64,000 nucleotides of DNA. It comes from an uncultured virus (IMG/VR IMGVR_UViG_3300030098_003452). Its lineage: Duplodnaviria; Heunggongvirae; Uroviricota; Caudoviricetes; Crassvirales. The notes below the pieces were generated by a model. That model was given only the letters and a program-made list of their open reading frames with translations, ran no database searches and was not told the origin of the DNA. Positions 1-64,000 of this stretch are shown piece after piece (position 1 is the stretch's first letter; every line of letters begins with the position of its first letter). Made by a program: the position numbers and the translations under genes. Location: the IMG/VR virus record IMGVR_UViG_3300030098_003452, positions 1-64,000 of that record; one strand, written 5' to 3'.

Positions 1-12
1 CATTTTGTCATA

Positions 13-207
13 TTATTTTAATGAGTAATATACTTCATTTGATTCAATATTATAGTCTTCAAATATATCATTTAATATTTCAGTCTCAAATTCTTCTTGA
101 AAGTTTTCATTATTTATATTAATGTCATAATTATTTAATATTTCATTTGTAATTTCAAATTTGAATTCGATTTGATTTGTTTTGTTTGAATAAATTTTTA
201 AAGTCAT
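13..207 (-). CDS. small acidic hypothetical protein (early region)
   Basis: 64-aa ORF directly downstream of the repeated promoter-like motif at 248-279. Confidence 0.6.
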   Translation of the reverse strand: MTLKIYSNKTNQIEFKFEITNEILNNYDININNENFQEEFETEILNDIFEDYNIESNEVYYSLK

Positions 208-247
208 TTTAATTTTATTTTAATTATTATTATTTATTAGTTATATA

Positions 248-279
248 TATTATCCAATATTAGTTGTATTTACTTTGTA
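248..279 (-). promoter_or_regulatory. putative phage promoter TACAAAKTAAATACA-N10-GATAATA, copy 1
   Basis: One of four copies with identical 10-nt spacing, all upstream of - strand genes. Confidence 0.65.
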
Positions 280-280
280 A

Positions 281-436
281 TTATAGTAATTCAATTGACA
301 TATTCAATTCATCAAATAATTGTCCATATTCAGAGTCATATACATTATCAAGTGTGTAGACTACATTGTTGACTGTCATTTCATAGATATCATTATCCTC
401 ATCTATTCTAATTGTGATTGTGTTAGTGTTATTCAT
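281..436 (-). CDS. small acidic hypothetical protein (51 aa, not in ORF track)
   Basis: Manual translation MNNTNTITIRIDEDNDIYEMTVNNVVYTLDNVYDSEYGQLFDELNMSIELL; downstream of the motif at 466-497. Confidence 0.55.
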   Translation of the reverse strand: MNNTNTITIRIDEDNDIYEMTVNNVVYTLDNVYDSEYGQLFDELNMSIELL

Positions 437-465
437 ATTATTATTATTAAGTTGTTATTCATATA

Positions 466-497
466 TATTATCCATTGATAAGTGTATTTAATTTGTA
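466..497 (-). promoter_or_regulatory. putative phage promoter, copy 2
   Basis: + strand reads tattatc-N10-tgtatttaatttgta. Confidence 0.65.
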
Positions 498-498
498 A

Positions 499-704
499 GT
501 GAAGAGTGGGAGAGGAGGAGGAGGGGGAGGGAAGGGAGGAGGAGGGAGGAGGGAGAGAGATAGGGATAGGGAGAGGGAAATGATAGAGGAGGTGGGAATG
601 GAATGACAAAATGGAAATGATGAGGGGAATAGGAAAAAGAAAGGGGGAGCCCATGTTAGAGTTGGGGTTTTCCTGGGGAAGGGGGGCGGGGGTAGGAGGG
701 GGGC
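499..704. repeat. G/purine-rich low-complexity tract in the divergent intergenic region
   Basis: Runs of GGAG/GGGA/GGGG in an otherwise AT-rich genome. Confidence 0.8.
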
Positions 705-742
705 AACACTTCACTCCAATATTTATAACGTACTTTTTTTTA

Positions 743-873
743 GTGACATAAGCCTATTAAGAAATAATTAGTAACAAGCTATTGTCACACTCCTTACCTA
801 AGGATATTACTAGGGTAATATCTAGGGTTAGAGATAGGTTATTAGAGATAAAGTAATAAGCTATTGTCACACT
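743..873. promoter_or_regulatory. inverted/direct repeat cluster (putative operator or origin)
   Basis: GTGACATAAGC...GCTATTGTCAC (743-788); 22-nt direct repeat at 770-791 and 852-873; perfect inverted repeat GATATTAC-tagg-GTAATATC at 803-822. Confidence 0.6.
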
Positions 874-938
874 TATATTAAATAATAAAAATTACGTGTG
901 ATTATTAGGAAATAGTGCACTAATTAAAATTTAACAAC

Positions 939-1637
939 ATGGCGTTTAAAATGAAAGGATCTCCGTATACAACGGGGACACATGCAACGAAAAAGACAAT
1001 GGCTTATCAAGCTAGTCCTCTACCACAATACAACCGATTAGAGGGATATACTTATGGAGACGAGGTTATAGATCCTGATTATAAAGGTCCTGGAACTGGA
1101 TATATGATAGAAGGTACTAAACCTAGTGCCTCAAGTGGTGAGAAGATGTCTAATCAAGCTTGGGAAGAATATTTAGCTAACGAAACATCAGAGCAAAAGA
1201 GAAAAAGATTAGAAAGAGAAAGTAGAAAAAAATTGACTGATGTTCAACGTAGAGTTGAAATGGATACAGAACCAATAACACTAGACCCTATTAAAATCGG
1301 TATGGATTTAGAAACTCCAACGCCAGGGAATTTAGAACAGATTGATTTTCCTTCAAGTAGTACCTCTACTGAAACTAAAATACCTAAAAAGAAAAAGACA
1401 ACTAAAAAACGAAGAAGACGAAAAACATTTAAGGAAATAGTAAATCCTCATGATTTACATCCTTGGGTGGGAAAAAATAGCAAATTTGGAATATTTGGAA
1501 AGTATGGAGGAAAAGATAGAAAAAAGGTATTTGGTGGAATAGGGAGAACTTTAAAGAAAATGAATCCAGCGAAATTATTTAAAAGTAGAGGTGGAAACTG
1601 CCTTGTAGACCCAAACGCAACTGTTGGTAGACGTTAA
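939..1637 (+). CDS. MAFKMKG-leader family protein with basic C-terminus
   Basis: N-terminus MAFKMKGSP...SPLPQ. Confidence 0.8.
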   Translation: MAFKMKGSPYTTGTHATKKTMAYQASPLPQYNRLEGYTYGDEVIDPDYKGPGTGYMIEGTKPSASSGEKMSNQAWEEYLANETSEQKRKRLERESRKKLTDVQRRVEMDTEPITLDPIKIGMDLETPTPGNLEQIDFPSSSTSTETKIPKKKKTTKKRRRRKTFKEIVNPHDLHPWVGKNSKFGIFGKYGGKDRKKVFGGIGRTLKKMNPAKLFKSRGGNCLVDPNATVGRR

Positions 1638-1651
1638 TAAAACATATAACT

Positions 1652-2125
1652 ATGACATTTAAAATGAAAGGGTTTCCTCAACATAACACGTCTGCTTTTA
1701 AACAACAGACACACAAGTATAATATAGAAGGAGAAAATATAAAAATAAAAACAAAAACACCTGATCAAGATCAAACCCTTATCGATGCATATAATAAGTT
1801 CCAAACAGCTAATCAGATTTATAATAAATTTGCTAGTGATGAAAGATTTGGGAAAGATTTAAATCAAGAAGAAATGGCACAACTACAAAAAGAAATAGCT
1901 TTAGCTGGCGAAGCGTACAACAATGCTAAAACTGATTTCTTTAACGTTACAGATTCTTTAAGCAATGTTTTAAATAAAAAAGGACCATTTCCACAGCTTT
2001 TTGGACCGCGTAAAAAAGGTATTATTAGAAAAATTAAAGATTGGTTTGGAAATAGAAGATATAGAAAAAATTTTAGAAAAGATGTTAAGGGATTTGCAGG
2101 TGGAAAATGGAAAAAAAGAAGGTAA
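1652..2125 (+). CDS. MAFKMKG-leader family protein
   Basis: N-terminus MTFKMKGFPQHNTSAFKQ. Confidence 0.8.
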   Translation: MTFKMKGFPQHNTSAFKQQTHKYNIEGENIKIKTKTPDQDQTLIDAYNKFQTANQIYNKFASDERFGKDLNQEEMAQLQKEIALAGEAYNNAKTDFFNVTDSLSNVLNKKGPFPQLFGPRKKGIIRKIKDWFGNRRYRKNFRKDVKGFAGGKWKKRR

Positions 2126-2382
2126 TGGCATTTAAATTAAAGAAAACCGATTTAAAGCCAAGTTCTAGAGTAAGTTTTGACTCAGAACATGGTTTTGCAG
2201 CTGGATCACCAGATGAAAACAACGATATAAACTACATAAATACACCAACTGGAGAAATAGATATGACCAACACACCACATCGACTAAAAGCAGTTGATGA
2301 ATATGGATTTGAAAAGACATTAGAGCCATTTAGTGGCGTACATATGTTCGCTGGTAAGCGTGTAAAAGAGATAAAATTATAA
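2125..2382 (+). CDS. MAFK-leader family protein (start revised to 2125)
   Basis: TAATG stop/start overlap with the upstream gene gives MAFKLKK. Confidence 0.7.
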   Translation: MAFKLKKTDLKPSSRVSFDSEHGFAAGSPDENNDINYINTPTGEIDMTNTPHRLKAVDEYGFEKTLEPFSGVHMFAGKRVKEIKL

Positions 2383-2417
2383 CAAAAACTAATTATTAAC
2401 CAAATAAACCAAAAATT

Positions 2418-2708
2418 ATGACTTATTTGTACTATAAGACCAGTACATTAACTGGCAACCAAAAACCGAATGAAAAAACTATAAAACAGTGGGAACATTT
2501 GTCTAAAAAGAAGAACTGGAGAATAACACAGTTACCAAATGGATTCTATCAGACAGAAGTTTCAGAGCCAGACACAGAAGAATGGCACGCTGTAACAAGA
2601 AGAGAGACAATAGAGGGTGCTGAAACCGCTATAAATGGTAGCATAGAGCACTTTAATAAAAAACTAGAGTCTATAAAAGGACCTAAAGTAATTAAAACAT
2701 TCAAATAA
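2418..2708 (+). CDS. hypothetical protein
   Basis: 96-aa ORF in operon context. Confidence 0.75.
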   Translation: MTYLYYKTSTLTGNQKPNEKTIKQWEHLSKKKNWRITQLPNGFYQTEVSEPDTEEWHAVTRRETIEGAETAINGSIEHFNKKLESIKGPKVIKTFK

Positions 2709-2714
2709 AACAAT

Positions 2715-3635
2715 ATGGCATTCAAAATGAAAGGTTCTCCGCATAAAACGGGGACTATGGAGGGAACTTCAGCACATAAATCAGCTTTAAAAGCTTATAA
2801 AACAATGAAAAAATACGGTAACGATGCCGTAAAGTTTGGTAGTACTGAAGGAAAATCAGTACCAAATAAAATGAAGTCTCCAATGGAGCAAATGTGTCCT
2901 CCTGGAGAAATTCCAGTAGATAAAGACGGTAATGTTTTACAGCAAAAATCTTCACCTAATAAGAAAATTGGTGAAAAAATTAAAAAAGGTGTTAAAAAAG
3001 CTGTTAAAGGAGTAAAAAAAGCCGCTGGAAAAGTTAAAGATTATTTAGAGACTCCAAGAGAAAAGCAGCAAGAAATGATGGAGAAAGGCGTTAAGAAGGT
3101 TGGTAAACATTTAAAAGATGTTGTTAAGCCTAAAGTAACTAAAACAGCAAAGAGTTCTATGTCACGTGTAGATCCAAGATCTGAAGTTATTGAATACTCT
3201 GGTAGCGCTACAACAAAAAAATCAAGGAAAAAACTTTTTGGAGGGGGCGTTGAAAAAGAAGTTACAACTTCTTATTCTCAAAGAGATGATGAGCCAAAAG
3301 GTGATAAAACTAAAACAACATCTAAGAAAACAGTAAAACGTAGATCTGGAGATGTTAAGAAAACTGTTGAGGTTTCAGATGATGGTACTAGAACTATCAC
3401 TAAATATGATAAAAAAGGTAATGTTAAAAAGGTTAAAACTAAAAAAGATAAACGTGGGCATTATCTACCTGGTGAAACAATAGGAACAAAAATCAAATCT
3501 AGAAAAGTTTCTAAATCAAGAAATGCTGAGGCGGTACGAGGATTAGGTGATATTAGTGATGAGAAAAAACAAGAGATATATGAAGAAACCGGAGCAATAC
3601 AGCAAAAAAAAGCGATGAAAAGCGCAAAATATTAA
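2715..3635 (+). CDS. MAFKMKG-leader family protein, very Lys-rich
   Basis: MAFKMKGSPHK..GTSAHK; internal SPMEQ and SPNKK. Confidence 0.8.
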   Translation: MAFKMKGSPHKTGTMEGTSAHKSALKAYKTMKKYGNDAVKFGSTEGKSVPNKMKSPMEQMCPPGEIPVDKDGNVLQQKSSPNKKIGEKIKKGVKKAVKGVKKAAGKVKDYLETPREKQQEMMEKGVKKVGKHLKDVVKPKVTKTAKSSMSRVDPRSEVIEYSGSATTKKSRKKLFGGGVEKEVTTSYSQRDDEPKGDKTKTTSKKTVKRRSGDVKKTVEVSDDGTRTITKYDKKGNVKKVKTKKDKRGHYLPGETIGTKIKSRKVSKSRNAEAVRGLGDISDEKKQEIYEETGAIQQKKAMKSAKY

Positions 3636-3647
3636 AAAACAAAGATT

Positions 3648-4106
3648 ATGGCATTTAAAATGAAAGGAAGTCCTATGAAGAGAAATTTTGGTGTAGGAGC
3701 TTCGTCACCAGCAAAACAATTATTAGAACCAAACTATGAATCGGAGATGTATAGTGAGAAAATTGGACCAGCTAATGAACCTGGAGTAACGCATAAGCTT
3801 AGATTAGACGCCGATAAAGTCCCTCTTGGCGACGAGTATGATATAGAGTATAAGAACAAACGTGATCTTTATGAAGAATCTAGAGATTACGAAAAAAATC
3901 TACCTATTGACGATAAAATTATTCCAGGATCTTGGAGTCATAGTGGTAATGTAGAGGAAACTAATAAACCTGTAGAGGAAACGAATAAACCTCTTCCAAA
4001 ACACTCAGTGGACGATCAAGGAAACCCAACCATGTTGACTTATACTCGGGAATATGATCCACGAACTAAAACTTGGAAAAAAGTACCTGTATATCAGCGG
4101 TACTAA
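3648..4106 (+). CDS. MAFKMKG-leader family protein
   Basis: MAFKMKGSPMKRNFGVGASSPAKQ; tandem VEETNKP duplication. Confidence 0.8.
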   Translation: MAFKMKGSPMKRNFGVGASSPAKQLLEPNYESEMYSEKIGPANEPGVTHKLRLDADKVPLGDEYDIEYKNKRDLYEESRDYEKNLPIDDKIIPGSWSHSGNVEETNKPVEETNKPLPKHSVDDQGNPTMLTYTREYDPRTKTWKKVPVYQRY

Positions 4107-4147
4107 ACTTGACTAAGTAGAAACACAATTAAATTAAATTAAATTAA

Positions 4148-5716
4148 ATGGAATACAATCAACCTAGCGAGATTGTCAAAGACTTGAACTTTGGTGATTC
4201 CGCAAAACAAAGAATTATAAAAGGCGTAGATAAACTTGCAAAAGCAGTTAAGTCTACTCTAGGAGCTTCTGGTAAATGTGTTATTTACGAAGACGCTCGA
4301 GGAAAACCGGTAATTACAAAAGACGGTGTAACCGTGGCAGAAAGCGTAGTCTTATATGATCCGGTTGAAAACATGGGCGCTACTTTAATAAAGGAAGCGG
4401 CTCGAAACACAGTGAAAGAAGCAGGTGATGGAACTACTACAGCCACTGTCCTTGCTGAAGCACTTATAAAGAATGTTAACCACGAAGAACATCATGGTAC
4501 ATCTATTAGAGAAATAAAAGAAGGAATACAATCCGGATTAAAAAAAGTTAATAAGTATTTAAACGATATATCTATAAACGTAGAAGGAGACATGTTAAAA
4601 GATGTTAGTTCTATATCTTGTAATAATGATAAGGTTTTAGGTAATATTATATCAGAAGCTTATGAAAAAGTAGGGAAAGACGGTGTTGTTTTAATGGAGC
4701 AATCTGAAACAGAAAACACTTATGTAGAAATTGTGGACGGCGTACAAATAGAGTCTGGACTTACATCACCTCATTTTGTAACCGATAACGAAAAACAAAG
4801 AGCAATTCTTGAAAATCCACTAATCTTAATCGTTGCGTCGGAAATCCCAAACGTTAGAAAAATACAAAAAGTATTAGAATTTGTTATTAAAAATAACAAG
4901 TCATTATTAATTGTTGCACCAGTATCTCAACAAGTTAAATCAGCTTTGTTGATGAACAGAGTAAAAGGTAATATAAAAGTTAATATAGTTGATTTACCTG
5001 GTTTTGGACCAACTAAACGTGATACCATAGAAGACTTAGCTATTTTAACAGGGGCAACGGTTATTAATGAAGAGCTTGGAGATGATCTAGATGGTATATC
5101 TTTAGATGTGCTTGGAGAAGCTGAAAAAGCGGTTACTGAAGATAAAAACACTATTATAACAACTTTAGAAACAACTGAAGAGGTTGGAGAAAGAATAAAA
5201 GAAGTTCAAAAACTTATTAAGAAAGAAAAGAACGAATATTTAAAAAGAAGAATAGAACAAAGACTAGCTATGTTATCTGGTTCTGTAGGAGTTATAAAGG
5301 TTGGTGCTGATTCTAAAGTAGAATTAAAAGAAAAGAAAGATAGAGTTGAGGATGCTATATACGCTACAAAAGCGGCCCTGAAAGAAGGTATCGTCCCAGG
5401 TGGTGGTATTGCTTTACTCAACGCATCTCAAACTATAGAAACTGAAAATATAGGAGAGAAAATATTATTAAAAGCAATAAGATCACCATTTGAAACTATA
5501 CTAGATAACGCTGGTTTTACACAAACAGCGCCTAGACCAGAAAAAGGATTAGGTGTTGATGTTGTTACTGGAGAAAGTGTTGATATGATAAAAAATGGTA
5601 TTATTGATCCAGTTCTTGTAACAAAAACTGCTCTTAAAAATGCTGTATCTGTAGTTTCGACTATAATATCAGCAGATTGTGTAATTTCAAATATCAGAGT
5701 AGATGAAGGCAGTTAA
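4148..5716 (+). CDS. groEL: phage chaperonin GroEL (Cpn60)
   Basis: TKDGVTVA, GDGTTTATVLA and EGIVPGGG motifs; no GGM tail. Confidence 0.97.
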   Translation: MEYNQPSEIVKDLNFGDSAKQRIIKGVDKLAKAVKSTLGASGKCVIYEDARGKPVITKDGVTVAESVVLYDPVENMGATLIKEAARNTVKEAGDGTTTATVLAEALIKNVNHEEHHGTSIREIKEGIQSGLKKVNKYLNDISINVEGDMLKDVSSISCNNDKVLGNIISEAYEKVGKDGVVLMEQSETENTYVEIVDGVQIESGLTSPHFVTDNEKQRAILENPLILIVASEIPNVRKIQKVLEFVIKNNKSLLIVAPVSQQVKSALLMNRVKGNIKVNIVDLPGFGPTKRDTIEDLAILTGATVINEELGDDLDGISLDVLGEAEKAVTEDKNTIITTLETTEEVGERIKEVQKLIKKEKNEYLKRRIEQRLAMLSGSVGVIKVGADSKVELKEKKDRVEDAIYATKAALKEGIVPGGGIALLNASQTIETENIGEKILLKAIRSPFETILDNAGFTQTAPRPEKGLGVDVVTGESVDMIKNGIIDPVLVTKTALKNAVSVVSTIISADCVISNIRVDEGS

Positions 5717-5960
5717 TCATTACATAATTATAGAACAAATAAAAGATGAACCTAAAAAAGTCGCAGGTCTTATTTTAACAGAAGATACAGATACTGACAA
5801 TAGGTACTTAAAGGCTAAAGTGGTATCAATAGGGAATAATGTAGAAGGAATAAAAGAAGAAGACGTTATATATTATGATAAACACGCTGGACACGGAATC
5901 CAACATAAAGATAAATTTTACCAAGTCATTAAACAGATGGACGTGGTACTTATAGATTAG
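5703..5960 (+). CDS. groES: co-chaperonin GroES (Cpn10)
   Basis: 85 aa overlapping the groEL end; AGLIL mobile loop and KVVSIG..V..IKEED pattern. Confidence 0.9.
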   Translation: MKAVNHYIIIEQIKDEPKKVAGLILTEDTDTDNRYLKAKVVSIGNNVEGIKEEDVIYYDKHAGHGIQHKDKFYQVIKQMDVVLID

Positions 5961-6037
5961 ACTTAAACCAAAAACTAAAAACCTAAAACCCAAAACGTAA
6001 AATTAACCTAATTATTAACCTTAAAAAAATTACAAAA

Positions 6038-6457
6038 ATGGAAAAGTATTTGTATTTCAGATCTACAGCTACAGCTGCAGATGATGATGATGCTACAAAT
6101 GGATCAAGATTGTACCCAGTATCTTCTTTTAAAGGTATGTGTATGGGGACTGCGGCAGCAACAGGTGTTATTACTGCTGACGAAGATGCTTTCAGTATGT
6201 TTTTTCAACCTATGGCTATACCAACAGGTGTTGTAGGTGAAGATCAAGCTGCTGCTGGCGATGGTGATACTTGTGATATTGTGGTGGTAGCAATAACTAC
6301 TGATAACAACGCTAAAGTTGTTATGAAGGCTATTGTTGATGCTATGACCGCGCATCCTCACTCTAATGTTGTAGATATTTTTGATGGTGTTGATGGAACT
6401 AAAGCCCACAGCGACATTGAAGGTATAACTGTAATCCACACAGATTACGCTGACTAA
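6038..6457 (+). CDS. acidic hypothetical protein, possibly structural
   Basis: 139-aa ORF with A-rich start context. Confidence 0.7.
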   Translation: MEKYLYFRSTATAADDDDATNGSRLYPVSSFKGMCMGTAAATGVITADEDAFSMFFQPMAIPTGVVGEDQAAAGDGDTCDIVVVAITTDNNAKVVMKAIVDAMTAHPHSNVVDIFDGVDGTKAHSDIEGITVIHTDYAD

Positions 6458-6463
6458 TCTTAA

Positions 6464-6904
6464 ATGAGATTAACCGCGCAGGATCTGCGTGAAATGAATA
6501 TCCTTAAGTATTACAGGCTCGTTAGAAAATGGGCCTGTAAGACTTACGGGTTAAAAGATGCAGATTTAGAATTATTAATTTATTTAGATTGTAAAGAAAG
6601 ATTTACACGACAAGAGTTTATAGATGGTGTTTATACCATGAGTTGGGATAAAAACCGTTGGGAGAGATTAAGAAGAGAGGGTTGGATAGAAGTTTGGAGG
6701 CATCGCAATAGAACAACTATTAAATATAGTGTTTTCAAAACATCATTTAAATGTTCTCAATTGATAAGTAGGATATATAGAGTACTATTAGGCGAAGAAG
6801 ATTTGCCTACATCAGAAAGATGTGTATTCTTTAACAATAAAACATATACCGATAAAGTCTTTAATAAAGCTATAGACGATATGGTAAAAGATAAAAATAG
6901 ATAA
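6464..6904 (+). CDS. hypothetical protein, possible winged-helix DNA-binding protein
   Basis: YGLKDADLELLIYL...ERLRREGWI resembles a MarR-like wHTH. Confidence 0.55.
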   Translation: MRLTAQDLREMNILKYYRLVRKWACKTYGLKDADLELLIYLDCKERFTRQEFIDGVYTMSWDKNRWERLRREGWIEVWRHRNRTTIKYSVFKTSFKCSQLISRIYRVLLGEEDLPTSERCVFFNNKTYTDKVFNKAIDDMVKDKNR

Positions 6905-6905
6905 T

Positions 6906-7301
6906 ATGGCTTTTAAAATAAAAAAATCTTTAATACAGGGCAGCGCTGAACATAGAGGCATGTCTTTTAAAATGCAAAGAAAAGATTTAGCACCTGGTAT
7001 AGCTGGTGAAGCTAATAATGATGGCACTGTTTTTATAAGTAAAAATATTAAAAAAGGAAGTCCTGAAGAAGCAGAGGTAGGAGCTCACGAAGCTGATCAC
7101 ATGCTACGTATGAAAAAAGGAGAATTAGGATACTCAGACAACGATGTTACTTGGAAGGGTAAAAAATACCCTAGAAAAGATGGAAAAATATTATATCAAG
7201 GAACTTGGAGAGAAGAAGGTTGGGAGAAGTTTCCTTGGGAAAAACTAGCTTATAAAGCTGGAACACAAGCTAAAAAAGAAGCTGAAAAGAAAAATACATA
7301 A
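6906..7301 (+). CDS. HExxH zinc metallopeptidase-like protein with MAFK leader
   Basis: GIAGEANNDGTVFI...AHEADH zincin motif; N-terminus MAFKIKK...MSFKM. Confidence 0.7.
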   Translation: MAFKIKKSLIQGSAEHRGMSFKMQRKDLAPGIAGEANNDGTVFISKNIKKGSPEEAEVGAHEADHMLRMKKGELGYSDNDVTWKGKKYPRKDGKILYQGTWREEGWEKFPWEKLAYKAGTQAKKEAEKKNT

Positions 7302-7311
7302 AATTAAAAAA

Positions 7312-7716
7312 ATGGGAAGAAAATCAAAAGCAAAATTTAAAATGAAAGGTCATACTTTACCAGGTATTAACCAAAGATCTGAAACAGCAAATAACAAAGA
7401 AGGTAGATCTCCATCTTCAGCTTTTCAAATGGCAGAACCAGGAGACAGTCCAAATAAATTTCTTGGATTAGCAGCGATGGGAGCTGGAGCTGCTTTAGGT
7501 AGAACTAAATGGGGTAAAAGCGCTATAGGTAAAATAGGTGGAACACTTAAAAATATTGGTGGGAAATTTGGTGGTGTAGGTAGTAAACTATTTGGTGGCG
7601 GTGATAACGATGATGCTGCCGCTGGAAAAGAACTTTTAAAAGCAGAAGCTAAGGCAGAAATGGAAGAAGATACTGCAATGACAATGAAATTAAAAACAGG
7701 TAAAAAAAAACAATAG
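7312..7716 (+). CDS. FKMKG-leader family protein with Gly-rich amphipathic segment
   Basis: KFKMKG...SSAFQ...DSPNKFLGLAAMGAGAALG. Confidence 0.7.
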   Translation: MGRKSKAKFKMKGHTLPGINQRSETANNKEGRSPSSAFQMAEPGDSPNKFLGLAAMGAGAALGRTKWGKSAIGKIGGTLKNIGGKFGGVGSKLFGGGDNDDAAAGKELLKAEAKAEMEEDTAMTMKLKTGKKKQ

Positions 7717-7763
7717 GTGGTAAACTAAATGAGGGAACATCACCTCATCAAGAATTATAAATT

Positions 7764-8156
7764 ATGAATATATTAGGAATGCTTACAGGTGGAGGAGCTA
7801 AAGACCTTGTAAAGGGAGTAGGTGGAGTTATAGATAGTCTACATACTTCTGAGGAAGAAAAGCTTGAAGCTAATCAAAAAATAAAAGAGTTAGTATCCAA
7901 CTACGAAGTAGAAATGGAGAAAACAATAACAGAAAGATGGAAAGTAGATATGAATTCAGATTCATGGCTTTCAAAAAATATTAGACCTATGGTTCTTATA
8001 TTTCTAGTGGTAGCAACAGTATTGATGATATTTATCGATGCTGGTATGGTACAATTTGAAGTAAAAGATACATGGGTCGATCTATTACAATTAGTATTAA
8101 TAACAGTGATTGGTGCTTACTTCGGTGGTAGATCACTAGAAAAAGTAAAAAAATAA
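7764..8156 (+). CDS. holin (3TM / GTA-type holin family)
   Basis: SDSWLSKNIRP motif, two hydrophobic helices, YFGGRSLEK tail. Confidence 0.8.
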   Translation: MNILGMLTGGGAKDLVKGVGGVIDSLHTSEEEKLEANQKIKELVSNYEVEMEKTITERWKVDMNSDSWLSKNIRPMVLIFLVVATVLMIFIDAGMVQFEVKDTWVDLLQLVLITVIGAYFGGRSLEKVKK

Positions 8157-8160
8157 AATT

Positions 8161-8820
8161 ATGGGAATAAACTCAACAGAAGTAAGTTATCAATTTGGAC
8201 AATTAGGTAGTGCTTACTCAGACATAGCTCAAGTAATAGTACCACCAAAAGATCACGTTATTGTGGCTATTACTTTTTTAGCTGATAATACACCAACAAT
8301 ATTAACGCCAGAAAAGTTAGACAGCGAAGGACCTGGTTATATAGCTATATCTGGATCAACTGGAGATGACGTGGAAGTAGCTGATAATAATTATTTCAAC
8401 TTTAACGGCGTTCACGCTAGCCATGTAACTAACGGGACAATAGCTGCTGGTGGTGATGTAACTTTAGCAACTTCAGGCGCTAACAAAGTAAAAGTTGGGC
8501 AATATGTATTATTGGTAAATGATGACGCTGATGAATCAGGAGCTACAGCAATGACTATAGACGCTGAAACACCAACGCCAATATATTCTGGACCTAACAA
8601 ACAAGGTGTTAAAGTTACTGGTTTTAACGGTACAACAACCGTTAATTTAGATGCGGCAATAACACCAAGTTCTCAAGCGTTGATTTTTCTTGATGAATTT
8701 CATGGTGCTGGAGGTTTAACAGCGGCTTCACAAGTGTTTCCAAAAGGAGTTACAATTTATGGTAGATGGACAGCGTTTAAACCATCTGCTGCTGGAGTAA
8801 TAGCTTATTTTGGTAAATAA
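8161..8820 (+). CDS. putative virion structural protein
   Basis: G/A/T-rich beta-type composition; lies before the lectin-domain genes. Confidence 0.55.
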   Translation: MGINSTEVSYQFGQLGSAYSDIAQVIVPPKDHVIVAITFLADNTPTILTPEKLDSEGPGYIAISGSTGDDVEVADNNYFNFNGVHASHVTNGTIAAGGDVTLATSGANKVKVGQYVLLVNDDADESGATAMTIDAETPTPIYSGPNKQGVKVTGFNGTTTVNLDAAITPSSQALIFLDEFHGAGGLTAASQVFPKGVTIYGRWTAFKPSAAGVIAYFGK

Positions 8821-9588
8821 ATGTTAGGTGCGGGATTAGGATCTCAACCCACAACTGAATGTGGTATATTTGGTAGTTACCAATGTTTGGAATTAGATGG
8901 TAATAGCGATTACGTTTCTTTTCCATCTGGATTAAAAAGCGCAATAAATACTAATTCAGGCACTATGTCCTGTTGGGTGGATTTAAGAGATAACGATGGC
9001 GCTAATAGTCAAAATATAATAAGATTAGCCAACGATTCTTCTAATGATAGTATGAGTCTTCAATTCCATAGATCAAACACAGAATTTAGAGCTATTTATA
9101 GGTTAGGTGGAGTTTATAAAGAAGCCACATATAATGATCTTTCTTTAGACGCTGCTGGTTATTTTGCTCAAGGATGGGTGTTTTTAGCTATGACTTGGGA
9201 AAGTGACGGTGAGGGAACTGGTGAAGTAAAAATGTACTTTAATGGTTCTATTTCAGAAACAGTATCACAACCAAATAATTGGGACGAGGAAAACAACGTA
9301 GATGTTGCTGTTATAGGTACTAACGATGGGGCAACTGGTGGTTTTGTAGATGGTTTTGTAGATCAAGTGGCTATTTATAATGTGGTAAAAAACGCAACAG
9401 AAATATCAGGAATGTATGGCAACGCAAAACCAGTAGATCTCACAACTGTTCAGGGTAGAGGACCAGCTTATACACCAGAGGGTTTGATAGCTTATTATCA
9501 ATTTGAAGGCAATGCTTTAGATAGTAGCGGAAACGCCTATCACGGAACTTTACATGGAACAGCTGGTTTCAACACAACACAACCTTAG
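8821..9588 (+). CDS. LamG/concanavalin A-like lectin domain protein (fibre/spike)
   Basis: LELDGNSDYV, SGTMSCWV, WVFLAMTW, FVDQVAIYN, LIAYYQFEGNALDSSGN. Confidence 0.85.
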   Translation: MLGAGLGSQPTTECGIFGSYQCLELDGNSDYVSFPSGLKSAINTNSGTMSCWVDLRDNDGANSQNIIRLANDSSNDSMSLQFHRSNTEFRAIYRLGGVYKEATYNDLSLDAAGYFAQGWVFLAMTWESDGEGTGEVKMYFNGSISETVSQPNNWDEENNVDVAVIGTNDGATGGFVDGFVDQVAIYNVVKNATEISGMYGNAKPVDLTTVQGRGPAYTPEGLIAYYQFEGNALDSSGNAYHGTLHGTAGFNTTQP

Positions 9589-9592
9589 TAAT

Positions 9593-10303
9593 ATGTTAGG
9601 ATTAGGAAATATAATAACAGGAGGAGCAGTATTATCTGAGTTTTTACCAACGGATATTAGTGATTTAAGTCTTTGGTTAAAGAATGGAACTGGAGTTACA
9701 GCAGCGCAATGGGATGATTCATCTGGAAACGGTAACCATGTTAAACAGACTACAAGTGGTGAACAAGCAACTGTAACAGATGGTGGGTTACAATTTGAAG
9801 GAGATAATAATGATCATTACGATTTAACTACAGGTATAGATATTGGTGCTAGTAATCCTTTTACAGTATTTGTAGTATTAAATATGCAAAGCTATGACTC
9901 ACAAAATACTATACTAGGTAAATCTGGTGCTGCTAATGATAGATTTTTAGAGATGCAAAACGTTGATCAAATAAGATACAGACAAACAAGTACAACCGCT
10001 GTACTAAAATTTGAAGATAGTGGTAATTTTCCTTTAAGTACAAAATACTTAATTACTGTAACAAAAGATAGTAGCAGAAATTTAGTAGTAAGAAAAAACG
10101 GTAGTGTATTAACCCAAGCTAGTTCTACTGGAAACCCCGTTGCTTCTGGTGCGTTTACAACAGATCAGTTTGGAGGAAGAGGTAATAGTCCTGATAGAGA
10201 TTTTGATGGAACGATATATGAGTTTTTGTTATACGAAAAATTATGTAGTTCTACTGAACTTACTAATATAGAAAATCACTTAATAAGTAAACACGGATTA
10301 TAA
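9593..10303 (+). CDS. LamG-like lectin domain protein (start revised to MLGLG at 9593)
   Basis: LSLWL..., WDDSSGNGNH, FDGTIYEFLLY...IENHLISKHGL. Confidence 0.8.
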   Translation: MLGLGNIITGGAVLSEFLPTDISDLSLWLKNGTGVTAAQWDDSSGNGNHVKQTTSGEQATVTDGGLQFEGDNNDHYDLTTGIDIGASNPFTVFVVLNMQSYDSQNTILGKSGAANDRFLEMQNVDQIRYRQTSTTAVLKFEDSGNFPLSTKYLITVTKDSSRNLVVRKNGSVLTQASSTGNPVASGAFTTDQFGGRGNSPDRDFDGTIYEFLLYEKLCSSTELTNIENHLISKHGL

Positions 10304-10334
10304 GAATAAAATATTAACAATTAAATTAAATAAA

Positions 10335-10607
10335 ATGGCAAAAAGAAAAACAAAAAAAGTAGAAAAACCAACAAGAATTAGTAAAGAAGAATTAAATAGA
10401 ATGCAAAGTATTATTACTAATATTAATAAAGCTCAATTAGAGATAGGTAGCATTGAACATAAAAAACATACTATATTACACTATATAGATAATTTTCAAG
10501 ATCAATTAAATATAATGAGAGATGATTTTGAAAAAACTTATGGTACTAGCGATATTAATATTCAAGATGGTACTATAAATAGAAATAAAAATGAGCAAAT
10601 TAATTAG
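10335..10607 (+). CDS. coiled-coil hypothetical protein
   Basis: 90-aa ORF with heptad pattern. Confidence 0.7.
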   Translation: MAKRKTKKVEKPTRISKEELNRMQSIITNINKAQLEIGSIEHKKHTILHYIDNFQDQLNIMRDDFEKTYGTSDINIQDGTINRNKNEQIN

Positions 10608-10812
10608 AAAAATAACTGTAGGTAAAGATTACAAAAATGATGCTATGCATTATTCTGTTGGTCAAGAAGTTTACGGTGGACACAAAATAAATGATATAAT
10701 AGAAGAAGATGATAAATACTCTATTTATATTAAAAAAAATAACGACGTGTTACCTTGGAAAGACTTTAACAAAAATATGGCTATATCTATAGAGTATAAT
10801 TTAGAATATTAA
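10591..10812 (+). CDS. hypothetical protein
   Basis: 73-aa ORF overlapping both neighbours. Confidence 0.7.
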   Translation: MSKLIRKITVGKDYKNDAMHYSVGQEVYGGHKINDIIEEDDKYSIYIKKNNDVLPWKDFNKNMAISIEYNLEY

Positions 10813-11393
10813 TGAAGGCGCCTTTTGACTTTGTGATAGAGCCAAAAGGAAATAGATATAACAATACTAAAAAAATTGGTGATAAAGATCTTATTATAAA
10901 CACAGAAATAATAAATCATCAATTTGTAAATAGAGAAGCTATTGTTAAATCTATTCCTACAGCTTTTAAAACAGAAATAAAACCTGGAGATACTATTATA
11001 ACGCATCACAATGTGTTTAGACGTTGGCATGATGTTAAAGGTAGAGAAAGAAATAGTAGAAGTTTTTTTGATGAAAATACATATCTTATAAAAGAAGATC
11101 AAATATTTTTATATAAAAGAAACAACGAGTGGACTGCGCCAAAAGGATATTGTTTTGTACAACCTTTACAAAGTACAGATAAATTAGATATAAACGCAGA
11201 AAAACCTTTAATGGGTATAATTAAATATACTGATGGAGTTTTTAATAAAAACGAATTAGTTGGTTTTACACCAAACTCTGAATATGAGTTTATAATCGAT
11301 AATAAAAGATTATATAGAGTTATGACTAAATTTATTACAATTAAATATGAATACGAAGGAAACGAAAAAGAATATAATCCGAGCTGGACGTAA
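10812..11393 (+). CDS. putative tandem GroES-like (double Cpn10) protein
   Basis: Two segments with GroES-like patterns (FVIEP...IKPGDTII; FVQP...EKPLMG...EYEFIIDNKRLYRV). Confidence 0.5.
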   Translation: MKAPFDFVIEPKGNRYNNTKKIGDKDLIINTEIINHQFVNREAIVKSIPTAFKTEIKPGDTIITHHNVFRRWHDVKGRERNSRSFFDENTYLIKEDQIFLYKRNNEWTAPKGYCFVQPLQSTDKLDINAEKPLMGIIKYTDGVFNKNELVGFTPNSEYEFIIDNKRLYRVMTKFITIKYEYEGNEKEYNPSWT

Positions 11394-11625
11394 GGCTGTT
11401 GATGAATTAATTAAAGTTGCAGAAGAAAAAATTATTACTAATACAGAAGATGATGTGTCTGCTGATAGATTAAAAAACGCTGCCGCTACTAAAAAGCTAG
11501 CTATATTTGATGCGTTTGAAATACTTAACAGAATCCAAGAAGAAGAAAATATTATTGAAGGTAAAGAACCCGAGGAAAAAAAAGAAAGAGTATTCAAAGG
11601 ATTTGCTGAAGGAAGATCAAAATGA
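11347..11625 (+). CDS. putative terminase small subunit
   Basis: Small helical protein immediately upstream of and overlapping terL. Confidence 0.45.
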   Translation: MNTKETKKNIIRAGRKAVDELIKVAEEKIITNTEDDVSADRLKNAAATKKLAIFDAFEILNRIQEEENIIEGKEPEEKKERVFKGFAEGRSK

Positions 11626-13841
11626 AATACGAGCAAAGTTTAGTTAAAGTTGTTGAACCTATAAAAAGAACAACTATCACGAGAATGAATCGTGGTAAAA
11701 AGTGGAAACACGGTTATAATAAAGAACATGATTTAATTGTACTATCTCAAAATGGAATTATAGGTGAAATTATAGAAATACAAAATTTAATTATAGCGCT
11801 ACCAAAACCACCTAAAGAAGTGTATACGCATCCAGAGAATAAGTGGGTTAAACAGGAATACCCTAAAGAGCTCCAAAGGATTAAAAATATATTCGATTGG
11901 AGAGGTTATCCGGAAAATAATAAAGAAAAATGGTACGATTATATAGACGAAGAATTTAGAAGAAGAGAAGAAGGATTCTGGTTTATGAACAATGGTAAAC
12001 CAACCTGGATAACCGGTACGCACTATATGTATTTACAATGGAGTAAGATTGATGTTGGTGCTCCAGATTATAGAGAGGCAAATAGATTGTTTTATATATT
12101 TTGGGAGGCTTGTAAGGCAGATAAAAGATGCTACGGTATGTGTTACCTTAAAAACAGACGTTCTGGATTTTCTTTTATGTCGTCAGCTGAAACAGTTAAT
12201 TTAGCTACAATATCAAGTGATAGTAGATATGGTATATTATCAAAAACAGGTGCAGATGCGAAAAAAATGTTTACAGATAAAGTCGTTCCTATATCAATTA
12301 ATTATCCGTTCTTTTTTAAACCTATACAAGATGGAATGGATCGTCCAAAATCCGAGTTGGCTTATCGTGTTCCCGCTAGTAAGTTTACGAGAAAAAAGAT
12401 TACAGCGAATGAACAACTCGAAGATATCAAAGGACTAGACACAACTATTGATTGGAAAAATACAGGTGATAATAGTTATGATGGGGAAAAACTTAATCTA
12501 CTAGTACATGATGAAAGTGGTAAATGGGAGAGACCTGATAATATATTAAACAACTGGAGAGTTACAAAAACATGCTTACGATTAGGTAGTAAAATAGTTG
12601 GTAAGTGTATGATGGGCTCTACTTCAAACGCATTAGATAAAGGTGGAGACAATTTTAAAAAACTATACGACGCATCAGATGTCACACAGAGAAATAGAAA
12701 TGGTCAGACAAAATCTGGTTTATACTCTTTGTTTATCCCAATGGAATGGAACTACGAAGGATTTATTGACGAGTACGGACTTCCAGTATTTGACACTCCT
12801 GACACAGATGTCGTTGACCCAGACGGTGAATTAATAGATATAGGCATAGTAGAGCATTGGGAAAACGAAGTTGAAGGATTAAAATCTGATCATGATGCTT
12901 TAAATGAGTTTTACCGTCAGTTTCCAAGAACAACTGAACACGCGTTTAGAGATGAAGCAAAAAATAGTATATTTAACTTAGTCAAGATATACGAGCAAAT
13001 AGATTATAACGAAGGTATTAATAGTTCTAATGTAACTAATAGAGGTAATTTTCAGTGGGTTAATGGAGTGAAAGATACACAAGTAATATTTTATCCAGAC
13101 CCAAAAGGTAGATTTAATATTAGTTGGGTACCACCTCAGCAACTTCAAAATAGAATTGTTTTAAAAAACGGTGTAAAATATCCCGCAAATGAACATATGG
13201 GGGCATTTGGTTGTGACTCGTATGATATATCTGGAACAGTTGATGGGAGAGGATCAAACGGAGCTTTACACGGGTTAACAAAGTTTAGCATGGAAGATTG
13301 TCCACCTAATCACTTCTTTTTAGAGTATATTGCTAGACCACAAACTGCTGAGATATTTTTTGAAGACGTTTTAATGTCGTTAGTGTTTTATGGAATGCCC
13401 ATACTTGCTGAAAATAATAAACCTAGACTTTTATATTATTTAAGAAGAAGAGGATATAGGGGTTATTCAATGAATAGACCAGATAAAATATGGAACAAAT
13501 TATCTGTTGCAGAAAAAGAAATAGGTGGAATACCTAACTCTAGTGAAGATATAAAACAAGCGCACGCAGCCGCTATTGAAATGTATATACAACAATACGT
13601 TGGACATTTAGGAGATGGAAAGTACGGTAATATATATTTCAATAAAACATTAAATGATTGGGGTAGGTTTGACATAACAAAAAGAACAAAATACGACGCA
13701 ACTATTAGTTCTGGATTAGCAATAATGGCTTGTAATAGACATTTGTATATTCCAAACCCAAAAATAGAGAAACCAAAATTAAACATAAATATCGCTAAAT
13801 ATTCAAATAAAGGTGGTATGTCTAAATTAATTAAAAAATAA
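11622..13841 (+). CDS. terL: terminase large subunit
   Basis: Walker A-like KNRRSGFS, Walker B LLVHDESGK, MGST coupling motif, C-terminal nuclease with FGCD. Confidence 0.92.
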   Translation: MKYEQSLVKVVEPIKRTTITRMNRGKKWKHGYNKEHDLIVLSQNGIIGEIIEIQNLIIALPKPPKEVYTHPENKWVKQEYPKELQRIKNIFDWRGYPENNKEKWYDYIDEEFRRREEGFWFMNNGKPTWITGTHYMYLQWSKIDVGAPDYREANRLFYIFWEACKADKRCYGMCYLKNRRSGFSFMSSAETVNLATISSDSRYGILSKTGADAKKMFTDKVVPISINYPFFFKPIQDGMDRPKSELAYRVPASKFTRKKITANEQLEDIKGLDTTIDWKNTGDNSYDGEKLNLLVHDESGKWERPDNILNNWRVTKTCLRLGSKIVGKCMMGSTSNALDKGGDNFKKLYDASDVTQRNRNGQTKSGLYSLFIPMEWNYEGFIDEYGLPVFDTPDTDVVDPDGELIDIGIVEHWENEVEGLKSDHDALNEFYRQFPRTTEHAFRDEAKNSIFNLVKIYEQIDYNEGINSSNVTNRGNFQWVNGVKDTQVIFYPDPKGRFNISWVPPQQLQNRIVLKNGVKYPANEHMGAFGCDSYDISGTVDGRGSNGALHGLTKFSMEDCPPNHFFLEYIARPQTAEIFFEDVLMSLVFYGMPILAENNKPRLLYYLRRRGYRGYSMNRPDKIWNKLSVAEKEIGGIPNSSEDIKQAHAAAIEMYIQQYVGHLGDGKYGNIYFNKTLNDWGRFDITKRTKYDATISSGLAIMACNRHLYIPNPKIEKPKLNINIAKYSNKGGMSKLIKK

Positions 13842-13842
13842 T

Positions 13843-16266
13843 ATGAGAGGTAATCATAATTTTCCAAGTCAAATAGTTAGTGATAAAGAAAAGTCAACTT
13901 ATGAATATGGGTTGAATGTCGCGAAAGCTATACAAGCAGAATGGTTTGATTCAGAAAGAAATGGAAATAACAGATATTCTAATCACTCTAACAATTTTCA
14001 CAGATTAAGATTATACGCTAGAGGAGAACAGTCAATACAGAAATATAAAGATGAATTATCAATTAATGGTGATTTGTCATATCTTAATTTAGATTGGAAA
14101 CCAGTTCCAATAATACCTAAGTTTGTAGATATAGTTGTAAATGGAATATCAGAACGACAATATTCTTTAAAAGCTTATTCTCAAGATCCTTATGGTGTTG
14201 AAAAAAGAACACAATATATGGAATCTATATTAGATGATATGGCCGCTAAAGAATTTGATGCTATGGCTAAAAATCTATTAAACATGGATTTTACTAAGAA
14301 TAAAGAAGAAGAGATACCCGAAACACAAGAAGAGCTTGATTTACACATGAGTATTAATTATAAACAAGCTGTTGAAATAGCAGAAGAACAAGCTTTAGAG
14401 GTTTTACTTGATGGTAATAAATATGATTTAAATAGAAGAAGAATAATTTATGACCTAACCGTTTTAGGTATAGGAGCAGCTAAAACATCTTTTAATACAG
14501 CTGAGGGTGTAACAATAGAATATGTTGATCCTGCTAACTTAGTGTATTCTTACACAGATTCGCCTTATTTTGAAGATATATATTACGTTGGTGAAGTTAA
14601 ATCATTACCTATAAATGAGGTTATTAAACAATTCCCAGATATAACAGATTCTGAACTAGAAGAAATATCAAAGAGTAATTACAAATATAATTATAGATAT
14701 GGTAATCGTAAAACAAATATTGATGAGGACAAAAACAAAATAGATATATTATATTTTAATTATAAAACATTTAAAAACGAAGTATATAAAGTAAAGCAAG
14801 TTGGTAGTGGCGCAGAAAAAATTATAGAAAAAGACGATGGTTTTAATCCACCTCAAGAAGATGTTAGATTTAGTAAGCTTAGTAGAAAAGTAGAATGTTT
14901 ATATGAAGGCGCTTTAGTTTTAGGAACTAATAAATTGCTAAAATGGAACATAGCAAAAAACATGATGCGACCTAAAAGTGATTTTACAAAAGTTAAAATG
15001 AACTATTCTATAGTTGCGCCTAGAATGTATGATGGTAGGATAGAGAGTTTAGTTAGTAGAATTACTGGTTTTGCTGACATGATACAATTAACACATTTAA
15101 AGCTTCAACAAGTAATGTCTAGAATGATTCCAGATGGAATTTATCTTGACGCGGATGGTTTAGCAGAAATAGATTTAGGTAATGGTACAAACTATAATCC
15201 ACAAGAAGCGTTAAATATGTTTTTTCAAACGGGTAGTATTATTGGTAGATCATATACTGCTGATGGTGATCAAAACGCTGGTAAAATACCTATTCAAGAA
15301 ATACAATCAGGAGGTGGTACTAAAATGCAAAGTTTAATTCAAACTTACAATTATTATCTTCAAATGATAAGAGATACAACCGGGTTAAACGAAGCTACAG
15401 ACGCTAGTACACCAGATCCTAAGTCTTTAGTTGGTATTCAAAAGTTGGCAGCCGCTAATTCTAATACAGCGACTAGACATATACTTCAAGGAGGCGCGTT
15501 TATAACACAGTCTATTGCTGAACAGTTGTCATTAAGAATATCAGATATTGTAGAATATTCACCAACTAGAAAAGCGTTTATACAAGCTATAGGTGCGCAC
15601 AACGTGGCTACGTTAGAAGAAATGTCACAATTACACTTATATGATTTTGGTATATTTTTAGAACTAGCACCTGATGAAGAAGAAAAACAGATATTAGAAA
15701 ACAATATACAAACAGCTCTTTCACAGCAAACTATAGATCTAGAAGACGTGATTGATTTAAGAGAGATTAAAAATATAAAATTAGCAAATCAACTTTTAAA
15801 AATACGTAGAAAGAAAAAGATGCAAAAAGATCAGCAAATGCAACAAGAGAATATGAAAGCACAAGCAGAGGCTAATGCTCAACAAACCCAAGCAGCTGCT
15901 CAAGCAGAGATGCAAAAAGGTCAAGCTGAGTTGCAAAACGAAATACAATTAGAAACTCAAAAAGGAGAAATTAAAAAAGGTACTCTGCACGCTGAAGCTG
16001 AAGTTAAGAAGGCATTAATGGATCATGAGTTTATGTTGAACATGCAAATGAAGGAAATGGAATTAAAAATGATTCAACAAAGAGAAAGTAAAAAAGAAGA
16101 TCGTAAAGATATGAGAGAAATGGGTCAAATGCAAAATAAATCTGAAATGGAAAATCAAAAATTAGAAAATGATTTAACTAAAGAGATAGCAAAAAAAGGC
16201 TTTGAATCTTCTGGTAACGATGTTATTGGAGGAGGAATGAGACTAGGCGCGTTTGAACCTAAATAA
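13843..16266 (+). CDS. portal protein
   Basis: 807 aa after terL; PIIPKFVDIVV motif; long Gln-rich C-terminal coiled coil (P22-like barrel). Confidence 0.85.
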   Translation: MRGNHNFPSQIVSDKEKSTYEYGLNVAKAIQAEWFDSERNGNNRYSNHSNNFHRLRLYARGEQSIQKYKDELSINGDLSYLNLDWKPVPIIPKFVDIVVNGISERQYSLKAYSQDPYGVEKRTQYMESILDDMAAKEFDAMAKNLLNMDFTKNKEEEIPETQEELDLHMSINYKQAVEIAEEQALEVLLDGNKYDLNRRRIIYDLTVLGIGAAKTSFNTAEGVTIEYVDPANLVYSYTDSPYFEDIYYVGEVKSLPINEVIKQFPDITDSELEEISKSNYKYNYRYGNRKTNIDEDKNKIDILYFNYKTFKNEVYKVKQVGSGAEKIIEKDDGFNPPQEDVRFSKLSRKVECLYEGALVLGTNKLLKWNIAKNMMRPKSDFTKVKMNYSIVAPRMYDGRIESLVSRITGFADMIQLTHLKLQQVMSRMIPDGIYLDADGLAEIDLGNGTNYNPQEALNMFFQTGSIIGRSYTADGDQNAGKIPIQEIQSGGGTKMQSLIQTYNYYLQMIRDTTGLNEATDASTPDPKSLVGIQKLAAANSNTATRHILQGGAFITQSIAEQLSLRISDIVEYSPTRKAFIQAIGAHNVATLEEMSQLHLYDFGIFLELAPDEEEKQILENNIQTALSQQTIDLEDVIDLREIKNIKLANQLLKIRRKKKMQKDQQMQQENMKAQAEANAQQTQAAAQAEMQKGQAELQNEIQLETQKGEIKKGTLHAEAEVKKALMDHEFMLNMQMKEMELKMIQQRESKKEDRKDMREMGQMQNKSEMENQKLENDLTKEIAKKGFESSGNDVIGGGMRLGAFEPK

Positions 16267-16297
16267 ACAAAAACTAATTATTTAATATTATTTTATT

Positions 16298-17497
16298 ATG
16301 GCAAAAAAAGAAAAAGAAAAAGTAGCCGAGCAGGCTCCTGAAAAACCACAAGTAGACGAAAAAGTCGAAAAGTTAAAGGTTAAAAAACCTAAAATGAAAA
16401 AATTTAAAACACCTTCTGATAATATAGCTAAAGTAGACCTTAAAGAGTTAGCTAAAAAAGCAGAGGATGTAGTTAAAATTAAAGAGGAACAAAAACCAAT
16501 AGAAGAAATAAAAGTTCCTGAAGAAGTTAAAGAAGAAAACAAAAAGCCAGTTGAAAAAACTGAACAAGTAGAGCAACCAATATTAGAAGAGGTTACAGAA
16601 GAAGCTAAAGAACAACCTACTAATCCAACTGTTCCTACAAAACAACAAATTGAAACTAAACCAGAATATCCAGAAAATATACAAAAACTTGTTAATTTTA
16701 TGGATGAAACTGGAGGTGATATAAATGATTACGTAAAGTTAAATAAAGATTATAGCGACATGGATAATCTTACTTTATTAAAAGAATATTATAAAACTAC
16801 AAAACCACATTTATCATCTGAAGAAGTTGATTTTTTAATGGAAGATCGTTTTTCTTATGATGATGAGGTTGATGAAGATAAAGATATTAAAAGAAAAAAA
16901 TTAGCGTTAAAAGAGCAAGTTGCCAGCGCTAAAAGCCATCTGGACGGGCTAAAGTCCAAGTACTATGAAGATATTAAAGCTGGAAGTAAACTTACACAAG
17001 ATCAACAAAAAGCTATTGATTTCTTTAATAGATATAACGAGGAGTCTAAAGCTACCGAGCAGGCTCAACAAAAAGCTAAAGACAAGTTTTTAAATAAAAC
17101 TAATGAAGTTTTTAACGATGAATTCAAGGGCTTTGAATACAAAGTTGGAGAAAAAACTTACAGGTTTAATGTTAAAGACCCTAACCAAACAAAAGAATCT
17201 CAAAGTGACATTAATAACTTTGTCAAAAAGTTTTTGAACAAAGAGAGTCAAATGGAAGATGCTAAAGGTTATCACAAAAGTCTTTTTACCGCTATGAATG
17301 CTGATGCTATAGCTAATCATTTTTATGAGCAAGGTAAAGCTGATGCTTTAAAAGATAGCGTTGCTAAATCTAAAAACATTGATATGAGTCCAAGACAATC
17401 TCATGAAGATATTGTTGGAAATTCAAGTTTTAAAGTTAGAGCTATAGAAGATGGTAGTAGAACGAACTCAACGTTTAAATTTAGAAAACGAAAATAA
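16298..17497 (+). CDS. capsid scaffolding protein
   Basis: Glu/Lys-rich disordered N-terminus, helical C-terminus, between portal and capsid. Confidence 0.7.
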   Translation: MAKKEKEKVAEQAPEKPQVDEKVEKLKVKKPKMKKFKTPSDNIAKVDLKELAKKAEDVVKIKEEQKPIEEIKVPEEVKEENKKPVEKTEQVEQPILEEVTEEAKEQPTNPTVPTKQQIETKPEYPENIQKLVNFMDETGGDINDYVKLNKDYSDMDNLTLLKEYYKTTKPHLSSEEVDFLMEDRFSYDDEVDEDKDIKRKKLALKEQVASAKSHLDGLKSKYYEDIKAGSKLTQDQQKAIDFFNRYNEESKATEQAQQKAKDKFLNKTNEVFNDEFKGFEYKVGEKTYRFNVKDPNQTKESQSDINNFVKKFLNKESQMEDAKGYHKSLFTAMNADAIANHFYEQGKADALKDSVAKSKNIDMSPRQSHEDIVGNSSFKVRAIEDGSRTNSTFKFRKRK

Positions 17498-17517
17498 CAA
17501 TTTAAAATTAAAACAAA

Positions 17518-19044
17518 ATGGCAATTACAAACGGAGATAATTTGAATTCAATACCTGCTGCACAAAGACAGGTGTTGTCTACAAATTATATTGATTTTAC
17601 ATCTAGCGATACGGCTGGATGGGCACAACAATATCTGCCTGACTTAATGGAAAAAGAAGCTGAAGTATTTGGTAACAGAACTATTTCTGGTTTCTTAGAG
17701 CAAGTTGGAGCAGAGGAGTCTATGACTTCAGACCAAGTAGTTTGGTCAGAACAAGGTAGATTACATCTATCTTATATAGCGACTATGTCAGATGTATCTA
17801 ATAACTATATTGATATTGTATCTGATATTGATGGTAACAGCTTGGCTGATGATGGAGCTGGTGGAAACTTTTATGTTGACAATTCATCTGCTAATCAGCA
17901 AGATCACGGTATTAGAGTAAATGATATGCTTTTAATAGCGTCTGCATCTGCTAATGTTACTACAAGAGTAATAGTATCTGCTATCGTAGCTGATGGTTCG
18001 GCTAATGCTGGTAGATTAACTGTACTACCTTACAATTCAGGAGCTGGTTCTTCTGCGATTGCATTATCTAACCTTGGATTTGTAACTACAGCTAGTGACC
18101 TTAGAGTATTAGTATATGGTTCTGAATACAAAAAAGGTGACAACGGTAGAACAGGTGCTGTTTCTCCAACGTTTAAGTCTTTTACTAATAAACCTATCAT
18201 TATGAAAGATAAGTATGAGATCTCAGGATCTGATGCATCAGCAATTGGTTGGGTTGAAGTTTCTGGTGAAGACGGACAAAACGGTTATATGTGGTACTTA
18301 AAAGCAGAAGGTGATACTCGTCAAAGATTTACTGATTACATGGAAATGTCTATGATTGAATCTATAAAAGGTGTTGCCGCTAACACTACTGCTGACACGG
18401 CTGTTTTACAGGCTAACTTTGGTACAGAAGGTTTATTTGCTGCTATCGAAGATAGAGGTAACACAACAACTGGTGTGACTGGTGTTAACGCTGCTACTGA
18501 TTTAGCTGAATTCGATGCGATTTTAGCTGAATTTGACAAACAAGGAGCTATTGAAGAAAACATGATGTTCGTAAATAGAGCTACTGCTTTAGCAATGGAT
18601 GATATGCTTGCTTCTATGAACTCTTATGGAGCTGGTGGTACTTCTTACGGTGTATTTGATAACGAAGAAGACATGGCGCTTAACTTAGGTTTCTCAGGAT
18701 TTAGAAGAGGTTCTTATGACTTTTATAAATCCGACTGGAAATATTTAAATGATTTCTCTACTAGAGGAGCTATCAACTCTGCTGACGACGTTAACGGCGT
18801 TAGAGGTGTTATAATCCCTGCTGGAGTATCTTCAGTATATGACCAAAACTTAGGTAAGAACTTAAAACGTCCTTTCTTACATGTTAGATATAGAGCTTCA
18901 CAAACAGACGACAGACGATTCAAAACTTGGACGACTGGTTCTGTTGGAGCAACTACTTCTGACTTAGATGCGATGGAAATCCACTATCTATCTGAAAGAT
19001 GTTTAGTAGTTCAAGGTGCTAACAACTTCATGATAATGAAGTAA
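17518..19044 (+). CDS. major capsid protein
   Basis: 508 aa after the scaffold, followed by a strong terminator. Confidence 0.85.
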   Translation: MAITNGDNLNSIPAAQRQVLSTNYIDFTSSDTAGWAQQYLPDLMEKEAEVFGNRTISGFLEQVGAEESMTSDQVVWSEQGRLHLSYIATMSDVSNNYIDIVSDIDGNSLADDGAGGNFYVDNSSANQQDHGIRVNDMLLIASASANVTTRVIVSAIVADGSANAGRLTVLPYNSGAGSSAIALSNLGFVTTASDLRVLVYGSEYKKGDNGRTGAVSPTFKSFTNKPIIMKDKYEISGSDASAIGWVEVSGEDGQNGYMWYLKAEGDTRQRFTDYMEMSMIESIKGVAANTTADTAVLQANFGTEGLFAAIEDRGNTTTGVTGVNAATDLAEFDAILAEFDKQGAIEENMMFVNRATALAMDDMLASMNSYGAGGTSYGVFDNEEDMALNLGFSGFRRGSYDFYKSDWKYLNDFSTRGAINSADDVNGVRGVIIPAGVSSVYDQNLGKNLKRPFLHVRYRASQTDDRRFKTWTTGSVGATTSDLDAMEIHYLSERCLVVQGANNFMIMK

Positions 19045-19056
19045 GAACACTTATTT

Positions 19057-19093
19057 AAAGAGTCGAGGCTTCGGCCTCGGCCCTTTATTTTTA
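19057..19093 (+). terminator. rho-independent terminator after the capsid gene
   Basis: GTCGAGGC-TTCG-GCCTCGGC stem-loop followed by a T-rich tract. Confidence 0.85.
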
Positions 19094-19116
19094 TTAATTT
19101 TATTATATATTATATT

Positions 19117-19953
19117 ATGGCAAAGAAAAAAACAAAAAAAGAAGAGGTAGAAGTACCTGTTGTTGAGACACCCGTTGTTGAAACACCTAAAACTAAAAAA
19201 ATAGAAAACCCTAAAAAACCTCATATAGAGGATAATTGGGAAATAAAAGATAGAACATATTTTTTGAAAAATGGTAAAACACCACTTTCATATATGATTA
19301 GATCAAACAATATATTTTGGTTTGACGAAGATAAGGGTTATGAAAGAGAATTAAAGTATACGGTTAACCAAAGAACACCTTTTGTAGATGAGTTTAAAGG
19401 TGACGCTAGATTAGCTCATATAATATTTAGATCTGGATCTTTATTTGTACCAAAACAAAAGCAAACATTACAAAAACTTTTATCGTTATATCACCCGCAT
19501 AAAGATAGTTTATATGCAGAGTACGAACCAGTGAAAAGAGCTGAATCTCAATTAGATTGGTTAGAATTTGAAATTGCTGCGTTACAAGCTGCCTCTAATT
19601 TAGATATAAACATGATGGAAGCGGTATTAAGGGCAGAGATTGGTTCTAAGGTATCAGAGATGAGTTCTAGTGAGATTAAACGTGATACGTTATTATTCGC
19701 TAAACAAAACCCTCAATTGTTCTTAGAATTAGTTACAGATGAAAATATTCAACTTAGAAATTTTGGTATAAAAGCCACTGAGATGAATATATTAAAATTA
19801 TCTGATGACCAAAGAAATTTTACTTGGGCTAGTACAGGTAGAAAACTAATGACAGTTCCTTTTGATGAGCACCCATATTCAGCTTTAGCTGCGTGGTTTA
19901 AAACTGACGAAGGAATGGAAGTTTATTCCAATATTGAAAAGAGATTAAAATAA
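19117..19953 (+). CDS. hypothetical protein in the morphogenesis module
   Basis: 278-aa ORF after the capsid gene. Confidence 0.7.
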   Translation: MAKKKTKKEEVEVPVVETPVVETPKTKKIENPKKPHIEDNWEIKDRTYFLKNGKTPLSYMIRSNNIFWFDEDKGYERELKYTVNQRTPFVDEFKGDARLAHIIFRSGSLFVPKQKQTLQKLLSLYHPHKDSLYAEYEPVKRAESQLDWLEFEIAALQAASNLDINMMEAVLRAEIGSKVSEMSSSEIKRDTLLFAKQNPQLFLELVTDENIQLRNFGIKATEMNILKLSDDQRNFTWASTGRKLMTVPFDEHPYSALAAWFKTDEGMEVYSNIEKRLK

Positions 19954-19966
19954 TCTAACTGTAGGA

Positions 19967-19990
19967 GCGATCGCCCTACGGGGCGATTGC
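19967..19990 (+). other. intergenic RNA hairpin with cUACGg tetraloop
   Basis: GCGATCGCCC-TACG-GGGCGATTGC with no downstream U tract. Confidence 0.7.
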
Positions 19991-20011
19991 AAACTACAAA
20001 TTAAAAAAAAT

Positions 20012-20695
20012 ATGGTAAATATAGATACGGTATATCAAAGAGTCTTGGCTATAGCCAATAAAGAACAAAGAGGATACGTAACTCCTCAAGAGTTTAATCT
20101 ATTAGCAAACCAAGCGCAACTAACTATATTTGAAGAGTATTTTATGTTAATGGCACAAGCGCAAGCAGCCATTGGTAATGACACAGAATATTCTGATATA
20201 ATAAATACTTTAAATGAGAAAATTAGTATTTTTAAAAAATTAAGTTCTGATTTAACATATTCTAATGGATATTTTGCTTATCCAAGTGATATGTATAAAT
20301 TAGGAACTCTTTACTACAATCACAATGGCGTGTCTACTCATAACGGAGTAGAAGTTCAAGAAATAAATCACAATGAACTACAAGATTATTATCAATCACC
20401 TTTAACTACGCCAACAACATCCAGACCATTATATATTAAGACAAGTAGCGGTATAGAAGTTTTTTCATCAACAACTATAACAACTAATGTTAAAGCTAGT
20501 TATATTAAAAAACCTAGTAAAGCAGAGTGGGGTTATGTCGTAACAAATGGTCAGGCTTTATATAACGCTGGATCATCAGAGAATTTTGAACTACATGCTT
20601 CAGAAGAAAGTGTGTTAGTTATGAAGATATTAGAATTAGCAGGTATAGTAATTAACAAACCTGAATTAGTAACAGTTGGACAACAAAAACAGTAA
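20012..20695 (+). CDS. putative tail adaptor/ring protein
   Basis: Position, size, and SYIKKP motif typical of podovirus tail-tubular/ring proteins. Confidence 0.55.
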   Translation: MVNIDTVYQRVLAIANKEQRGYVTPQEFNLLANQAQLTIFEEYFMLMAQAQAAIGNDTEYSDIINTLNEKISIFKKLSSDLTYSNGYFAYPSDMYKLGTLYYNHNGVSTHNGVEVQEINHNELQDYYQSPLTTPTTSRPLYIKTSSGIEVFSSTTITTNVKASYIKKPSKAEWGYVVTNGQALYNAGSSENFELHASEESVLVMKILELAGIVINKPELVTVGQQKQ

Positions 20696-20699
20696 ATAA

Positions 20700-21587
20700 A
20701 TGGGATTATTAAACGATACGGCAAAAGATTATTATAGTGGAAGTGATTTTGGAGGTTATCAATTTGTATCTTTAGATAATATAATTAATAACTTTATGAT
20801 AGCTTATGTTGGTGAAGGTAAAATTATACCTAAAGTCAAAAGAGCAGATGTTTCTTTTCACGCACAACGAGCTATACAAGAATTGAGTTATGATACATTC
20901 AAATCTACTAAATCTCAAGAAATAGAATTACCACCATCTTTAACAATGATGTTACCACAAGATTATGTAAATTATGTAAAACTAACATGGTTAGATGGAG
21001 CTGGTGTAGAACATATAATGTATCCCGCTTCTAAAACATCAAATCCTTTTTCTATAAAACAAGCCTCTGATGGTAGTTATAGTTTTGATGCGGATGACGA
21101 TGGAACAGACGATACTACTTCTTTAATAGAAAATGATGAATCAACTACTTGGTCAAGATATAAATCTCATACCCCTGCTGAAACAAATGATGATTATGAA
21201 GATGACACTTTTTGGCCTAATATGGGACAAAGATATGGATTAGAGCCTTCTCACGCTCAGGCTAATGGTTCTTTTTATATAGATGAATTAAAAGGAAAAA
21301 TACATTTTAGTTCTAATATTTCAGGAAAAACTGTAACATTAAAATATATAAGCGACGGACTTGGTACAGATGAAGAAATGATAGTACACAAATTTGCTGA
21401 AGAGGCTATGTATAAATCTATAGCTTATGCAATACTATCTACTACTATTAACGGACAGGCTTTAGCGCCTACATATCAAAAACAAAAATCAGCCGCTATA
21501 AGAGTAGCGAAAATAAGATTATCTAATTTAAAAATTGAAGAACTTACTCAAATAATGAGAGGTAAGTCTAAATTTATAAAACACTAA
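20700..21587 (+). CDS. putative tail adaptor/ring protein
   Basis: LPQDYVNYVKL motif; position before the tail nozzle genes. Confidence 0.55.
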   Translation: MGLLNDTAKDYYSGSDFGGYQFVSLDNIINNFMIAYVGEGKIIPKVKRADVSFHAQRAIQELSYDTFKSTKSQEIELPPSLTMMLPQDYVNYVKLTWLDGAGVEHIMYPASKTSNPFSIKQASDGSYSFDADDDGTDDTTSLIENDESTTWSRYKSHTPAETNDDYEDDTFWPNMGQRYGLEPSHAQANGSFYIDELKGKIHFSSNISGKTVTLKYISDGLGTDEEMIVHKFAEEAMYKSIAYAILSTTINGQALAPTYQKQKSAAIRVAKIRLSNLKIEELTQIMRGKSKFIKH

Positions 21588-21590
21588 TAC

Positions 21591-23429
21591 ATGTCAGAAT
21601 TAAAACGTAGTTTCGGTTCTGCTAAAATGAACAAGGATTTAGACGAAAGACTTGTTCCAAATGGAGAATATAGAGACGCTTTAAATATACAAATTTCTAC
21701 TACAGATGATTCTGATGTTGGAAGCATGCAAACTATAAAGGGTAATACTTTACAACAGGATAATGTAACTTCTAACATTGGTAGTCAATCTAAAGTCATA
21801 GGTTCTATTGCTGATGAAAAAAATAATAAAATATATTACTTTGTAGCTGGATATCCTGAATTTATAGATTATATATTGGAATATGACACGGTTAGTGGTA
21901 GTATACTTCCTGTTGTTGTAGATGTGTATTCAGTAACTACAGAAGTATCGTCTAGTTCTTTTTATTCTGCAGGTAGTCCAAACTCAACCCTAAACATTAG
22001 TGATCAAGGAGGTCTTACAAGTAATTTAACAAATGTACGTCCTGGTATGCGTGTTATAGGTAACTTTGATGGGGTTAGTATAAGTTTTGCTAGCAATATA
22101 AGAGTTCAAAAACTAAAAAGAGGTATTCTTAATGATTGGGAGATTTTTTTAGATGATTATACAGATAATTTATCTTTGTTTACATTGGGATATAATTTTA
22201 ATCAAGGAGAAACTGTAGTGTTTAAAGCTGAAAGAAATTTAAACTTTAATCTAAATCAAAAATTAACTGGTATTAATATTATTGGAAATGAATTATTTTG
22301 GACTGATGGTAGAGGCGAGCCAAAAAGAATAAATATAATAGATTGCAAAGCTGGAACAGATACTTCTGGATTATACCATACAAGAATACCGATTAAACGT
22401 GATGACAATACTATTATTACATTTCAAGGTGTAGACAAAATAGACCGTAGAGTTCAACCAGCTTATCTATCTGAAGAATATATAACTACTATAAAAAAAT
22501 CACCATTATATCCACCAACTCTAATATTAAGTAATACGTCTGACGGTAGAATAAATAGTGATGGAACGCCCTCAACGTTAACATCTTCTGTTGATACTGC
22601 TTTTATCAATCATGATGATGAAAATTTATCTCCTGGTGATATAAAAAACATAACTTTTAATACAACTCCAGACTATTTACCTGGAGATACAATTATATTA
22701 AGAAGATTAGACGAGTTTACAGATGGTAACTTAAATGATTATGAGGTTGCTATAGAAATATTAGAGTATGATAACACAACTGGAGATGCTAAAATAAAAA
22801 TAATCTGGATAGAAGACAATCCATCTGGTGGTGCTATAAATGATTTAGTTGGAGGCGTGCCTCAACCAGCGTTGTTTTTCTCTATGTTAAAACAAGAAAA
22901 ACCTTTATATGAGTTTAAACTACCTAGATTTGCATATAGATATAAATTTAAAAACAATCAATATTCTTGTTATTCTCCATTTTCAGAACCTGCTTTTTTA
23001 CCAGGAGATTTTGATTATGTGCCAAAGGAAGGTTATAACCTAGGTATGGTAAACACATTACGAAGTTTATATGTCATGGATTTTGTACAAAATACAGATG
23101 CTATACTTAAAGACGTTATAGAGATAGATATACTTTATAAAGAATCTAATTCTAATAATATATATACTGTAAGAACCATAAAAGAAACAGATGATGAGTT
23201 TGCTGTTAACGGTTCTGCCTCTACAGTTTCTAATTTACCATTATGGATGGCTGCGTATGCTAGAACTAGAGGCGCTATTAGAATAACTACTGAAATGGTT
23301 AGAGCGGCTGTAGCATCTAATCAATTATTAAGACCATGGGATAATGTTCCTAGAAATGCAAAATCACAAGAAGTCGTAGGCAATAGAATTGTTTACGCTA
23401 ATTATTTACAAAACTATAATTTAACATAA
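21591..23429 (+). CDS. tail stabilisation/nozzle protein, N-terminal part
   Basis: KMNKDLDERLVPNGEYRDALN start, LFWTD..EPKRINI, GNRIVYANY. Confidence 0.65.
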   Translation: MSELKRSFGSAKMNKDLDERLVPNGEYRDALNIQISTTDDSDVGSMQTIKGNTLQQDNVTSNIGSQSKVIGSIADEKNNKIYYFVAGYPEFIDYILEYDTVSGSILPVVVDVYSVTTEVSSSSFYSAGSPNSTLNISDQGGLTSNLTNVRPGMRVIGNFDGVSISFASNIRVQKLKRGILNDWEIFLDDYTDNLSLFTLGYNFNQGETVVFKAERNLNFNLNQKLTGINIIGNELFWTDGRGEPKRINIIDCKAGTDTSGLYHTRIPIKRDDNTIITFQGVDKIDRRVQPAYLSEEYITTIKKSPLYPPTLILSNTSDGRINSDGTPSTLTSSVDTAFINHDDENLSPGDIKNITFNTTPDYLPGDTIILRRLDEFTDGNLNDYEVAIEILEYDNTTGDAKIKIIWIEDNPSGGAINDLVGGVPQPALFFSMLKQEKPLYEFKLPRFAYRYKFKNNQYSCYSPFSEPAFLPGDFDYVPKEGYNLGMVNTLRSLYVMDFVQNTDAILKDVIEIDILYKESNSNNIYTVRTIKETDDEFAVNGSASTVSNLPLWMAAYARTRGAIRITTEMVRAAVASNQLLRPWDNVPRNAKSQEVVGNRIVYANYLQNYNLT

Positions 23430-23431
23430 AT

Positions 23432-26400
23432 ATGGCGGCACCAACAACAGGATCATCTAGTATAGCTCCAGCGACTAAAGTAAAAATGTCAGCAAACGTA
23501 CAGTCAGAATTAAAAACTGGTATAGTAGGTGAAAAGTCTTTAAAATCTTTAAGAACTTATCAATTAGGTGTTGTTTATAAAGATGAATATGGAAGAGAAA
23601 CACCTGTGTTTACTTCTGAAAACTCTTCTTTTACAACAACTAAAGAGTTATGTGATAATAAAAACGCTGTGGTTGTATCATTAAAAAACACATTACCAAT
23701 ATGGGTTGATACGTTTAAGTTTTTTATTAAAGAAACCTCTAACGAATATTACAATGTTTGTATGGATCGTTGGTACGATGCTGAAGATGGTAATATTTGG
23801 TTATCTTTTCCGTCAGCAGAGAGAAATAAAATACAAGAAGATACGTTTTTAATATTAAAAAAGAAAGCTAGTAGTCAAGAGGCTGTTTATGAAGACACAA
23901 AATATAAGGTTATAGATATAAGCAATGAAGCGCCTGACTATATAAAAACTGATTATGAAAAATATGGAGAACAGGTTTTAACAATAACAGAGGCAATTCC
24001 TAATTCATCTTTAATTAAAATAGACTTTACAACGGGTAACGACTCTACTGATTGGGACAACTCTGTTTTTTATGACGAAACTTTAGTTAAAGACGATACA
24101 ACCAACGCTGCGACGCCTGGTGTTACAGAAACTGGTTTTATAGGTTGGCCGTTAGAAGACGTTGTAATTGATCTTTCTATAACAGGGGCTGCAACAGGAT
24201 GGTTAGATGTGGCTAATATATATAAATATGACGCTAATAATATATACATCGCGTTGTCAAAACCCTTATTGGGTTCTCAAGTAGATAACGTTCAGAGTGG
24301 TGGTATATTGTCCGTGTTACCAGCTGGAACGGGTGATGTTACTGTAAAAATGGCTAAAAAAGTTGTAAAAAACAAATCAGAATTTAATGGTAGATTTTTT
24401 GTAAAAATAAAAAGAGACGCTGTAATTGACGATCATATTAGGAGCATTGGAAATCCAGTTCCAAGTGTAAACGTTCAGCAATCTATTCAGCAGTATTATT
24501 TAAACACTTCTTCTGGAAATTCTCTTGAGGCGTTCTGGAAAGACGTAGGAGAAAATTGGTTTATTGATGAAGCAAGTAGAGGTCAAGTTGGTACAGGTAC
24601 CACTACTAATACTAAAGGTCCTTATCCTGAAGATGATGGTTATGGAATTATTGGAGATGGAGCGGGCGCTAGAACTGGTTCAGCTAAATCAAATCTTAGA
24701 TGTACAATGGAGTTGTCTTTAAATAAAATTAAAGATACTAATAAAATGGGTTATAATGTTGGAAACAACAAACAGGCTAATCAAGATTTTTTAGCTAAAA
24801 TGTCAAAACAAGGAACTAAGTTTAGATGGAAAGAAGATCCATATCAACATATATATAGGATATCTCATGTTGTTAGTTCTGCAGATGGAAATACTAATGG
24901 AGATGGGATATTAAATTATAGTTCTAAAAATAGTGAAAAGAAAGAACCTAAAAATAAACCTATTAGACTTTATATAAGTTTTAAAACAACCGGATGGAGA
25001 TTAACCGCTGATCAAAGTACCGCGGGTGCTACTTATCAATTTTTTCCTGAAGAAGAAGGTTTATATCCTTTTAACTATAAAAACGAATATACACCAAATA
25101 TAAACGCCACTTACGACGCTTGGGATCCTACTAAGTATGGTTACGGTGATTATAATGATGTTAGTAGTAGTTATTCAGCTAGTTATACAGCTAATCAACC
25201 AGGGACAGCTTTAGCATCTTTAGGACAAAACTCTTCTTTTACAAATTCTGAATTAGATGGGCTTATTTATAGTAACACAATAGAAATAATTGATTTTTTT
25301 ACTGGAGATGAAGAACCTGTTTTTACTGATAATCCAGCAGTTTGGGAAACAGAACCAAAAGAAGATAAAGGACTAGATATTTATTACGAAGCAAGCCAAG
25401 CATATCCTACGTTTTTAGACGAAACAACAAATGAACTATTTGCGCCGTACGGATGTACTGTTACATGTAAGGATACTATAGATAATAAAACTTTTTATAT
25501 TCCTGATAGTACTGTTTTAGCAATTTGGTCACCAACTGGACACGGTGGTAATACTATATTATTAAATGTTAAAACTGAAGAAGTTGGTATAATAGATAAT
25601 AGCACCGCGTTATCTGCAACTAATCCTGCTTTAGCAAATAACGCCGCTAATTTAACGTTTAACAATTTAAACTCAAATTATAAAGGTTTAGAATTAAGAT
25701 TTACTAGACCAAATGGAAGTTATACTACAGCTAAAGTAAATTATTATTCAGGATGGACAAACGTTAACAATCACATAGATGGAACTTCTCCAGCTTATGT
25801 AGGCAACAGTAGCGATTACGTATTGTTAAAATTAGATAGAAATATAACCCATAGCACTATAAAGTTACCTTATTTTAATTGTTATACGTTTGGAAATGGA
25901 GTAGAATCAGATAGAATAAGAGATGATTTTAATGCTGTTAGGCTTGATAAAGGTGTTAAAGTTTCTACAGTATTAGATGAACCTTATAAAGAAGAACAAA
26001 GAACTAATGGGTTAATATACTCTGGAATATTTAACTCTAACAGTGGCGTTAATAATCTCAATCAATTTATAGCAGCAGAAAAAATAACTAAAGATGTTAA
26101 TCCTAGTTATGGTAGTATACAAAAATTAAAAACAAGAGATACAAATTTAGTTGCTTTTTGTGAAGATAAAGTTTTAAAAATAATTGCAAATAAAGACGCG
26201 TTGTACAACGCTGATGGTAATCCTCAATTAACAGCTTCTAATGCCGTGTTAGGTGATGTTACGACTTTTGCGGGAGAGTTTGGTATATCAACAAACCCTG
26301 AATCTTTCGCTGAAGAATCTTTTAGAATGTATTTTACAGATAAACAAAGAGGAAAAGTATTAAGGCTGTCTCAAGATGGTATAACACCAATATCTTCAAT

Positions 26401-27601
26401 GGGAATGGACGAGTATTTTGCAGATAATTTAAAACTAAGCAATACACTAATTGGTAGTTTTGACGATAGAAAAGGTGAATATAATTTAAACATTGGATCA
26501 GCAGTATTATCTTTTAATGAAAAATCAAAAGGTTGGGTTAGTTTTAAATCGTTCTTTTTTGAAAATGGTGTAAGTATAAACAATGAATATTATACTTTTA
26601 AAGACGGTCAAATATGGAAACATCATTCTAACGAAACTAGAAATAATTTTTACGATACACAATATGATTCCCATGTTGATGTTTTATTTAACGACAATTC
26701 TTCTATAGTCAAAAGTTTTGGTTCTATGAGTTACGAAGGCACGCAATCTAGAATAGCAGAAAACTTAACAGATAATAGTTATCACAATAACGAACAAAAA
26801 ACTGGATGGTACGTAGAATCTGGAGAAACAGATTTACAAGAATCTGGACTTATGGAGTTTAAAGAAAAAGAAGGAAAGTGGTTTTCTCATATGAAAGGGG
26901 CTTCTATATCAGATATAAAAGATTTAAACAGTTCTGAATTTAACTTTCAAGGAATAGATATGTTACAATCCATTGGTGATGGTAGTGGAAATGGAGATGG
27001 AGAAGGTGAAGATGATGATCCTATCTTCTATCAATTTATAATAAAAGACTTAAATACAGGTTCTAATTATACTGTTTCCGAATATACTATAAACGGTTTG
27101 TCTGAAAATGATTTTATCTCGCCAACAGGAACTTTTAGCTCTCCTTTGTCTAATGGAAGTTGGTCTTCTCATGAAATAATTATATCTCCAAGCTCTGGAT
27201 ATACAGTAGAATCACGTGATTTTAATATATCAAACGGAAATCCAACCGTATCAAGCCCAGGAGGTTCTCCTGTTACGTCACCTCCATCCACATGGTCTTA
27301 TAGAGATGATACATTTACAGGATCAGGCGGTGGTGTATCTGTAGGTACTGGACCTTATATAAGTGAAGTTGTTTTTATGGATTCTGAAAATATAGCAAAT
27401 GATCCTAACTGGGTGGTAACAGAAACAAACACTATAATAGTGCAATGTATTGTATTAACTGACGCAAACGCGCCTGTTACAATGCCTAATAGTAATGTAG
27501 TTAATGAATTAGATATAAGAGGTGTCGCTAGAATATCTAATCCACCCCCACCACCTACATCATTTACTATAACAGTTGAAGACACTGGAGATCAAGATTA
27601 A
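23432..27601 (+). CDS. tail stabilisation/nozzle protein, C-terminal part (beta-propeller-like)
   Basis: RTYQLGVVYKDEYGR, GNGVESDRIRDDFN, FGISTNPESFA, YFTDKQRGKVLRLS, KEKEGKWF. Confidence 0.65.
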   Translation: MAAPTTGSSSIAPATKVKMSANVQSELKTGIVGEKSLKSLRTYQLGVVYKDEYGRETPVFTSENSSFTTTKELCDNKNAVVVSLKNTLPIWVDTFKFFIKETSNEYYNVCMDRWYDAEDGNIWLSFPSAERNKIQEDTFLILKKKASSQEAVYEDTKYKVIDISNEAPDYIKTDYEKYGEQVLTITEAIPNSSLIKIDFTTGNDSTDWDNSVFYDETLVKDDTTNAATPGVTETGFIGWPLEDVVIDLSITGAATGWLDVANIYKYDANNIYIALSKPLLGSQVDNVQSGGILSVLPAGTGDVTVKMAKKVVKNKSEFNGRFFVKIKRDAVIDDHIRSIGNPVPSVNVQQSIQQYYLNTSSGNSLEAFWKDVGENWFIDEASRGQVGTGTTTNTKGPYPEDDGYGIIGDGAGARTGSAKSNLRCTMELSLNKIKDTNKMGYNVGNNKQANQDFLAKMSKQGTKFRWKEDPYQHIYRISHVVSSADGNTNGDGILNYSSKNSEKKEPKNKPIRLYISFKTTGWRLTADQSTAGATYQFFPEEEGLYPFNYKNEYTPNINATYDAWDPTKYGYGDYNDVSSSYSASYTANQPGTALASLGQNSSFTNSELDGLIYSNTIEIIDFFTGDEEPVFTDNPAVWETEPKEDKGLDIYYEASQAYPTFLDETTNELFAPYGCTVTCKDTIDNKTFYIPDSTVLAIWSPTGHGGNTILLNVKTEEVGIIDNSTALSATNPALANNAANLTFNNLNSNYKGLELRFTRPNGSYTTAKVNYYSGWTNVNNHIDGTSPAYVGNSSDYVLLKLDRNITHSTIKLPYFNCYTFGNGVESDRIRDDFNAVRLDKGVKVSTVLDEPYKEEQRTNGLIYSGIFNSNSGVNNLNQFIAAEKITKDVNPSYGSIQKLKTRDTNLVAFCEDKVLKIIANKDALYNADGNPQLTASNAVLGDVTTFAGEFGISTNPESFAEESFRMYFTDKQRGKVLRLSQDGITPISSMGMDEYFADNLKLSNTLIGSFDDRKGEYNLNIGSAVLSFNEKSKGWVSFKSFFFENGVSINNEYYTFKDGQIWKHHSNETRNNFYDTQYDSHVDVLFNDNSSIVKSFGSMSYEGTQSRIAENLTDNSYHNNEQKTGWYVESGETDLQESGLMEFKEKEGKWFSHMKGASISDIKDLNSSEFNFQGIDMLQSIGDGSGNGDGEGEDDDPIFYQFIIKDLNTGSNYTVSEYTINGLSENDFISPTGTFSSPLSNGSWSSHEIIISPSSGYTVESRDFNISNGNPTVSSPGGSPVTSPPSTWSYRDDTFTGSGGGVSVGTGPYISEVVFMDSENIANDPNWVVTETNTIIVQCIVLTDANAPVTMPNSNVVNELDIRGVARISNPPPPPTSFTITVEDTGDQD

Positions 27602-27615
27602 TTTAAACAAAAACT

Positions 27616-28173
27616 ATGAATGATTCGTATTATATAAATAGCATAACAACAAATAGTATAAATGTAAACGGAGGAATATTAGACTCACCTAATGTTTTTC
27701 CACCGCAAAATATTTATAAACTAGTTGCTGCAGCAAATCCTGGTTATGATTTGTTAGCTAGAGAGTTTAAAATAGGATTAGCTAACAATCCAACCATGCA
27801 TCTATCAAAAACAGGAGAGGTAAATTCTCAAACACAATGGCCTTCTAGATTTGAATGGGTAATAACAGATTTAAATCAAGTAGCGTCAACTCCATCTGGA
27901 TTTGTAGAATCTAATGGTATTTATAAGGTAGTTATAGAAGACTCGCTAAATCCAACAAACGATCCTAATTGGACTTTAGTTGGTAACGACATTAATATAT
28001 GGATATATTTTGGTAAAAACGAAACAACACCAATAGAGAGCTTAACAAATTTAAATATACTTTTAGACATAGATAGACAACAAACTGATCCATTAACTGA
28101 AGCAGATACACTGAGCTTAACTATTCCAGGACAACCTGGTACTAATTTTAATATAAACACTGTAAATATTTAA
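27616..28173 (+). CDS. putative tail protein
   Basis: Shares the DSxNxxNDPNW motif with the C-terminus of the upstream protein. Confidence 0.55.
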   Translation: MNDSYYINSITTNSINVNGGILDSPNVFPPQNIYKLVAAANPGYDLLAREFKIGLANNPTMHLSKTGEVNSQTQWPSRFEWVITDLNQVASTPSGFVESNGIYKVVIEDSLNPTNDPNWTLVGNDINIWIYFGKNETTPIESLTNLNILLDIDRQQTDPLTEADTLSLTIPGQPGTNFNINTVNI

Positions 28174-28174
28174 C

Positions 28175-29443
28175 ATGGCAATTACCAAAACTATTAACAG
28201 GACTGGAGGCAAAAGAAATATAACGTTAAGCGGTAATCCTGGCGCTAAATTTGAACTTTATGTAAAACAAGGTAGTAATTACTATAGTTTTGATACTAAT
28301 AGTTTTCAAACAGTTGAAAAAATATTAAAGAACCAAACAATACCATCAAACGGAGTTTATGTGAAAGAAGTTATTTTACCAGAAGTTACATCAGATACAT
28401 CTTATGATTTTTATATAAACGCTTTACCTGGTACTAACTTAAATGTGAGTAAAACACATACTCAAAAGATAGGAACTATATTCCAAAAAGCTACAAAAAC
28501 AGCAACTTTTAACACGACATCTAGTTCTCTTACTATAGCGTCTGCTTTAACTGGAGGTACGTTGAGTGATGTTAATTCTTCTTTAATCCAAACTGGAGCT
28601 ATAACAAAAGGTGGAAGTCCTCTACTATATATACATTCAACACCATCTTGGAACGCTGATGACGGTGGGAATTGGACAAACGCTAACACTGTTACAACAG
28701 TAGTAAATTATTTTAATGGAGCTGTTGTACAATTAAAAGATGGAACAAATATATCATCTGGTTATGCTGTAACTGGAGATAATATTGTAGATGAAATAAC
28801 TGTATCGGCAATTAGTGGAAACAAAGTAACTTTATCTGCGGCCCAAAATCTAACAGATGGTCAAGAATTAACGTTTTCAAAAAGTGGTTGGGAAGTAGGT
28901 CCTATTACAGCTAAAATAACAAATAGTGGTACAAGTAGTATAACTATGAAAATGATAGCTGAAATTAAAAAAACAGGTATAGCAGATTTAACATCTGTTT
29001 GTAGCGTAGATAATTTTGTATCTGTAAAACCAAACGCATTTCCAGTTCCAAATATAGAGTGCCCTGAAGGGGGAGAGATTGCGATAGATGTTGTTACACA
29101 ATGCATAAACTATCTTGGCACAACCAAAGATATAGACGCTAATTTAAGTAGTAAAACATTTAAAGTGCATTCTGTGCCAGCAGAAGGAACCTCTAGAAGA
29201 CCAACTGGTAATCTTGATGATAATGGAGATATGATATATACAACGCTACCTTTCGCGGGTAGTTCAAGCGTTTCTGCTGGATCTAATATGGGTAGCGCTG
29301 GAGTTGGAGAAGTTACATATGCCGCTAATGCGCTACATGTTGCTGGTGATGAAGATTATTTTTATTACAAAACAGTTGATGCACAATCAACCCCAGTAAC
29401 AAGCGCTACGGACCAAGGAAAAATATCAATAACAATAGTATAA
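28175..29443 (+). CDS. putative tail fibre/structural protein
   Basis: T/S/G-rich beta composition, VTAISGNKVTLSAAQ-type repeat unit. Confidence 0.55.
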   Translation: MAITKTINRTGGKRNITLSGNPGAKFELYVKQGSNYYSFDTNSFQTVEKILKNQTIPSNGVYVKEVILPEVTSDTSYDFYINALPGTNLNVSKTHTQKIGTIFQKATKTATFNTTSSSLTIASALTGGTLSDVNSSLIQTGAITKGGSPLLYIHSTPSWNADDGGNWTNANTVTTVVNYFNGAVVQLKDGTNISSGYAVTGDNIVDEITVSAISGNKVTLSAAQNLTDGQELTFSKSGWEVGPITAKITNSGTSSITMKMIAEIKKTGIADLTSVCSVDNFVSVKPNAFPVPNIECPEGGEIAIDVVTQCINYLGTTKDIDANLSSKTFKVHSVPAEGTSRRPTGNLDDNGDMIYTTLPFAGSSSVSAGSNMGSAGVGEVTYAANALHVAGDEDYFYYKTVDAQSTPVTSATDQGKISITIV

Positions 29444-29444
29444 T

Positions 29445-29789
29445 ATGCCAACAACTATATTAACATTTAATAACGATATAAACGTCTCTGTTCAAATTGG
29501 AGATGTTATTTATTATTCACCTACAACAGTAACAGGTAATTTTGACACAACTACTAGTATGATAGAATTAGGTACTGTTACAGCTATATCTGGAAACAAT
29601 ATAACGGTTAATTATACAACAGGTACAACTTTACCATCTGCTGGTGACTTTATAATGTTTGTAAAAGATAGGTCTGTTAACATGTCAAGTTTGTTAGGTT
29701 ATTTTGCTAAATTTAGAATTAAAAATGATTCTACTGATAAATCTGAAATGTACTCTATATCTATAGACGCTTCTCAAAGTAGTAAATAA
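29445..29789 (+). CDS. putative tail protein
   Basis: 114-aa ORF ending the tail operon. Confidence 0.55.
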   Translation: MPTTILTFNNDINVSVQIGDVIYYSPTTVTGNFDTTTSMIELGTVTAISGNNITVNYTTGTTLPSAGDFIMFVKDRSVNMSSLLGYFAKFRIKNDSTDKSEMYSISIDASQSSK

Positions 29790-29837
29790 ACGGTAAAAAC
29801 TGTAACTATATTGTTATAGTAAATTAAATTTAATTCA

Positions 29838-30299
29838 ATGAAAAAAGATATAGTTCTTAAAAATAGAGAACAAATACAAAAAATACAAGACATTTTAGTT
29901 TCTCAAGCTGATGGAGTTAATATAGAAGGAGATGGGAAACATATAGTACATAGCAGTAATTTTCCTTTAAAACACACATTTGCAGACAGTATATATGTAA
30001 GACAAATGGATATGAAGGCTGGGTCTATGGTCGTTGGCGCTATACATAACCACTTGCATGTTTGGTTTTTATTAACTGGTAGATTAGCAGTTGTAACTGA
30101 AAAAACAATAGAGGAGTTTATAGCGCCTTGTTACGTTTTAGCAGAGCCTGGTAGTAAAAGAGTTATATACGCTATGGAAGAATCTATATTTGTAAACGTA
30201 CATAAAAATCCAAAAAATATAGAAGATATAAATAAACTAGAATCAGAAATAGTTTCTAAAACATTTGAAGAGTATGAACAATATATTAAAAATAATTAA
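29838..30299 (+). CDS. cupin-fold protein
   Basis: HTFADSIYVRQMDMKAGSMVVGAIHNHLH cupin-like His pattern. Confidence 0.6.
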   Translation: MKKDIVLKNREQIQKIQDILVSQADGVNIEGDGKHIVHSSNFPLKHTFADSIYVRQMDMKAGSMVVGAIHNHLHVWFLLTGRLAVVTEKTIEEFIAPCYVLAEPGSKRVIYAMEESIFVNVHKNPKNIEDINKLESEIVSKTFEEYEQYIKNN

Positions 30300-30302
30300 G
30301 TT

Positions 30303-31010
30303 ATGAGTTTTGTTATAGCAGGTGCATCAGTAGCAGCAGCTACAGGTATTACTAAACTAGTAATAGGCGCCAATCAAAAAAAGAAAGCAAAAGGTAGACA
30401 AGCTGCAGCCAAGTCTAAATTACAAACACAGATGAATGATTATATGGCTCAAGAAATTAAAAATCCTTATGAAAATCTAGAAAATACAATGGAGGATTTA
30501 ACTGTAAACACACAAGCTGCTGATTTTGCCGCTCAAAAATCTGAACAAGCTAGAGCTGATATAATGCAAGGTATGGGCGCTGCGGCTGGTAGTAGTGGTA
30601 TAGCAGCATTAGCCCAAACAATGGCTAATCAAGCGTCACAAGAAGCTCAAGCTGCTTCAGCTAGTATAGCTACTCAAGAAGCGGCTAATCAAAAAGCTGA
30701 AAGAGCAGAAGCTGGAAATATACAGGAGTTAGAAAGACAAGGTGCTGCACAAGTTGAGAATTTAAAAAGAGATAGAATGATGACTCAAATAGGTATGACA
30801 CAAGGCGAATTAGCTGCTGAAAATCAAAATATAGCAAACGCTCAAGAAGCTATGATGTCTGGAATTGGAGATATAGGTTCTGGATTAGGTAGTTTAGGTG
30901 GACATGCTTCTTCAATGTTAGAAGCCGGTAAAACATTTGGTGGAAAAAATAGATTGTTAGATGATCAAGGGAATTACACAACCGGGTTTTTTGGTAAAGA
31001 TTTAACTTAG
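30303..31010 (+). CDS. putative internal virion/ejection protein
   Basis: Ala/Gln/Gly-rich helical protein with hydrophobic N-terminus, typical of podovirus ejection proteins. Confidence 0.6.
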   Translation: MSFVIAGASVAAATGITKLVIGANQKKKAKGRQAAAKSKLQTQMNDYMAQEIKNPYENLENTMEDLTVNTQAADFAAQKSEQARADIMQGMGAAAGSSGIAALAQTMANQASQEAQAASASIATQEAANQKAERAEAGNIQELERQGAAQVENLKRDRMMTQIGMTQGELAAENQNIANAQEAMMSGIGDIGSGLGSLGGHASSMLEAGKTFGGKNRLLDDQGNYTTGFFGKDLT

Positions 31011-31024
31011 TAAACAAATAGAAT

Positions 31025-32701
31025 ATGTCAGATAATATATACGATAAAGAAAACGAGCAAGATAAAAAGAATTTAATCCAACTAAGATCTGGAACAGCTG
31101 ATCAACAAATGATTAACGCTGCATATATGGGTGCTAGAAGTAATCCTAATATGATGGAACATATGGATTTGTTAGATCATTTTCTATTAAAAACAAGAGC
31201 TGGATATAGTGGTACTAAGGCTATATATGAAGCTAAAGAAGCCGCGGAAAAGTTAGAACATGAAGAGTTAATGAAGGATATAGAAATAGATGCTCAAAAT
31301 GTTATTAACATGTCTGGTAGTTTACCTAAAGGGTACTTTGATAAAATTTACGAACATGTAGAAGGCCTTAGAACTCAATACGCTGACGCAAAAAGAAACA
31401 ACAATGAACAAGAAGCAGCTGGATTAAGAGCTCAGTTAAATACTCTTTCAGTTAATATAGGTCAAACAAAAGAAAATATTTTAAACAACTCAAAAACTAT
31501 ACTTGGTGATGATGGTAATTCGGATTTAACAAATTTATCTTTACATCAAGAAAGAATTATATCTGCTTGTAAAGAAAAAAATGCTGTTTTTCACGATGGT
31601 ACATTAAAGTGGACAAATCCTAATTATGAAAAAATGTCTAAGGAATATAAAATTCAAACAGGTAAAAATATAGAAGGTGAAGCTGTTTATGAATACACAT
31701 CAGAACCTTATCGTGAAGAAACACAAATTAAAAAACTATCTTATGATGACTTTGTAATGAGAGCTAAAATTCCACCAGGTATGCTTAGTGAAGAAGAATA
31801 TAACGCAGATCCAGAAATGGGTGTTTTTCCAACAAAAGTTGAGGTACCTAATCAAAAAAATAATGAGTATGATCCTAGAGAAAAAGAATATTACACTATA
31901 GAAGATTTTAATAAAGCTACAGTAAGTAAAGATTATGTTTTTAAAGAAAATAATTTATCTCTTGAAAAAGAGATTGCTATTGCAGGTCAAGAATTTAAAA
32001 ATGGCACAAGTACAATAGATTTTGACAAGAATAGTTATTATAAACGAAACTTAGAGAGTATTAATAAAGAAAATATTCAGTTTTTATTAAGAGATGATTT
32101 TGGAGTAGATATGACTTTTGAACAAGCTTTGGATCAACATCCAGATATGATGTCGCTTTTTAATATTGGTGAAATATCTGCAAGCGATATAGTCAGTGAA
32201 GATTTAGATGGAGATGGTGTGTTAGATTACACAGGTGATCCTAACGACGTATATGAAAATACTATTTTTTCAGAATCTTATTTAAATTCTCCATCAAATA
32301 TTATCAAATATGATACTGATGGTAATAAGATTGTAACTTGGGAGGATTTTGGAAGTACTCCTGAGGAAGCTAGAAAAAAACTTATTGAAACAATAACTCA
32401 ACCCGACGCTACTAATTTTAACTATGATATTAGTAGAGATTTATTAGCTGATTACATGACTAGAAGACAAGAAAAGATATTTTATAAAGACACTAAACCA
32501 ATGACGTGGGAGGATATTTTACAGTATAGAGGTAAAACCCTTGAAGAATTTGAACAAGACGGTGGTAGTATAGGGTTTTTGAAAACAGTAAAAGGTATAA
32601 AATTTGACGATTTGAAGAAAGGAAAAAAGAGTAAGATATTGATTAGCCAGCAATTCTATAACAGAAATCTATTTCCTAACCAAACTAAAAAAGGTAGATA
32701 A
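31025..32701 (+). CDS. putative internal virion protein with EF-hand-like loops
   Basis: DLDGDGVLD and DTDGNKIVTWED loops; between the ejection protein and the giant gene. Confidence 0.5.
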   Translation: MSDNIYDKENEQDKKNLIQLRSGTADQQMINAAYMGARSNPNMMEHMDLLDHFLLKTRAGYSGTKAIYEAKEAAEKLEHEELMKDIEIDAQNVINMSGSLPKGYFDKIYEHVEGLRTQYADAKRNNNEQEAAGLRAQLNTLSVNIGQTKENILNNSKTILGDDGNSDLTNLSLHQERIISACKEKNAVFHDGTLKWTNPNYEKMSKEYKIQTGKNIEGEAVYEYTSEPYREETQIKKLSYDDFVMRAKIPPGMLSEEEYNADPEMGVFPTKVEVPNQKNNEYDPREKEYYTIEDFNKATVSKDYVFKENNLSLEKEIAIAGQEFKNGTSTIDFDKNSYYKRNLESINKENIQFLLRDDFGVDMTFEQALDQHPDMMSLFNIGEISASDIVSEDLDGDGVLDYTGDPNDVYENTIFSESYLNSPSNIIKYDTDGNKIVTWEDFGSTPEEARKKLIETITQPDATNFNYDISRDLLADYMTRRQEKIFYKDTKPMTWEDILQYRGKTLEEFEQDGGSIGFLKTVKGIKFDDLKKGKKSKILISQQFYNRNLFPNQTKKGR

Positions 32702-32718
32702 AGTTTAATATTATATTT

Positions 32719-35700
32719 ATGAATCATTTAACTGAAATATTACAAGAGTACGTAGCTACTGCTAACAATCCTGATTACGGAGGTAATTGGGAGGTTATTA
32801 ATAGTAAGTTCCCAGAATTGCAATCTTACGATAAAGACGTGTTGCAAGAATATGTAGAAACTGCTAATAATCCAAGTTATGGAGAGAACTGGAATATTAT
32901 TAATGGTAAATTTCCAGAATTTTTTAATCCAAAGAAAAACAAATCAACTTCTAATTCCCCTAAAATTAACACATCTGTTAATAAAAAATCAAAAACAAGT
33001 AATAAATCTAATACTGACGGCGACTATACCTATGAAGATCTTTATGGTGAAAACTGGCAATCAATAATAGACGAGGTTGTTAAGAAAGGTCCTAAACATA
33101 TGGATGTGTTTTCTAAAAGACATGCTGGAAAAACTGGTTATGATCAAAGATTTTGGAACGAAGATGGTAGTTTAAAGACTGCCGATGAAATGCACGATTA
33201 TAGTAGTAACAATACCTTAGGTGGAAAAATGTTTAAAATTTACGAAAAAACAAAAAAATCTATAGAAGATAAGTTTTCACCCGTTATTGAGAAAATGACA
33301 GAAACTGGAAAAGATATATATGCTGATTTAAAGGAAAGAGGAGCTATAGAAAAAGAATTAGAAAATAAGATTGTAAATCAAGAAGGTGTTGTTGTAGATG
33401 CAAATAATGAACCTGTAGAAATTAAAGAATATGATGGTAGTTATATAATATCAGACGAAGAGGAAAGTGAATTGTTAAATATAACAGATGATTCATTAAA
33501 CTCATCAGCCAAAGAAAAAAGTAAATATGCTACATATAGAATAAATCAAGGTGCTCTTGATTGGGACATGGGTGATGAAGAACTTAAAGACGAAAAAGGT
33601 ACTAGTTCGTATCAAAAATGGAGAGGTAAAAGATATGGAAATATAGTAAGAAAAGAAGAGTATAAAAGAGTAGATTCACGTGGAGGATATTCATGGAGAA
33701 AAACTGATAATGTAAAATTTGAATATATAAATTCAGACGGATCAACTAGAAAAGCAACTAAAGAAGAGATTCAAAATTGGGGAGAAAGAGATTATATCAC
33801 AAAGTGGAACAAGAAAATCAATAAAAAAATAAATGATGGTATTGATGAACGTAATAAAAAATTACTTTATAAAAACCCTGAGGAATATCTTTATAACGCA
33901 CAATACCACGCACACAGTCAAGATGTTGAGTTAGAAGATTTACCGTCTTTAAAAGAAATAGATGAACTAAGTGATGATGTTTTAGCAGAAGGATACGATC
34001 AAGAACGTATTAAGGAAGAGTGGACTGAAGAAGATATTGTATTTGGGTATAATGTTTCTAAAGGAAAAATAGTTAATGCGGTTTATGAAGACTATAAAGG
34101 AAAATATAGACTATATGTAGAAGATGACGTTACCGATAAAAATGGTGATGTAATTAAATCCGGTGGAGCTAAAAAAATATATTTAGATTGGGAAATAGAT
34201 ACGCCTCAAAAAATTATAGATGATTATAACGAATACGAAAATAAAAAATTATCACACATTGGAAATGTAATAGTTCCAAAATTAAAAAAAGATGGCAAAT
34301 GGGATGAGAGTGGAGAAGGTGATAATACTAAACTTATAAATAAGGAATTAAAGAAATGGAGTGGTTATGATGAAACACAAGAAGAGAATTACAGGAAATG
34401 GCATAGTGAAAATAAATATCAAAACGAACAAAACTATATAGATTTTAATACAAACGCACTTCAACAACAATGGGATATTATCGATGATCAAGTAGAAGAA
34501 AATTTAATATCTTATTATCAAAAAGAAAGTAAAGAAGTTCAAAAAAATATAAGTGAGGACTTAACAGCGGAAATGTATACTAAATTTGAAGGAGATGAAT
34601 ATGGTAATATTTATGTAAAAGAAGATTTAGATTGGGAGGGTTATGAAGAGGGAGATTTAATAACAAAAGAAAAGTTAGACGAGTATCTTGAAGATGAATT
34701 TCAAGAAAGATTTTCTAATGATCCTAGAATTAAAAAATTAGAAAAAGAAGTTGACCAACTTTATAAAAACGCTAGAGATAGCTTTGTTGACAAATGGAAA
34801 CCAACTTATAATTTAATTGGTAAAGATAGACTAGAAGAAATTAGCAGTATCTATACGGCAACAATGAAAAAATATGGGGACAACATTTCTCCAGCATCAA
34901 AAAAAGGTACTATTGATATTTTATGGAAAAGATTAGAAAAATCTTTAACTGAAGAATATAATAATATGGATGGTGACGCCTATGGATTAGCTGATTACAT
35001 AGACCAAAGAAAACATGAGTTTTATACTTATATGTTTGATGAATCTGGTCTAGGATTAGGGACAGGCAAAGATGGAGGAATGTCTGATTATCGCAGGCAG
35101 CTTATACTTCAAACTATAAATGATAATCAATCGTTAATAAAAGAAAAAATATTAAAAGATGCAGCTGAAGACGATGGTGTTTTTGATGCTGGTGATTATT
35201 ATGGTATTTTACCAACTAAAGAGCTTCAATATTATAGAGAGGGAACATCAGAAGACGTAGAAGGTTACGATGATATAGGACAAACAAATTACAATGTTGA
35301 TAAAACTATAAATCTCTCTAATAAAATTTTAGATCAAGAAACTAAAAATAAATATGATGTAGATTCTTTTTGGGAAGGATTTACATCATTAGAATCACAC
35401 GAGTATGTTCCTGTTGTGAGCGCTATATCTAATATACAAAGTCTTTATGATGTAAAAAAATTAGCAGAAAAACCATGGGAAGAATTAAGTCAAGCAGAAA
35501 AAGATTATTTAAGATTATATAATTTAAAAAATGATTCAGACCAAAGAGTAAAAGATATATCTTCTTATTGGTATGGTGGTGGTAAATTAACAGCTGAAAT
35601 GTTACCTTATGTAGCTGAATTTGTTTTTACAAGCCCAGCCTTTTCTGCGGCTAGAGTTGGGTTGCAAAAAACAATTTTAAAGAGCGCTATAAAAAGAACT

Positions 35701-38700
35701 GGTAAACAAATAGATGATTTAGTTTTAAAAAGAGTATTAGCAAATCCATCAGCTCATTTAAATAATGCCGCTAAGTTTAGCTCTTGGTTTTTAGCTACTG
35801 GTGCTCATACAGCGGCAAATCCACAACGTTATATTGAAGCCACTATGCAAAACATGGTTCCGGAAATGGCGTTGATGATGAGTGAAGATGGTACTGAATT
35901 AGTTTCTGCTGTAACAAAAGAAGGAGATAACGTGTTAAAAGCTTTTGCAAAAGGATACGGTACAACATGGGCGGAGTTTATGACAGAACGTGTTGGTGAG
36001 GCGGTTCCTATGTTTGGTAGATGGGGTGGCAAACAGATTGGTAAACTAAAAGGAGGTAAGGAGTTTTTAGAAAGACTTGTTATTAGTAGATACTTATCTA
36101 AAGCCATGAACAAAATGGGATTAACTTTAGATGAAGCTAAAATTCATTTCTTGAAAAGAGCAAAAGATGGAATAGGTTGGAATGGGTTTTTAGGGGAGGT
36201 CTTTGAAGAAACAGTTAACCAACCTTTATCTAACCTTATAAATGGTGATGACGCGTTTGAAGGCATGGATTATAGATTTTTCGGTGAATTATCTGTATCT
36301 ATGGGTACAACTAGTTTAGCTTTTGGTGGTCTTGGAATGTTAGCAAGTAGAAGAAATAAAACTAAAGCTGGTTATTCAGTTAGTGAAAATGGAACAGTTG
36401 TAACATACAAAACCAAAGCAGAGTTTAACGAAAGATTAGATCTTTTAGAAAAACAAGGTAAGTTAAACAATCCTAACTACACTATTAATATCGATGTAAA
36501 TAATGATGTAACTACTTTTCAAGACACTGAGGGTAGGTTAAGTAAATATAAAGATAAAAATAATAAAGTTAACAACGTTAAAAAAGATTTCTTTGATTTA
36601 GGTTTAGCATCAGAAATAGAACTTACAGAAGAAATCGCAGAAAATCAAAATGACTATAGTAATTTAACAACTATAGAAGAACAGTTAAATGAAAAATATC
36701 AAGAGAGACAAGATATATTAGACAGCGATATATCTGGTAGACAAAAAAATAAAGCTTTAAGAAAAAACCAAAAAGAACTTAAAAATCTTGAACAAGCTAA
36801 GATGGACGTAATAAATCCATATTTAAGTAAAGTAGAAAAAAGAAAAAGATTTAAGTCTTATAAAAAGATAACTGAAAACGTAAAAGATCTTAATGAGAAA
36901 ATGAAACTTGACACTCAAATAATAGAGAAGTCAACTGGTGAAGGAACTAAAAAAGCTATATTAGAAGATGTAAAAAGACAATTGTTAGAAACCAAATATG
37001 GTGGACAATGGAGTTTAGATGGTAAAACTTGGAAAAATCAAGATGGTAGATTAGAGCAAGAGTATATAGATAATCCTATATGGCAAAGATATTTAACCGA
37101 AAAAGAAAAACAAACTATCGCTGAATTAGAAGGTGATCTAATGGATAACTCTAATTTAATGAAGGGACTTGAAGATAACCCTCATGGTATGATAAGTAAA
37201 GACGGTAAATATATTTTTATAAATAAGTCTAGTGCGTTAGCTAAAAATGGAGGAAACATAAACGTTGCTGCTCACGAATTTCTACATAGAGCTTTAAAGA
37301 CTATGATCGATAATAATCCTCATACACAGTTAGCTTTAGGTAGCGCTGTGCACAAATATGTTATGTCTATAGATCCGAAACAATACGGCGGTGATTTTAA
37401 TCGTAGATTGCAAGCTTATCAAGATGGTAGCACTCAAACTGAAATGAGTAATATAGAACAAGCTTGGGTGTTACTTCAACAAAACATTGATCCAGCAACT
37501 GGTGAACAATTAACAGCTTCTCAAAGAAAAAACAAAGAAGTTGATATGAAAAAGTTAACTAATAGATACATTGAACTTCAAAACTCGTACAACAATGTAA
37601 TGGCTGAAGAAGCTTTAACTTTATTATCAGATGCTTTCGCTATGGGTAACTTAAACATGAGTAACAAAAGATTAAGTGTTTTAGGTAAGATATTTGAAAG
37701 AATATTAAATGCGATTGGTGTTAGAGCTAAATTTGAAAATGGTGAAGCTGTTTATGATTTTGTATCTGAATTTACAAGCAGCATACAAAAAGGTAAAGTT
37801 AGTAGAAGATTAAGAAAACAACTATCTCAAAAAGCTGAATTAAAAGGACAGCTAAAAGAAGATAAAATTACATTACAAAGAAAAAAAATAAAACGTTATC
37901 AAAACGTACAGTTTTCTAAAGCTGTAAATAAAAACGAACAAGAACTAGGTTTAGCTGCTAATACTCCAGCTATAATAAAGAAAAACGAAGAGTTACAACA
38001 ACAAATATTAGATGCTTACGAAAATAGAGAAACAACTAGAGATAAAAATGGTAAGATAATAGTGCCCGAATATATTCGCGAGAAATTAGTAGATAACAAC
38101 ATGCCTAGAGTTACAGCTTTAGCAGCACAAGCAGCTAATGCTGGTAAGAATATAGAACTAGAACAAGATAAGAAAAAAGGATTTGATCAATTTTTCCCTG
38201 AGTATTATTTAAAACTAGTAGATTTAGCTAGAACTTATAACGCAGAGAAAGTACCATTCGGTGCTTACATGAACAATTTGCTTCCTTTAAAATATTCTGG
38301 TATATTAAAAGACTTAAAGAAAGGAGAAATTGAAGGTACTGTTGGCGTCTCAGAGGCAACTGGAATAGCTACTGAAGACACTAGAACACCAGAGGAAATT
38401 GGAAAGTTAATCAAATTATATAAAAGATTTGGTGACATGGGAAAAGTCCATAATTTAAAAGTTAAACTTGCTATAAGTAAAGGTGAATTTGATCCCGCGA
38501 AAGAGAATATTTCCAGAATAGGAGTTAACACAATTGATTTATTTCCTCAAATAACACAGTTAATGTTTGGTGTTGTACCAAAAGAAGGTAATCTTACTCA
38601 AGGAGATATAAAACAAGCGCAAATGTTTATCAACAATTATGTTGATACAATCGCCGCTATACTTCCAAAATACGATAAAGTTACTGTAAAGATAAATCCA

Positions 38701-41700
38701 AAGACAAAGAAACCTTCTAAAATTAAATCTATTGGATTGCCAAGAAAATTATTAAAACTTTTTTATACAAAGAGTGAGAAAAGGATTGGTAATGATTATA
38801 TATGGATTAGAGACAACGTTATAGATACTAATAAATTATTAAAATACGTTGGTATAACAGAGAGAACTAAACCTAACTTATATAAAAAAGATGATAACAC
38901 AAGTCAATCTGTAATAGCCCTTATGAATCTTGTTGGGAGAATGATGACTAACCAAGCGTCTAGAGAGTATTTTTGGGAGAATAAAATGCCTTTAGAAAAT
39001 ATGGGTACGTTGATGGAATCTATGGGTACTAATATGTTTAGTAAATCCGTTAATAGTGCCTCTGTAGGTGACAAAGCTTTATTCTTTGCCGCGTTACCAA
39101 AGTTAGGAGAAAACTATAAAAAGCATGGTAACAGCATGAGGAAAGCTTTTAACATGACTTATAGTCCTAATTTATTTGGTGACAAAAGAGAAGATGTTAT
39201 AAAAGATTTAGAGAATTATATAGAAACTTACGAGCAATATGTAGCTGAAGCTACTCTTACTGGGGAACCAATGTTATCTTTAGAAAACTACATTAGCGAA
39301 CAAACAATGGGTTTAACGCTTGAAAAAAATCTAAGTGATATTATAGGAACAAATCTTAAGGGAGCTTTTAAAGATAAAAACAAATTAACAAGTGCTAGAA
39401 ACGCTGTATCTAAAGTAGTTGCAGAAGGCTACGTATCAGTAGAACAAGCAGAAAGATTTTTAAAGTTCTTAGCGGCAACTGGAAATATAGGTGGTACAAC
39501 ACTTATGCCTAATAAAAAAGGTGATTTAGTTATAAATGAAGAGCATTGGCAATTAAAAATACTAAATACAACAGAGCAATTAGAAGTAGCTAAAGCTAAA
39601 AAAGATAAAAAGAAAATAAAAACTCTTCAAGATCGTATAGCTAAATACACGGAAAATATAGAAAAAGATATACAAATAGAAGCTAAAATGTACGGGTTGT
39701 TTAAAGGTGTAGAAGATTTAAAAACTGTTGTAACTCAAAACGTAAAAAGAACAGGAATAGAAATACCACCAAACACTCCACAAAATGTTAACGTAAAATT
39801 AAATACAAAAAAAGACATACAAGCGCAAGAAGATTCTTCTATGAGAAACAAAATGTTTTTGAGGAATTTTGCGGAAGGATTACGATCTTTACAAAATGAA
39901 GGTAAAATAAACCAAACAGACATAGGTATGATTTTGCTAGCACTTGGAAACGTTGGTATGAGTACCCCTATAGCTGCCGCGGCAAAAGTGGCGTATACTA
40001 CTCCTGGCGTTAAAACAAAATCAACCCATAGATATGAACATTTAATACCTAGAAAAATAGTTACGTTATATTATGCTAATTCTATAGTAGACGGTAGTGC
40101 TCAAAGTCAGTTAGAGTTTGATAATTTATTAGATCAATTTGTTGTTGCTATTATACCTCAAGAACAAGATGAAATTGTTAACAACGCAAAATATAAAGAC
40201 TCTATGCCTAATCCTTGGATAATAGGCATGGATCCGTTAATGAGATATTTTAATTTAAGAACTTTTGGAAAAATAAATTTAGATTTAATAGATGTAAAGA
40301 CTGGTAAACCAATAACTAAATATCAAAACTTTAAAAAGGTACATGATATACTTGGTGAAAATCATGATAAAGCAGTTATGTATAATAATGCTATTTTAGC
40401 ATCACGTGTTGTTGCACCATCAAGAGGTATGAGTACATTTGATTTTGATGAAACATTAATAGATCAAGGAGAAAATTTTATTATAGCTACTGATCCTAAT
40501 ACTGGTAACCAAACAAAAATAACATCTGCTAATTGGCCCTTAGAAGGACCTAACTTTGCTGCCCAAGGGTATGAATTTGATTTTACAGATTTTGTTAACG
40601 TAAGAGGTGGTGTTAAAGGACCTTTATTTAAAAAGCTTCAGAATCAAATTAAAAAGTACGGAAACGAAAACGTTTATGTTTTAACAGCTAGACCAGCAGA
40701 AAGTGCTTCAGCTATACACGAATGGTTAAAAGCAAATAATGTTGATCTTCCATTAGAAAACATAACAGGCTTAGGTAATAGTACTGGTGAAGCTAAAGCA
40801 GAATGGATGTTAGGTAAATTTGCAGAAGGTTATAATGATATGTATTTTGTTGACGATGCCTTGCCTAATGTTAAAGCTGTTAAGGATGTTTTAGATCAAT
40901 TAGATATTAAATCTAATGTTCAACAAGCAAGACATAACTTTAGTAAGAGTGCAAAAAGAGAATTTAGCTCTATAATGGAAAATGCAACTTTAGATCTAAA
41001 TAGAATATTAGAACAAACTAAAGGTGTTAAAGCAGAAGCGAGATTTTCAGCTGCTCAAGCAAAAATTAGAGGAGGTAAAATAGGTAGATATAAAATATTT
41101 TTACCACCGTCAGCACAAGACTTTAAAGGTTTATTATATTACTTTTTAGGTAAAGGTAAAGTTGGAGAGCGTCAAATGGCTTTCTTTGACAAAGCATTAA
41201 TAAAACCTTTTGCAAAAGCTATAAGTGAAATTAACTCTTTTAAACAAAATTTGAACAACAAGTATAAAGCTGCTTTAAAAGAATTTGGAGTTAAAAAATT
41301 ATTAAGTCAAAAAGTTGGGGATACAAACTTTACAGCAGAACAAGCTGTTAGGGTTTACTTATGGAACAAAGCTGGTTATGAAATCCCAGGTTTATCTAAA
41401 AGAGATTTAAATACTTTAGTTAGTTTTGTAGAAAAAAATGAAAATTTATTAGGTTTTGCTGAAACAATTAGTAAAGCAACAGAACAGGCTGCTGGATATA
41501 CAGAACCTTCTGAGTTTTGGACTGTAGAAACTATATTAAGTGATTTACACAGTTTGTCAAACGAGATGAAAAGATCAGACTTTTTAGCTGAGTGGAAACA
41601 AAACGTAGATAATATTTTCTCTACAGAAAACATGAATAAAATAGAGGCTTTATATGGTAGTAGATTTAGAGAGGCTTTAGAAGACATGTTATACGCTATG

Positions 41701-43287
41701 GAGTTTGGAACGAGTAGAGAAAAGGGTAGTAGCAGAATCGTTAATGCGTTTAATAATTGGGCTAATCAATCAGTTGGTGCCATCATGTTCTTTAACATGA
41801 GATCAGCTTTGCTACAAACAATATCTGCTGTTAACTTTATAAATTGGTCAGACAATAATCCTTTAAAAGCCGGTATGGCATTTGCTAATCAACCACAGTT
41901 TTGGAAAGACTTCGCTATGATATTTAATTCTGACATGCTTAAACAGAGACGTGGTGGACAACAACGTGGAGTTAATGAAACAGAACTTGCTAACGCTGTT
42001 GCTGGGTCAACTAATAAAGCTAAGGCTGCTTTAAACTGGTTGTTAACAAAAGGATTTTTACCAACACAAATCGCGGATAGCTTTGCTATTGCTTCAGGTG
42101 GTGCTTCATTTTATAGAAATAGATTTAATACATATGTAAAACAAGGGTATTCACAAGAAGACGCGCATAATATGGCTTTTCAAGATTTCCAAGAAAATGC
42201 AGAAGCAAGTCAGCAGTCAGCTAGACCAGATATGATATCTCAACAACAAAGAAGTCCACTTGGTAGATATATACTAGCGTTTAAAAACACACCAATGCAA
42301 TATGCTAGATTGGTGCAAAAAGCTTATAAAGATTTAATAAATCGTAGAGGCGATGCTAAAACAAATATGAGTAAAATCGTTTACTATATGGCTGTACAAA
42401 ATCTAATATTTACAGCATTACAATCAGCTTTAGGTTCTATGATAGGTGATGATGAAGAAGACATGATGCCTACATACGAAAGAATAGCTAACAACATGGT
42501 AGATAACTTTGTAGGTGGTTTTGGTATAGGTGGGCAAGCTGTTGTTACTGTTAAAGGTACTATCCAAGAATTTTTTAAACAAGAAGGAAAAGATTGGGGA
42601 AGTGATCATGCTTATACTATATTAAGATTATTTGGATTATCTCCAACTATAGGTTCTAAAGGTAGAAAAGTATATTCAGCTATACAAACAAATAAATTTA
42701 ATAAAGAAGTCATGGAAGAAATGAGCTTATTAAATGTTGACAATCCTGCTTATTCTATATTTGGTAATTTAGTATCCGCGGTATTTAATGTTCCTTTAGA
42801 TAGACTTGTTAAAAAAGTAGATAATATAGACGCTGCGATAACTGAAGACATAAACACTTGGCAAAGAATAGCTTTGATGATGGGTTGGAATACTTGGGAT
42901 TTAGGCATTAAAGACCAAGACATATTAGATCTAAAAGAAGAGATAAAAGAAAAGAAAAAAATTGAAAAGGAAAAAGACAAGAAAAAGAAAAAAGAAGAGA
43001 AGAAAAAAGAAAAAGAAAAAGAAAAAATAGAATTAGAAAAAGAAAACTTTGAGCTTCAAGATAAAGAAAAAGAAGAAGGTAAAGATGTAATATGTGCTGG
43101 GATCAGTAAAAACGGTAAAAGATGTAAGAAAAAAGTTCTTGAAGGAAAAAGATATTGTACTGTGCATGAAAAAGTAGAAAAAAACGAAAGCGGGGAAAAG
43201 GTGCGATGTAAAAAGATTAAGTCTGATGGAGATCGTTGTAAGATGAAAACTAGTTCTACAAGTGGTTACTGTTATTACCACGATTAA
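32719..43287 (+). CDS. giant multidomain (polyvalent) putative virion-ejected protein
   Basis: 3522 aa; HEFLH zincin motif, HAD-like domain, two C-terminal CCCH-type zinc knuckles. Confidence 0.75.
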   Translation: MNHLTEILQEYVATANNPDYGGNWEVINSKFPELQSYDKDVLQEYVETANNPSYGENWNIINGKFPEFFNPKKNKSTSNSPKINTSVNKKSKTSNKSNTDGDYTYEDLYGENWQSIIDEVVKKGPKHMDVFSKRHAGKTGYDQRFWNEDGSLKTADEMHDYSSNNTLGGKMFKIYEKTKKSIEDKFSPVIEKMTETGKDIYADLKERGAIEKELENKIVNQEGVVVDANNEPVEIKEYDGSYIISDEEESELLNITDDSLNSSAKEKSKYATYRINQGALDWDMGDEELKDEKGTSSYQKWRGKRYGNIVRKEEYKRVDSRGGYSWRKTDNVKFEYINSDGSTRKATKEEIQNWGERDYITKWNKKINKKINDGIDERNKKLLYKNPEEYLYNAQYHAHSQDVELEDLPSLKEIDELSDDVLAEGYDQERIKEEWTEEDIVFGYNVSKGKIVNAVYEDYKGKYRLYVEDDVTDKNGDVIKSGGAKKIYLDWEIDTPQKIIDDYNEYENKKLSHIGNVIVPKLKKDGKWDESGEGDNTKLINKELKKWSGYDETQEENYRKWHSENKYQNEQNYIDFNTNALQQQWDIIDDQVEENLISYYQKESKEVQKNISEDLTAEMYTKFEGDEYGNIYVKEDLDWEGYEEGDLITKEKLDEYLEDEFQERFSNDPRIKKLEKEVDQLYKNARDSFVDKWKPTYNLIGKDRLEEISSIYTATMKKYGDNISPASKKGTIDILWKRLEKSLTEEYNNMDGDAYGLADYIDQRKHEFYTYMFDESGLGLGTGKDGGMSDYRRQLILQTINDNQSLIKEKILKDAAEDDGVFDAGDYYGILPTKELQYYREGTSEDVEGYDDIGQTNYNVDKTINLSNKILDQETKNKYDVDSFWEGFTSLESHEYVPVVSAISNIQSLYDVKKLAEKPWEELSQAEKDYLRLYNLKNDSDQRVKDISSYWYGGGKLTAEMLPYVAEFVFTSPAFSAARVGLQKTILKSAIKRTGKQIDDLVLKRVLANPSAHLNNAAKFSSWFLATGAHTAANPQRYIEATMQNMVPEMALMMSEDGTELVSAVTKEGDNVLKAFAKGYGTTWAEFMTERVGEAVPMFGRWGGKQIGKLKGGKEFLERLVISRYLSKAMNKMGLTLDEAKIHFLKRAKDGIGWNGFLGEVFEETVNQPLSNLINGDDAFEGMDYRFFGELSVSMGTTSLAFGGLGMLASRRNKTKAGYSVSENGTVVTYKTKAEFNERLDLLEKQGKLNNPNYTINIDVNNDVTTFQDTEGRLSKYKDKNNKVNNVKKDFFDLGLASEIELTEEIAENQNDYSNLTTIEEQLNEKYQERQDILDSDISGRQKNKALRKNQKELKNLEQAKMDVINPYLSKVEKRKRFKSYKKITENVKDLNEKMKLDTQIIEKSTGEGTKKAILEDVKRQLLETKYGGQWSLDGKTWKNQDGRLEQEYIDNPIWQRYLTEKEKQTIAELEGDLMDNSNLMKGLEDNPHGMISKDGKYIFINKSSALAKNGGNINVAAHEFLHRALKTMIDNNPHTQLALGSAVHKYVMSIDPKQYGGDFNRRLQAYQDGSTQTEMSNIEQAWVLLQQNIDPATGEQLTASQRKNKEVDMKKLTNRYIELQNSYNNVMAEEALTLLSDAFAMGNLNMSNKRLSVLGKIFERILNAIGVRAKFENGEAVYDFVSEFTSSIQKGKVSRRLRKQLSQKAELKGQLKEDKITLQRKKIKRYQNVQFSKAVNKNEQELGLAANTPAIIKKNEELQQQILDAYENRETTRDKNGKIIVPEYIREKLVDNNMPRVTALAAQAANAGKNIELEQDKKKGFDQFFPEYYLKLVDLARTYNAEKVPFGAYMNNLLPLKYSGILKDLKKGEIEGTVGVSEATGIATEDTRTPEEIGKLIKLYKRFGDMGKVHNLKVKLAISKGEFDPAKENISRIGVNTIDLFPQITQLMFGVVPKEGNLTQGDIKQAQMFINNYVDTIAAILPKYDKVTVKINPKTKKPSKIKSIGLPRKLLKLFYTKSEKRIGNDYIWIRDNVIDTNKLLKYVGITERTKPNLYKKDDNTSQSVIALMNLVGRMMTNQASREYFWENKMPLENMGTLMESMGTNMFSKSVNSASVGDKALFFAALPKLGENYKKHGNSMRKAFNMTYSPNLFGDKREDVIKDLENYIETYEQYVAEATLTGEPMLSLENYISEQTMGLTLEKNLSDIIGTNLKGAFKDKNKLTSARNAVSKVVAEGYVSVEQAERFLKFLAATGNIGGTTLMPNKKGDLVINEEHWQLKILNTTEQLEVAKAKKDKKKIKTLQDRIAKYTENIEKDIQIEAKMYGLFKGVEDLKTVVTQNVKRTGIEIPPNTPQNVNVKLNTKKDIQAQEDSSMRNKMFLRNFAEGLRSLQNEGKINQTDIGMILLALGNVGMSTPIAAAAKVAYTTPGVKTKSTHRYEHLIPRKIVTLYYANSIVDGSAQSQLEFDNLLDQFVVAIIPQEQDEIVNNAKYKDSMPNPWIIGMDPLMRYFNLRTFGKINLDLIDVKTGKPITKYQNFKKVHDILGENHDKAVMYNNAILASRVVAPSRGMSTFDFDETLIDQGENFIIATDPNTGNQTKITSANWPLEGPNFAAQGYEFDFTDFVNVRGGVKGPLFKKLQNQIKKYGNENVYVLTARPAESASAIHEWLKANNVDLPLENITGLGNSTGEAKAEWMLGKFAEGYNDMYFVDDALPNVKAVKDVLDQLDIKSNVQQARHNFSKSAKREFSSIMENATLDLNRILEQTKGVKAEARFSAAQAKIRGGKIGRYKIFLPPSAQDFKGLLYYFLGKGKVGERQMAFFDKALIKPFAKAISEINSFKQNLNNKYKAALKEFGVKKLLSQKVGDTNFTAEQAVRVYLWNKAGYEIPGLSKRDLNTLVSFVEKNENLLGFAETISKATEQAAGYTEPSEFWTVETILSDLHSLSNEMKRSDFLAEWKQNVDNIFSTENMNKIEALYGSRFREALEDMLYAMEFGTSREKGSSRIVNAFNNWANQSVGAIMFFNMRSALLQTISAVNFINWSDNNPLKAGMAFANQPQFWKDFAMIFNSDMLKQRRGGQQRGVNETELANAVAGSTNKAKAALNWLLTKGFLPTQIADSFAIASGGASFYRNRFNTYVKQGYSQEDAHNMAFQDFQENAEASQQSARPDMISQQQRSPLGRYILAFKNTPMQYARLVQKAYKDLINRRGDAKTNMSKIVYYMAVQNLIFTALQSALGSMIGDDEEDMMPTYERIANNMVDNFVGGFGIGGQAVVTVKGTIQEFFKQEGKDWGSDHAYTILRLFGLSPTIGSKGRKVYSAIQTNKFNKEVMEEMSLLNVDNPAYSIFGNLVSAVFNVPLDRLVKKVDNIDAAITEDINTWQRIALMMGWNTWDLGIKDQDILDLKEEIKEKKKIEKEKDKKKKKEEKKKEKEKEKIELEKENFELQDKEKEEGKDVICAGISKNGKRCKKKVLEGKRYCTVHEKVEKNESGEKVRCKKIKSDGDRCKMKTSSTSGYCYYHD

Positions 43288-43337
43288 AAAAAGTGAAAAA
43301 CAAGTGATAATATAATAATATAAAGACACTAAAAAAA

Positions 43338-43622
43338 ATGGCTAAAGAATTAAATGAAGATACAGGTTTTAATGTAAGCATAAAAACATTGGGAGGTATA
43401 GCTGCTCTTATAGCAGCGATGGTTGGTATGTGGTATAGTTTACAGGCTGAAATTGCCGAAGCAAAAGAACTGCCAGTTATAGAAATACCTGATCCTGAAG
43501 TTACACGAATGGAGTTTGATATGAAAGATCAAATGATTAGACAAACTATCATGACTACACAAGAAGATGTTAAAGAAATAAAAGAGTCAATAGAAAAAAT
43601 AGAAGACAAACTTTACGAATAA
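43338..43622 (+). CDS. single-pass membrane protein with coiled coil
   Basis: Hydrophobic segment GIAALIAAMVGMWY followed by a heptad tail. Confidence 0.7.
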   Translation: MAKELNEDTGFNVSIKTLGGIAALIAAMVGMWYSLQAEIAEAKELPVIEIPDPEVTRMEFDMKDQMIRQTIMTTQEDVKEIKESIEKIEDKLYE

Positions 43623-43634
43623 AAAACAAATTAA

Positions 43635-43994
43635 ATGAAATTTACTGCAAAACGGAAGATATTTACAGTGTATATGTTAATAATTATCTTCACTATATTA
43701 GCTAACTCTGCTTTTGGACAAGTAACCGTTAAACATTTTAATGCTGAATGGAACAAATCTAATGGAGTAGAATGGTTTATGGATTTGAAAGATTGCAACA
43801 CTAAAAGCTATGTTGATATAGGTAAAAATCCAGAAGCACAGAAAAAATATAAAATAGCCGTTGTACCTACAATTATAATATTTAAAGACGGTGAAGAAGT
43901 TTCTAGATTTCAAGCTGATTTAAGTTTTAAAATGTTAGCCACAAAAGAAGAAGTACAAGAAGAAATAGACAATCAATTAATGAGTGATTTTTAA
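43635..43994 (+). CDS. exported thioredoxin-fold protein lacking CxxC
   Basis: Signal peptide; HFNAEWN replaces the WCxxC motif; KYKIAVVPTIIIFKDGEEV. Confidence 0.8.
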   Translation: MKFTAKRKIFTVYMLIIIFTILANSAFGQVTVKHFNAEWNKSNGVEWFMDLKDCNTKSYVDIGKNPEAQKKYKIAVVPTIIIFKDGEEVSRFQADLSFKMLATKEEVQEEIDNQLMSDF

Positions 43995-43995
43995 C

Positions 43996-44181
43996 ATGGT
44001 ATATAAAATGAGCGGTTGGAGTGGGTACCAAAACTCACCATTAGATAAAAAAGAAAAATTTAAACCACATATGATGTATAGCAAAACCGGCGAAAGTAAA
44101 ATAGCTAACACGTATGAAGAACATTTAAATTTGCAAGAAAAAGGTTGGGGTCATACAAAACCTAAAAAACAAAGTAAATGA
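43996..44181 (+). CDS. leader-family small protein (MVYKMSG...SPL)
   Basis: Start revised to ATG at 43996; variant leader. Confidence 0.6.
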   Translation: MVYKMSGWSGYQNSPLDKKEKFKPHMMYSKTGESKIANTYEEHLNLQEKGWGHTKPKKQSK

Positions 44182-46403
44182 AAAAAATATTTATATTATT
44201 ACTATTACCTATAATAACTTTCGCACAAAAAGAAGTTGTTATACATATCAAAACAGATAACTATCCTAGTGAGACAAAATGGACTTTATATAAAGACGCT
44301 TATCAAGGAAGCATAATAGCTTCAGTTCCTTATGGACATTATACTCAAAGTAACACTATGCATAGAGACACTGTTTATATGGCAGATAGTATTACTGATA
44401 TATCTTGGGTTATATTTGATAGTTATGGAGATGGAATTGTAAACGGTGAGTATTACGTAACTATATGTGGGGATACATTAATTAACTATCCTGTATCTAC
44501 GTTTACAACTGGATTAATACATAATAGAGTTGTGCCACAATGCATGCCCCAACCACCACCATCATCTGGATGTGTTCCAGCTATGGTAAATATTAATTTA
44601 GATCAATATCAAAGTGAAACAACTTGGGATATAAAAGATTCAACAGGTGCTATTATAGCAGCAGGAGGACCTTATACAAACGCTCCTGATTATCAACCAC
44701 AATTTGAACCAGTATGTTTACCCACAGGTAATCTAACTTTTACAATATACGATTCTTATGGAGACGGACTAGCTGGTAGCTTGTGGGGAGGGCAAGACGG
44801 GTCTTACTACCTGATACAATGTGGAGATACCTTAGTGCATGGTACCGTTGCTAACTTTGGGACAGATTCCACTCATACCTTTATATCAGACACCTGCGTT
44901 CCTCCACCACCAGTACCAGGATGTACAGATGAAGATTATGTAGAATATAATCCTTTAGCAACTGTAGATGACTCATCGTGTGTAACTTTAAAGATTTGGG
45001 GTTGTACTGATTCTACAATGTTTAATTATAATCCTATAGCTAACACAATGGATTATATAGATAGTTGTGATTATACACTTATATTACATGATCTTGTAGG
45101 AAATGGTTGGGTTGGTAGTAAATTAGAAATATATCAAGAAGACAAAGATACTAGCGTGTTTTTTATGACACAACCTAGTTTAAATCAACAGTTTTCTATA
45201 AACTTATATGCTCCTGAAGAAGTACAAGCTAAATTTTTTGTTTCTCAACAAGCTCAACACACGGCGTTAGAATGTGGTTTTACTTTAATAAACCCTTATG
45301 GTGATACTGTTATAAGTGTTGTTCCACCGTTTATAGTACCGTTTCAAACATATACAGGTACAACATACTGCGGAAACACATGTATAGAAATAATAGAAGG
45401 TTGTATGGATAGTTTGGCGTTTAATTACAATTCTTTAGCAAATACATCTGAAACTTGTTATTATAGTCCCGGATGTACGTCTCCTGCATATCTAGAGTAT
45501 CATATCGATACATCTAACGCAGTTTATTCGGATTTTAATATACAGGATAGTTGTCAAACTTTAGCTGTGTTTGGATGCACGGATTCAATTGCGTTTAATT
45601 ATGAGCCTGAAGCCAACGTAGATAATGGTGGGTGCGTTCCTGTTATATATGGGTGTATGGAAAGTCTTGCATTTAACTACAACCCATTAGCTAACACTCC
45701 TGATACATGTATAGCCTATCTATACGGGTGTACAGATCCAACTATGTTTAATTATGACTCATTAGCAAATGCTGACGATGGATCATGTGTACCATTTGTG
45801 TACGGTTGTACTGATTCTACTATGTTTAATTTTAATCCTTTGGCAAATGCAGAGTATACTCCTACCAATTGTACTCCTTATATTTATGGTTGTACCGATC
45901 CTTCTATGCTTAACTATAACCCACAAGCTAACACAGAAGATTTTAGCTGTATACCTTATATTTACGGTTGTACTGATAGTACTGCCCTTAACTATGATTC
46001 AACAGCTAATACTGATAATGGTTCGTGTGTGGCTATGGTTGAAGGATGCATGGATCAGTCTGCGTACAACTATGATATTACGGCTAATGTTAATGATTCT
46101 GCTTCTTGCTTATATAGTGCTAATTGTGTCACTGGTCCAGGTAATCCTTACTGGCTTAATGACCCTTGTTACGAATGGGTAATAGAAATAGATGAATATT
46201 GTTGTGAAAATGAATGGGATACAATCTGTCAAGCTACTTACGCTTACTGCGAGGGAACTTGGATAGGACCTTTACCAAAAAGATTTGATAAACAATTACT
46301 AATGGTTACTGATATACTTGGTAGACCAGCAAAACCAGGTAATAATAAAATATTGTTATTTATATATAACGATGGAACAGTAGAAAAAAAATATACGAGA
46401 TGA
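44178..46403 (+). CDS. secreted Cys-rich GCTD-repeat protein with T9SS-like C-terminal sorting domain
   Basis: Signal peptide, about 11 GC[TM]D..NY..AN..C repeats, C-terminal TDILGR...YNDGTVEKK. Confidence 0.8.
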   Translation: MKKIFILLLLPIITFAQKEVVIHIKTDNYPSETKWTLYKDAYQGSIIASVPYGHYTQSNTMHRDTVYMADSITDISWVIFDSYGDGIVNGEYYVTICGDTLINYPVSTFTTGLIHNRVVPQCMPQPPPSSGCVPAMVNINLDQYQSETTWDIKDSTGAIIAAGGPYTNAPDYQPQFEPVCLPTGNLTFTIYDSYGDGLAGSLWGGQDGSYYLIQCGDTLVHGTVANFGTDSTHTFISDTCVPPPPVPGCTDEDYVEYNPLATVDDSSCVTLKIWGCTDSTMFNYNPIANTMDYIDSCDYTLILHDLVGNGWVGSKLEIYQEDKDTSVFFMTQPSLNQQFSINLYAPEEVQAKFFVSQQAQHTALECGFTLINPYGDTVISVVPPFIVPFQTYTGTTYCGNTCIEIIEGCMDSLAFNYNSLANTSETCYYSPGCTSPAYLEYHIDTSNAVYSDFNIQDSCQTLAVFGCTDSIAFNYEPEANVDNGGCVPVIYGCMESLAFNYNPLANTPDTCIAYLYGCTDPTMFNYDSLANADDGSCVPFVYGCTDSTMFNFNPLANAEYTPTNCTPYIYGCTDPSMLNYNPQANTEDFSCIPYIYGCTDSTALNYDSTANTDNGSCVAMVEGCMDQSAYNYDITANVNDSASCLYSANCVTGPGNPYWLNDPCYEWVIEIDEYCCENEWDTICQATYAYCEGTWIGPLPKRFDKQLLMVTDILGRPAKPGNNKILLFIYNDGTVEKKYTR

Positions 46404-46648
46404 GAAATACACCATTAAAAGCATTTGCGTCACCATTAAAACATGATATGGAAAAAGAACATGCTCATTCGGAAGATGCTAGTAGAAGCTCGAGACCTTA
46501 TATAACAGTTGATGGAGAACACGGAAGCACTATGAATATTGAAAATGTTTCTGGACATTCTTCTACTCAAGGAACTTATAGTGAATTATACCGAAAATCT
46601 CGAGATAAGAAAATAAAAGAAATAAGAGCTAGTCAAAAGAAAAAATGA
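46400..46648 (+). CDS. small protein with SPLKH motif
   Basis: MRNTPLKAFASPLKH. Confidence 0.6.
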   Translation: MRNTPLKAFASPLKHDMEKEHAHSEDASRSSRPYITVDGEHGSTMNIENVSGHSSTQGTYSELYRKSRDKKIKEIRASQKKK

Positions 46649-46857
46649 AAAAATTATTACTAGTATTACTAATAGGTTTAACCTCTTGTATTGTACCACA
46701 ACATATTGAATCCGATAAGTGTTGTGATAAACACACCTATATTCCTACTTATTATCAACCTACAAGAGTTGTTATAATAAAGAAAGATAAACCAATATAT
46801 AAAAGAAATATAAAAGTTAAAATAAATAAACATAGAAAAACTATAAAAAGAAAATGA
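46645..46857 (+). CDS. putative lipoprotein
   Basis: MKKLLLVLLIGLTSC lipobox. Confidence 0.65.
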   Translation: MKKLLLVLLIGLTSCIVPQHIESDKCCDKHTYIPTYYQPTRVVIIKKDKPIYKRNIKVKINKHRKTIKRK

Positions 46858-47951
46858 AGAAAATATTAATATTACTCTTATTGCCATTATTTAGTTTTTC
46901 ACAGTTTACTTACAAAGGATACGAATATAATATTGAGAATATTTTTAAAAATCAATTAAAGTTTTCTACTATATATGGAGCTGTTAATGGTGGAAATTCT
47001 ATATCTGATGTTAAAACATTTTCTATTCTTGATGGTTTACAAACTTCAACAATAGAAACTCCATTTGATTATTCTGTTACCATAGGTATTAGAAAGATAG
47101 CTAGATTTGGACATGAAAATAAAGCTCAAACATTTTATGACGGTACAGAATCTAATTATACAGATGCTGCTACTGTAGGTAAAGTACAGGGATTTGAGTA
47201 TTTATTTGAGGTAGATTATGCTAGACAACAAGGTATAGATTATATAGACCAACACCATTTTATTAGATATAGTTCTGATGATAATTGTGATGGGCCTTTA
47301 TGCATAGATCATTTTGCTGCTAAAGTAGAGTATTTAAAAGATGGTTTTGCAGATGTTGAATATTTTGAATTATCAGAAAGATATAGGTATAAAAAAGATA
47401 AAAACTTAGCGTTTAGTATAGGTGCTGTACATAGATTAGCAGAACCGTATGGATACGATCCTTTAGCGGATTGGATGTTGTCAAATGGTAATTTACATTA
47501 CACTTATTTAGCTTTAGAAGAGGGGTATAATGTAGACGTAGCTAATGATATATATATGGATCCTGATGGAAACATTGTTGCTAATAGCGCTGATGTATGG
47601 AAAGAAATTGTTATACCTCAGGTGCTAGCAGATTATACAACCAAAAAAAGAAATGAATTAGAGAGAATCATACAGCACTCTATTGTTATAGGTTTTGATT
47701 ACTATAAATATACCAAAAGCAATTGGTTACACGCTTGGGGAAATATATTACCTTATCATTATAATGATGGTAATGAGTTTTCTTATCATAATTATATAGA
47801 AGACAACCAATGGTATGATTATTCTGGAGGCATTATATTTGGGCAAAAAGTTAGTAAGCAATTAGGATTATTTGCTGAAGGTAAATATAATAAATATTGG
47901 AATAGAGAATGGTATGATTTTAAATTTGGTATTAATTATATTATAAGGTAA
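46854..47951 (+). CDS. exported protein, probable outer-membrane beta-barrel
   Basis: Signal peptide; aromatic alternating strands; terminal YDFKFGINY strand. Confidence 0.6.
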   Translation: MKKILILLLLPLFSFSQFTYKGYEYNIENIFKNQLKFSTIYGAVNGGNSISDVKTFSILDGLQTSTIETPFDYSVTIGIRKIARFGHENKAQTFYDGTESNYTDAATVGKVQGFEYLFEVDYARQQGIDYIDQHHFIRYSSDDNCDGPLCIDHFAAKVEYLKDGFADVEYFELSERYRYKKDKNLAFSIGAVHRLAEPYGYDPLADWMLSNGNLHYTYLALEEGYNVDVANDIYMDPDGNIVANSADVWKEIVIPQVLADYTTKKRNELERIIQHSIVIGFDYYKYTKSNWLHAWGNILPYHYNDGNEFSYHNYIEDNQWYDYSGGIIFGQKVSKQLGLFAEGKYNKYWNREWYDFKFGINYIIR

Positions 47952-48121
47952 TGAAAATTGGTACTAAAAGACAAGAAAGATTTAAAAAATCAAACACAGG
48001 TTATATACAAAAAAATAATCCATTTCCAGTGACTAGCTGTGGAAGAAGAAGAACGTTAATGATGACAAACAAACCTGTAAAATTATTTATGAAAAATAAA
48101 AATACGAATTATGACATTTAA
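47951..48121 (+). CDS. small basic hypothetical protein (56 aa, not in ORF track)
   Basis: Manual translation MKIGTKRQERFKKSNTGYIQKNNPFPVTSCGRRR...; TAATG coupling to the upstream gene. Confidence 0.5.
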   Translation: MKIGTKRQERFKKSNTGYIQKNNPFPVTSCGRRRTLMMTNKPVKLFMKNKNTNYDI

Positions 48122-48401
48122 AATGAAAGGTTCTCCACATAAAATGGGGGCAATAATAGGTACTTCTGCTTTTAAACAAGATAAAAACAAAACAGTAACA
48201 AAAAAAGAAAAAGAATATGCTACGGCAGGTATACCTGGAACTGTTTATGACGTAGATGGCAACAAAGTGTCTACAGATAATATGGACCACGGTAATTTAA
48301 CTGAGTGGAAAACTGGTGAAGATGGTAGAAAATATTTCACCGTTAAAGAAGACACAAAAAGATACGAGGCGGATACTAGATTTTATTTAAAATCTAAATA
48401 A
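48111..48401 (+). CDS. MAFKMKG-leader family protein
   Basis: MTFKMKGSPHKMGAIIGTSAFKQ. Confidence 0.8.
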   Translation: MTFKMKGSPHKMGAIIGTSAFKQDKNKTVTKKEKEYATAGIPGTVYDVDGNKVSTDNMDHGNLTEWKTGEDGRKYFTVKEDTKRYEADTRFYLKSK

Positions 48402-48406
48402 AGACC

Positions 48407-48775
48407 GTGTATACTTATAAAATTTCCCCATTAAAAGTANNNNNNNNNNACACTATTGATGCTGATATAGATTTAGGTTTTGATATTAAAGTGAAAAAAA
48501 GAATTAGGTTTATGGGGATAAATGCTCCAGAATCTAGAACTAGAGATTTAGAAGAAAAAGCTAAAGGATTAGCTGCTAAAGACAGGGTTAAAGCTTTGTT
48601 AGATGGTTGTGATAATATAACATTAAAATCACATGGTATAGGTAAGTTTGGAAGATGTTTAGGAGAAATATTTTTAGATAGAGTTGATGGTAAAGAATGT
48701 TTAACTTTAAGAAGTTTAAATGAATTATTAATTAGTGAGAGTCATGCAGTAGAATATCACGGGGGAAAAAGATAA
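48407..48775 (+). CDS. staphylococcal/micrococcal nuclease-like protein (spans an N gap)
   Basis: TIDADIDLGF...RIRFMGINAPE...GKFGRCLG SNase-like motifs. Confidence 0.8.
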   Translation: MYTYKISPLKVXXXXTIDADIDLGFDIKVKKRIRFMGINAPESRTRDLEEKAKGLAAKDRVKALLDGCDNITLKSHGIGKFGRCLGEIFLDRVDGKECLTLRSLNELLISESHAVEYHGGKR

Positions 48776-48778
48776 ATT

Positions 48779-49264
48779 ATGAAAATTAAAAACATGGCTT
48801 ATTGGAAAGCTAAAAATAAAACACCACTCCAACAATCAGCGAGTGATTTTGTTGTTGATACAGTTAAAAAAGAAGCGTTAAAATCAGGTGTTAAAAATCT
48901 AGCTGGACAAGTTTTAGGGAAAACAGGAGGAGAAATTGTAAAAAAGGTACTTCCTGGAGCAGGAATAATTGCTTCTTTACGTCAAATGTATAAAAGTGGC
49001 CAGGAGCATTCTGGAGGAAAATATGGTTATGAACCAAATCCTAATTATGATCCAAAAACTGGAGAAGGTGTACACAGTGAAGATGTATATACAGATAAAG
49101 GAGAATATGGAGGCACTGCTCAATGGAGAAAAACAAAACCAATAGGTTGGGAAGGTTGGTCAGATGAAAGAAAATATCCCCAAAAAGATATTCCTACTTA
49201 TCCTCTTTCTGAAGAAGATAAAAAGAAAGGTGATTTTTCAGGAAAATGGAGTTTACCAGAATAA
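48779..49264 (+). CDS. leader-family variant protein
   Basis: MKIKNMAYWKAKNKTPLQQ followed by an amphipathic segment. Confidence 0.65.
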   Translation: MKIKNMAYWKAKNKTPLQQSASDFVVDTVKKEALKSGVKNLAGQVLGKTGGEIVKKVLPGAGIIASLRQMYKSGQEHSGGKYGYEPNPNYDPKTGEGVHSEDVYTDKGEYGGTAQWRKTKPIGWEGWSDERKYPQKDIPTYPLSEEDKKKGDFSGKWSLPE

Positions 49265-49283
49265 AATTTAAAAAAAGAAAATT

Positions 49284-49457
49284 ATGATAAATTGGATAAA
49301 TGGTTTTAATACCACAAACAAAAAAGAAAAATATAAATTAGAATTACGAATTGGAACTTTTACAGTTTTAGAAATAAAAGCGTGTTTATTTTGTGATGAA
49401 AATTGCAAGGCTAAACGTTTTAGATTTATGATTTGTAATTTAGGATTAGAAATGTAA
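49284..49457 (+). CDS. small hypothetical protein (57 aa, not in ORF track)
   Basis: Manual translation MINWINGFNTTNKKEKYKLELRIGTFTVLEIKACLFCDENCKAKRFRFMICNLGLEM. Confidence 0.6.
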   Translation: MINWINGFNTTNKKEKYKLELRIGTFTVLEIKACLFCDENCKAKRFRFMICNLGLEM

Positions 49458-49468
49458 AAACAAAAATT

Positions 49469-50005
49469 ATGGCATTTAAGATGAGGGGCTTTCCCCAACA
49501 CCAAACAAAATCAACATTAAAGCAATATACAAATACGTCTTCCGCTTTTAAACAGGGGGTACAACAACCTCTGGGTGGAACTGATATGGATACTATACCT
49601 CAAAATCCAACAATGTTCAAATATCAAAATCCAGATGGTAGTATATCATGGCTTACTAAAGAACAGATAAAAGAAAGAGAACAAGAAAGAAAAAATAGAC
49701 AAGCAGTAAGTTCAAAAGAAGAAAGAACAGGTGATCCAAGTAAAGACAAATCAGCGACATATGCAGCAACCACAAAAGATATTGTAAACGAGGCTAGAAG
49801 AAATTTAGAAAAAGGTAAATCGGTTTCTCAAACAAGAGGAGTAGGAAATAAAGCAGGAAGAGGACTTAAAAATGTTTTGAAATTTGGAGCAAAAAGACTA
49901 CCTTGGGTTGGTGCTGGGCTCACGGTTAAGGATGTAATGGAAGGTAAAAGCCTTGGAAACGCCTTATTAGATAATTTCCTTTTTGGAGATCTGTGGAGAA
50001 AGTAA
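49469..50005 (+). CDS. MAFKMKG-leader family protein
   Basis: MAFKMRGFPQHQTKSTLKQYTNTSSAFKQ. Confidence 0.8.
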   Translation: MAFKMRGFPQHQTKSTLKQYTNTSSAFKQGVQQPLGGTDMDTIPQNPTMFKYQNPDGSISWLTKEQIKEREQERKNRQAVSSKEERTGDPSKDKSATYAATTKDIVNEARRNLEKGKSVSQTRGVGNKAGRGLKNVLKFGAKRLPWVGAGLTVKDVMEGKSLGNALLDNFLFGDLWRK

Positions 50006-50012
50006 ATAAAAT

Positions 50013-50474
50013 ATGAAAAAAATTAGTAAGCATATTAGCTGGCACGAGGCTACATACAGTAGAACAGGTGAAAGAAAAAATTTAGATAACACTCCTAACG
50101 AAGAGCAACTAAAATGTATGAGAGAGGTTGCTGAAAATTTATTTGAACCACTAAGAGAATGGGTTGGTGGACCAATAAAAATAAATAGTTTTTTTAGAGG
50201 TGAACCAGTCAACACGGCTATAGGTGGAAGTAAAAGATCTCAACATATGAAAGGCCAAGCTATAGATATAGACGATACGTTTAAATATAAAACGAATGCA
50301 GAAATGTATCGTTATATAAAAGACAATTTAGACTTTGATCAAATGATTTGGGAGTTTGGTGACGATAAGAATCCTAACTGGTTACACATTAGCTGGGTAT
50401 CACATAGACCTAATAGAAAAAAATTAACCATTGCTAAAAAAGTAAATGGTAAAACTAAGTATATACATAAATAA
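50013..50474 (+). CDS. peptidase M15A-family endolysin
   Basis: INSFFR...N.AIGG...SQHMKGQAIDI and WLHIS zinc-binding motifs. Confidence 0.9.
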   Translation: MKKISKHISWHEATYSRTGERKNLDNTPNEEQLKCMREVAENLFEPLREWVGGPIKINSFFRGEPVNTAIGGSKRSQHMKGQAIDIDDTFKYKTNAEMYRYIKDNLDFDQMIWEFGDDKNPNWLHISWVSHRPNRKKLTIAKKVNGKTKYIHK

Positions 50475-50501
50475 ACAATTAATTAATTAAAAAAGAAAAT
50501 T

Positions 50502-50918
50502 ATGGCAACAACGACAGCGACTTTAACGCTAACAAGTACTGACCTGCTGACAGATTCATTATCGCTGTCGGCTACACAAACGTTGTACAAGGCAGGTACA
50601 ACAACAGGATTGGATAGTATCCAATACGAAAGATTAGAAGTTCCAACTGGTGACGTTTATGATTTATTAGACGCTACTTCCGCAGGGGCAAATAAAGCTA
50701 ACAAAGTTTATATAGCAAATAAACATACTGATGCTACAAAATACGTTGACATTTATATAGCGTCTTTATGTATTGGTAGATTATATGCTGGTGATTGGGC
50801 TTTCTTTCCTTTAGAGGCGGCTGCAGCTACACAAGACGTAGGTATAGAAGCTATTTCAGCTGCTCAAGTAGTTGAATTCGCTTTAATTCACGAAGGGAAA
50901 ACACTAGTAGCATCATAG
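50502..50918 (+). CDS. putative virion structural protein, paralog A
   Basis: MATTTA.LTLTSTD...KVYI.N...IGRLY.GDW..P shared with the next gene. Confidence 0.65.
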   Translation: MATTTATLTLTSTDLLTDSLSLSATQTLYKAGTTTGLDSIQYERLEVPTGDVYDLLDATSAGANKANKVYIANKHTDATKYVDIYIASLCIGRLYAGDWAFFPLEAAAATQDVGIEAISAAQVVEFALIHEGKTLVAS

Positions 50919-50942
50919 TATTAATATAAAAAATAAATAAAA

Positions 50943-51362
50943 ATGGCGACAACAACAGCACAAATAACATTAACTAGTACAGACATAGCTGATAACGCAT
51001 TATCTATTTCTAATACGATGACGCTTACTACAGCAGGAACTGAAACTGGTATTACAGAAACAACTGGATTAGCTAGAAAGAAAATAGCTAGCAATTCTTT
51101 AGCAGATTTAATTACAGTGGCAAACACTGACGTTACAGCTGCTAAATCAGCTAAAGTATACATCAAAAACACTAGTACCGCTACAGACAAGTATGGCTTA
51201 GTAGGTATTGGAGATTCAAGTGGAACACCAATTTATATAGGTAGACTATATGGGGGTGATTGGATGTTAATTCCATGGGACGCAAACTCTGGAGAAGACA
51301 TTACAATGACTATGAGTGATTCTACTGAAACAATTATTGAGTATATGGTATTCTTTGAATAA
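50943..51362 (+). CDS. putative virion structural protein, paralog B
   Basis: Full-length paralog of 50502-50918. Confidence 0.65.
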   Translation: MATTTAQITLTSTDIADNALSISNTMTLTTAGTETGITETTGLARKKIASNSLADLITVANTDVTAAKSAKVYIKNTSTATDKYGLVGIGDSSGTPIYIGRLYGGDWMLIPWDANSGEDITMTMSDSTETIIEYMVFFE

Positions 51363-51380
51363 GAATATTTAACACAAAAT

Positions 51381-51414
51381 AAAAGGGATAACCATAATTG
51401 GCTATCCCTTTTTT
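51381..51414. terminator. bidirectional terminator at the convergence of the two arms
   Basis: AAAAGGGATAACCA-taat-TGGCTATCCCTTTTTT. Confidence 0.85.
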
Positions 51415-51430
51415 ATTTAATTAACTATTG

Positions 51431-51631
51431 TTAAACTAAAACAGAATTTTTCTGTTTTTGAATTTCAACTCTAATTTCCTGGGCTAAAGATTTTATAACT
51501 TGCATAGACTTTCTAACTCTTGTCCCCGCTGAGTTGTTACCTTCCACGAATTTTTCAGTATCTGGTACAGCTCTTTCAAATTCCTCACCCATTTTTTGAT
51601 ATAATTTAATTATATTATTTTCCATATTCAT
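51431..51631 (-). CDS. Hc1/histone H1-like small protein (Bacteroidetes type)
   Basis: EKFVEGNNSAGTRVRKSMQ..K.LAQEIR signature. Confidence 0.75.
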   Translation of the reverse strand: MNMENNIIKLYQKMGEEFERAVPDTEKFVEGNNSAGTRVRKSMQVIKSLAQEIRVEIQKQKNSVLV

Positions 51632-51634
51632 ATT

Positions 51635-51778
51635 TTATTCTTTAATTGTTTCTTCTACTTTTGGTTCGTCAGTTGTAACTTCTTCTACGTCCCGAGATTG
51701 CCACCAAGCTAATGCAGCGCCAATAATAAAAAGCACAATAATAACTATTTTTTTATTTTCTTTTAATTTTTCTAACAT
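51635..51778 (-). CDS. small single-pass membrane protein (47 aa, not in ORF track)
   Basis: Manual translation MLEKLKENKKIVIIVLFIIGAALAWWQSRDVEEVTTDEPKVEETIKE. Confidence 0.6.
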   Translation of the reverse strand: MLEKLKENKKIVIIVLFIIGAALAWWQSRDVEEVTTDEPKVEETIKE

Positions 51779-51804
51779 TCTAAAATTTTTCGTTAAACAT
51801 TAAT

Positions 51805-52203
51805 TTAAAATTTATAAGATAAACCTATCTTAAATTTGCCTTCAGAATCTTCTTCCATAGACATCATGTAACTTGGCTCGACATATAACTCGTTCCAAAC
51901 TTTTAAAGAATAACCAACACCAAACATCATGTTATCGGCTATTTCTTCCATAGGCATTTGTACGATTGCGTAGCATCCACTAAAATAGTATCTACCCCAC
52001 ATATCATATTCTTCGCCACTTTTTACAATACCAACAGTCATTTTATCATTAAACATATAACCAACTCCCATGTTATCTGTTATACTCGACATTTCCCATT
52101 TAGCATCTTCTTCTGGTTGATCTATAGTTGTTACAACCATAAATTGAGCAGAAGCAAACATTGTAGCGAAAGCTAATGCCATTGTTAAAAACATTTTTTT
52201 CAT
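51805..52203 (-). CDS. small outer-membrane beta-barrel protein
   Basis: Signal peptide ending ASA-Q; alternating strands; C-terminal FKIGLSYKF beta signal. Confidence 0.75.
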   Translation of the reverse strand: MKKMFLTMALAFATMFASAQFMVVTTIDQPEEDAKWEMSSITDNMGVGYMFNDKMTVGIVKSGEEYDMWGRYYFSGCYAIVQMPMEEIADNMMFGVGYSLKVWNELYVEPSYMMSMEEDSEGKFKIGLSYKF

Positions 52204-52224
52204 AATTTTTGTTTTAATTAATAA

Positions 52225-54087
52225 TTAAGTTACTTCACAACTTCCACCCGCGCAAGCTAATTCACCAGATAAATCAGTATTATCCTCTGTTTCTATTATT
52301 TTTGATAAATCAACTTCTTGCAAAGTTTTAGTCATTTCTTCATATTTCCGTTTTATTATGTCCTCGAAAGGAGCCTGTACATAAGTACCACCATCATACG
52401 GTAAAACGGATAAACCGTTATAATGATCTCTGTTTTCCCACATCCATTCACCAGCTTTTTCCCAATCATTATCTTTTAAAGATATTGTAGCAGAAACATT
52501 ATGAGTATTAGATCCAACTCTGTGACCTTCTTTAACCCATTCTTTAGCTACTTTTTTAACTCTTTCTAAAAGATCAAAAGCAGATTCTGTTCTAACTATA
52601 GAACCTTTTGGTGAAGCTTGTGGGATACTAATAATTGCAGTGTCGTGTGGTCTAAAGAAATCATCTTCTAACAATTCTGGATGATGAATAGTAAGATAAC
52701 TATAAATTGCTTCATTTTTACCCACACGTATTCTACGTATATAGTATTTATTGTGCCAAGCATGTATACCCGATGAAGTGCCTAAAACTAGAGATGTTGT
52801 TCCTGCTGGTTTTACAGTTGTACATCTAGCAGCTTTATTAATACCTATAGATTTAGACACGGTTGCATTAGTAATTTTAACATGCTTAGCAGCTTCTTCC
52901 ATATTTAATTCAAGAACTTTACCAGAGGCTATTCCTGTCATTGACACTCCTATAAGAGCATCTTTTTCAGTGGTCTCTTGCCAAATTTCTCTTAAATAAT
53001 GAAAGTCAGTGTAACCAGCTTGTAATGTTCCTATAAAAGCAGCCGCAGTCACTCTATTGTTTAATTCATCTTGAGTTTCTACGTCTGAAACATTTACTTC
53101 ACATAGGTTACAAAATTGAAACGGACGTAATGCTATTTCACAACAGGGATTAGTCCCCCAATCTTTATCGTTATTTAAATATATTCCTGGCTCACCAGAT
53201 CCAGATAATTCTATACGTTTCCATAGATCCATAAAAAAATCTTTAGTGACTTTATGTCTCATTAAAACCGCTGAATTATTTGCTCTACCTCTTTGTGGGT
53301 TTGTTTCCCACCAAGAGCCAGATTTACAAGATATCATTTCTTCATCATACGCGGAAAATAATGATATAAGAGCTGCCCTACGTATACCTCCAGCGAGGAC
53401 GGCATCTGCAATATGGCAGATAATATCATGCACTTCAACGCTCGATAAAATTGTTCCATCTTCTTTACTTTCTAATATTCCTTTAATTTTTACAATACAC
53501 TCTTTTAATGGTTGTGGTCCAGGTGCTTTTCCCCCAGAGGTCACGAGACGTGCTCCCTTAGGCCTAATATCAGAATAATCAAATTTTATCTTAGATGATC
53601 TCTTAGAGCCCAAATAAGACTTGATTAAAACTTTTATTGCATCTGACCAACCTTCTATTGAATCTCCTATTACGAACCTTCTTGTTCTTTTGCTATGAGG
53701 CTTTATAACTTCAGGTAGCTTTTTAATATTATGTTGTTGTACAGAATATCCAACTCCACATCCTGATAGTAATAAAAACATTACTTCAGAAAAAGCATCA
53801 ATATGGTCAATAGGTAAAAAAGCGCAGTTATAAAGTCTATTAGGTGAAATTTCAATTGGTTTACCTCCGAATTGTAAACTTCTCATAGATGGTAAAACTT
53901 TTTTCTTATAAACATATCTATAGAATGTTTCTATATCATCTATTAATTCAGGGTATCTACGCTTGTGCATTTCTTTATTACGAGTAACTAATTCTTCCCA
54001 ACTTTCTCTTCTTTGAAGTTCTGGGATATATTTAGCATACTTCATATGCACTGTTATATCAGATAGTATTTTATTATTTAAACTCAT
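52225..54087 (-). CDS. nrdJ: class II (adenosylcobalamin-dependent) ribonucleotide reductase
   Basis: LPSMRSLQFGG, YNCAF, TNPCCEI, TVKPAGT, C-terminal CAGGSC; no small subunit adjacent; start revised to MSLNNK. Confidence 0.9.
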   Translation of the reverse strand: MSLNNKILSDITVHMKYAKYIPELQRRESWEELVTRNKEMHKRRYPELIDDIETFYRYVYKKKVLPSMRSLQFGGKPIEISPNRLYNCAFLPIDHIDAFSEVMFLLLSGCGVGYSVQQHNIKKLPEVIKPHSKRTRRFVIGDSIEGWSDAIKVLIKSYLGSKRSSKIKFDYSDIRPKGARLVTSGGKAPGPQPLKECIVKIKGILESKEDGTILSSVEVHDIICHIADAVLAGGIRRAALISLFSAYDEEMISCKSGSWWETNPQRGRANNSAVLMRHKVTKDFFMDLWKRIELSGSGEPGIYLNNDKDWGTNPCCEIALRPFQFCNLCEVNVSDVETQDELNNRVTAAAFIGTLQAGYTDFHYLREIWQETTEKDALIGVSMTGIASGKVLELNMEEAAKHVKITNATVSKSIGINKAARCTTVKPAGTTSLVLGTSSGIHAWHNKYYIRRIRVGKNEAIYSYLTIHHPELLEDDFFRPHDTAIISIPQASPKGSIVRTESAFDLLERVKKVAKEWVKEGHRVGSNTHNVSATISLKDNDWEKAGEWMWENRDHYNGLSVLPYDGGTYVQAPFEDIIKRKYEEMTKTLQEVDLSKIIETEDNTDLSGELACAGGSCEVT

Positions 54088-54092
54088 ATATT

Positions 54093-54224
54093 CTATTTTA
54101 AGGTTATACAAAAATCTACAAACGGTAAATAGATTACATGGTTTCTTTTATTAACCTCTGTGTAAGTTCTAAATCCGAATAGTATCCCCGGGTAGAACCC
54201 TACACTGAATTCCCAATCTTTCAT
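54093..54224 (-). CDS. small hypothetical protein (43 aa, not in ORF track)
   Basis: Manual translation MKDWEFSVGFYPGILFGFRTYTEVNKRNHVIYLPFVDFCITLK. Confidence 0.55.
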   Translation of the reverse strand: MKDWEFSVGFYPGILFGFRTYTEVNKRNHVIYLPFVDFCITLK

Positions 54225-54225
54225 A

Positions 54226-54672
54226 TTATTTAATTTTATTAGTTATTAATTCAATTACTTGATCGCATTCTTTTTGGTTCTGAGGCTTATATAGAGTCAC
54301 ATGTTTTAAATGTTCTTTTACATATTTTTTAAACATTTTCCAACGAATTGGAAAACTTTCATTTGCTCTACCTTTACATTCTATTATAAATGAATCACTT
54401 ACAAAATCAGGTGTATATTTAATATTTTGTATCTTTTTTTGTCCTCTATTAACCATATCACCCTTTCCATTAGACTGCCGCTCGTAAGAATCTATATTGA
54501 ACATAAAGTCTTCTTGTAGTACAAATGTAGCCCCTTCATATAAAGCTTTTATTTTAGCTTTCTTTAAAGCTATATACATATATTTCTCTAAACCTGATGC
54601 GAACTGAATCCCATCAAAAGTAACTTTTTTACTTCTGACAGGACCTTTTTTTCTTTTATATTTCTTCTTCAT
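54226..54672 (-). CDS. PD-(D/E)XK endonuclease (T7 endonuclease I / resolvase-like)
   Basis: FASGLE...YTPDF...IIECKG. Confidence 0.8.
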   Translation of the reverse strand: MKKKYKRKKGPVRSKKVTFDGIQFASGLEKYMYIALKKAKIKALYEGATFVLQEDFMFNIDSYERQSNGKGDMVNRGQKKIQNIKYTPDFVSDSFIIECKGRANESFPIRWKMFKKYVKEHLKHVTLYKPQNQKECDQVIELITNKIK

Positions 54673-54967
54673 CACGTTGAAATTTTTCAATCATAGCTTC
54701 TTCAGATAAATCGTGAAGCTCTTCACGTGCTGCTTGTATATATAAAATTGCATCCATTAATTCCTCTTGAATATCATTAAGATATTTTTGAAGACCTTTC
54801 ATTTTAAGCCTACGCTCATCGTCTAATGTTGATTCGTATTTAGCATATCCAACATCAGAACGTTTTACAAATTTGTCACAAACGTGTCTAACTACTGGGT
54901 CTCTGAATGCATATTCCTTTCTTGATTCGATACCATTTTTGGCATCATGTATTTCTCTACTTGACAT
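54656..54967 (-). CDS. conserved phage protein, possible all-alpha NTP pyrophosphatase
   Basis: RSDVGYAKY...QEELMDAILY acidic helix motif. Confidence 0.5.
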   Translation of the reverse strand: MSSREIHDAKNGIESRKEYAFRDPVVRHVCDKFVKRSDVGYAKYESTLDDERRLKMKGLQKYLNDIQEELMDAILYIQAAREELHDLSEEAMIEKFQRDEEEI

Positions 54968-54969
54968 AA

Positions 54970-55839
54970 TTAATCTTTTTTAAATGTTCCGTTATCCATT
55001 TTACCTGTTCTATTTTTAATCTCATCGTAAGCTGCATCAATACATTTTTCTATTGGGTAACCAACTAACTCAGCTAAATTTGTTAATACAACTATGCAAT
55101 CACCAATACCATCAATGATTTGTTCTCTATCATCTTTTAATACAGCCCTACATATTTCACCAGCCTCTTCCATTAGTTTAAGTGTTTGAGTTTTAGGATC
55201 ACCTTTATCATACAAACCTCTTGATCTAGCCCATTCTCTAATTAAATCAAAACGATCATTACATTCTGGCTTACACTTCTTTTGTCTAATACCTGTTGGT
55301 GATAAAGCGCCTGTTAAAGTTCCATTACGTTTTTGCTCAACTTCATTCATTTGTTTAGCATTATCAAACATGTTACTATAAGCATTGTTATTATCAAAAT
55401 ATCTAGCAAAAGCTTTGTTGTATATATAACACCTATCTTGAGTATATTGAGATGTTTTAACGTTATCCATTATCCATTCAATAGATTTATCTGTTATAAC
55501 ACAATTTCCATGCTCTGTTTCCCAAGACATTCCTTTGTTATCCATAAGTTGTCCTTTTAGTTTGTTGACTGGACAAGGAAACGTTGTCGTCATTTCTGTT
55601 ATATTTATATTCATATTATTATTATTAAATTTAAGTTTATTATAAGGTATTTCATCAACTCTATAACCATAAGCTTCCTGTAGTTTTAATTCAAGTCTTG
55701 ATATTAAATCAATATCATCTGTTTGAGTTAATACTCCATACTCACCTGGTTCATAACCCTGTTGACGTTCAACTCTTTCTTTTAAATCGCGAGTTACCCC
55801 GATTTTCTTTCCTGGTATGTGGTATAAGTAATATGTCAT
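54970..55839 (-). CDS. mazG: MazG-like NTP pyrophosphohydrolase with N-terminal extension
   Basis: C-terminal KLMEEAGE...IDGIGD...AYDEIKNRTG; N-terminal YLYH..KIGVT..L.ER (GIY-YIG-like). Confidence 0.8.
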   Translation of the reverse strand: MTYYLYHIPGKKIGVTRDLKERVERQQGYEPGEYGVLTQTDDIDLISRLELKLQEAYGYRVDEIPYNKLKFNNNNMNINITEMTTTFPCPVNKLKGQLMDNKGMSWETEHGNCVITDKSIEWIMDNVKTSQYTQDRCYIYNKAFARYFDNNNAYSNMFDNAKQMNEVEQKRNGTLTGALSPTGIRQKKCKPECNDRFDLIREWARSRGLYDKGDPKTQTLKLMEEAGEICRAVLKDDREQIIDGIGDCIVVLTNLAELVGYPIEKCIDAAYDEIKNRTGKMDNGTFKKD

Positions 55840-56492
55840 AATCCTAATTTATCTGAATAAATATGTAAGTTATGTGCAAAGTGAAAATATGTACCCATAT
55901 CTAACTTTGTTTCTTTGCATACTAACTCTTGTAATTTAGAAAAACAATACTGATCGTTACAAAAACCATACCACAAATCATTACTTCTCATTGTCACACA
56001 CATATTTAATCTATTCTCTACATTTGTGAATTGAACAGCGTAAGTACATGGTGTATCCGTAGCAAATTGATCATGTTCTTTACCGTCGTATATTGATATT
56101 GCGGCGTGTCTAGTATGTTTGTGTTTCTTAAGTTTATCAATAACATAATCTAATTGATTGTTACGTTTCCATTGATAACCATAATTAGAGTTAACATTAC
56201 CTTTTTCATCTGCCATGCGTTTCCATATTTCAGGAATTTTACCATATATATAGCCTAACTTAGATATGCTTTTATCACCAGATAAATACCATTCCCACTC
56301 AGCTTCAGCGTACGCGTGGCTCCACTTACGTTTACTATCTATAATAGTATTAAACTTTGGTTTATGTAATGTAAACCCTATATTAAATAAAGCTCTTGTA
56401 TCAGCAAATTTTCTACCGTGTTTACTTATTCGTTTATAAAAGTATTCAAATGCTTCATTAGCATTATAAAATTCAGTCTCTATATTTTTCAT
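55836..56492 (-). CDS. thymidylate synthase superfamily enzyme (dCMP hydroxymethylase/methylase-like)
   Basis: DTPCT catalytic Cys, MRSNDLWYGFCND, HNLHIY. Confidence 0.85.
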   Translation of the reverse strand: MKNIETEFYNANEAFEYFYKRISKHGRKFADTRALFNIGFTLHKPKFNTIIDSKRKWSHAYAEAEWEWYLSGDKSISKLGYIYGKIPEIWKRMADEKGNVNSNYGYQWKRNNQLDYVIDKLKKHKHTRHAAISIYDGKEHDQFATDTPCTYAVQFTNVENRLNMCVTMRSNDLWYGFCNDQYCFSKLQELVCKETKLDMGTYFHFAHNLHIYSDKLGL

Positions 56493-56745
56493 AATAGTAT
56501 TTATAATATTTAATTACATTATCATGTACATCTTCATCACTATATCTATTAGGATCGGTATGTACTTTACCGTTACCAATTTTTATATCTATTTGCCAAT
56601 AATGTAAATTATGTTTAAAGTCAGGACTAATACCTATTTTAATTCCTTTACTTATAACAAATCCAATCATTTTCATTTCTTCAGTACTCCATGATCTTTT
56701 TGGATTACTTTTTCTTGGTGATTTATCCCATCTTTTCCAAGCCAT
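56473..56745 (-). CDS. hypothetical protein
   Basis: 90-aa ORF directly downstream of promoter-motif copy 3. Confidence 0.65.
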   Translation of the reverse strand: MAWKRWDKSPRKSNPKRSWSTEEMKMIGFVISKGIKIGISPDFKHNLHYWQIDIKIGNGKVHTDPNRYSDEDVHDNVIKYYKYYYEKYRD

Positions 56746-56748
56746 TAT

Positions 56749-56780
56749 TATTATCTTATTTTATTTGTATTTAATTTGTA
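56749..56780 (-). promoter_or_regulatory. putative phage promoter, copy 3
   Basis: tattatc-N10-tgtatttaatttgta fills the intergenic gap. Confidence 0.65.
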
Positions 56781-58487
56781 TTATTCCCAAGGCATATCTT
56801 CGACTTCAATTACTTGCTCAGGTATAAAACTACCAGACTTAGGCTCCCAAGTAAAATGAGACTCAGCACCATTCTCACCAAGGTTTTGGAACTTAACTTT
56901 AAGTACTTTAACTTTAGTCGTTTTGGCTTCGTAGTCCCTATGGACCAAGAGTCCATGATAACTCGCGTCATACCACTCACCTCCTCCTTTGATGTTGTAC
57001 ATTGTTGGCTCTTCGATTTTTCCATCATTTCCTTTATACATTTTAGTTGGATGTGCTACGATAAAAACTAACACATCATATTTCTTACAAAAAGTCTCAA
57101 TCTTAGCTAGATAATCCATCGTGTAACGGTTTACATCATCTGACACTGCGTTTGTGTCTCTAATCTTATTAAATGGATCTATAACAAGACATTTAATACC
57201 TTTGCGTTTCACAAGTTCAGCACCTTTACGTAATACAGATTCTAAACTATATTTATCCATATCAATAAAGAAATAATTATCATTAACATGGTCGGCTACC
57301 TCGTTCCATTTACTACCACCTATATCTCCAGCTGACGGCATGTCTTGCCAAGTTTTCCTCATTAATTTATGAGCATGTAAATATGTTGGAGCATTTTCTG
57401 GACTAGCAAATGCCGTTTTCCAACCATAATTTTTATTATATCCTACAACCATTTGATCAACAAAATCAGACTTACCACTACTAGGTATACCAGTGACAGT
57501 AATGAACTGCCCAGTATAAGTACTGAAAATATTGTCAAAATTTTTGAGTCCGACCTGGAACCCAGGCTTAAAACCATTTTTAACAAAGTCTTTAAGTTCA
57601 TCTTCTATATCTTTTAATGTTGATACATTTTCTAATGGTACAGGTCTCGCGCTATGTATAACATTCTTTAACGAGTCTGCACCATGTTTTAATAAGTAAT
57701 CATTAGCATCTTTTTCTCCGTGAAAATCAACAAGATAACAAACTTCTGCTCCAAGTCTTCTTACTAATTCCTTTTGTAACATTTGACCAGGTTCATCTTG
57801 GTCTACTGCTAATATTACTCTAGTCTTGTCATCAAAATAATCAATACAATTATCTAAGTAATCTAAATTATTATTGTTTAATGTGGCTCCATTAGGAACT
57901 GAAATAGCATTTGGAATACCGGCTTCATGTAATGCTAACACATCCATTTCACCTTCAGTTATCACGCAAGTGTCATATCCTACGATACTGTTAATATTAT
58001 AAAATACTTTTTCAGCGCCTTTATAAAGCTTGAAGTTTTTTCTACCATCTCTGTATTTAATATTTATAAGTTGATCACCCATAAAATAATTAAATTGAAT
58101 AGTATTTTCCTTCTTTCCTGTCTGAGGCATAAACTCTAGACCTTCAATAACTCTAAGTTCTTTTAAAGTTTGTTTTGATATACCTCTTGTTCCAAACCAC
58201 GTTTCCACATTTGTACTAACATCTTTAAATTGCTCTGGTGTTTCAGGTCTTATATAAACCCTTTCGCTAGCACCTTTACGTTGATACGTGTGTAGTTGAA
58301 AAGTAGTATTACAGTTGTGACAGGTACCAAGACCACGTTCCCAATCATAAGAAGCACATTGTGCTTTTTGATTCTTAGGTTTCCTATCAGATGAACACAG
58401 GGGACAAATCCCCTGCGTAGCACCTTCTTTTAGGCTATATTGATTGAAATTGTCAATCAAGAATCCATTGATCTCTTCTACACTCAT
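56781..58487 (-). CDS. primase-helicase (T7 gp4/Twinkle-like)
   Basis: N-terminal CPLC/CHNC zinc finger, TOPRIM ITEGEMD...DQD, Walker A GIPSSGKS, LVIDP. Confidence 0.93.
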   Translation of the reverse strand: MSVEEINGFLIDNFNQYSLKEGATQGICPLCSSDRKPKNQKAQCASYDWERGLGTCHNCNTTFQLHTYQRKGASERVYIRPETPEQFKDVSTNVETWFGTRGISKQTLKELRVIEGLEFMPQTGKKENTIQFNYFMGDQLINIKYRDGRKNFKLYKGAEKVFYNINSIVGYDTCVITEGEMDVLALHEAGIPNAISVPNGATLNNNNLDYLDNCIDYFDDKTRVILAVDQDEPGQMLQKELVRRLGAEVCYLVDFHGEKDANDYLLKHGADSLKNVIHSARPVPLENVSTLKDIEDELKDFVKNGFKPGFQVGLKNFDNIFSTYTGQFITVTGIPSSGKSDFVDQMVVGYNKNYGWKTAFASPENAPTYLHAHKLMRKTWQDMPSAGDIGGSKWNEVADHVNDNYFFIDMDKYSLESVLRKGAELVKRKGIKCLVIDPFNKIRDTNAVSDDVNRYTMDYLAKIETFCKKYDVLVFIVAHPTKMYKGNDGKIEEPTMYNIKGGGEWYDASYHGLLVHRDYEAKTTKVKVLKVKFQNLGENGAESHFTWEPKSGSFIPEQVIEVEDMPWE

Positions 58488-58795
58488 TAAAATGGTAGAT
58501 CTTCTTCAGCCGCAGCAGGAGCAGGTGCTGGTGCTGATTGGTTATCTCTTGGAGCAACGTCTACATTAGTACCGTTAGTCCAAACTACCTTTACATTACC
58601 AAGGTAAGTTTTTTCTGCTTTAGCATCCCTTTCTTCCTTAGTTTGTTCTACAACTACAGGTCCTTGATTACCGAATTGATCTAAGTCATCATTTAATGTA
58701 ATTGTAATAGGTAAATACTTACCTTTCTTACCTACAAAGATTTTCTCTTTAGGTATATTGTTCAAGTTAATACTTGTTTTAATAATACTTGCCAT
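58487..58795 (-). CDS. putative single-stranded DNA-binding protein
   Basis: Acidic EEDLPF C-terminal tail; next to the primase-helicase. Confidence 0.65.
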   Translation of the reverse strand: MASIIKTSINLNNIPKEKIFVGKKGKYLPITITLNDDLDQFGNQGPVVVEQTKEERDAKAEKTYLGNVKVVWTNGTNVDVAPRDNQSAPAPAPAAAEEDLPF

Positions 58796-58956
58796 TAATA
58801 ATTATTTATTTGGTTAAACATTCTAGTTAATTGTTCTTTAGTTACACTAGTATTTCTTCTAATGTTATCAACAGCCTTTAAATGGCTTTGGTTCTTATAG
58901 AAATTGCTTATACTTGTTTTAACACCAGTAACATCACATACTTTTTTTCTTGCCAT
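58795..58956 (-). CDS. small hypothetical protein (53 aa, not in ORF track)
   Basis: Manual translation MARKKVCDVTGVKTSISNFYKNQSHLKAVDNIRR... Confidence 0.55.
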   Translation of the reverse strand: MARKKVCDVTGVKTSISNFYKNQSHLKAVDNIRRNTSVTKEQLTRMFNQINNY

Positions 58957-58965
58957 AATATTTAA

Positions 58966-59706
58966 TTAAAGTGTTTTACTTATGAAATACTGTTTAGGAT
59001 CAAAATCCTTAGTTTTATAGAACAGGTCATAAGCTTCCGCTGCTCTACGTATTTTATCTTCTCCTTTTTCATAAAATTGAGGAGAACAATCAAACATACC
59101 TATTTGGTGCGTCGTCTTGTCAATAACTATGAATAACATCTCGTATCCAAATAACTTACTATAGATATAAGCTTGTGAATCATAATTAAATTTACTAGCT
59201 GACCATTTAAATTTATCTATATCGCTAGTTGTTTTTAAATCTATTACTAATTTCTCGCTATGATTAACAATATCAGCTTTGCCTTTCCATTGATTGCCAA
59301 ATAATTCTGTAATCATAGGTACTTCAAAATCATTTAATTTACCATTTGTACCCATGATAAGATCAGCACAAATATCATTAGCCATAACTTTATCTCTCAT
59401 TAATTCGATTGTATCTACTTCGTGTTGAAGCAAACAAAGCTCTCCACCAGACATATCTTTATACTGCTTAGTATTTCTAGTAGCTGAAGGTATTACTGTG
59501 AACTTCTCCAGTTTATCTGGTTCAAGTATACACGTGTGAAAATATCCACCTACTAGAAAAGCCGGTGAAGGCTTTGATTGTTTAAAAACATTTAATGGAT
59601 CTTTTAATAATTTACCTACATGTGAATTAGATAGAAATTGATTACCAAAATCTCCATAATAGTCTTTATCATTTTTTAGCTTTTGTAAGATTTGTTCTTT
59701 GTTCAT
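58966..59706 (-). CDS. PD-(D/E)XK exonuclease (RecE/exonuclease VIII-like)
   Basis: LSNS..., GGYFHTCILEP, KGKADI...IDLKTT, YDSQAYIY. Confidence 0.85.
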   Translation of the reverse strand: MNKEQILQKLKNDKDYYGDFGNQFLSNSHVGKLLKDPLNVFKQSKPSPAFLVGGYFHTCILEPDKLEKFTVIPSATRNTKQYKDMSGGELCLLQHEVDTIELMRDKVMANDICADLIMGTNGKLNDFEVPMITELFGNQWKGKADIVNHSEKLVIDLKTTSDIDKFKWSASKFNYDSQAYIYSKLFGYEMLFIVIDKTTHQIGMFDCSPQFYEKGEDKIRRAAEAYDLFYKTKDFDPKQYFISKTL

Positions 59707-60234
59707 TTGTTAGTTTATATTTAGATTCAATAGCATCAATACTACCGCCAGATCTTACATAGCTCATAGCAGATTCCATTTGATCTTTTGTTATAGCTGG
59801 TTTAGCAGCTTGTTTAATTTTATCTACAGCTTTAGATTTACCATGATCATTATTAGCATCTGCATCTTGAGTATCATCAATCAAGAATAGATTACCTAAA
59901 GCATACTTCTTCCCATAAGATGAAGCCGCTCCAAATTTTTGTGGCATTTGCATTCCTTTTGCTCCCAGGTCTACACCTACCACAGCCGTTGCTGTTATTT
60001 GATTTTCGCCATCAGAAATTGTGGCTGTAGATTTAATTATCGGTATATCACAATCCATTAATATTTCTTCATTAACAGTTACCGATACNNNNNNNNNNCT
60101 GTTAAGAACGGTTTGGTAGCTTCAAGTATATCTTCAGCTGACCTAAAATAATACTTACCAAAAGAATTAAATCTAGATTTTTTAGATTTAAATTTAGTTT
60201 GTATTATTGCTAATTTTTGGTTTAATTCTTTCAT
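59669..60234 (-). CDS. erf: ERF-family ssDNA annealing protein (spans an N gap)
   Basis: N-part FNSFGKYYFRSAEDILEATKP (start at 60234); C-part QKFGAASSYGKKYALGNLFLIDD..DAD. Confidence 0.85.
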
Positions 60235-60305
60235 AATTTTGGTCTTTGGTCTATATATATTATTACACGTTTTTTTTCACTTTTAATTTTATTTTTTACT
60301 CTAAC

Positions 60306-61061
60306 TTACAGAAATTCAATCACTTGTGAGTGATCTACATTTTCAATTAATGTATCGACAGCTTGTCTTTTTAATTGTGAAATTCTCACATAAGAACTAT
60401 CTCCGCTCATACCTAGTTTGGTTGCTATCTGTGAGGCTGTATGTTTTTTACAATCAAGTCCATAACTAAGTCTAAGAACTTCGTATTCTTTTTTGCTTAA
60501 GTTTGATTTTAATAGACTCATTAAGTATTTATTTAACATATCTATATTATATGGTTCGGATTCATCTGGTATTTGATATATCATATCTTCATTTTTAGGA
60601 TTTGCATCAATACTTAAAAATATAGAATTGAAAAACATTTCTACCATTTTTTTATCTTTACCAAAGTTTTTACGTATTTCATTCATTTTATGTTCTGGTA
60701 TACGTATATTACCTCTATTCATATCTATATGTCTTCTTATACTACCTTTTATTCTTTTTGATAAAAATGATTTTAAAGTTTTTTCCATATCTTCAGATTC
60801 TTTAAGTTTCTCATAATCTAATTTTTGAATTGCTTGAACCAATCCAATATGTCCAAAACCTATAAAATCCATTACATTCATCACACCACTAGCTTGTTGT
60901 GAAGTTGAAAATTTTCTAGCTATATTTTCTACTAATGGTAAAAATTTAATTGTCAATTCTTTTCTATTATAGTTATCTAAAGAAAGATCTGGCAATCTTT
61001 TTATAGCTTGTACTATATCGTTTTTATATCTAACATAATTTTGTATATTATAACTTTTCAT
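60306..61061 (-). CDS. phage sigma70-family RNA polymerase sigma factor
   Basis: LVENIARKF, G.IGLVQAI, RIKGSIRR.ID...IRIPEH, region-4 HTH with RISQLKRQA. Confidence 0.85.
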   Translation of the reverse strand: MKSYNIQNYVRYKNDIVQAIKRLPDLSLDNYNRKELTIKFLPLVENIARKFSTSQQASGVMNVMDFIGFGHIGLVQAIQKLDYEKLKESEDMEKTLKSFLSKRIKGSIRRHIDMNRGNIRIPEHKMNEIRKNFGKDKKMVEMFFNSIFLSIDANPKNEDMIYQIPDESEPYNIDMLNKYLMSLLKSNLSKKEYEVLRLSYGLDCKKHTASQIATKLGMSGDSSYVRISQLKRQAVDTLIENVDHSQVIEFL

Positions 61062-61065
61062 TTTT

Positions 61066-61461
61066 TTAACAATTTATTGGTTTACTAATTTTAGGACTAC
61101 CCGGTTTTGATATTTTAATCTTTTTAATTTCGTTTCCGTTAAATTTGTGCAAATTATTTTTACTTTTATATCTATATGTTTTTATTGTTCCATTTCTATA
61201 ATAAATAGTAATTTTTCTTATATTATTATAATATTTATTATTTTTATAATTTTTATCAAATAAATGTAAATATAATAATTCACTTTTATCTATATTAATA
61301 GTTTTTTCTTTAATATATTTAGTTTCTGAAAATTCAAATATTTTTTTTGATTTGTTAATTTCTAATATTTTATTTCCAGATATCTCTATACGTACAGTGT
61401 CTATTTGTGAATAACAAGTTATTGTTAATAAACTAAATAATAATAATTTAATTGTTTTCAT
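61066..61461 (-). CDS. exported hypothetical protein
   Basis: Signal peptide-like N-terminus; very AT-rich. Confidence 0.55.
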   Translation of the reverse strand: MKTIKLLLFSLLTITCYSQIDTVRIEISGNKILEINKSKKIFEFSETKYIKEKTINIDKSELLYLHLFDKNYKNNKYYNNIRKITIYYRNGTIKTYRYKSKNNLHKFNGNEIKKIKISKPGSPKISKPINC

Positions 61462-61817
61462 TTGTTTAATTTTTCGTTAATTCTTTCTCTAATTATTCTT
61501 ATATCATTTGCTTTTACTTTATAATCATTCATTAATTCTTTCGGTACATTATCCCAAGCTCCGATATAGTTTTGTACATTAAATCCTCTTTTTATACATT
61601 CGTTATATAATTTTATATATCTATTTTTTAAATATAATAATTTATTATAAAAGAATTTAACATGTCCACTACCTAATTTAAATCTTTTAGGTATTCCATC
61701 CATATTATATTTACCTTTAGCAATACAATTTGGTATACGCTTTATTTCTCTATGTTCAGCTATTAAATGTTGATTAACTAATTCAGCTGGTGGTATTCCT
61801 GCGTTTATTCTAGTCAT
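61458..61817 (-). CDS. denV: pyrimidine dimer DNA glycosylase (T4 endonuclease V-like)
   Basis: MTRIN...L..QHLIAEHREIKRI and FKLGSGHVKFFYNKL; start revised to 61817. Confidence 0.9.
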   Translation of the reverse strand: MTRINAGIPPAELVNQHLIAEHREIKRIPNCIAKGKYNMDGIPKRFKLGSGHVKFFYNKLLYLKNRYIKLYNECIKRGFNVQNYIGAWDNVPKELMNDYKVKANDIRIIRERINEKLNK

Positions 61818-62434
61818 AATTGTTGGTTTAATAATTCCTTTTCTCGTTTTAATTCCGCACACATGTTTCTATGTATTGTTCTTATTGAGCAATTTAAATG
61901 AATTGCTAATCTTTTTATAGTTATTTTTCTATCACTATCATTTATAGATAACATCATATCGTATATATCACTTGATGTAATGCTTTTAGACCTACCTATT
62001 AATTGACCTACAATACGTAATTTTTCTTCTTTACACATTCGATTATTAGGTTTAAATATAACTTTTCTAAGTTTATTGTTAGGAGGTTTTTCTAAATCTA
62101 ACATGCTAACTTCATACACTATTTTTCTTAATAATTCATTGTGTATGTTAAAGCTAATAAATCCATTATTTTTATCACATATTACCTCAGCTAACTTCAT
62201 AAAGTCATCTTGGTCTAATTGTGGATTAAGATACCAGAGTACGAGCAGATGCCACTTAAGAGATTTATACGTAGTTATTTTAGCAGAAGATCTAAATAAT
62301 TCATAACATTCATGAGTACCATTTAGATAAAACATATACACTTTATTTTCTTGATCTGGTACGTCTGTTATTGGTAATCTACGATATACGATACGACGAT
62401 CGTTGAGATATTTTAAATTTCTATTGTGTGACAT
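61814..62434 (-). CDS. HTH DNA-binding protein (possible regulator or origin-binding protein)
   Basis: C-terminal KITIKRLAIHLNCSIRTIHRN HTH; start codon lies inside an inverted repeat. Confidence 0.65.
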   Translation of the reverse strand: MSHNRNLKYLNDRRIVYRRLPITDVPDQENKVYMFYLNGTHECYELFRSSAKITTYKSLKWHLLVLWYLNPQLDQDDFMKLAEVICDKNNGFISFNIHNELLRKIVYEVSMLDLEKPPNNKLRKVIFKPNNRMCKEEKLRIVGQLIGRSKSITSSDIYDMMLSINDSDRKITIKRLAIHLNCSIRTIHRNMCAELKREKELLNQQL

Positions 62435-62472
62435 TAGCCTATTACTCTTTATTCTTAGGGGCTGTTGTCACA
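62428..62472. promoter_or_regulatory. inverted-repeat operator-like site matching 743-788
   Basis: GTGACATTAGCCTATTA...GCTGTTGTCAC. Confidence 0.6.
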
Positions 62473-62572
62473 GTCCCCTGTGGTTTTAATGTGGTAAATA
62501 TAATTCTTGTTTCATTATCATTACCATATTTAATTTCATTAAATTGTTTTATTCTTAATTTTAATCTTTTAT

Positions 62573-62760
62573 TCATAGTCCTGATTTTTTCAAAAAATAT
62601 TTATATACTTCTGGTATATGTTTTTTATAATAAGGTTGTTCTGATTTACACCATTTTTTAATTTCATCTCTTGATTTAAACGATTGATATTTATAAGTCA
62701 CTTCTAAATCATCTATAAAATCTCCAACTGTCCAACCTTCCCATATATGTTTATCTCTAT
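62573..62760 (-). CDS. hypothetical protein (start uncertain, near MNRDKH)
   Basis: C-terminal part of the 62573-62821 ORF; the upstream part overlaps the ligase gene. Confidence 0.5.
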
Positions 62761-63635
62761 TCATAATTTCTAATACATTTAAATAACGGATGTCTATAAC
62801 TACCCGCTTTTGTTCGTTCAAAATACGTGAACGTCGCTATTTTACCTACCCAAGTTTTCATTTCTTCAAAATTCTTTTGTAAATAATCAAATCTATCCAT
62901 TACAGGCATACCAAATTCATTACCATCAGCATCGACAGCCATAAACTTGCCTATAGTACCTTTACGCTTACCTTTACCTTCAACCCAGTCGGTTATAGTA
63001 GCTTCAGTATCGGAGAAATCTTTAACTTTCATTAATGTCCAACTTCTTTTACATTCATAAGGCTCATTCTTTCTTAATATAGAACCTTCATAACCTAGTT
63101 CTAAAAACTCTTCGTGTTTAGCTTCAACTTCTTCAGTATTATGTACTAAATAAGAAAGAGTTGGCATAATTATATTTATATCAGAATCAAACTTACCAAA
63201 TGCACCAAAATTTTCATTTATAAATAAGTTTCTATCTTCAAATGTCCAATCTTCATTTACTATATCGTAACAATGAAATTGTACCATTTTAGATGATTCT
63301 ATACGGTCTTCTGTTGTTGGTTTTGTTTTTCTGACTAATGATATAATCTTTTCAAAATCGTCTTTTAAATCGTGATTATATAATTCACCGTCTAATATAA
63401 CATTAGGATATTTTGTAAAGAAAGGTACTAATTCTTCTAATATATGGTCAATATTTTTCCACTCTTTACCTGTACGTGAATATGCTACAATACGAAAACC
63501 TAAATCGTCACCTTCGCGTTGTATTAAACATCTAACACCATCTAATTTTGGTTGAAGATATAATGGCCAATCACCATCTTTAATTCTACTGTAATCACCC
63601 ACGTTTTGGGCTAACATTGCTTTCTTTCTCATCAT
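62757..63635 (-). CDS. lig: ATP-dependent DNA ligase
   Basis: QPKLDGVRC (motif I), LDGELY, YEGSILR, LMKVK. Confidence 0.93.
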   Translation of the reverse strand: MMRKKAMLAQNVGDYSRIKDGDWPLYLQPKLDGVRCLIQREGDDLGFRIVAYSRTGKEWKNIDHILEELVPFFTKYPNVILDGELYNHDLKDDFEKIISLVRKTKPTTEDRIESSKMVQFHCYDIVNEDWTFEDRNLFINENFGAFGKFDSDINIIMPTLSYLVHNTEEVEAKHEEFLELGYEGSILRKNEPYECKRSWTLMKVKDFSDTEATITDWVEGKGKRKGTIGKFMAVDADGNEFGMPVMDRFDYLQKNFEEMKTWVGKIATFTYFERTKAGSYRHPLFKCIRNYE

Positions 63636-63645
63636 AATTTTATTA

Positions 63646-63677
63646 TATTATCTTTTTGTTATTGTATTTAATTTGTA
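63646..63677 (-). promoter_or_regulatory. putative phage promoter, copy 4
   Basis: tattatc-N10-tgtatttaatttgta upstream of the ligase. Confidence 0.65.
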
Positions 63678-63964
63678 TCATCTAATTTCTTTTTAAGAAT
63701 ATCTATTTTCTTTTTTATTTTAGCACATTTTTCATATTCTTCTTTTTCTTGATAAATATTTAACTGTGTCATTAGGCTGGCTAACTCACCTAATAATTCT
63801 TCTTCAGTATTATTTTTTTTAGGTTTTTTACCTATTCCAGGAAAATACTTTTCCATATAATCAAGAGTGGAACTGGTATACCAACTAGCTCCTTGTTGAA
63901 TATATTTAGTTAATAATTTATCTACAATTAAATCTGCTAATTTATTCATTTCTTTTTCTGTCAT
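63668..63964 (-). CDS. hypothetical protein with C-terminal UVR-like motif
   Basis: EKEEYEKCAKIKKKI resembles the UvrB/UvrC coiled-coil motif. Confidence 0.6.
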   Translation of the reverse strand: MTEKEMNKLADLIVDKLLTKYIQQGASWYTSSTLDYMEKYFPGIGKKPKKNNTEEELLGELASLMTQLNIYQEKEEYEKCAKIKKKIDILKKKLDDTN

Positions 63965-64000
63965 ACTTTTTCTTCGTATTTAGTTAATAATTTTTCTGGT

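Follow-up and report, generated by a model that had tools for sequence, protein, structure and literature searches.

In the part of the published account cited here, the internal proteins of T4 form a diverse set with only a capsid targeting sequence in common; the targeting peptide sends them into the scaffolding core, and once injected they serve as anti-restriction factors (PMC3012670). A second precedent is CpmB of SaPI1, which binds the capsid protein via the same C-terminal motif as the scaffold of the helper phage, as set out in the cited portion of its source (PMC5644958).

The stretch analysed here (the window) comprises 64,000 of the 67,289 bases of the genome of an uncultured marine phage. 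It resembles T4 in that, as far as the same portion of the T4 account goes, IPI, IPII and IPIII carry a short N-terminal peptide on diverse, fast-evolving, small and often basic proteins at variable loci. The sequence of the motif differs, the phage is podovirus-like with a genome of ~67 kb whereas T4 represents the T4-like myoviruses, and both packaging and any cleavage here are predictions. Where T4 has the gp21-type serine prohead protease, this phage has a tagged HExxH protein, and when 30 window proteins were scanned against PHROGs, none in the structural block was named as a T4-type serine prohead protease. CpmB and the phage 80alpha scaffold, with its C-terminal RIIK helix-and-hook, provide, within the cited portion of that work, the likeness of a non-scaffold protein bearing the basic-hydrophobic terminal motif of the scaffold, as proposed for the leader. 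However, CpmB belongs to a satellite that hijacks its helper, uses a C-terminal motif and sets capsid size, while the leader is an N-terminal copy on many unrelated cargoes encoded by the phage's own genes. Terminal peptides also dock cargo or protease inside an HK97-fold shell in the case of encapsulin cargo-loading peptides, the C-terminal tail of the HK97-type prohead protease and engineered P22 scaffold-fusion cargo, with motifs and positions that differ from those of this clade. To our knowledge, none of these involves many natural cargo genes within one phage genome, and we know of no description for T4 of a tag that resembles the scaffold's own termini.

The leader motif in the genome

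The leader word, M-A-F-K-M/L-K-G, is a short peptide at a protein terminus in which hydrophobic and basic residues alternate. A six-frame scan located M[AT]FK[MLI][KR][GK] at start codons 939, 1652, 2125, 2715, 3648, 6906, 48111 and 49469, and the word at residue 9 (MGRKSKAKFKMKG) of the gene at 7312, all of them positions at which the original prediction had placed it. The degenerate 20-mer ATGGCNTTYAARATGAARGG matched exactly three times against 0.00 expected (100 shuffles), while the looser pattern ATGRCNTTYAARNTNARR gave eight forward and no reverse matches in the whole 67,289-base genome, and no match when run backwards as a control. We found no published description of this motif family in the literature.

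The first cluster encodes, on the + strand, proteins of 232 residues (939..1637, MAFKMKGSPY..., pI 9.9), 157 residues (1652..2125, MTFKMKGFPQHNTSAFKQ..., pI 10.1), 85 residues (2125..2382, MAFKLKK..., where an upstream ATG at 2107 would add six residues), 306 residues (2715..3635, MAFKMKGSPHKTGT..., 26% K+R), 152 residues (3648..4106, MAFKMKGSPMKRNFGVGASSPAKQ...), the 131-residue HExxH zincin-like protein (6906..7301, MAFKIKK...) and a protein of 134 residues with the word eight residues in (7312..7716, MGRKSKAKFKMKGHTLPG). The last of these also ends ..MKLKTGKKKQ, and its orthologues in other contigs start MAFKMKGHTLPG. The second cluster, likewise on the + strand, holds proteins of 96 residues (48111..48401, MTFKMKGSPHKMGAIIGTSAFKQ...) and 178 residues (49469..50005, MAFKMRGFPQHQTKSTLKQYTNTSSAFKQ...), together with a 61-residue protein with a degenerate leader (43996..44181, MVYKMSGWSGYQNSPLDKK). 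Of the three looser variants claimed originally, only that at 43996 is credible, because its cargo family (..KPHxMY..EEHLxLxxKG..) bears the canonical leader in contigs L016, L052 and L119. The two others on the + strand are doubtful, since the protein at 46400..46648 (MRNTPLKAFASPLKH) has no F-K word and that at 48779..49264 (MKIKNMAYWKAKNKTPLQQ) has it only in distorted form (MAYWKAK, from an inner Met).

The nine leader genes, of which eight start with the tag and one has the word after eight residues, are all on the late structural strand, and the two clusters (939-7716 and 43996-50005) bracket the terminase-portal-capsid-tail block on the + strand, as had been proposed. Leader genes account for 27/278 genes on the structural strand against 1/200 on the opposite strand (Fisher p = 4e-6); a motif equally common at non-late starts, which the original prediction had named as contrary evidence, is thus not what is seen. 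The word may also start slightly inside the N-terminus (MGKFKMKG, MSGFKMKG, MARKSKAKFKMKG), which fits a docking motif rather than an N-terminal processing signal.

We also considered Sec, Tat and lipoprotein signal peptides, whose marks are a basic n-region followed by a hydrophobic h-region of at least 10 residues, a twin-Arg motif or a lipobox Cys, and rejected them, as no hydrophobic stretch follows the leader. The GRAVY values of the 12 candidate leader proteins range from -0.68 to -1.42 and are mostly about -1. The true signal peptides of this window are unlike the leader, as in MKKIFILLLLPIITFAQ at 44178.

Selection on the peptide and the second motif

Among 142 distinct copies from IMG/VR, the third positions of Phe and Lys in the leader track the codon usage of the genome, and all four codons are used for Gly, in agreement with the synonymous variation noted originally. 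The exception is the Ala codon at position 2, which is skewed to GCA (71% versus 29% genome-wide). Selection on the leader therefore acts on the peptide.

A second motif, [ST][PA]x[KQ][QKN], was said to follow in most of the proteins and to mark a cleavage site. It is enriched, occurring within 45 residues in 38/139 distinct leader proteins against an expectation of 3.6 +/- 1.8 (maximum 10) from 200 composition-preserving shuffles, but this is only about a quarter of them. Its role as a cleavage site finds no support; the motif is also missing from the leader region of the peptidase. Some leader proteins repeat similar words many times, for example ..EAAMKMKKEAAMKLKKDSAMDMKK...

Distribution and cargo

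The leader was found at no fewer than 138 loci in viral contigs. In 596 Gb of cellular genomes, the 35-bit pattern matched 74 times, with roughly 35 matches expected by arithmetic; 22 of the 74 fall inside a single host enzyme (..TSG-MAFKMKGRVGDSPIIGAG..), and none of the 74, across 185,579 species genomes, heads a small basic phage-like protein. As judged from these matches, the tag is confined to phages and does not serve as a leader in cellular genomes. Among viral contigs of at least 24 kb that bear the tag, 32/34 encode a portal 54-80% identical to that of the window, which indicates that the tag marks one large uncultured phage clade. The phage is a podovirus-like relative of Pervagoviridae and Elemovirus, and we found no cultured phage that bears the leader.

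The scan of related genomes for a leader joined to variable cargo, suggested at the outset, found this arrangement across the clade, with the cargo hypervariable and the leader kept. The cargo proteins are small and basic (median pI 9.7), and 86 of them fall into 58 BLAST clusters, 51 of which are singletons. Beyond the motif the sequences are indeed unrelated: past residues 20-50 nothing aligns, either between the proteins or with those at orthologous positions in five complete relatives. Even in the closest relative, whose portal has 80% identity, the likeness of the cargo is limited to the first 18-50 residues, whereas an untagged neighbour gene (g2418) is conserved at 54-88%. In two genomes, G001 and G002, no more than 1-2 genes are tagged, and the cargo function is therefore dispensable.

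Termini of the putative scaffold carry the word

A putative scaffolding protein of 399 residues (16298..17497, + strand) is encoded between the portal protein (13843..16266, + strand), which is the clade marker, and the major capsid protein (phrog_13704; 17518..19044, + strand). This protein is taken as the scaffold on its gene position, its predicted helicity and a weak Atlas lead (0.79); it has no family match. Its tail, ..SSFKVRAIEDGSRTNSTFKFRKRK, contains the leader word twice (17429-17494), and its N-terminal region has ..VEKLKVKK. The predicted structure consists of a helical core (residues 126-359) with disordered ends that bear the words. FK[FMLIV][KR] in the called genes of six complete genomes is found almost only at leader N-termini and scaffold ends; the window has nine in leaders, two in the scaffold tail and none elsewhere.

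Across the clade, the word lies in the last 30 residues of 19/19 scaffolds compared with ~1/19 shuffled tails, in the first 35 residues of 10/19 and in the middle of only 3/19. The 1,107 called genes of these 19 genomes include 27 that end with the word, and 18 of the 27 encode the scaffold. The divergent scaffold family, taken as 117 full-length-like representatives of clusters at 50% identity and scored by regular expression, has the word in the last 30 residues in 63/117 (54%; shuffles 3.0, maximum 8) and in the first 35 in 29/117 (25%; shuffles 1.3, maximum 5), where the shuffles control composition but not all biases, as Lys-rich tails favour such words. The middles of the family contain 26 words in 37,124 residues. 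In 16/117 representatives the word starts within residues 2-8 (MEFKVR, MENFKVK), against 1/93 genes of phi38:1 and 1/115 genes of Panino as controls. Cultured relatives without the tag show similar ends: gp30 of elemoA starts MFKMKLEGS and ends ..TKFKLV, while gp092 of phi38:1 starts MAFFKKQG and ends ..LRFKRKK. By this comparison, the ends of the putative scaffold carry the leader word, though with a partial likeness where the tag of the peptidase is concerned.

The HExxH zincin-like protein

The sole cargo constant across the clade is the HExxH protein (6906..7301), which is present and tagged in 17/19 clade genomes, the two misses being fragments 78-80% complete. Thirteen sequences share H61, E62, H65 and E112 without exception, and W111 is likewise invariant; E112 is the likely third zinc ligand. 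In public metagenomes, including Tara Oceans data, the protein forms 1,894 clusters at 90% identity; among the best 120 of these, HExxH is kept in 120/120 and the start M[AGS][FY]x[ML].. in 119. Lys at leader position 4 is often replaced by V, T, I or L in the HExxH proteins (MAFVMKG, MAFTMKG), which leaves M-A-F-x-M/L-x-G as the strictly conserved part, only partly like the scaffold word F-K-hydrophobic-K.

An AlphaFold model of the protein has a pLDDT of 86, falling to 39 for residues 1-10, and does not dock its own N-terminus on the active site. Relationships to known folds all lie in the grey zone: the best Foldseek E-value was 0.23, VIA fold matches were to PprI (Z 6.5, 87 residues aligned), BepA (5.0), SPRTN (4.9), abylysin (4.3) and selecase (4.1), and the best profile match among PDB sequences was selecase MJ1213 (E 0.33). 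No Pfam family reached the cut-off, with DUF6782, M78 and M76 alone appearing below threshold. The minimal zincins or gluzincins (selecase, abylysin) and the M78 PprI/IrrE peptidases share with this protein a length of ~105-130 residues, HExxH with a downstream Glu, and, in the predicted model, a core of beta-sheet and active-site helix; the MAF-x-M-x-G N-terminal tag is peculiar to the phage clade. The peptidase is absent from phi38:1, Panino and the first 50 kb of elemoA and MW202828. Leaderless homologues of the domain lie in non-structural regions of jumbo phages, for example XacN1 ORF071, and the enzyme thus need not be a head protease.

Proposed role of the leader

The tag matches the ends of the phage's own scaffold, so it probably loads the tagged proteins into the head. 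Specifically, we propose that the tag mimics a scaffold terminus and would load cargo and peptidase into the procapsid in the way of the T4 internal proteins, a reading to which we assign a probability of about 0.5. The word would dock on a site inside the assembling procapsid, for which the major capsid protein is a candidate receptor and the portal an alternative candidate, and proteins that start with it would be co-assembled into the head through mimicry of the scaffold terminus. One passenger would be the conserved small HExxH zincin-like peptidase, entering the procapsid alongside its substrates, which may be the scaffold, the tagged proteins or both. The other would be a set of 1-9 quickly changing proteins, small, basic and mostly disordered, which may end up beside the DNA and would probably enter the host with it, like the T4 internal proteins. 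Binding in the capsid interior, packaging, any cleavage and ejection are thus predicted steps. The capsid routing first suggested has gained circumstantial support from the word on the scaffold ends, the late strand, the basic hypervariable cargo and the always-tagged HExxH protein. Weighing against it are the partial likeness of the peptidase tag to the scaffold word, the word's occurrence in only 54% of divergent scaffold tails and 25% of heads, the ease with which Lys-rich tails form such words, the scaffold assignment without a family match, the few tagged genes of G001 and G002, and the leaderless HExxH homologues of jumbo phages.

The constancy of the peptidase also suits a different scheme, in which the tagged enzyme, acting in the cytoplasm with no capsid link, would recognise the leader or treat it as a pro-peptide, and would mature, or destroy on schedule, the small effectors and itself. 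No other tagged protein is constant, the peptidase occurs together with the leader (17/19 clade genomes; absent from phi38:1 and Panino), its HExxH and downstream Glu are invariant, its best fold matches are zincin peptidases with PprI first (Z 6.5, grey zone), and leader and second motif, both hydrophobic-then-Lys, could be one type of cleavage site. We nevertheless consider this scheme unlikely: the word occurs on scaffold termini in relatives without such a peptidase, which makes its primary role independent of the enzyme, G002 has no strictly tagged protein besides the peptidase, and the N-terminus is undocked from the active site in the model (residues 1-10 pLDDT 39). Similarly improbable is a short linear motif for a host factor (protease adaptor, ribosome or replisome), with the tagged proteins acting in host takeover or anti-defence inside the producing cell. 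Hypervariable, small, disordered cargo is typical of arms-race proteins, and a motif tolerated a few residues inside the N-terminus and repeated many times in some proteins would agree with it; yet 185,579 species genomes yielded no host protein with the leader, the genes sit on the late structural strand, and the word shared with scaffold termini points to a phage-encoded assembly partner.

An expression device, giving good initiation in the Shine-Dalgarno-poor Bacteroidota, or a relic stump of a duplicated gene family, neither with any targeting, seems very unlikely. The skew of the position-2 Ala codon to GCA (71% versus 29%) and upstream regions that are A-rich, as for other genes, speak for it, but synonymous sites elsewhere in the leader are free to vary, the leader is missing from the capsid protein and from other late proteins made in abundance, there are 0-1 cases among 200 opposite-strand genes, and the word also stands at scaffold C-termini, where initiation is irrelevant. 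Moreover, the word is invariant while the proteins diverge beyond recognition in genomes with portals 54-80% identical.

Head loading by scaffold mimicry may be extended to a tentative history, in which a widespread, uncultured marine clade of Flavobacteriia-type podophages made a scaffold docking peptide into a portable head-loading tag for a co-packaged zinc protease and a changing arsenal of small basic proteins delivered with the DNA. Such a cargo-loading and maturation system, natural and modular, would be one not described for podoviruses and would offer a ready-made seven-residue packaging tag; it is less probable than head loading by itself. If head loading is correct, sequence alone would for the first time reveal a capsid-targeting system in phages other than the T4-like and giant ones, with its origin, in the scaffold's own termini, still visible. 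Dozens of ‘dark’ families of small proteins from an abundant group of marine phages would gain a role, the hypervariable cargo would become candidate injected counter-defence or DNA-condensing proteins, and a natural tag of very few residues would be at hand for putting foreign proteins into phage heads. Should head loading be wrong, the motif is still a strongly selected, clade-defining peptide. In further support of head loading, the record of cultured phi38:1 annotates as ‘structural protein’ both gp069 and gp080, two small, basic and disordered proteins whose genes lie upstream of the structural block.

Leader motif in the window and its conservation as a peptide

The leader, M[AT]FK[MLI][KR][GK], stands at the start of eight genes in the window (939, 1652, 2125, 2715, 3648, 6906, 48111 and 49469), as originally noted, and in a further gene, at 7312, its core word F-K-hydrophobic-K is located eight residues in from the start. 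The pattern gave eight matches against none for a reversed-pattern control, and an exact degenerate 20-mer occurs in three copies, with 0.00 expected by chance. Three looser variants had also been proposed, of which the one at 43996 is credible because the same cargo family has a canonical leader elsewhere, while those at 46400 and 48779 are doubtful. The claim that conservation lies at the peptide level is borne out by codon choice: among the matches listed (142 distinct copies), the Phe and Lys third positions follow genome codon usage, Gly is found in all four codons, and the Ala codon, skewed to GCA, is the sole skewed one. Selection acts on the leader as a peptide.

Within 45 residues of the leader, a second motif, [ST][PA]x[KQ][QKN], is present in 38 of 139 distinct proteins among the matches listed, compared with 3.6 ± 1.8 in shuffles. 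This motif had been suggested to mark a cleavage site, which the data neither favour nor oppose; from its composition (a small residue, Ala or Pro, a hydrophobic residue and Lys), we would sooner take S[PA]xKQ for another, weaker copy of the leader-type word. Leader-type words are repeated many times within some cargo proteins (e.g., ..EAAMKMKKEAAMKLKK..).

Distribution of the leader

The window comprises 64,000 of the 67,289 bases in the IMG/VR virus record, which is 100% complete by CheckV. Late genes occupy the + strand from ∼900 to 51,400 and encode GroEL/GroES, a holin, the large terminase, the portal, a 399-aa protein, the major capsid protein, tail and fibre proteins, a 3,522-aa giant protein and an endolysin, with replication genes on the - strand from ∼51,400 onward. 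The portal and capsid proteins share 36-50% identity with those of the cultured Flavobacteriia podophages Cellulophaga phi38:1 (Pervagoviridae), the Flavobacterium elemo phages and Maribacter Panino, and similarity to the uncultured record MW202828 is comparable; the phage collection held no closer record than these for the two proteins.

Scanning IMG/VR with the exact 20-mer gave at least 138 loci, with at least 148 in-frame matches. Among the matches listed, 32 of the 34 leader-bearing viral contigs of at least 24 kb encode a portal 54-80% identical to that of the window, and the other two are fragments, each with a single match that looks like chance. Leader genes were found neither in the whole genomes of phi38:1 and Panino nor in the first 50 kb of elemoA_7-9A and MW202828. 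The leader is thus a hallmark of one large uncultured clade, and the architecture of leader plus variable cargo, which was to be looked for among related phages, is present in this clade and was not found in the scanned sequence of these four relatives. It is also confined almost entirely to one strand: across six complete genomes, 27 of 278 structural-strand genes begin with it, versus 1 of 200 on the other strand (Fisher p = 4e-6), the lone exception being a loose match, which speaks against an initiation bias that would place it equally often at non-late starts.

The same 20-mer was run against one genome per species for 185,579 bacterial and archaeal species (596 Gb), giving 74 matches, about twice the chance estimate (∼35 for a 35-bit pattern). 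Twenty-two of these are internal to one conserved host enzyme (..TSG-MAFKMKGRVGDSPIIGAG..), and the remainder fall here and there in short or unrelated frames. In the 596 Gb, no match stands at the head of a phage-type protein that is small and basic. Hence the leader is not a host signal, nor does it reflect how Bacteroidota genes generally begin. A role as a host secretion or sorting signal was also rejected on the grounds that the leader has no hydrophobic core and that no cellular protein was found using it.

Variable cargo proteins

With a permissive pattern, 97 leader-type ORFs were collected from 19 clade genomes or contigs (1-10 per genome). Their median length is 122 aa and their median pI 9.7, with pI above 9 in 67, and 10 of the 12 window candidates combine a pI of 9.3-10.1 with a GRAVY near -1. 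Past residue 30, the 86 proteins of at least 60 aa fall into 58 BLAST clusters, 51 of them singletons. That the cargos are unrelated beyond the leader, as had been proposed, also holds against five complete relatives, where the window leader proteins align only over their first 18-50 residues, even in the closest genome (portal 80% identical); the adjoining gene at 2418, which has no tag, shows 54-88% conservation. Pfam and PHROGs scans of the 12 window candidates returned no family except phrog_16532 (function not annotated) for the 6906 protein, and among the matches listed, 138 IMG/VR leader proteins gave DUF6321 above the Pfam cut-off in five, one sub-threshold Eco57I, and no match in the other 132. 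The 7312 protein had no tblastn match in 50,697 phage records.

Tiny basic tagged peptides occur on one clade contig (G004:C1:51890-52176) and at three loci from the database scans (L052, L111 and L005). Motifs recurring among the tiny tagged cargos of the collected contigs are ..GLWDNIHAKRKRIKAGSGEKMRKPGSKGAPS.., ..CW.GY.R.PG...G..GSC.K.., DUF6321 and ..SDAQRKA[IV][HY]ASKAE... In the phi38:1 record, gp069 and gp080, small basic disordered proteins upstream of the structural block, are labelled structural; we take these labels to rest on virion mass spectrometry, reportedly that of Holmfeldt and colleagues in 2013.

The 6906 protein, the one constant cargo

A single tagged protein, encoded at 6906-7301 (+ strand), is constant among the cargos, and its family has invariant H61-E62-x-x-H65 and W111-E112. 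Its AlphaFold model (pLDDT 86) is confident save for the leader, residues 1-10. Fold searches gave grey-zone matches (top Foldseek E-value 0.23), mostly to zincin peptidases (PprI, Z 6.5; BepA, SPRTN, CapP, abylysin and selecase), and the top match of its sequence profile in the PDB was the minigluzincin selecase (E 0.33). From the predicted fold, we call it a zincin-like protein and putative peptidase. The family is single copy in 17 of the 19 clade genomes, always beginning M[AGP]FK[MLI], and the two genomes without it are fragments 78-80% complete. No homologue was found in phi38:1 or Panino (whole genomes) or in the first 50 kb of elemoA and MW202828, and the window protein had no tblastn match among 50,697 phage records; a more typical member, from locus L026, retrieved only distant leaderless homologues, from jumbo phages and others. 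At E ≤ 0.001 the family comprises 1,894 clusters in public protein data, each of them an unnamed protein from metagenomes. M[AGS][FY]x[ML]x[GNT..] is the start of 119 among the best 120; the fourth position is frequently V, T, I or L in these, which leaves M-A-F-x-M/L-x-G as the strictly kept part of the tag.

One leaderless HExxH homologue (..HETVHVVQ..LPWEYDAY..) is ORF071 of Xanthomonas phage XacN1 (L245:7842-8348), located in a non-structural, tRNA-rich region of this 385-kb jumbo phage. Weaker matches to the HExxH domain were seen in Xoo-sp13, the Melnitz phages, phiM12-type phages and pT24.

The ends of the putative scaffold carry the same word

The 399-aa protein (16298-17497, + strand) lies between the portal and capsid genes, and its sequence profile found no family in PDB or Pfam. 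Its predicted structure has a helical core (residues 126-359) with disordered ends, and the protein Atlas gave a weak "scaffolding protein" lead (0.79). Together with its position, these predictions point to a scaffold. The tail of the window protein reads ..SSFKVRAIEDGSRTNSTFKFRKRK, and the consensus of 19 clade members is ..GG[IL]KV[RK]VLGDxSxxFKFKIKNK. The word [FLIM]K[FMLIV][KR] is present within the last 30 residues in all 19 (∼1 of 19 for shuffled tails); 10 have it within the first 35 residues, and just 3 have it in the long middle. Within the window's called genes, FK[FMLIV][KR] is found nine times in leaders, twice in the putative scaffold tail and nowhere else, and of the 1,107 called genes of the 19 genomes, 27 have the word at the end of their product, 18 of these being the scaffold.

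Searching 1.84 billion representatives with the scaffold profile gave 1,221 family members at E ≤ 0.001, and the best 150 of these include 117 full-length-like sequences. In this wider set the word is present in the last 30 residues of 63 of 117 (shuffles 3.0, maximum 8) and in the first 35 of 29 of 117 (shuffles 1.3, maximum 5), whereas the middles, 37,124 residues in all, have only 26 words. It opens the protein in 16 of the 117 (e.g., MEFKVR.., MENFKVK.., MADFKLR..); the control figures are 1 of 93 for the genes of phi38:1 and 1 of 115 for those of Panino. Relatives without the tag have similar scaffold ends: the elemoA protein starts MFKMKLEGS and ends ..TKFKLV, that of phi38:1 starts MAFFKKQG and ends ..LRFKRKK, and that of MW202828 starts MEIKVRE and ends ..GLKIRSPKK.

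A second family, of 229-258 aa, has the same word at its extreme C-terminus (..DGKIKLKIK or ..NGKVKFKIK) in three clade contigs (G009:C1 51354, G013:C1 2670 and G027:C1 7923), and from this ending it may be a further user of the candidate docking site.

Proposed head loading by scaffold mimicry

Terminal peptides of scaffolding proteins are classical docking elements for the capsid protein. The 80alpha scaffold binds capsid protein through a C-terminal helix-and-hook with a RIIK motif, and the satellite protein CpmB copies this element and binds the same site (PMC5644958). In T4, a ten-residue N-terminal tag is described as sufficient to load diverse, fast-evolving internal proteins into the scaffolding core (PMC3012670). 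We propose that the clade gave a copy of its scaffold-terminus word to a putative small peptidase and to a varying assortment of small basic proteins, in each case at the N-terminus, and that the tagged proteins would therefore become part of the procapsid. There the basic cargo would be next to the DNA, probably entering the host together with it, and the tagged peptidase would be in a position to cleave the scaffold, the tags, or both. Judged from the sequences, this is the simplest account, and we put its probability at roughly one in two; shell binding, packaging, cutting and ejection are all steps that we infer from the word common to leader and scaffold. Three points count against mimicry, namely that the likeness of the words is partial, with Lys at position 4 variable in the peptidase tags, that the scaffold is recognised indirectly, and that only about half of the distant scaffold tails fit the pattern (among the best 150 of 1,221). 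A complex prediction of the capsid protein (27-sequence alignment) with residues 1-45 of a leader protein (125-sequence alignment) returned "no answer" (0.00 against a mark of 0.32) and counts neither way.

Other explanations of the leader fare less well. Were it a cytoplasmic tag for the peptidase, the word would not be expected on the scaffolds of phages that lack the peptidase, and because such scaffolds bear it, we regard this explanation as unlikely. The hypervariability of the cargo is what a host-binding motif on takeover proteins would produce, but neither the link to the scaffold nor the late-strand position fits such a role, which seems rather improbable. The C-terminal copies of the word on scaffolds and the freely varying synonymous sites both speak against an expression device or relic, as do other abundant late proteins without the leader, making this a very improbable origin.

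The principle behind scaffold-word mimicry is already known, as a capsid targeting sequence in T4 and as mimicry of a scaffold terminus in 80alpha and CpmB. What is new is the motif itself, its lineage, its connection with the ends of the putative scaffold and the zincin-like protein that is both constant and tagged. Full-text search found no paper on the leader motif, and for capsid targeting only T4, P1, P22 and SPN3US, none tied to Flavobacteri terms; no Pfam or PHROG family was found for the motif. The accessible text of a phi38:1 methylation paper holds nothing on small virion proteins (PMC13288928).

Other features of the window

GroEL, GroES and another GroES-like protein of greater length (phrog_13932, immediately ahead of the terminase) are encoded on the + strand at 4148-5960 and 10812-11393. 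A link between the leader and these chaperonins was rejected, since tag-less relatives encode them too. The giant 3,522-aa late protein (32719-43287) has a Lys/Glu-rich end and two Cys-x-x-C-type clusters (..CAGISKNGKRCKKKV..CTVHEK.. and ..CKKIKSDGDRCKMK..CYYHD); like phi38:1 gp101, it is probably an internal protein that is ejected.

The second leader cluster also holds genes with Bacteroidota-type signal peptides (43635-47951), encoding a thioredoxin-like protein (43635), a 741-aa Cys-rich protein with repeats ..GCTD..FNYNP.AN..D.SC.. (44178), a small lipoprotein-like ORF (46645) and a possible outer-membrane protein of 365 aa (46854). Between two leader genes lies a staphylococcal-nuclease-like gene (48407-48775; Pfam SNase, E 4e-5) with a GTG start, whose opening, MYTYKISPLKV.., resembles a degenerate leader plus second motif; a masked N run (48440-48449) interrupts the stretch. 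The adjacent acidic paralogues at 50502-50918 and 50943-51362 have a common start, MATTTA.(L/I)TLTSTD.., and no family match. Directly upstream of the first leader gene, the divergent intergenic region contains a polypurine (G/A-rich) tract of ∼220 bases (499-715), followed by two copies of AGCTATTGTCACAC at ∼778 and ∼859, and the tract region may be an origin, promoter or terminal region.
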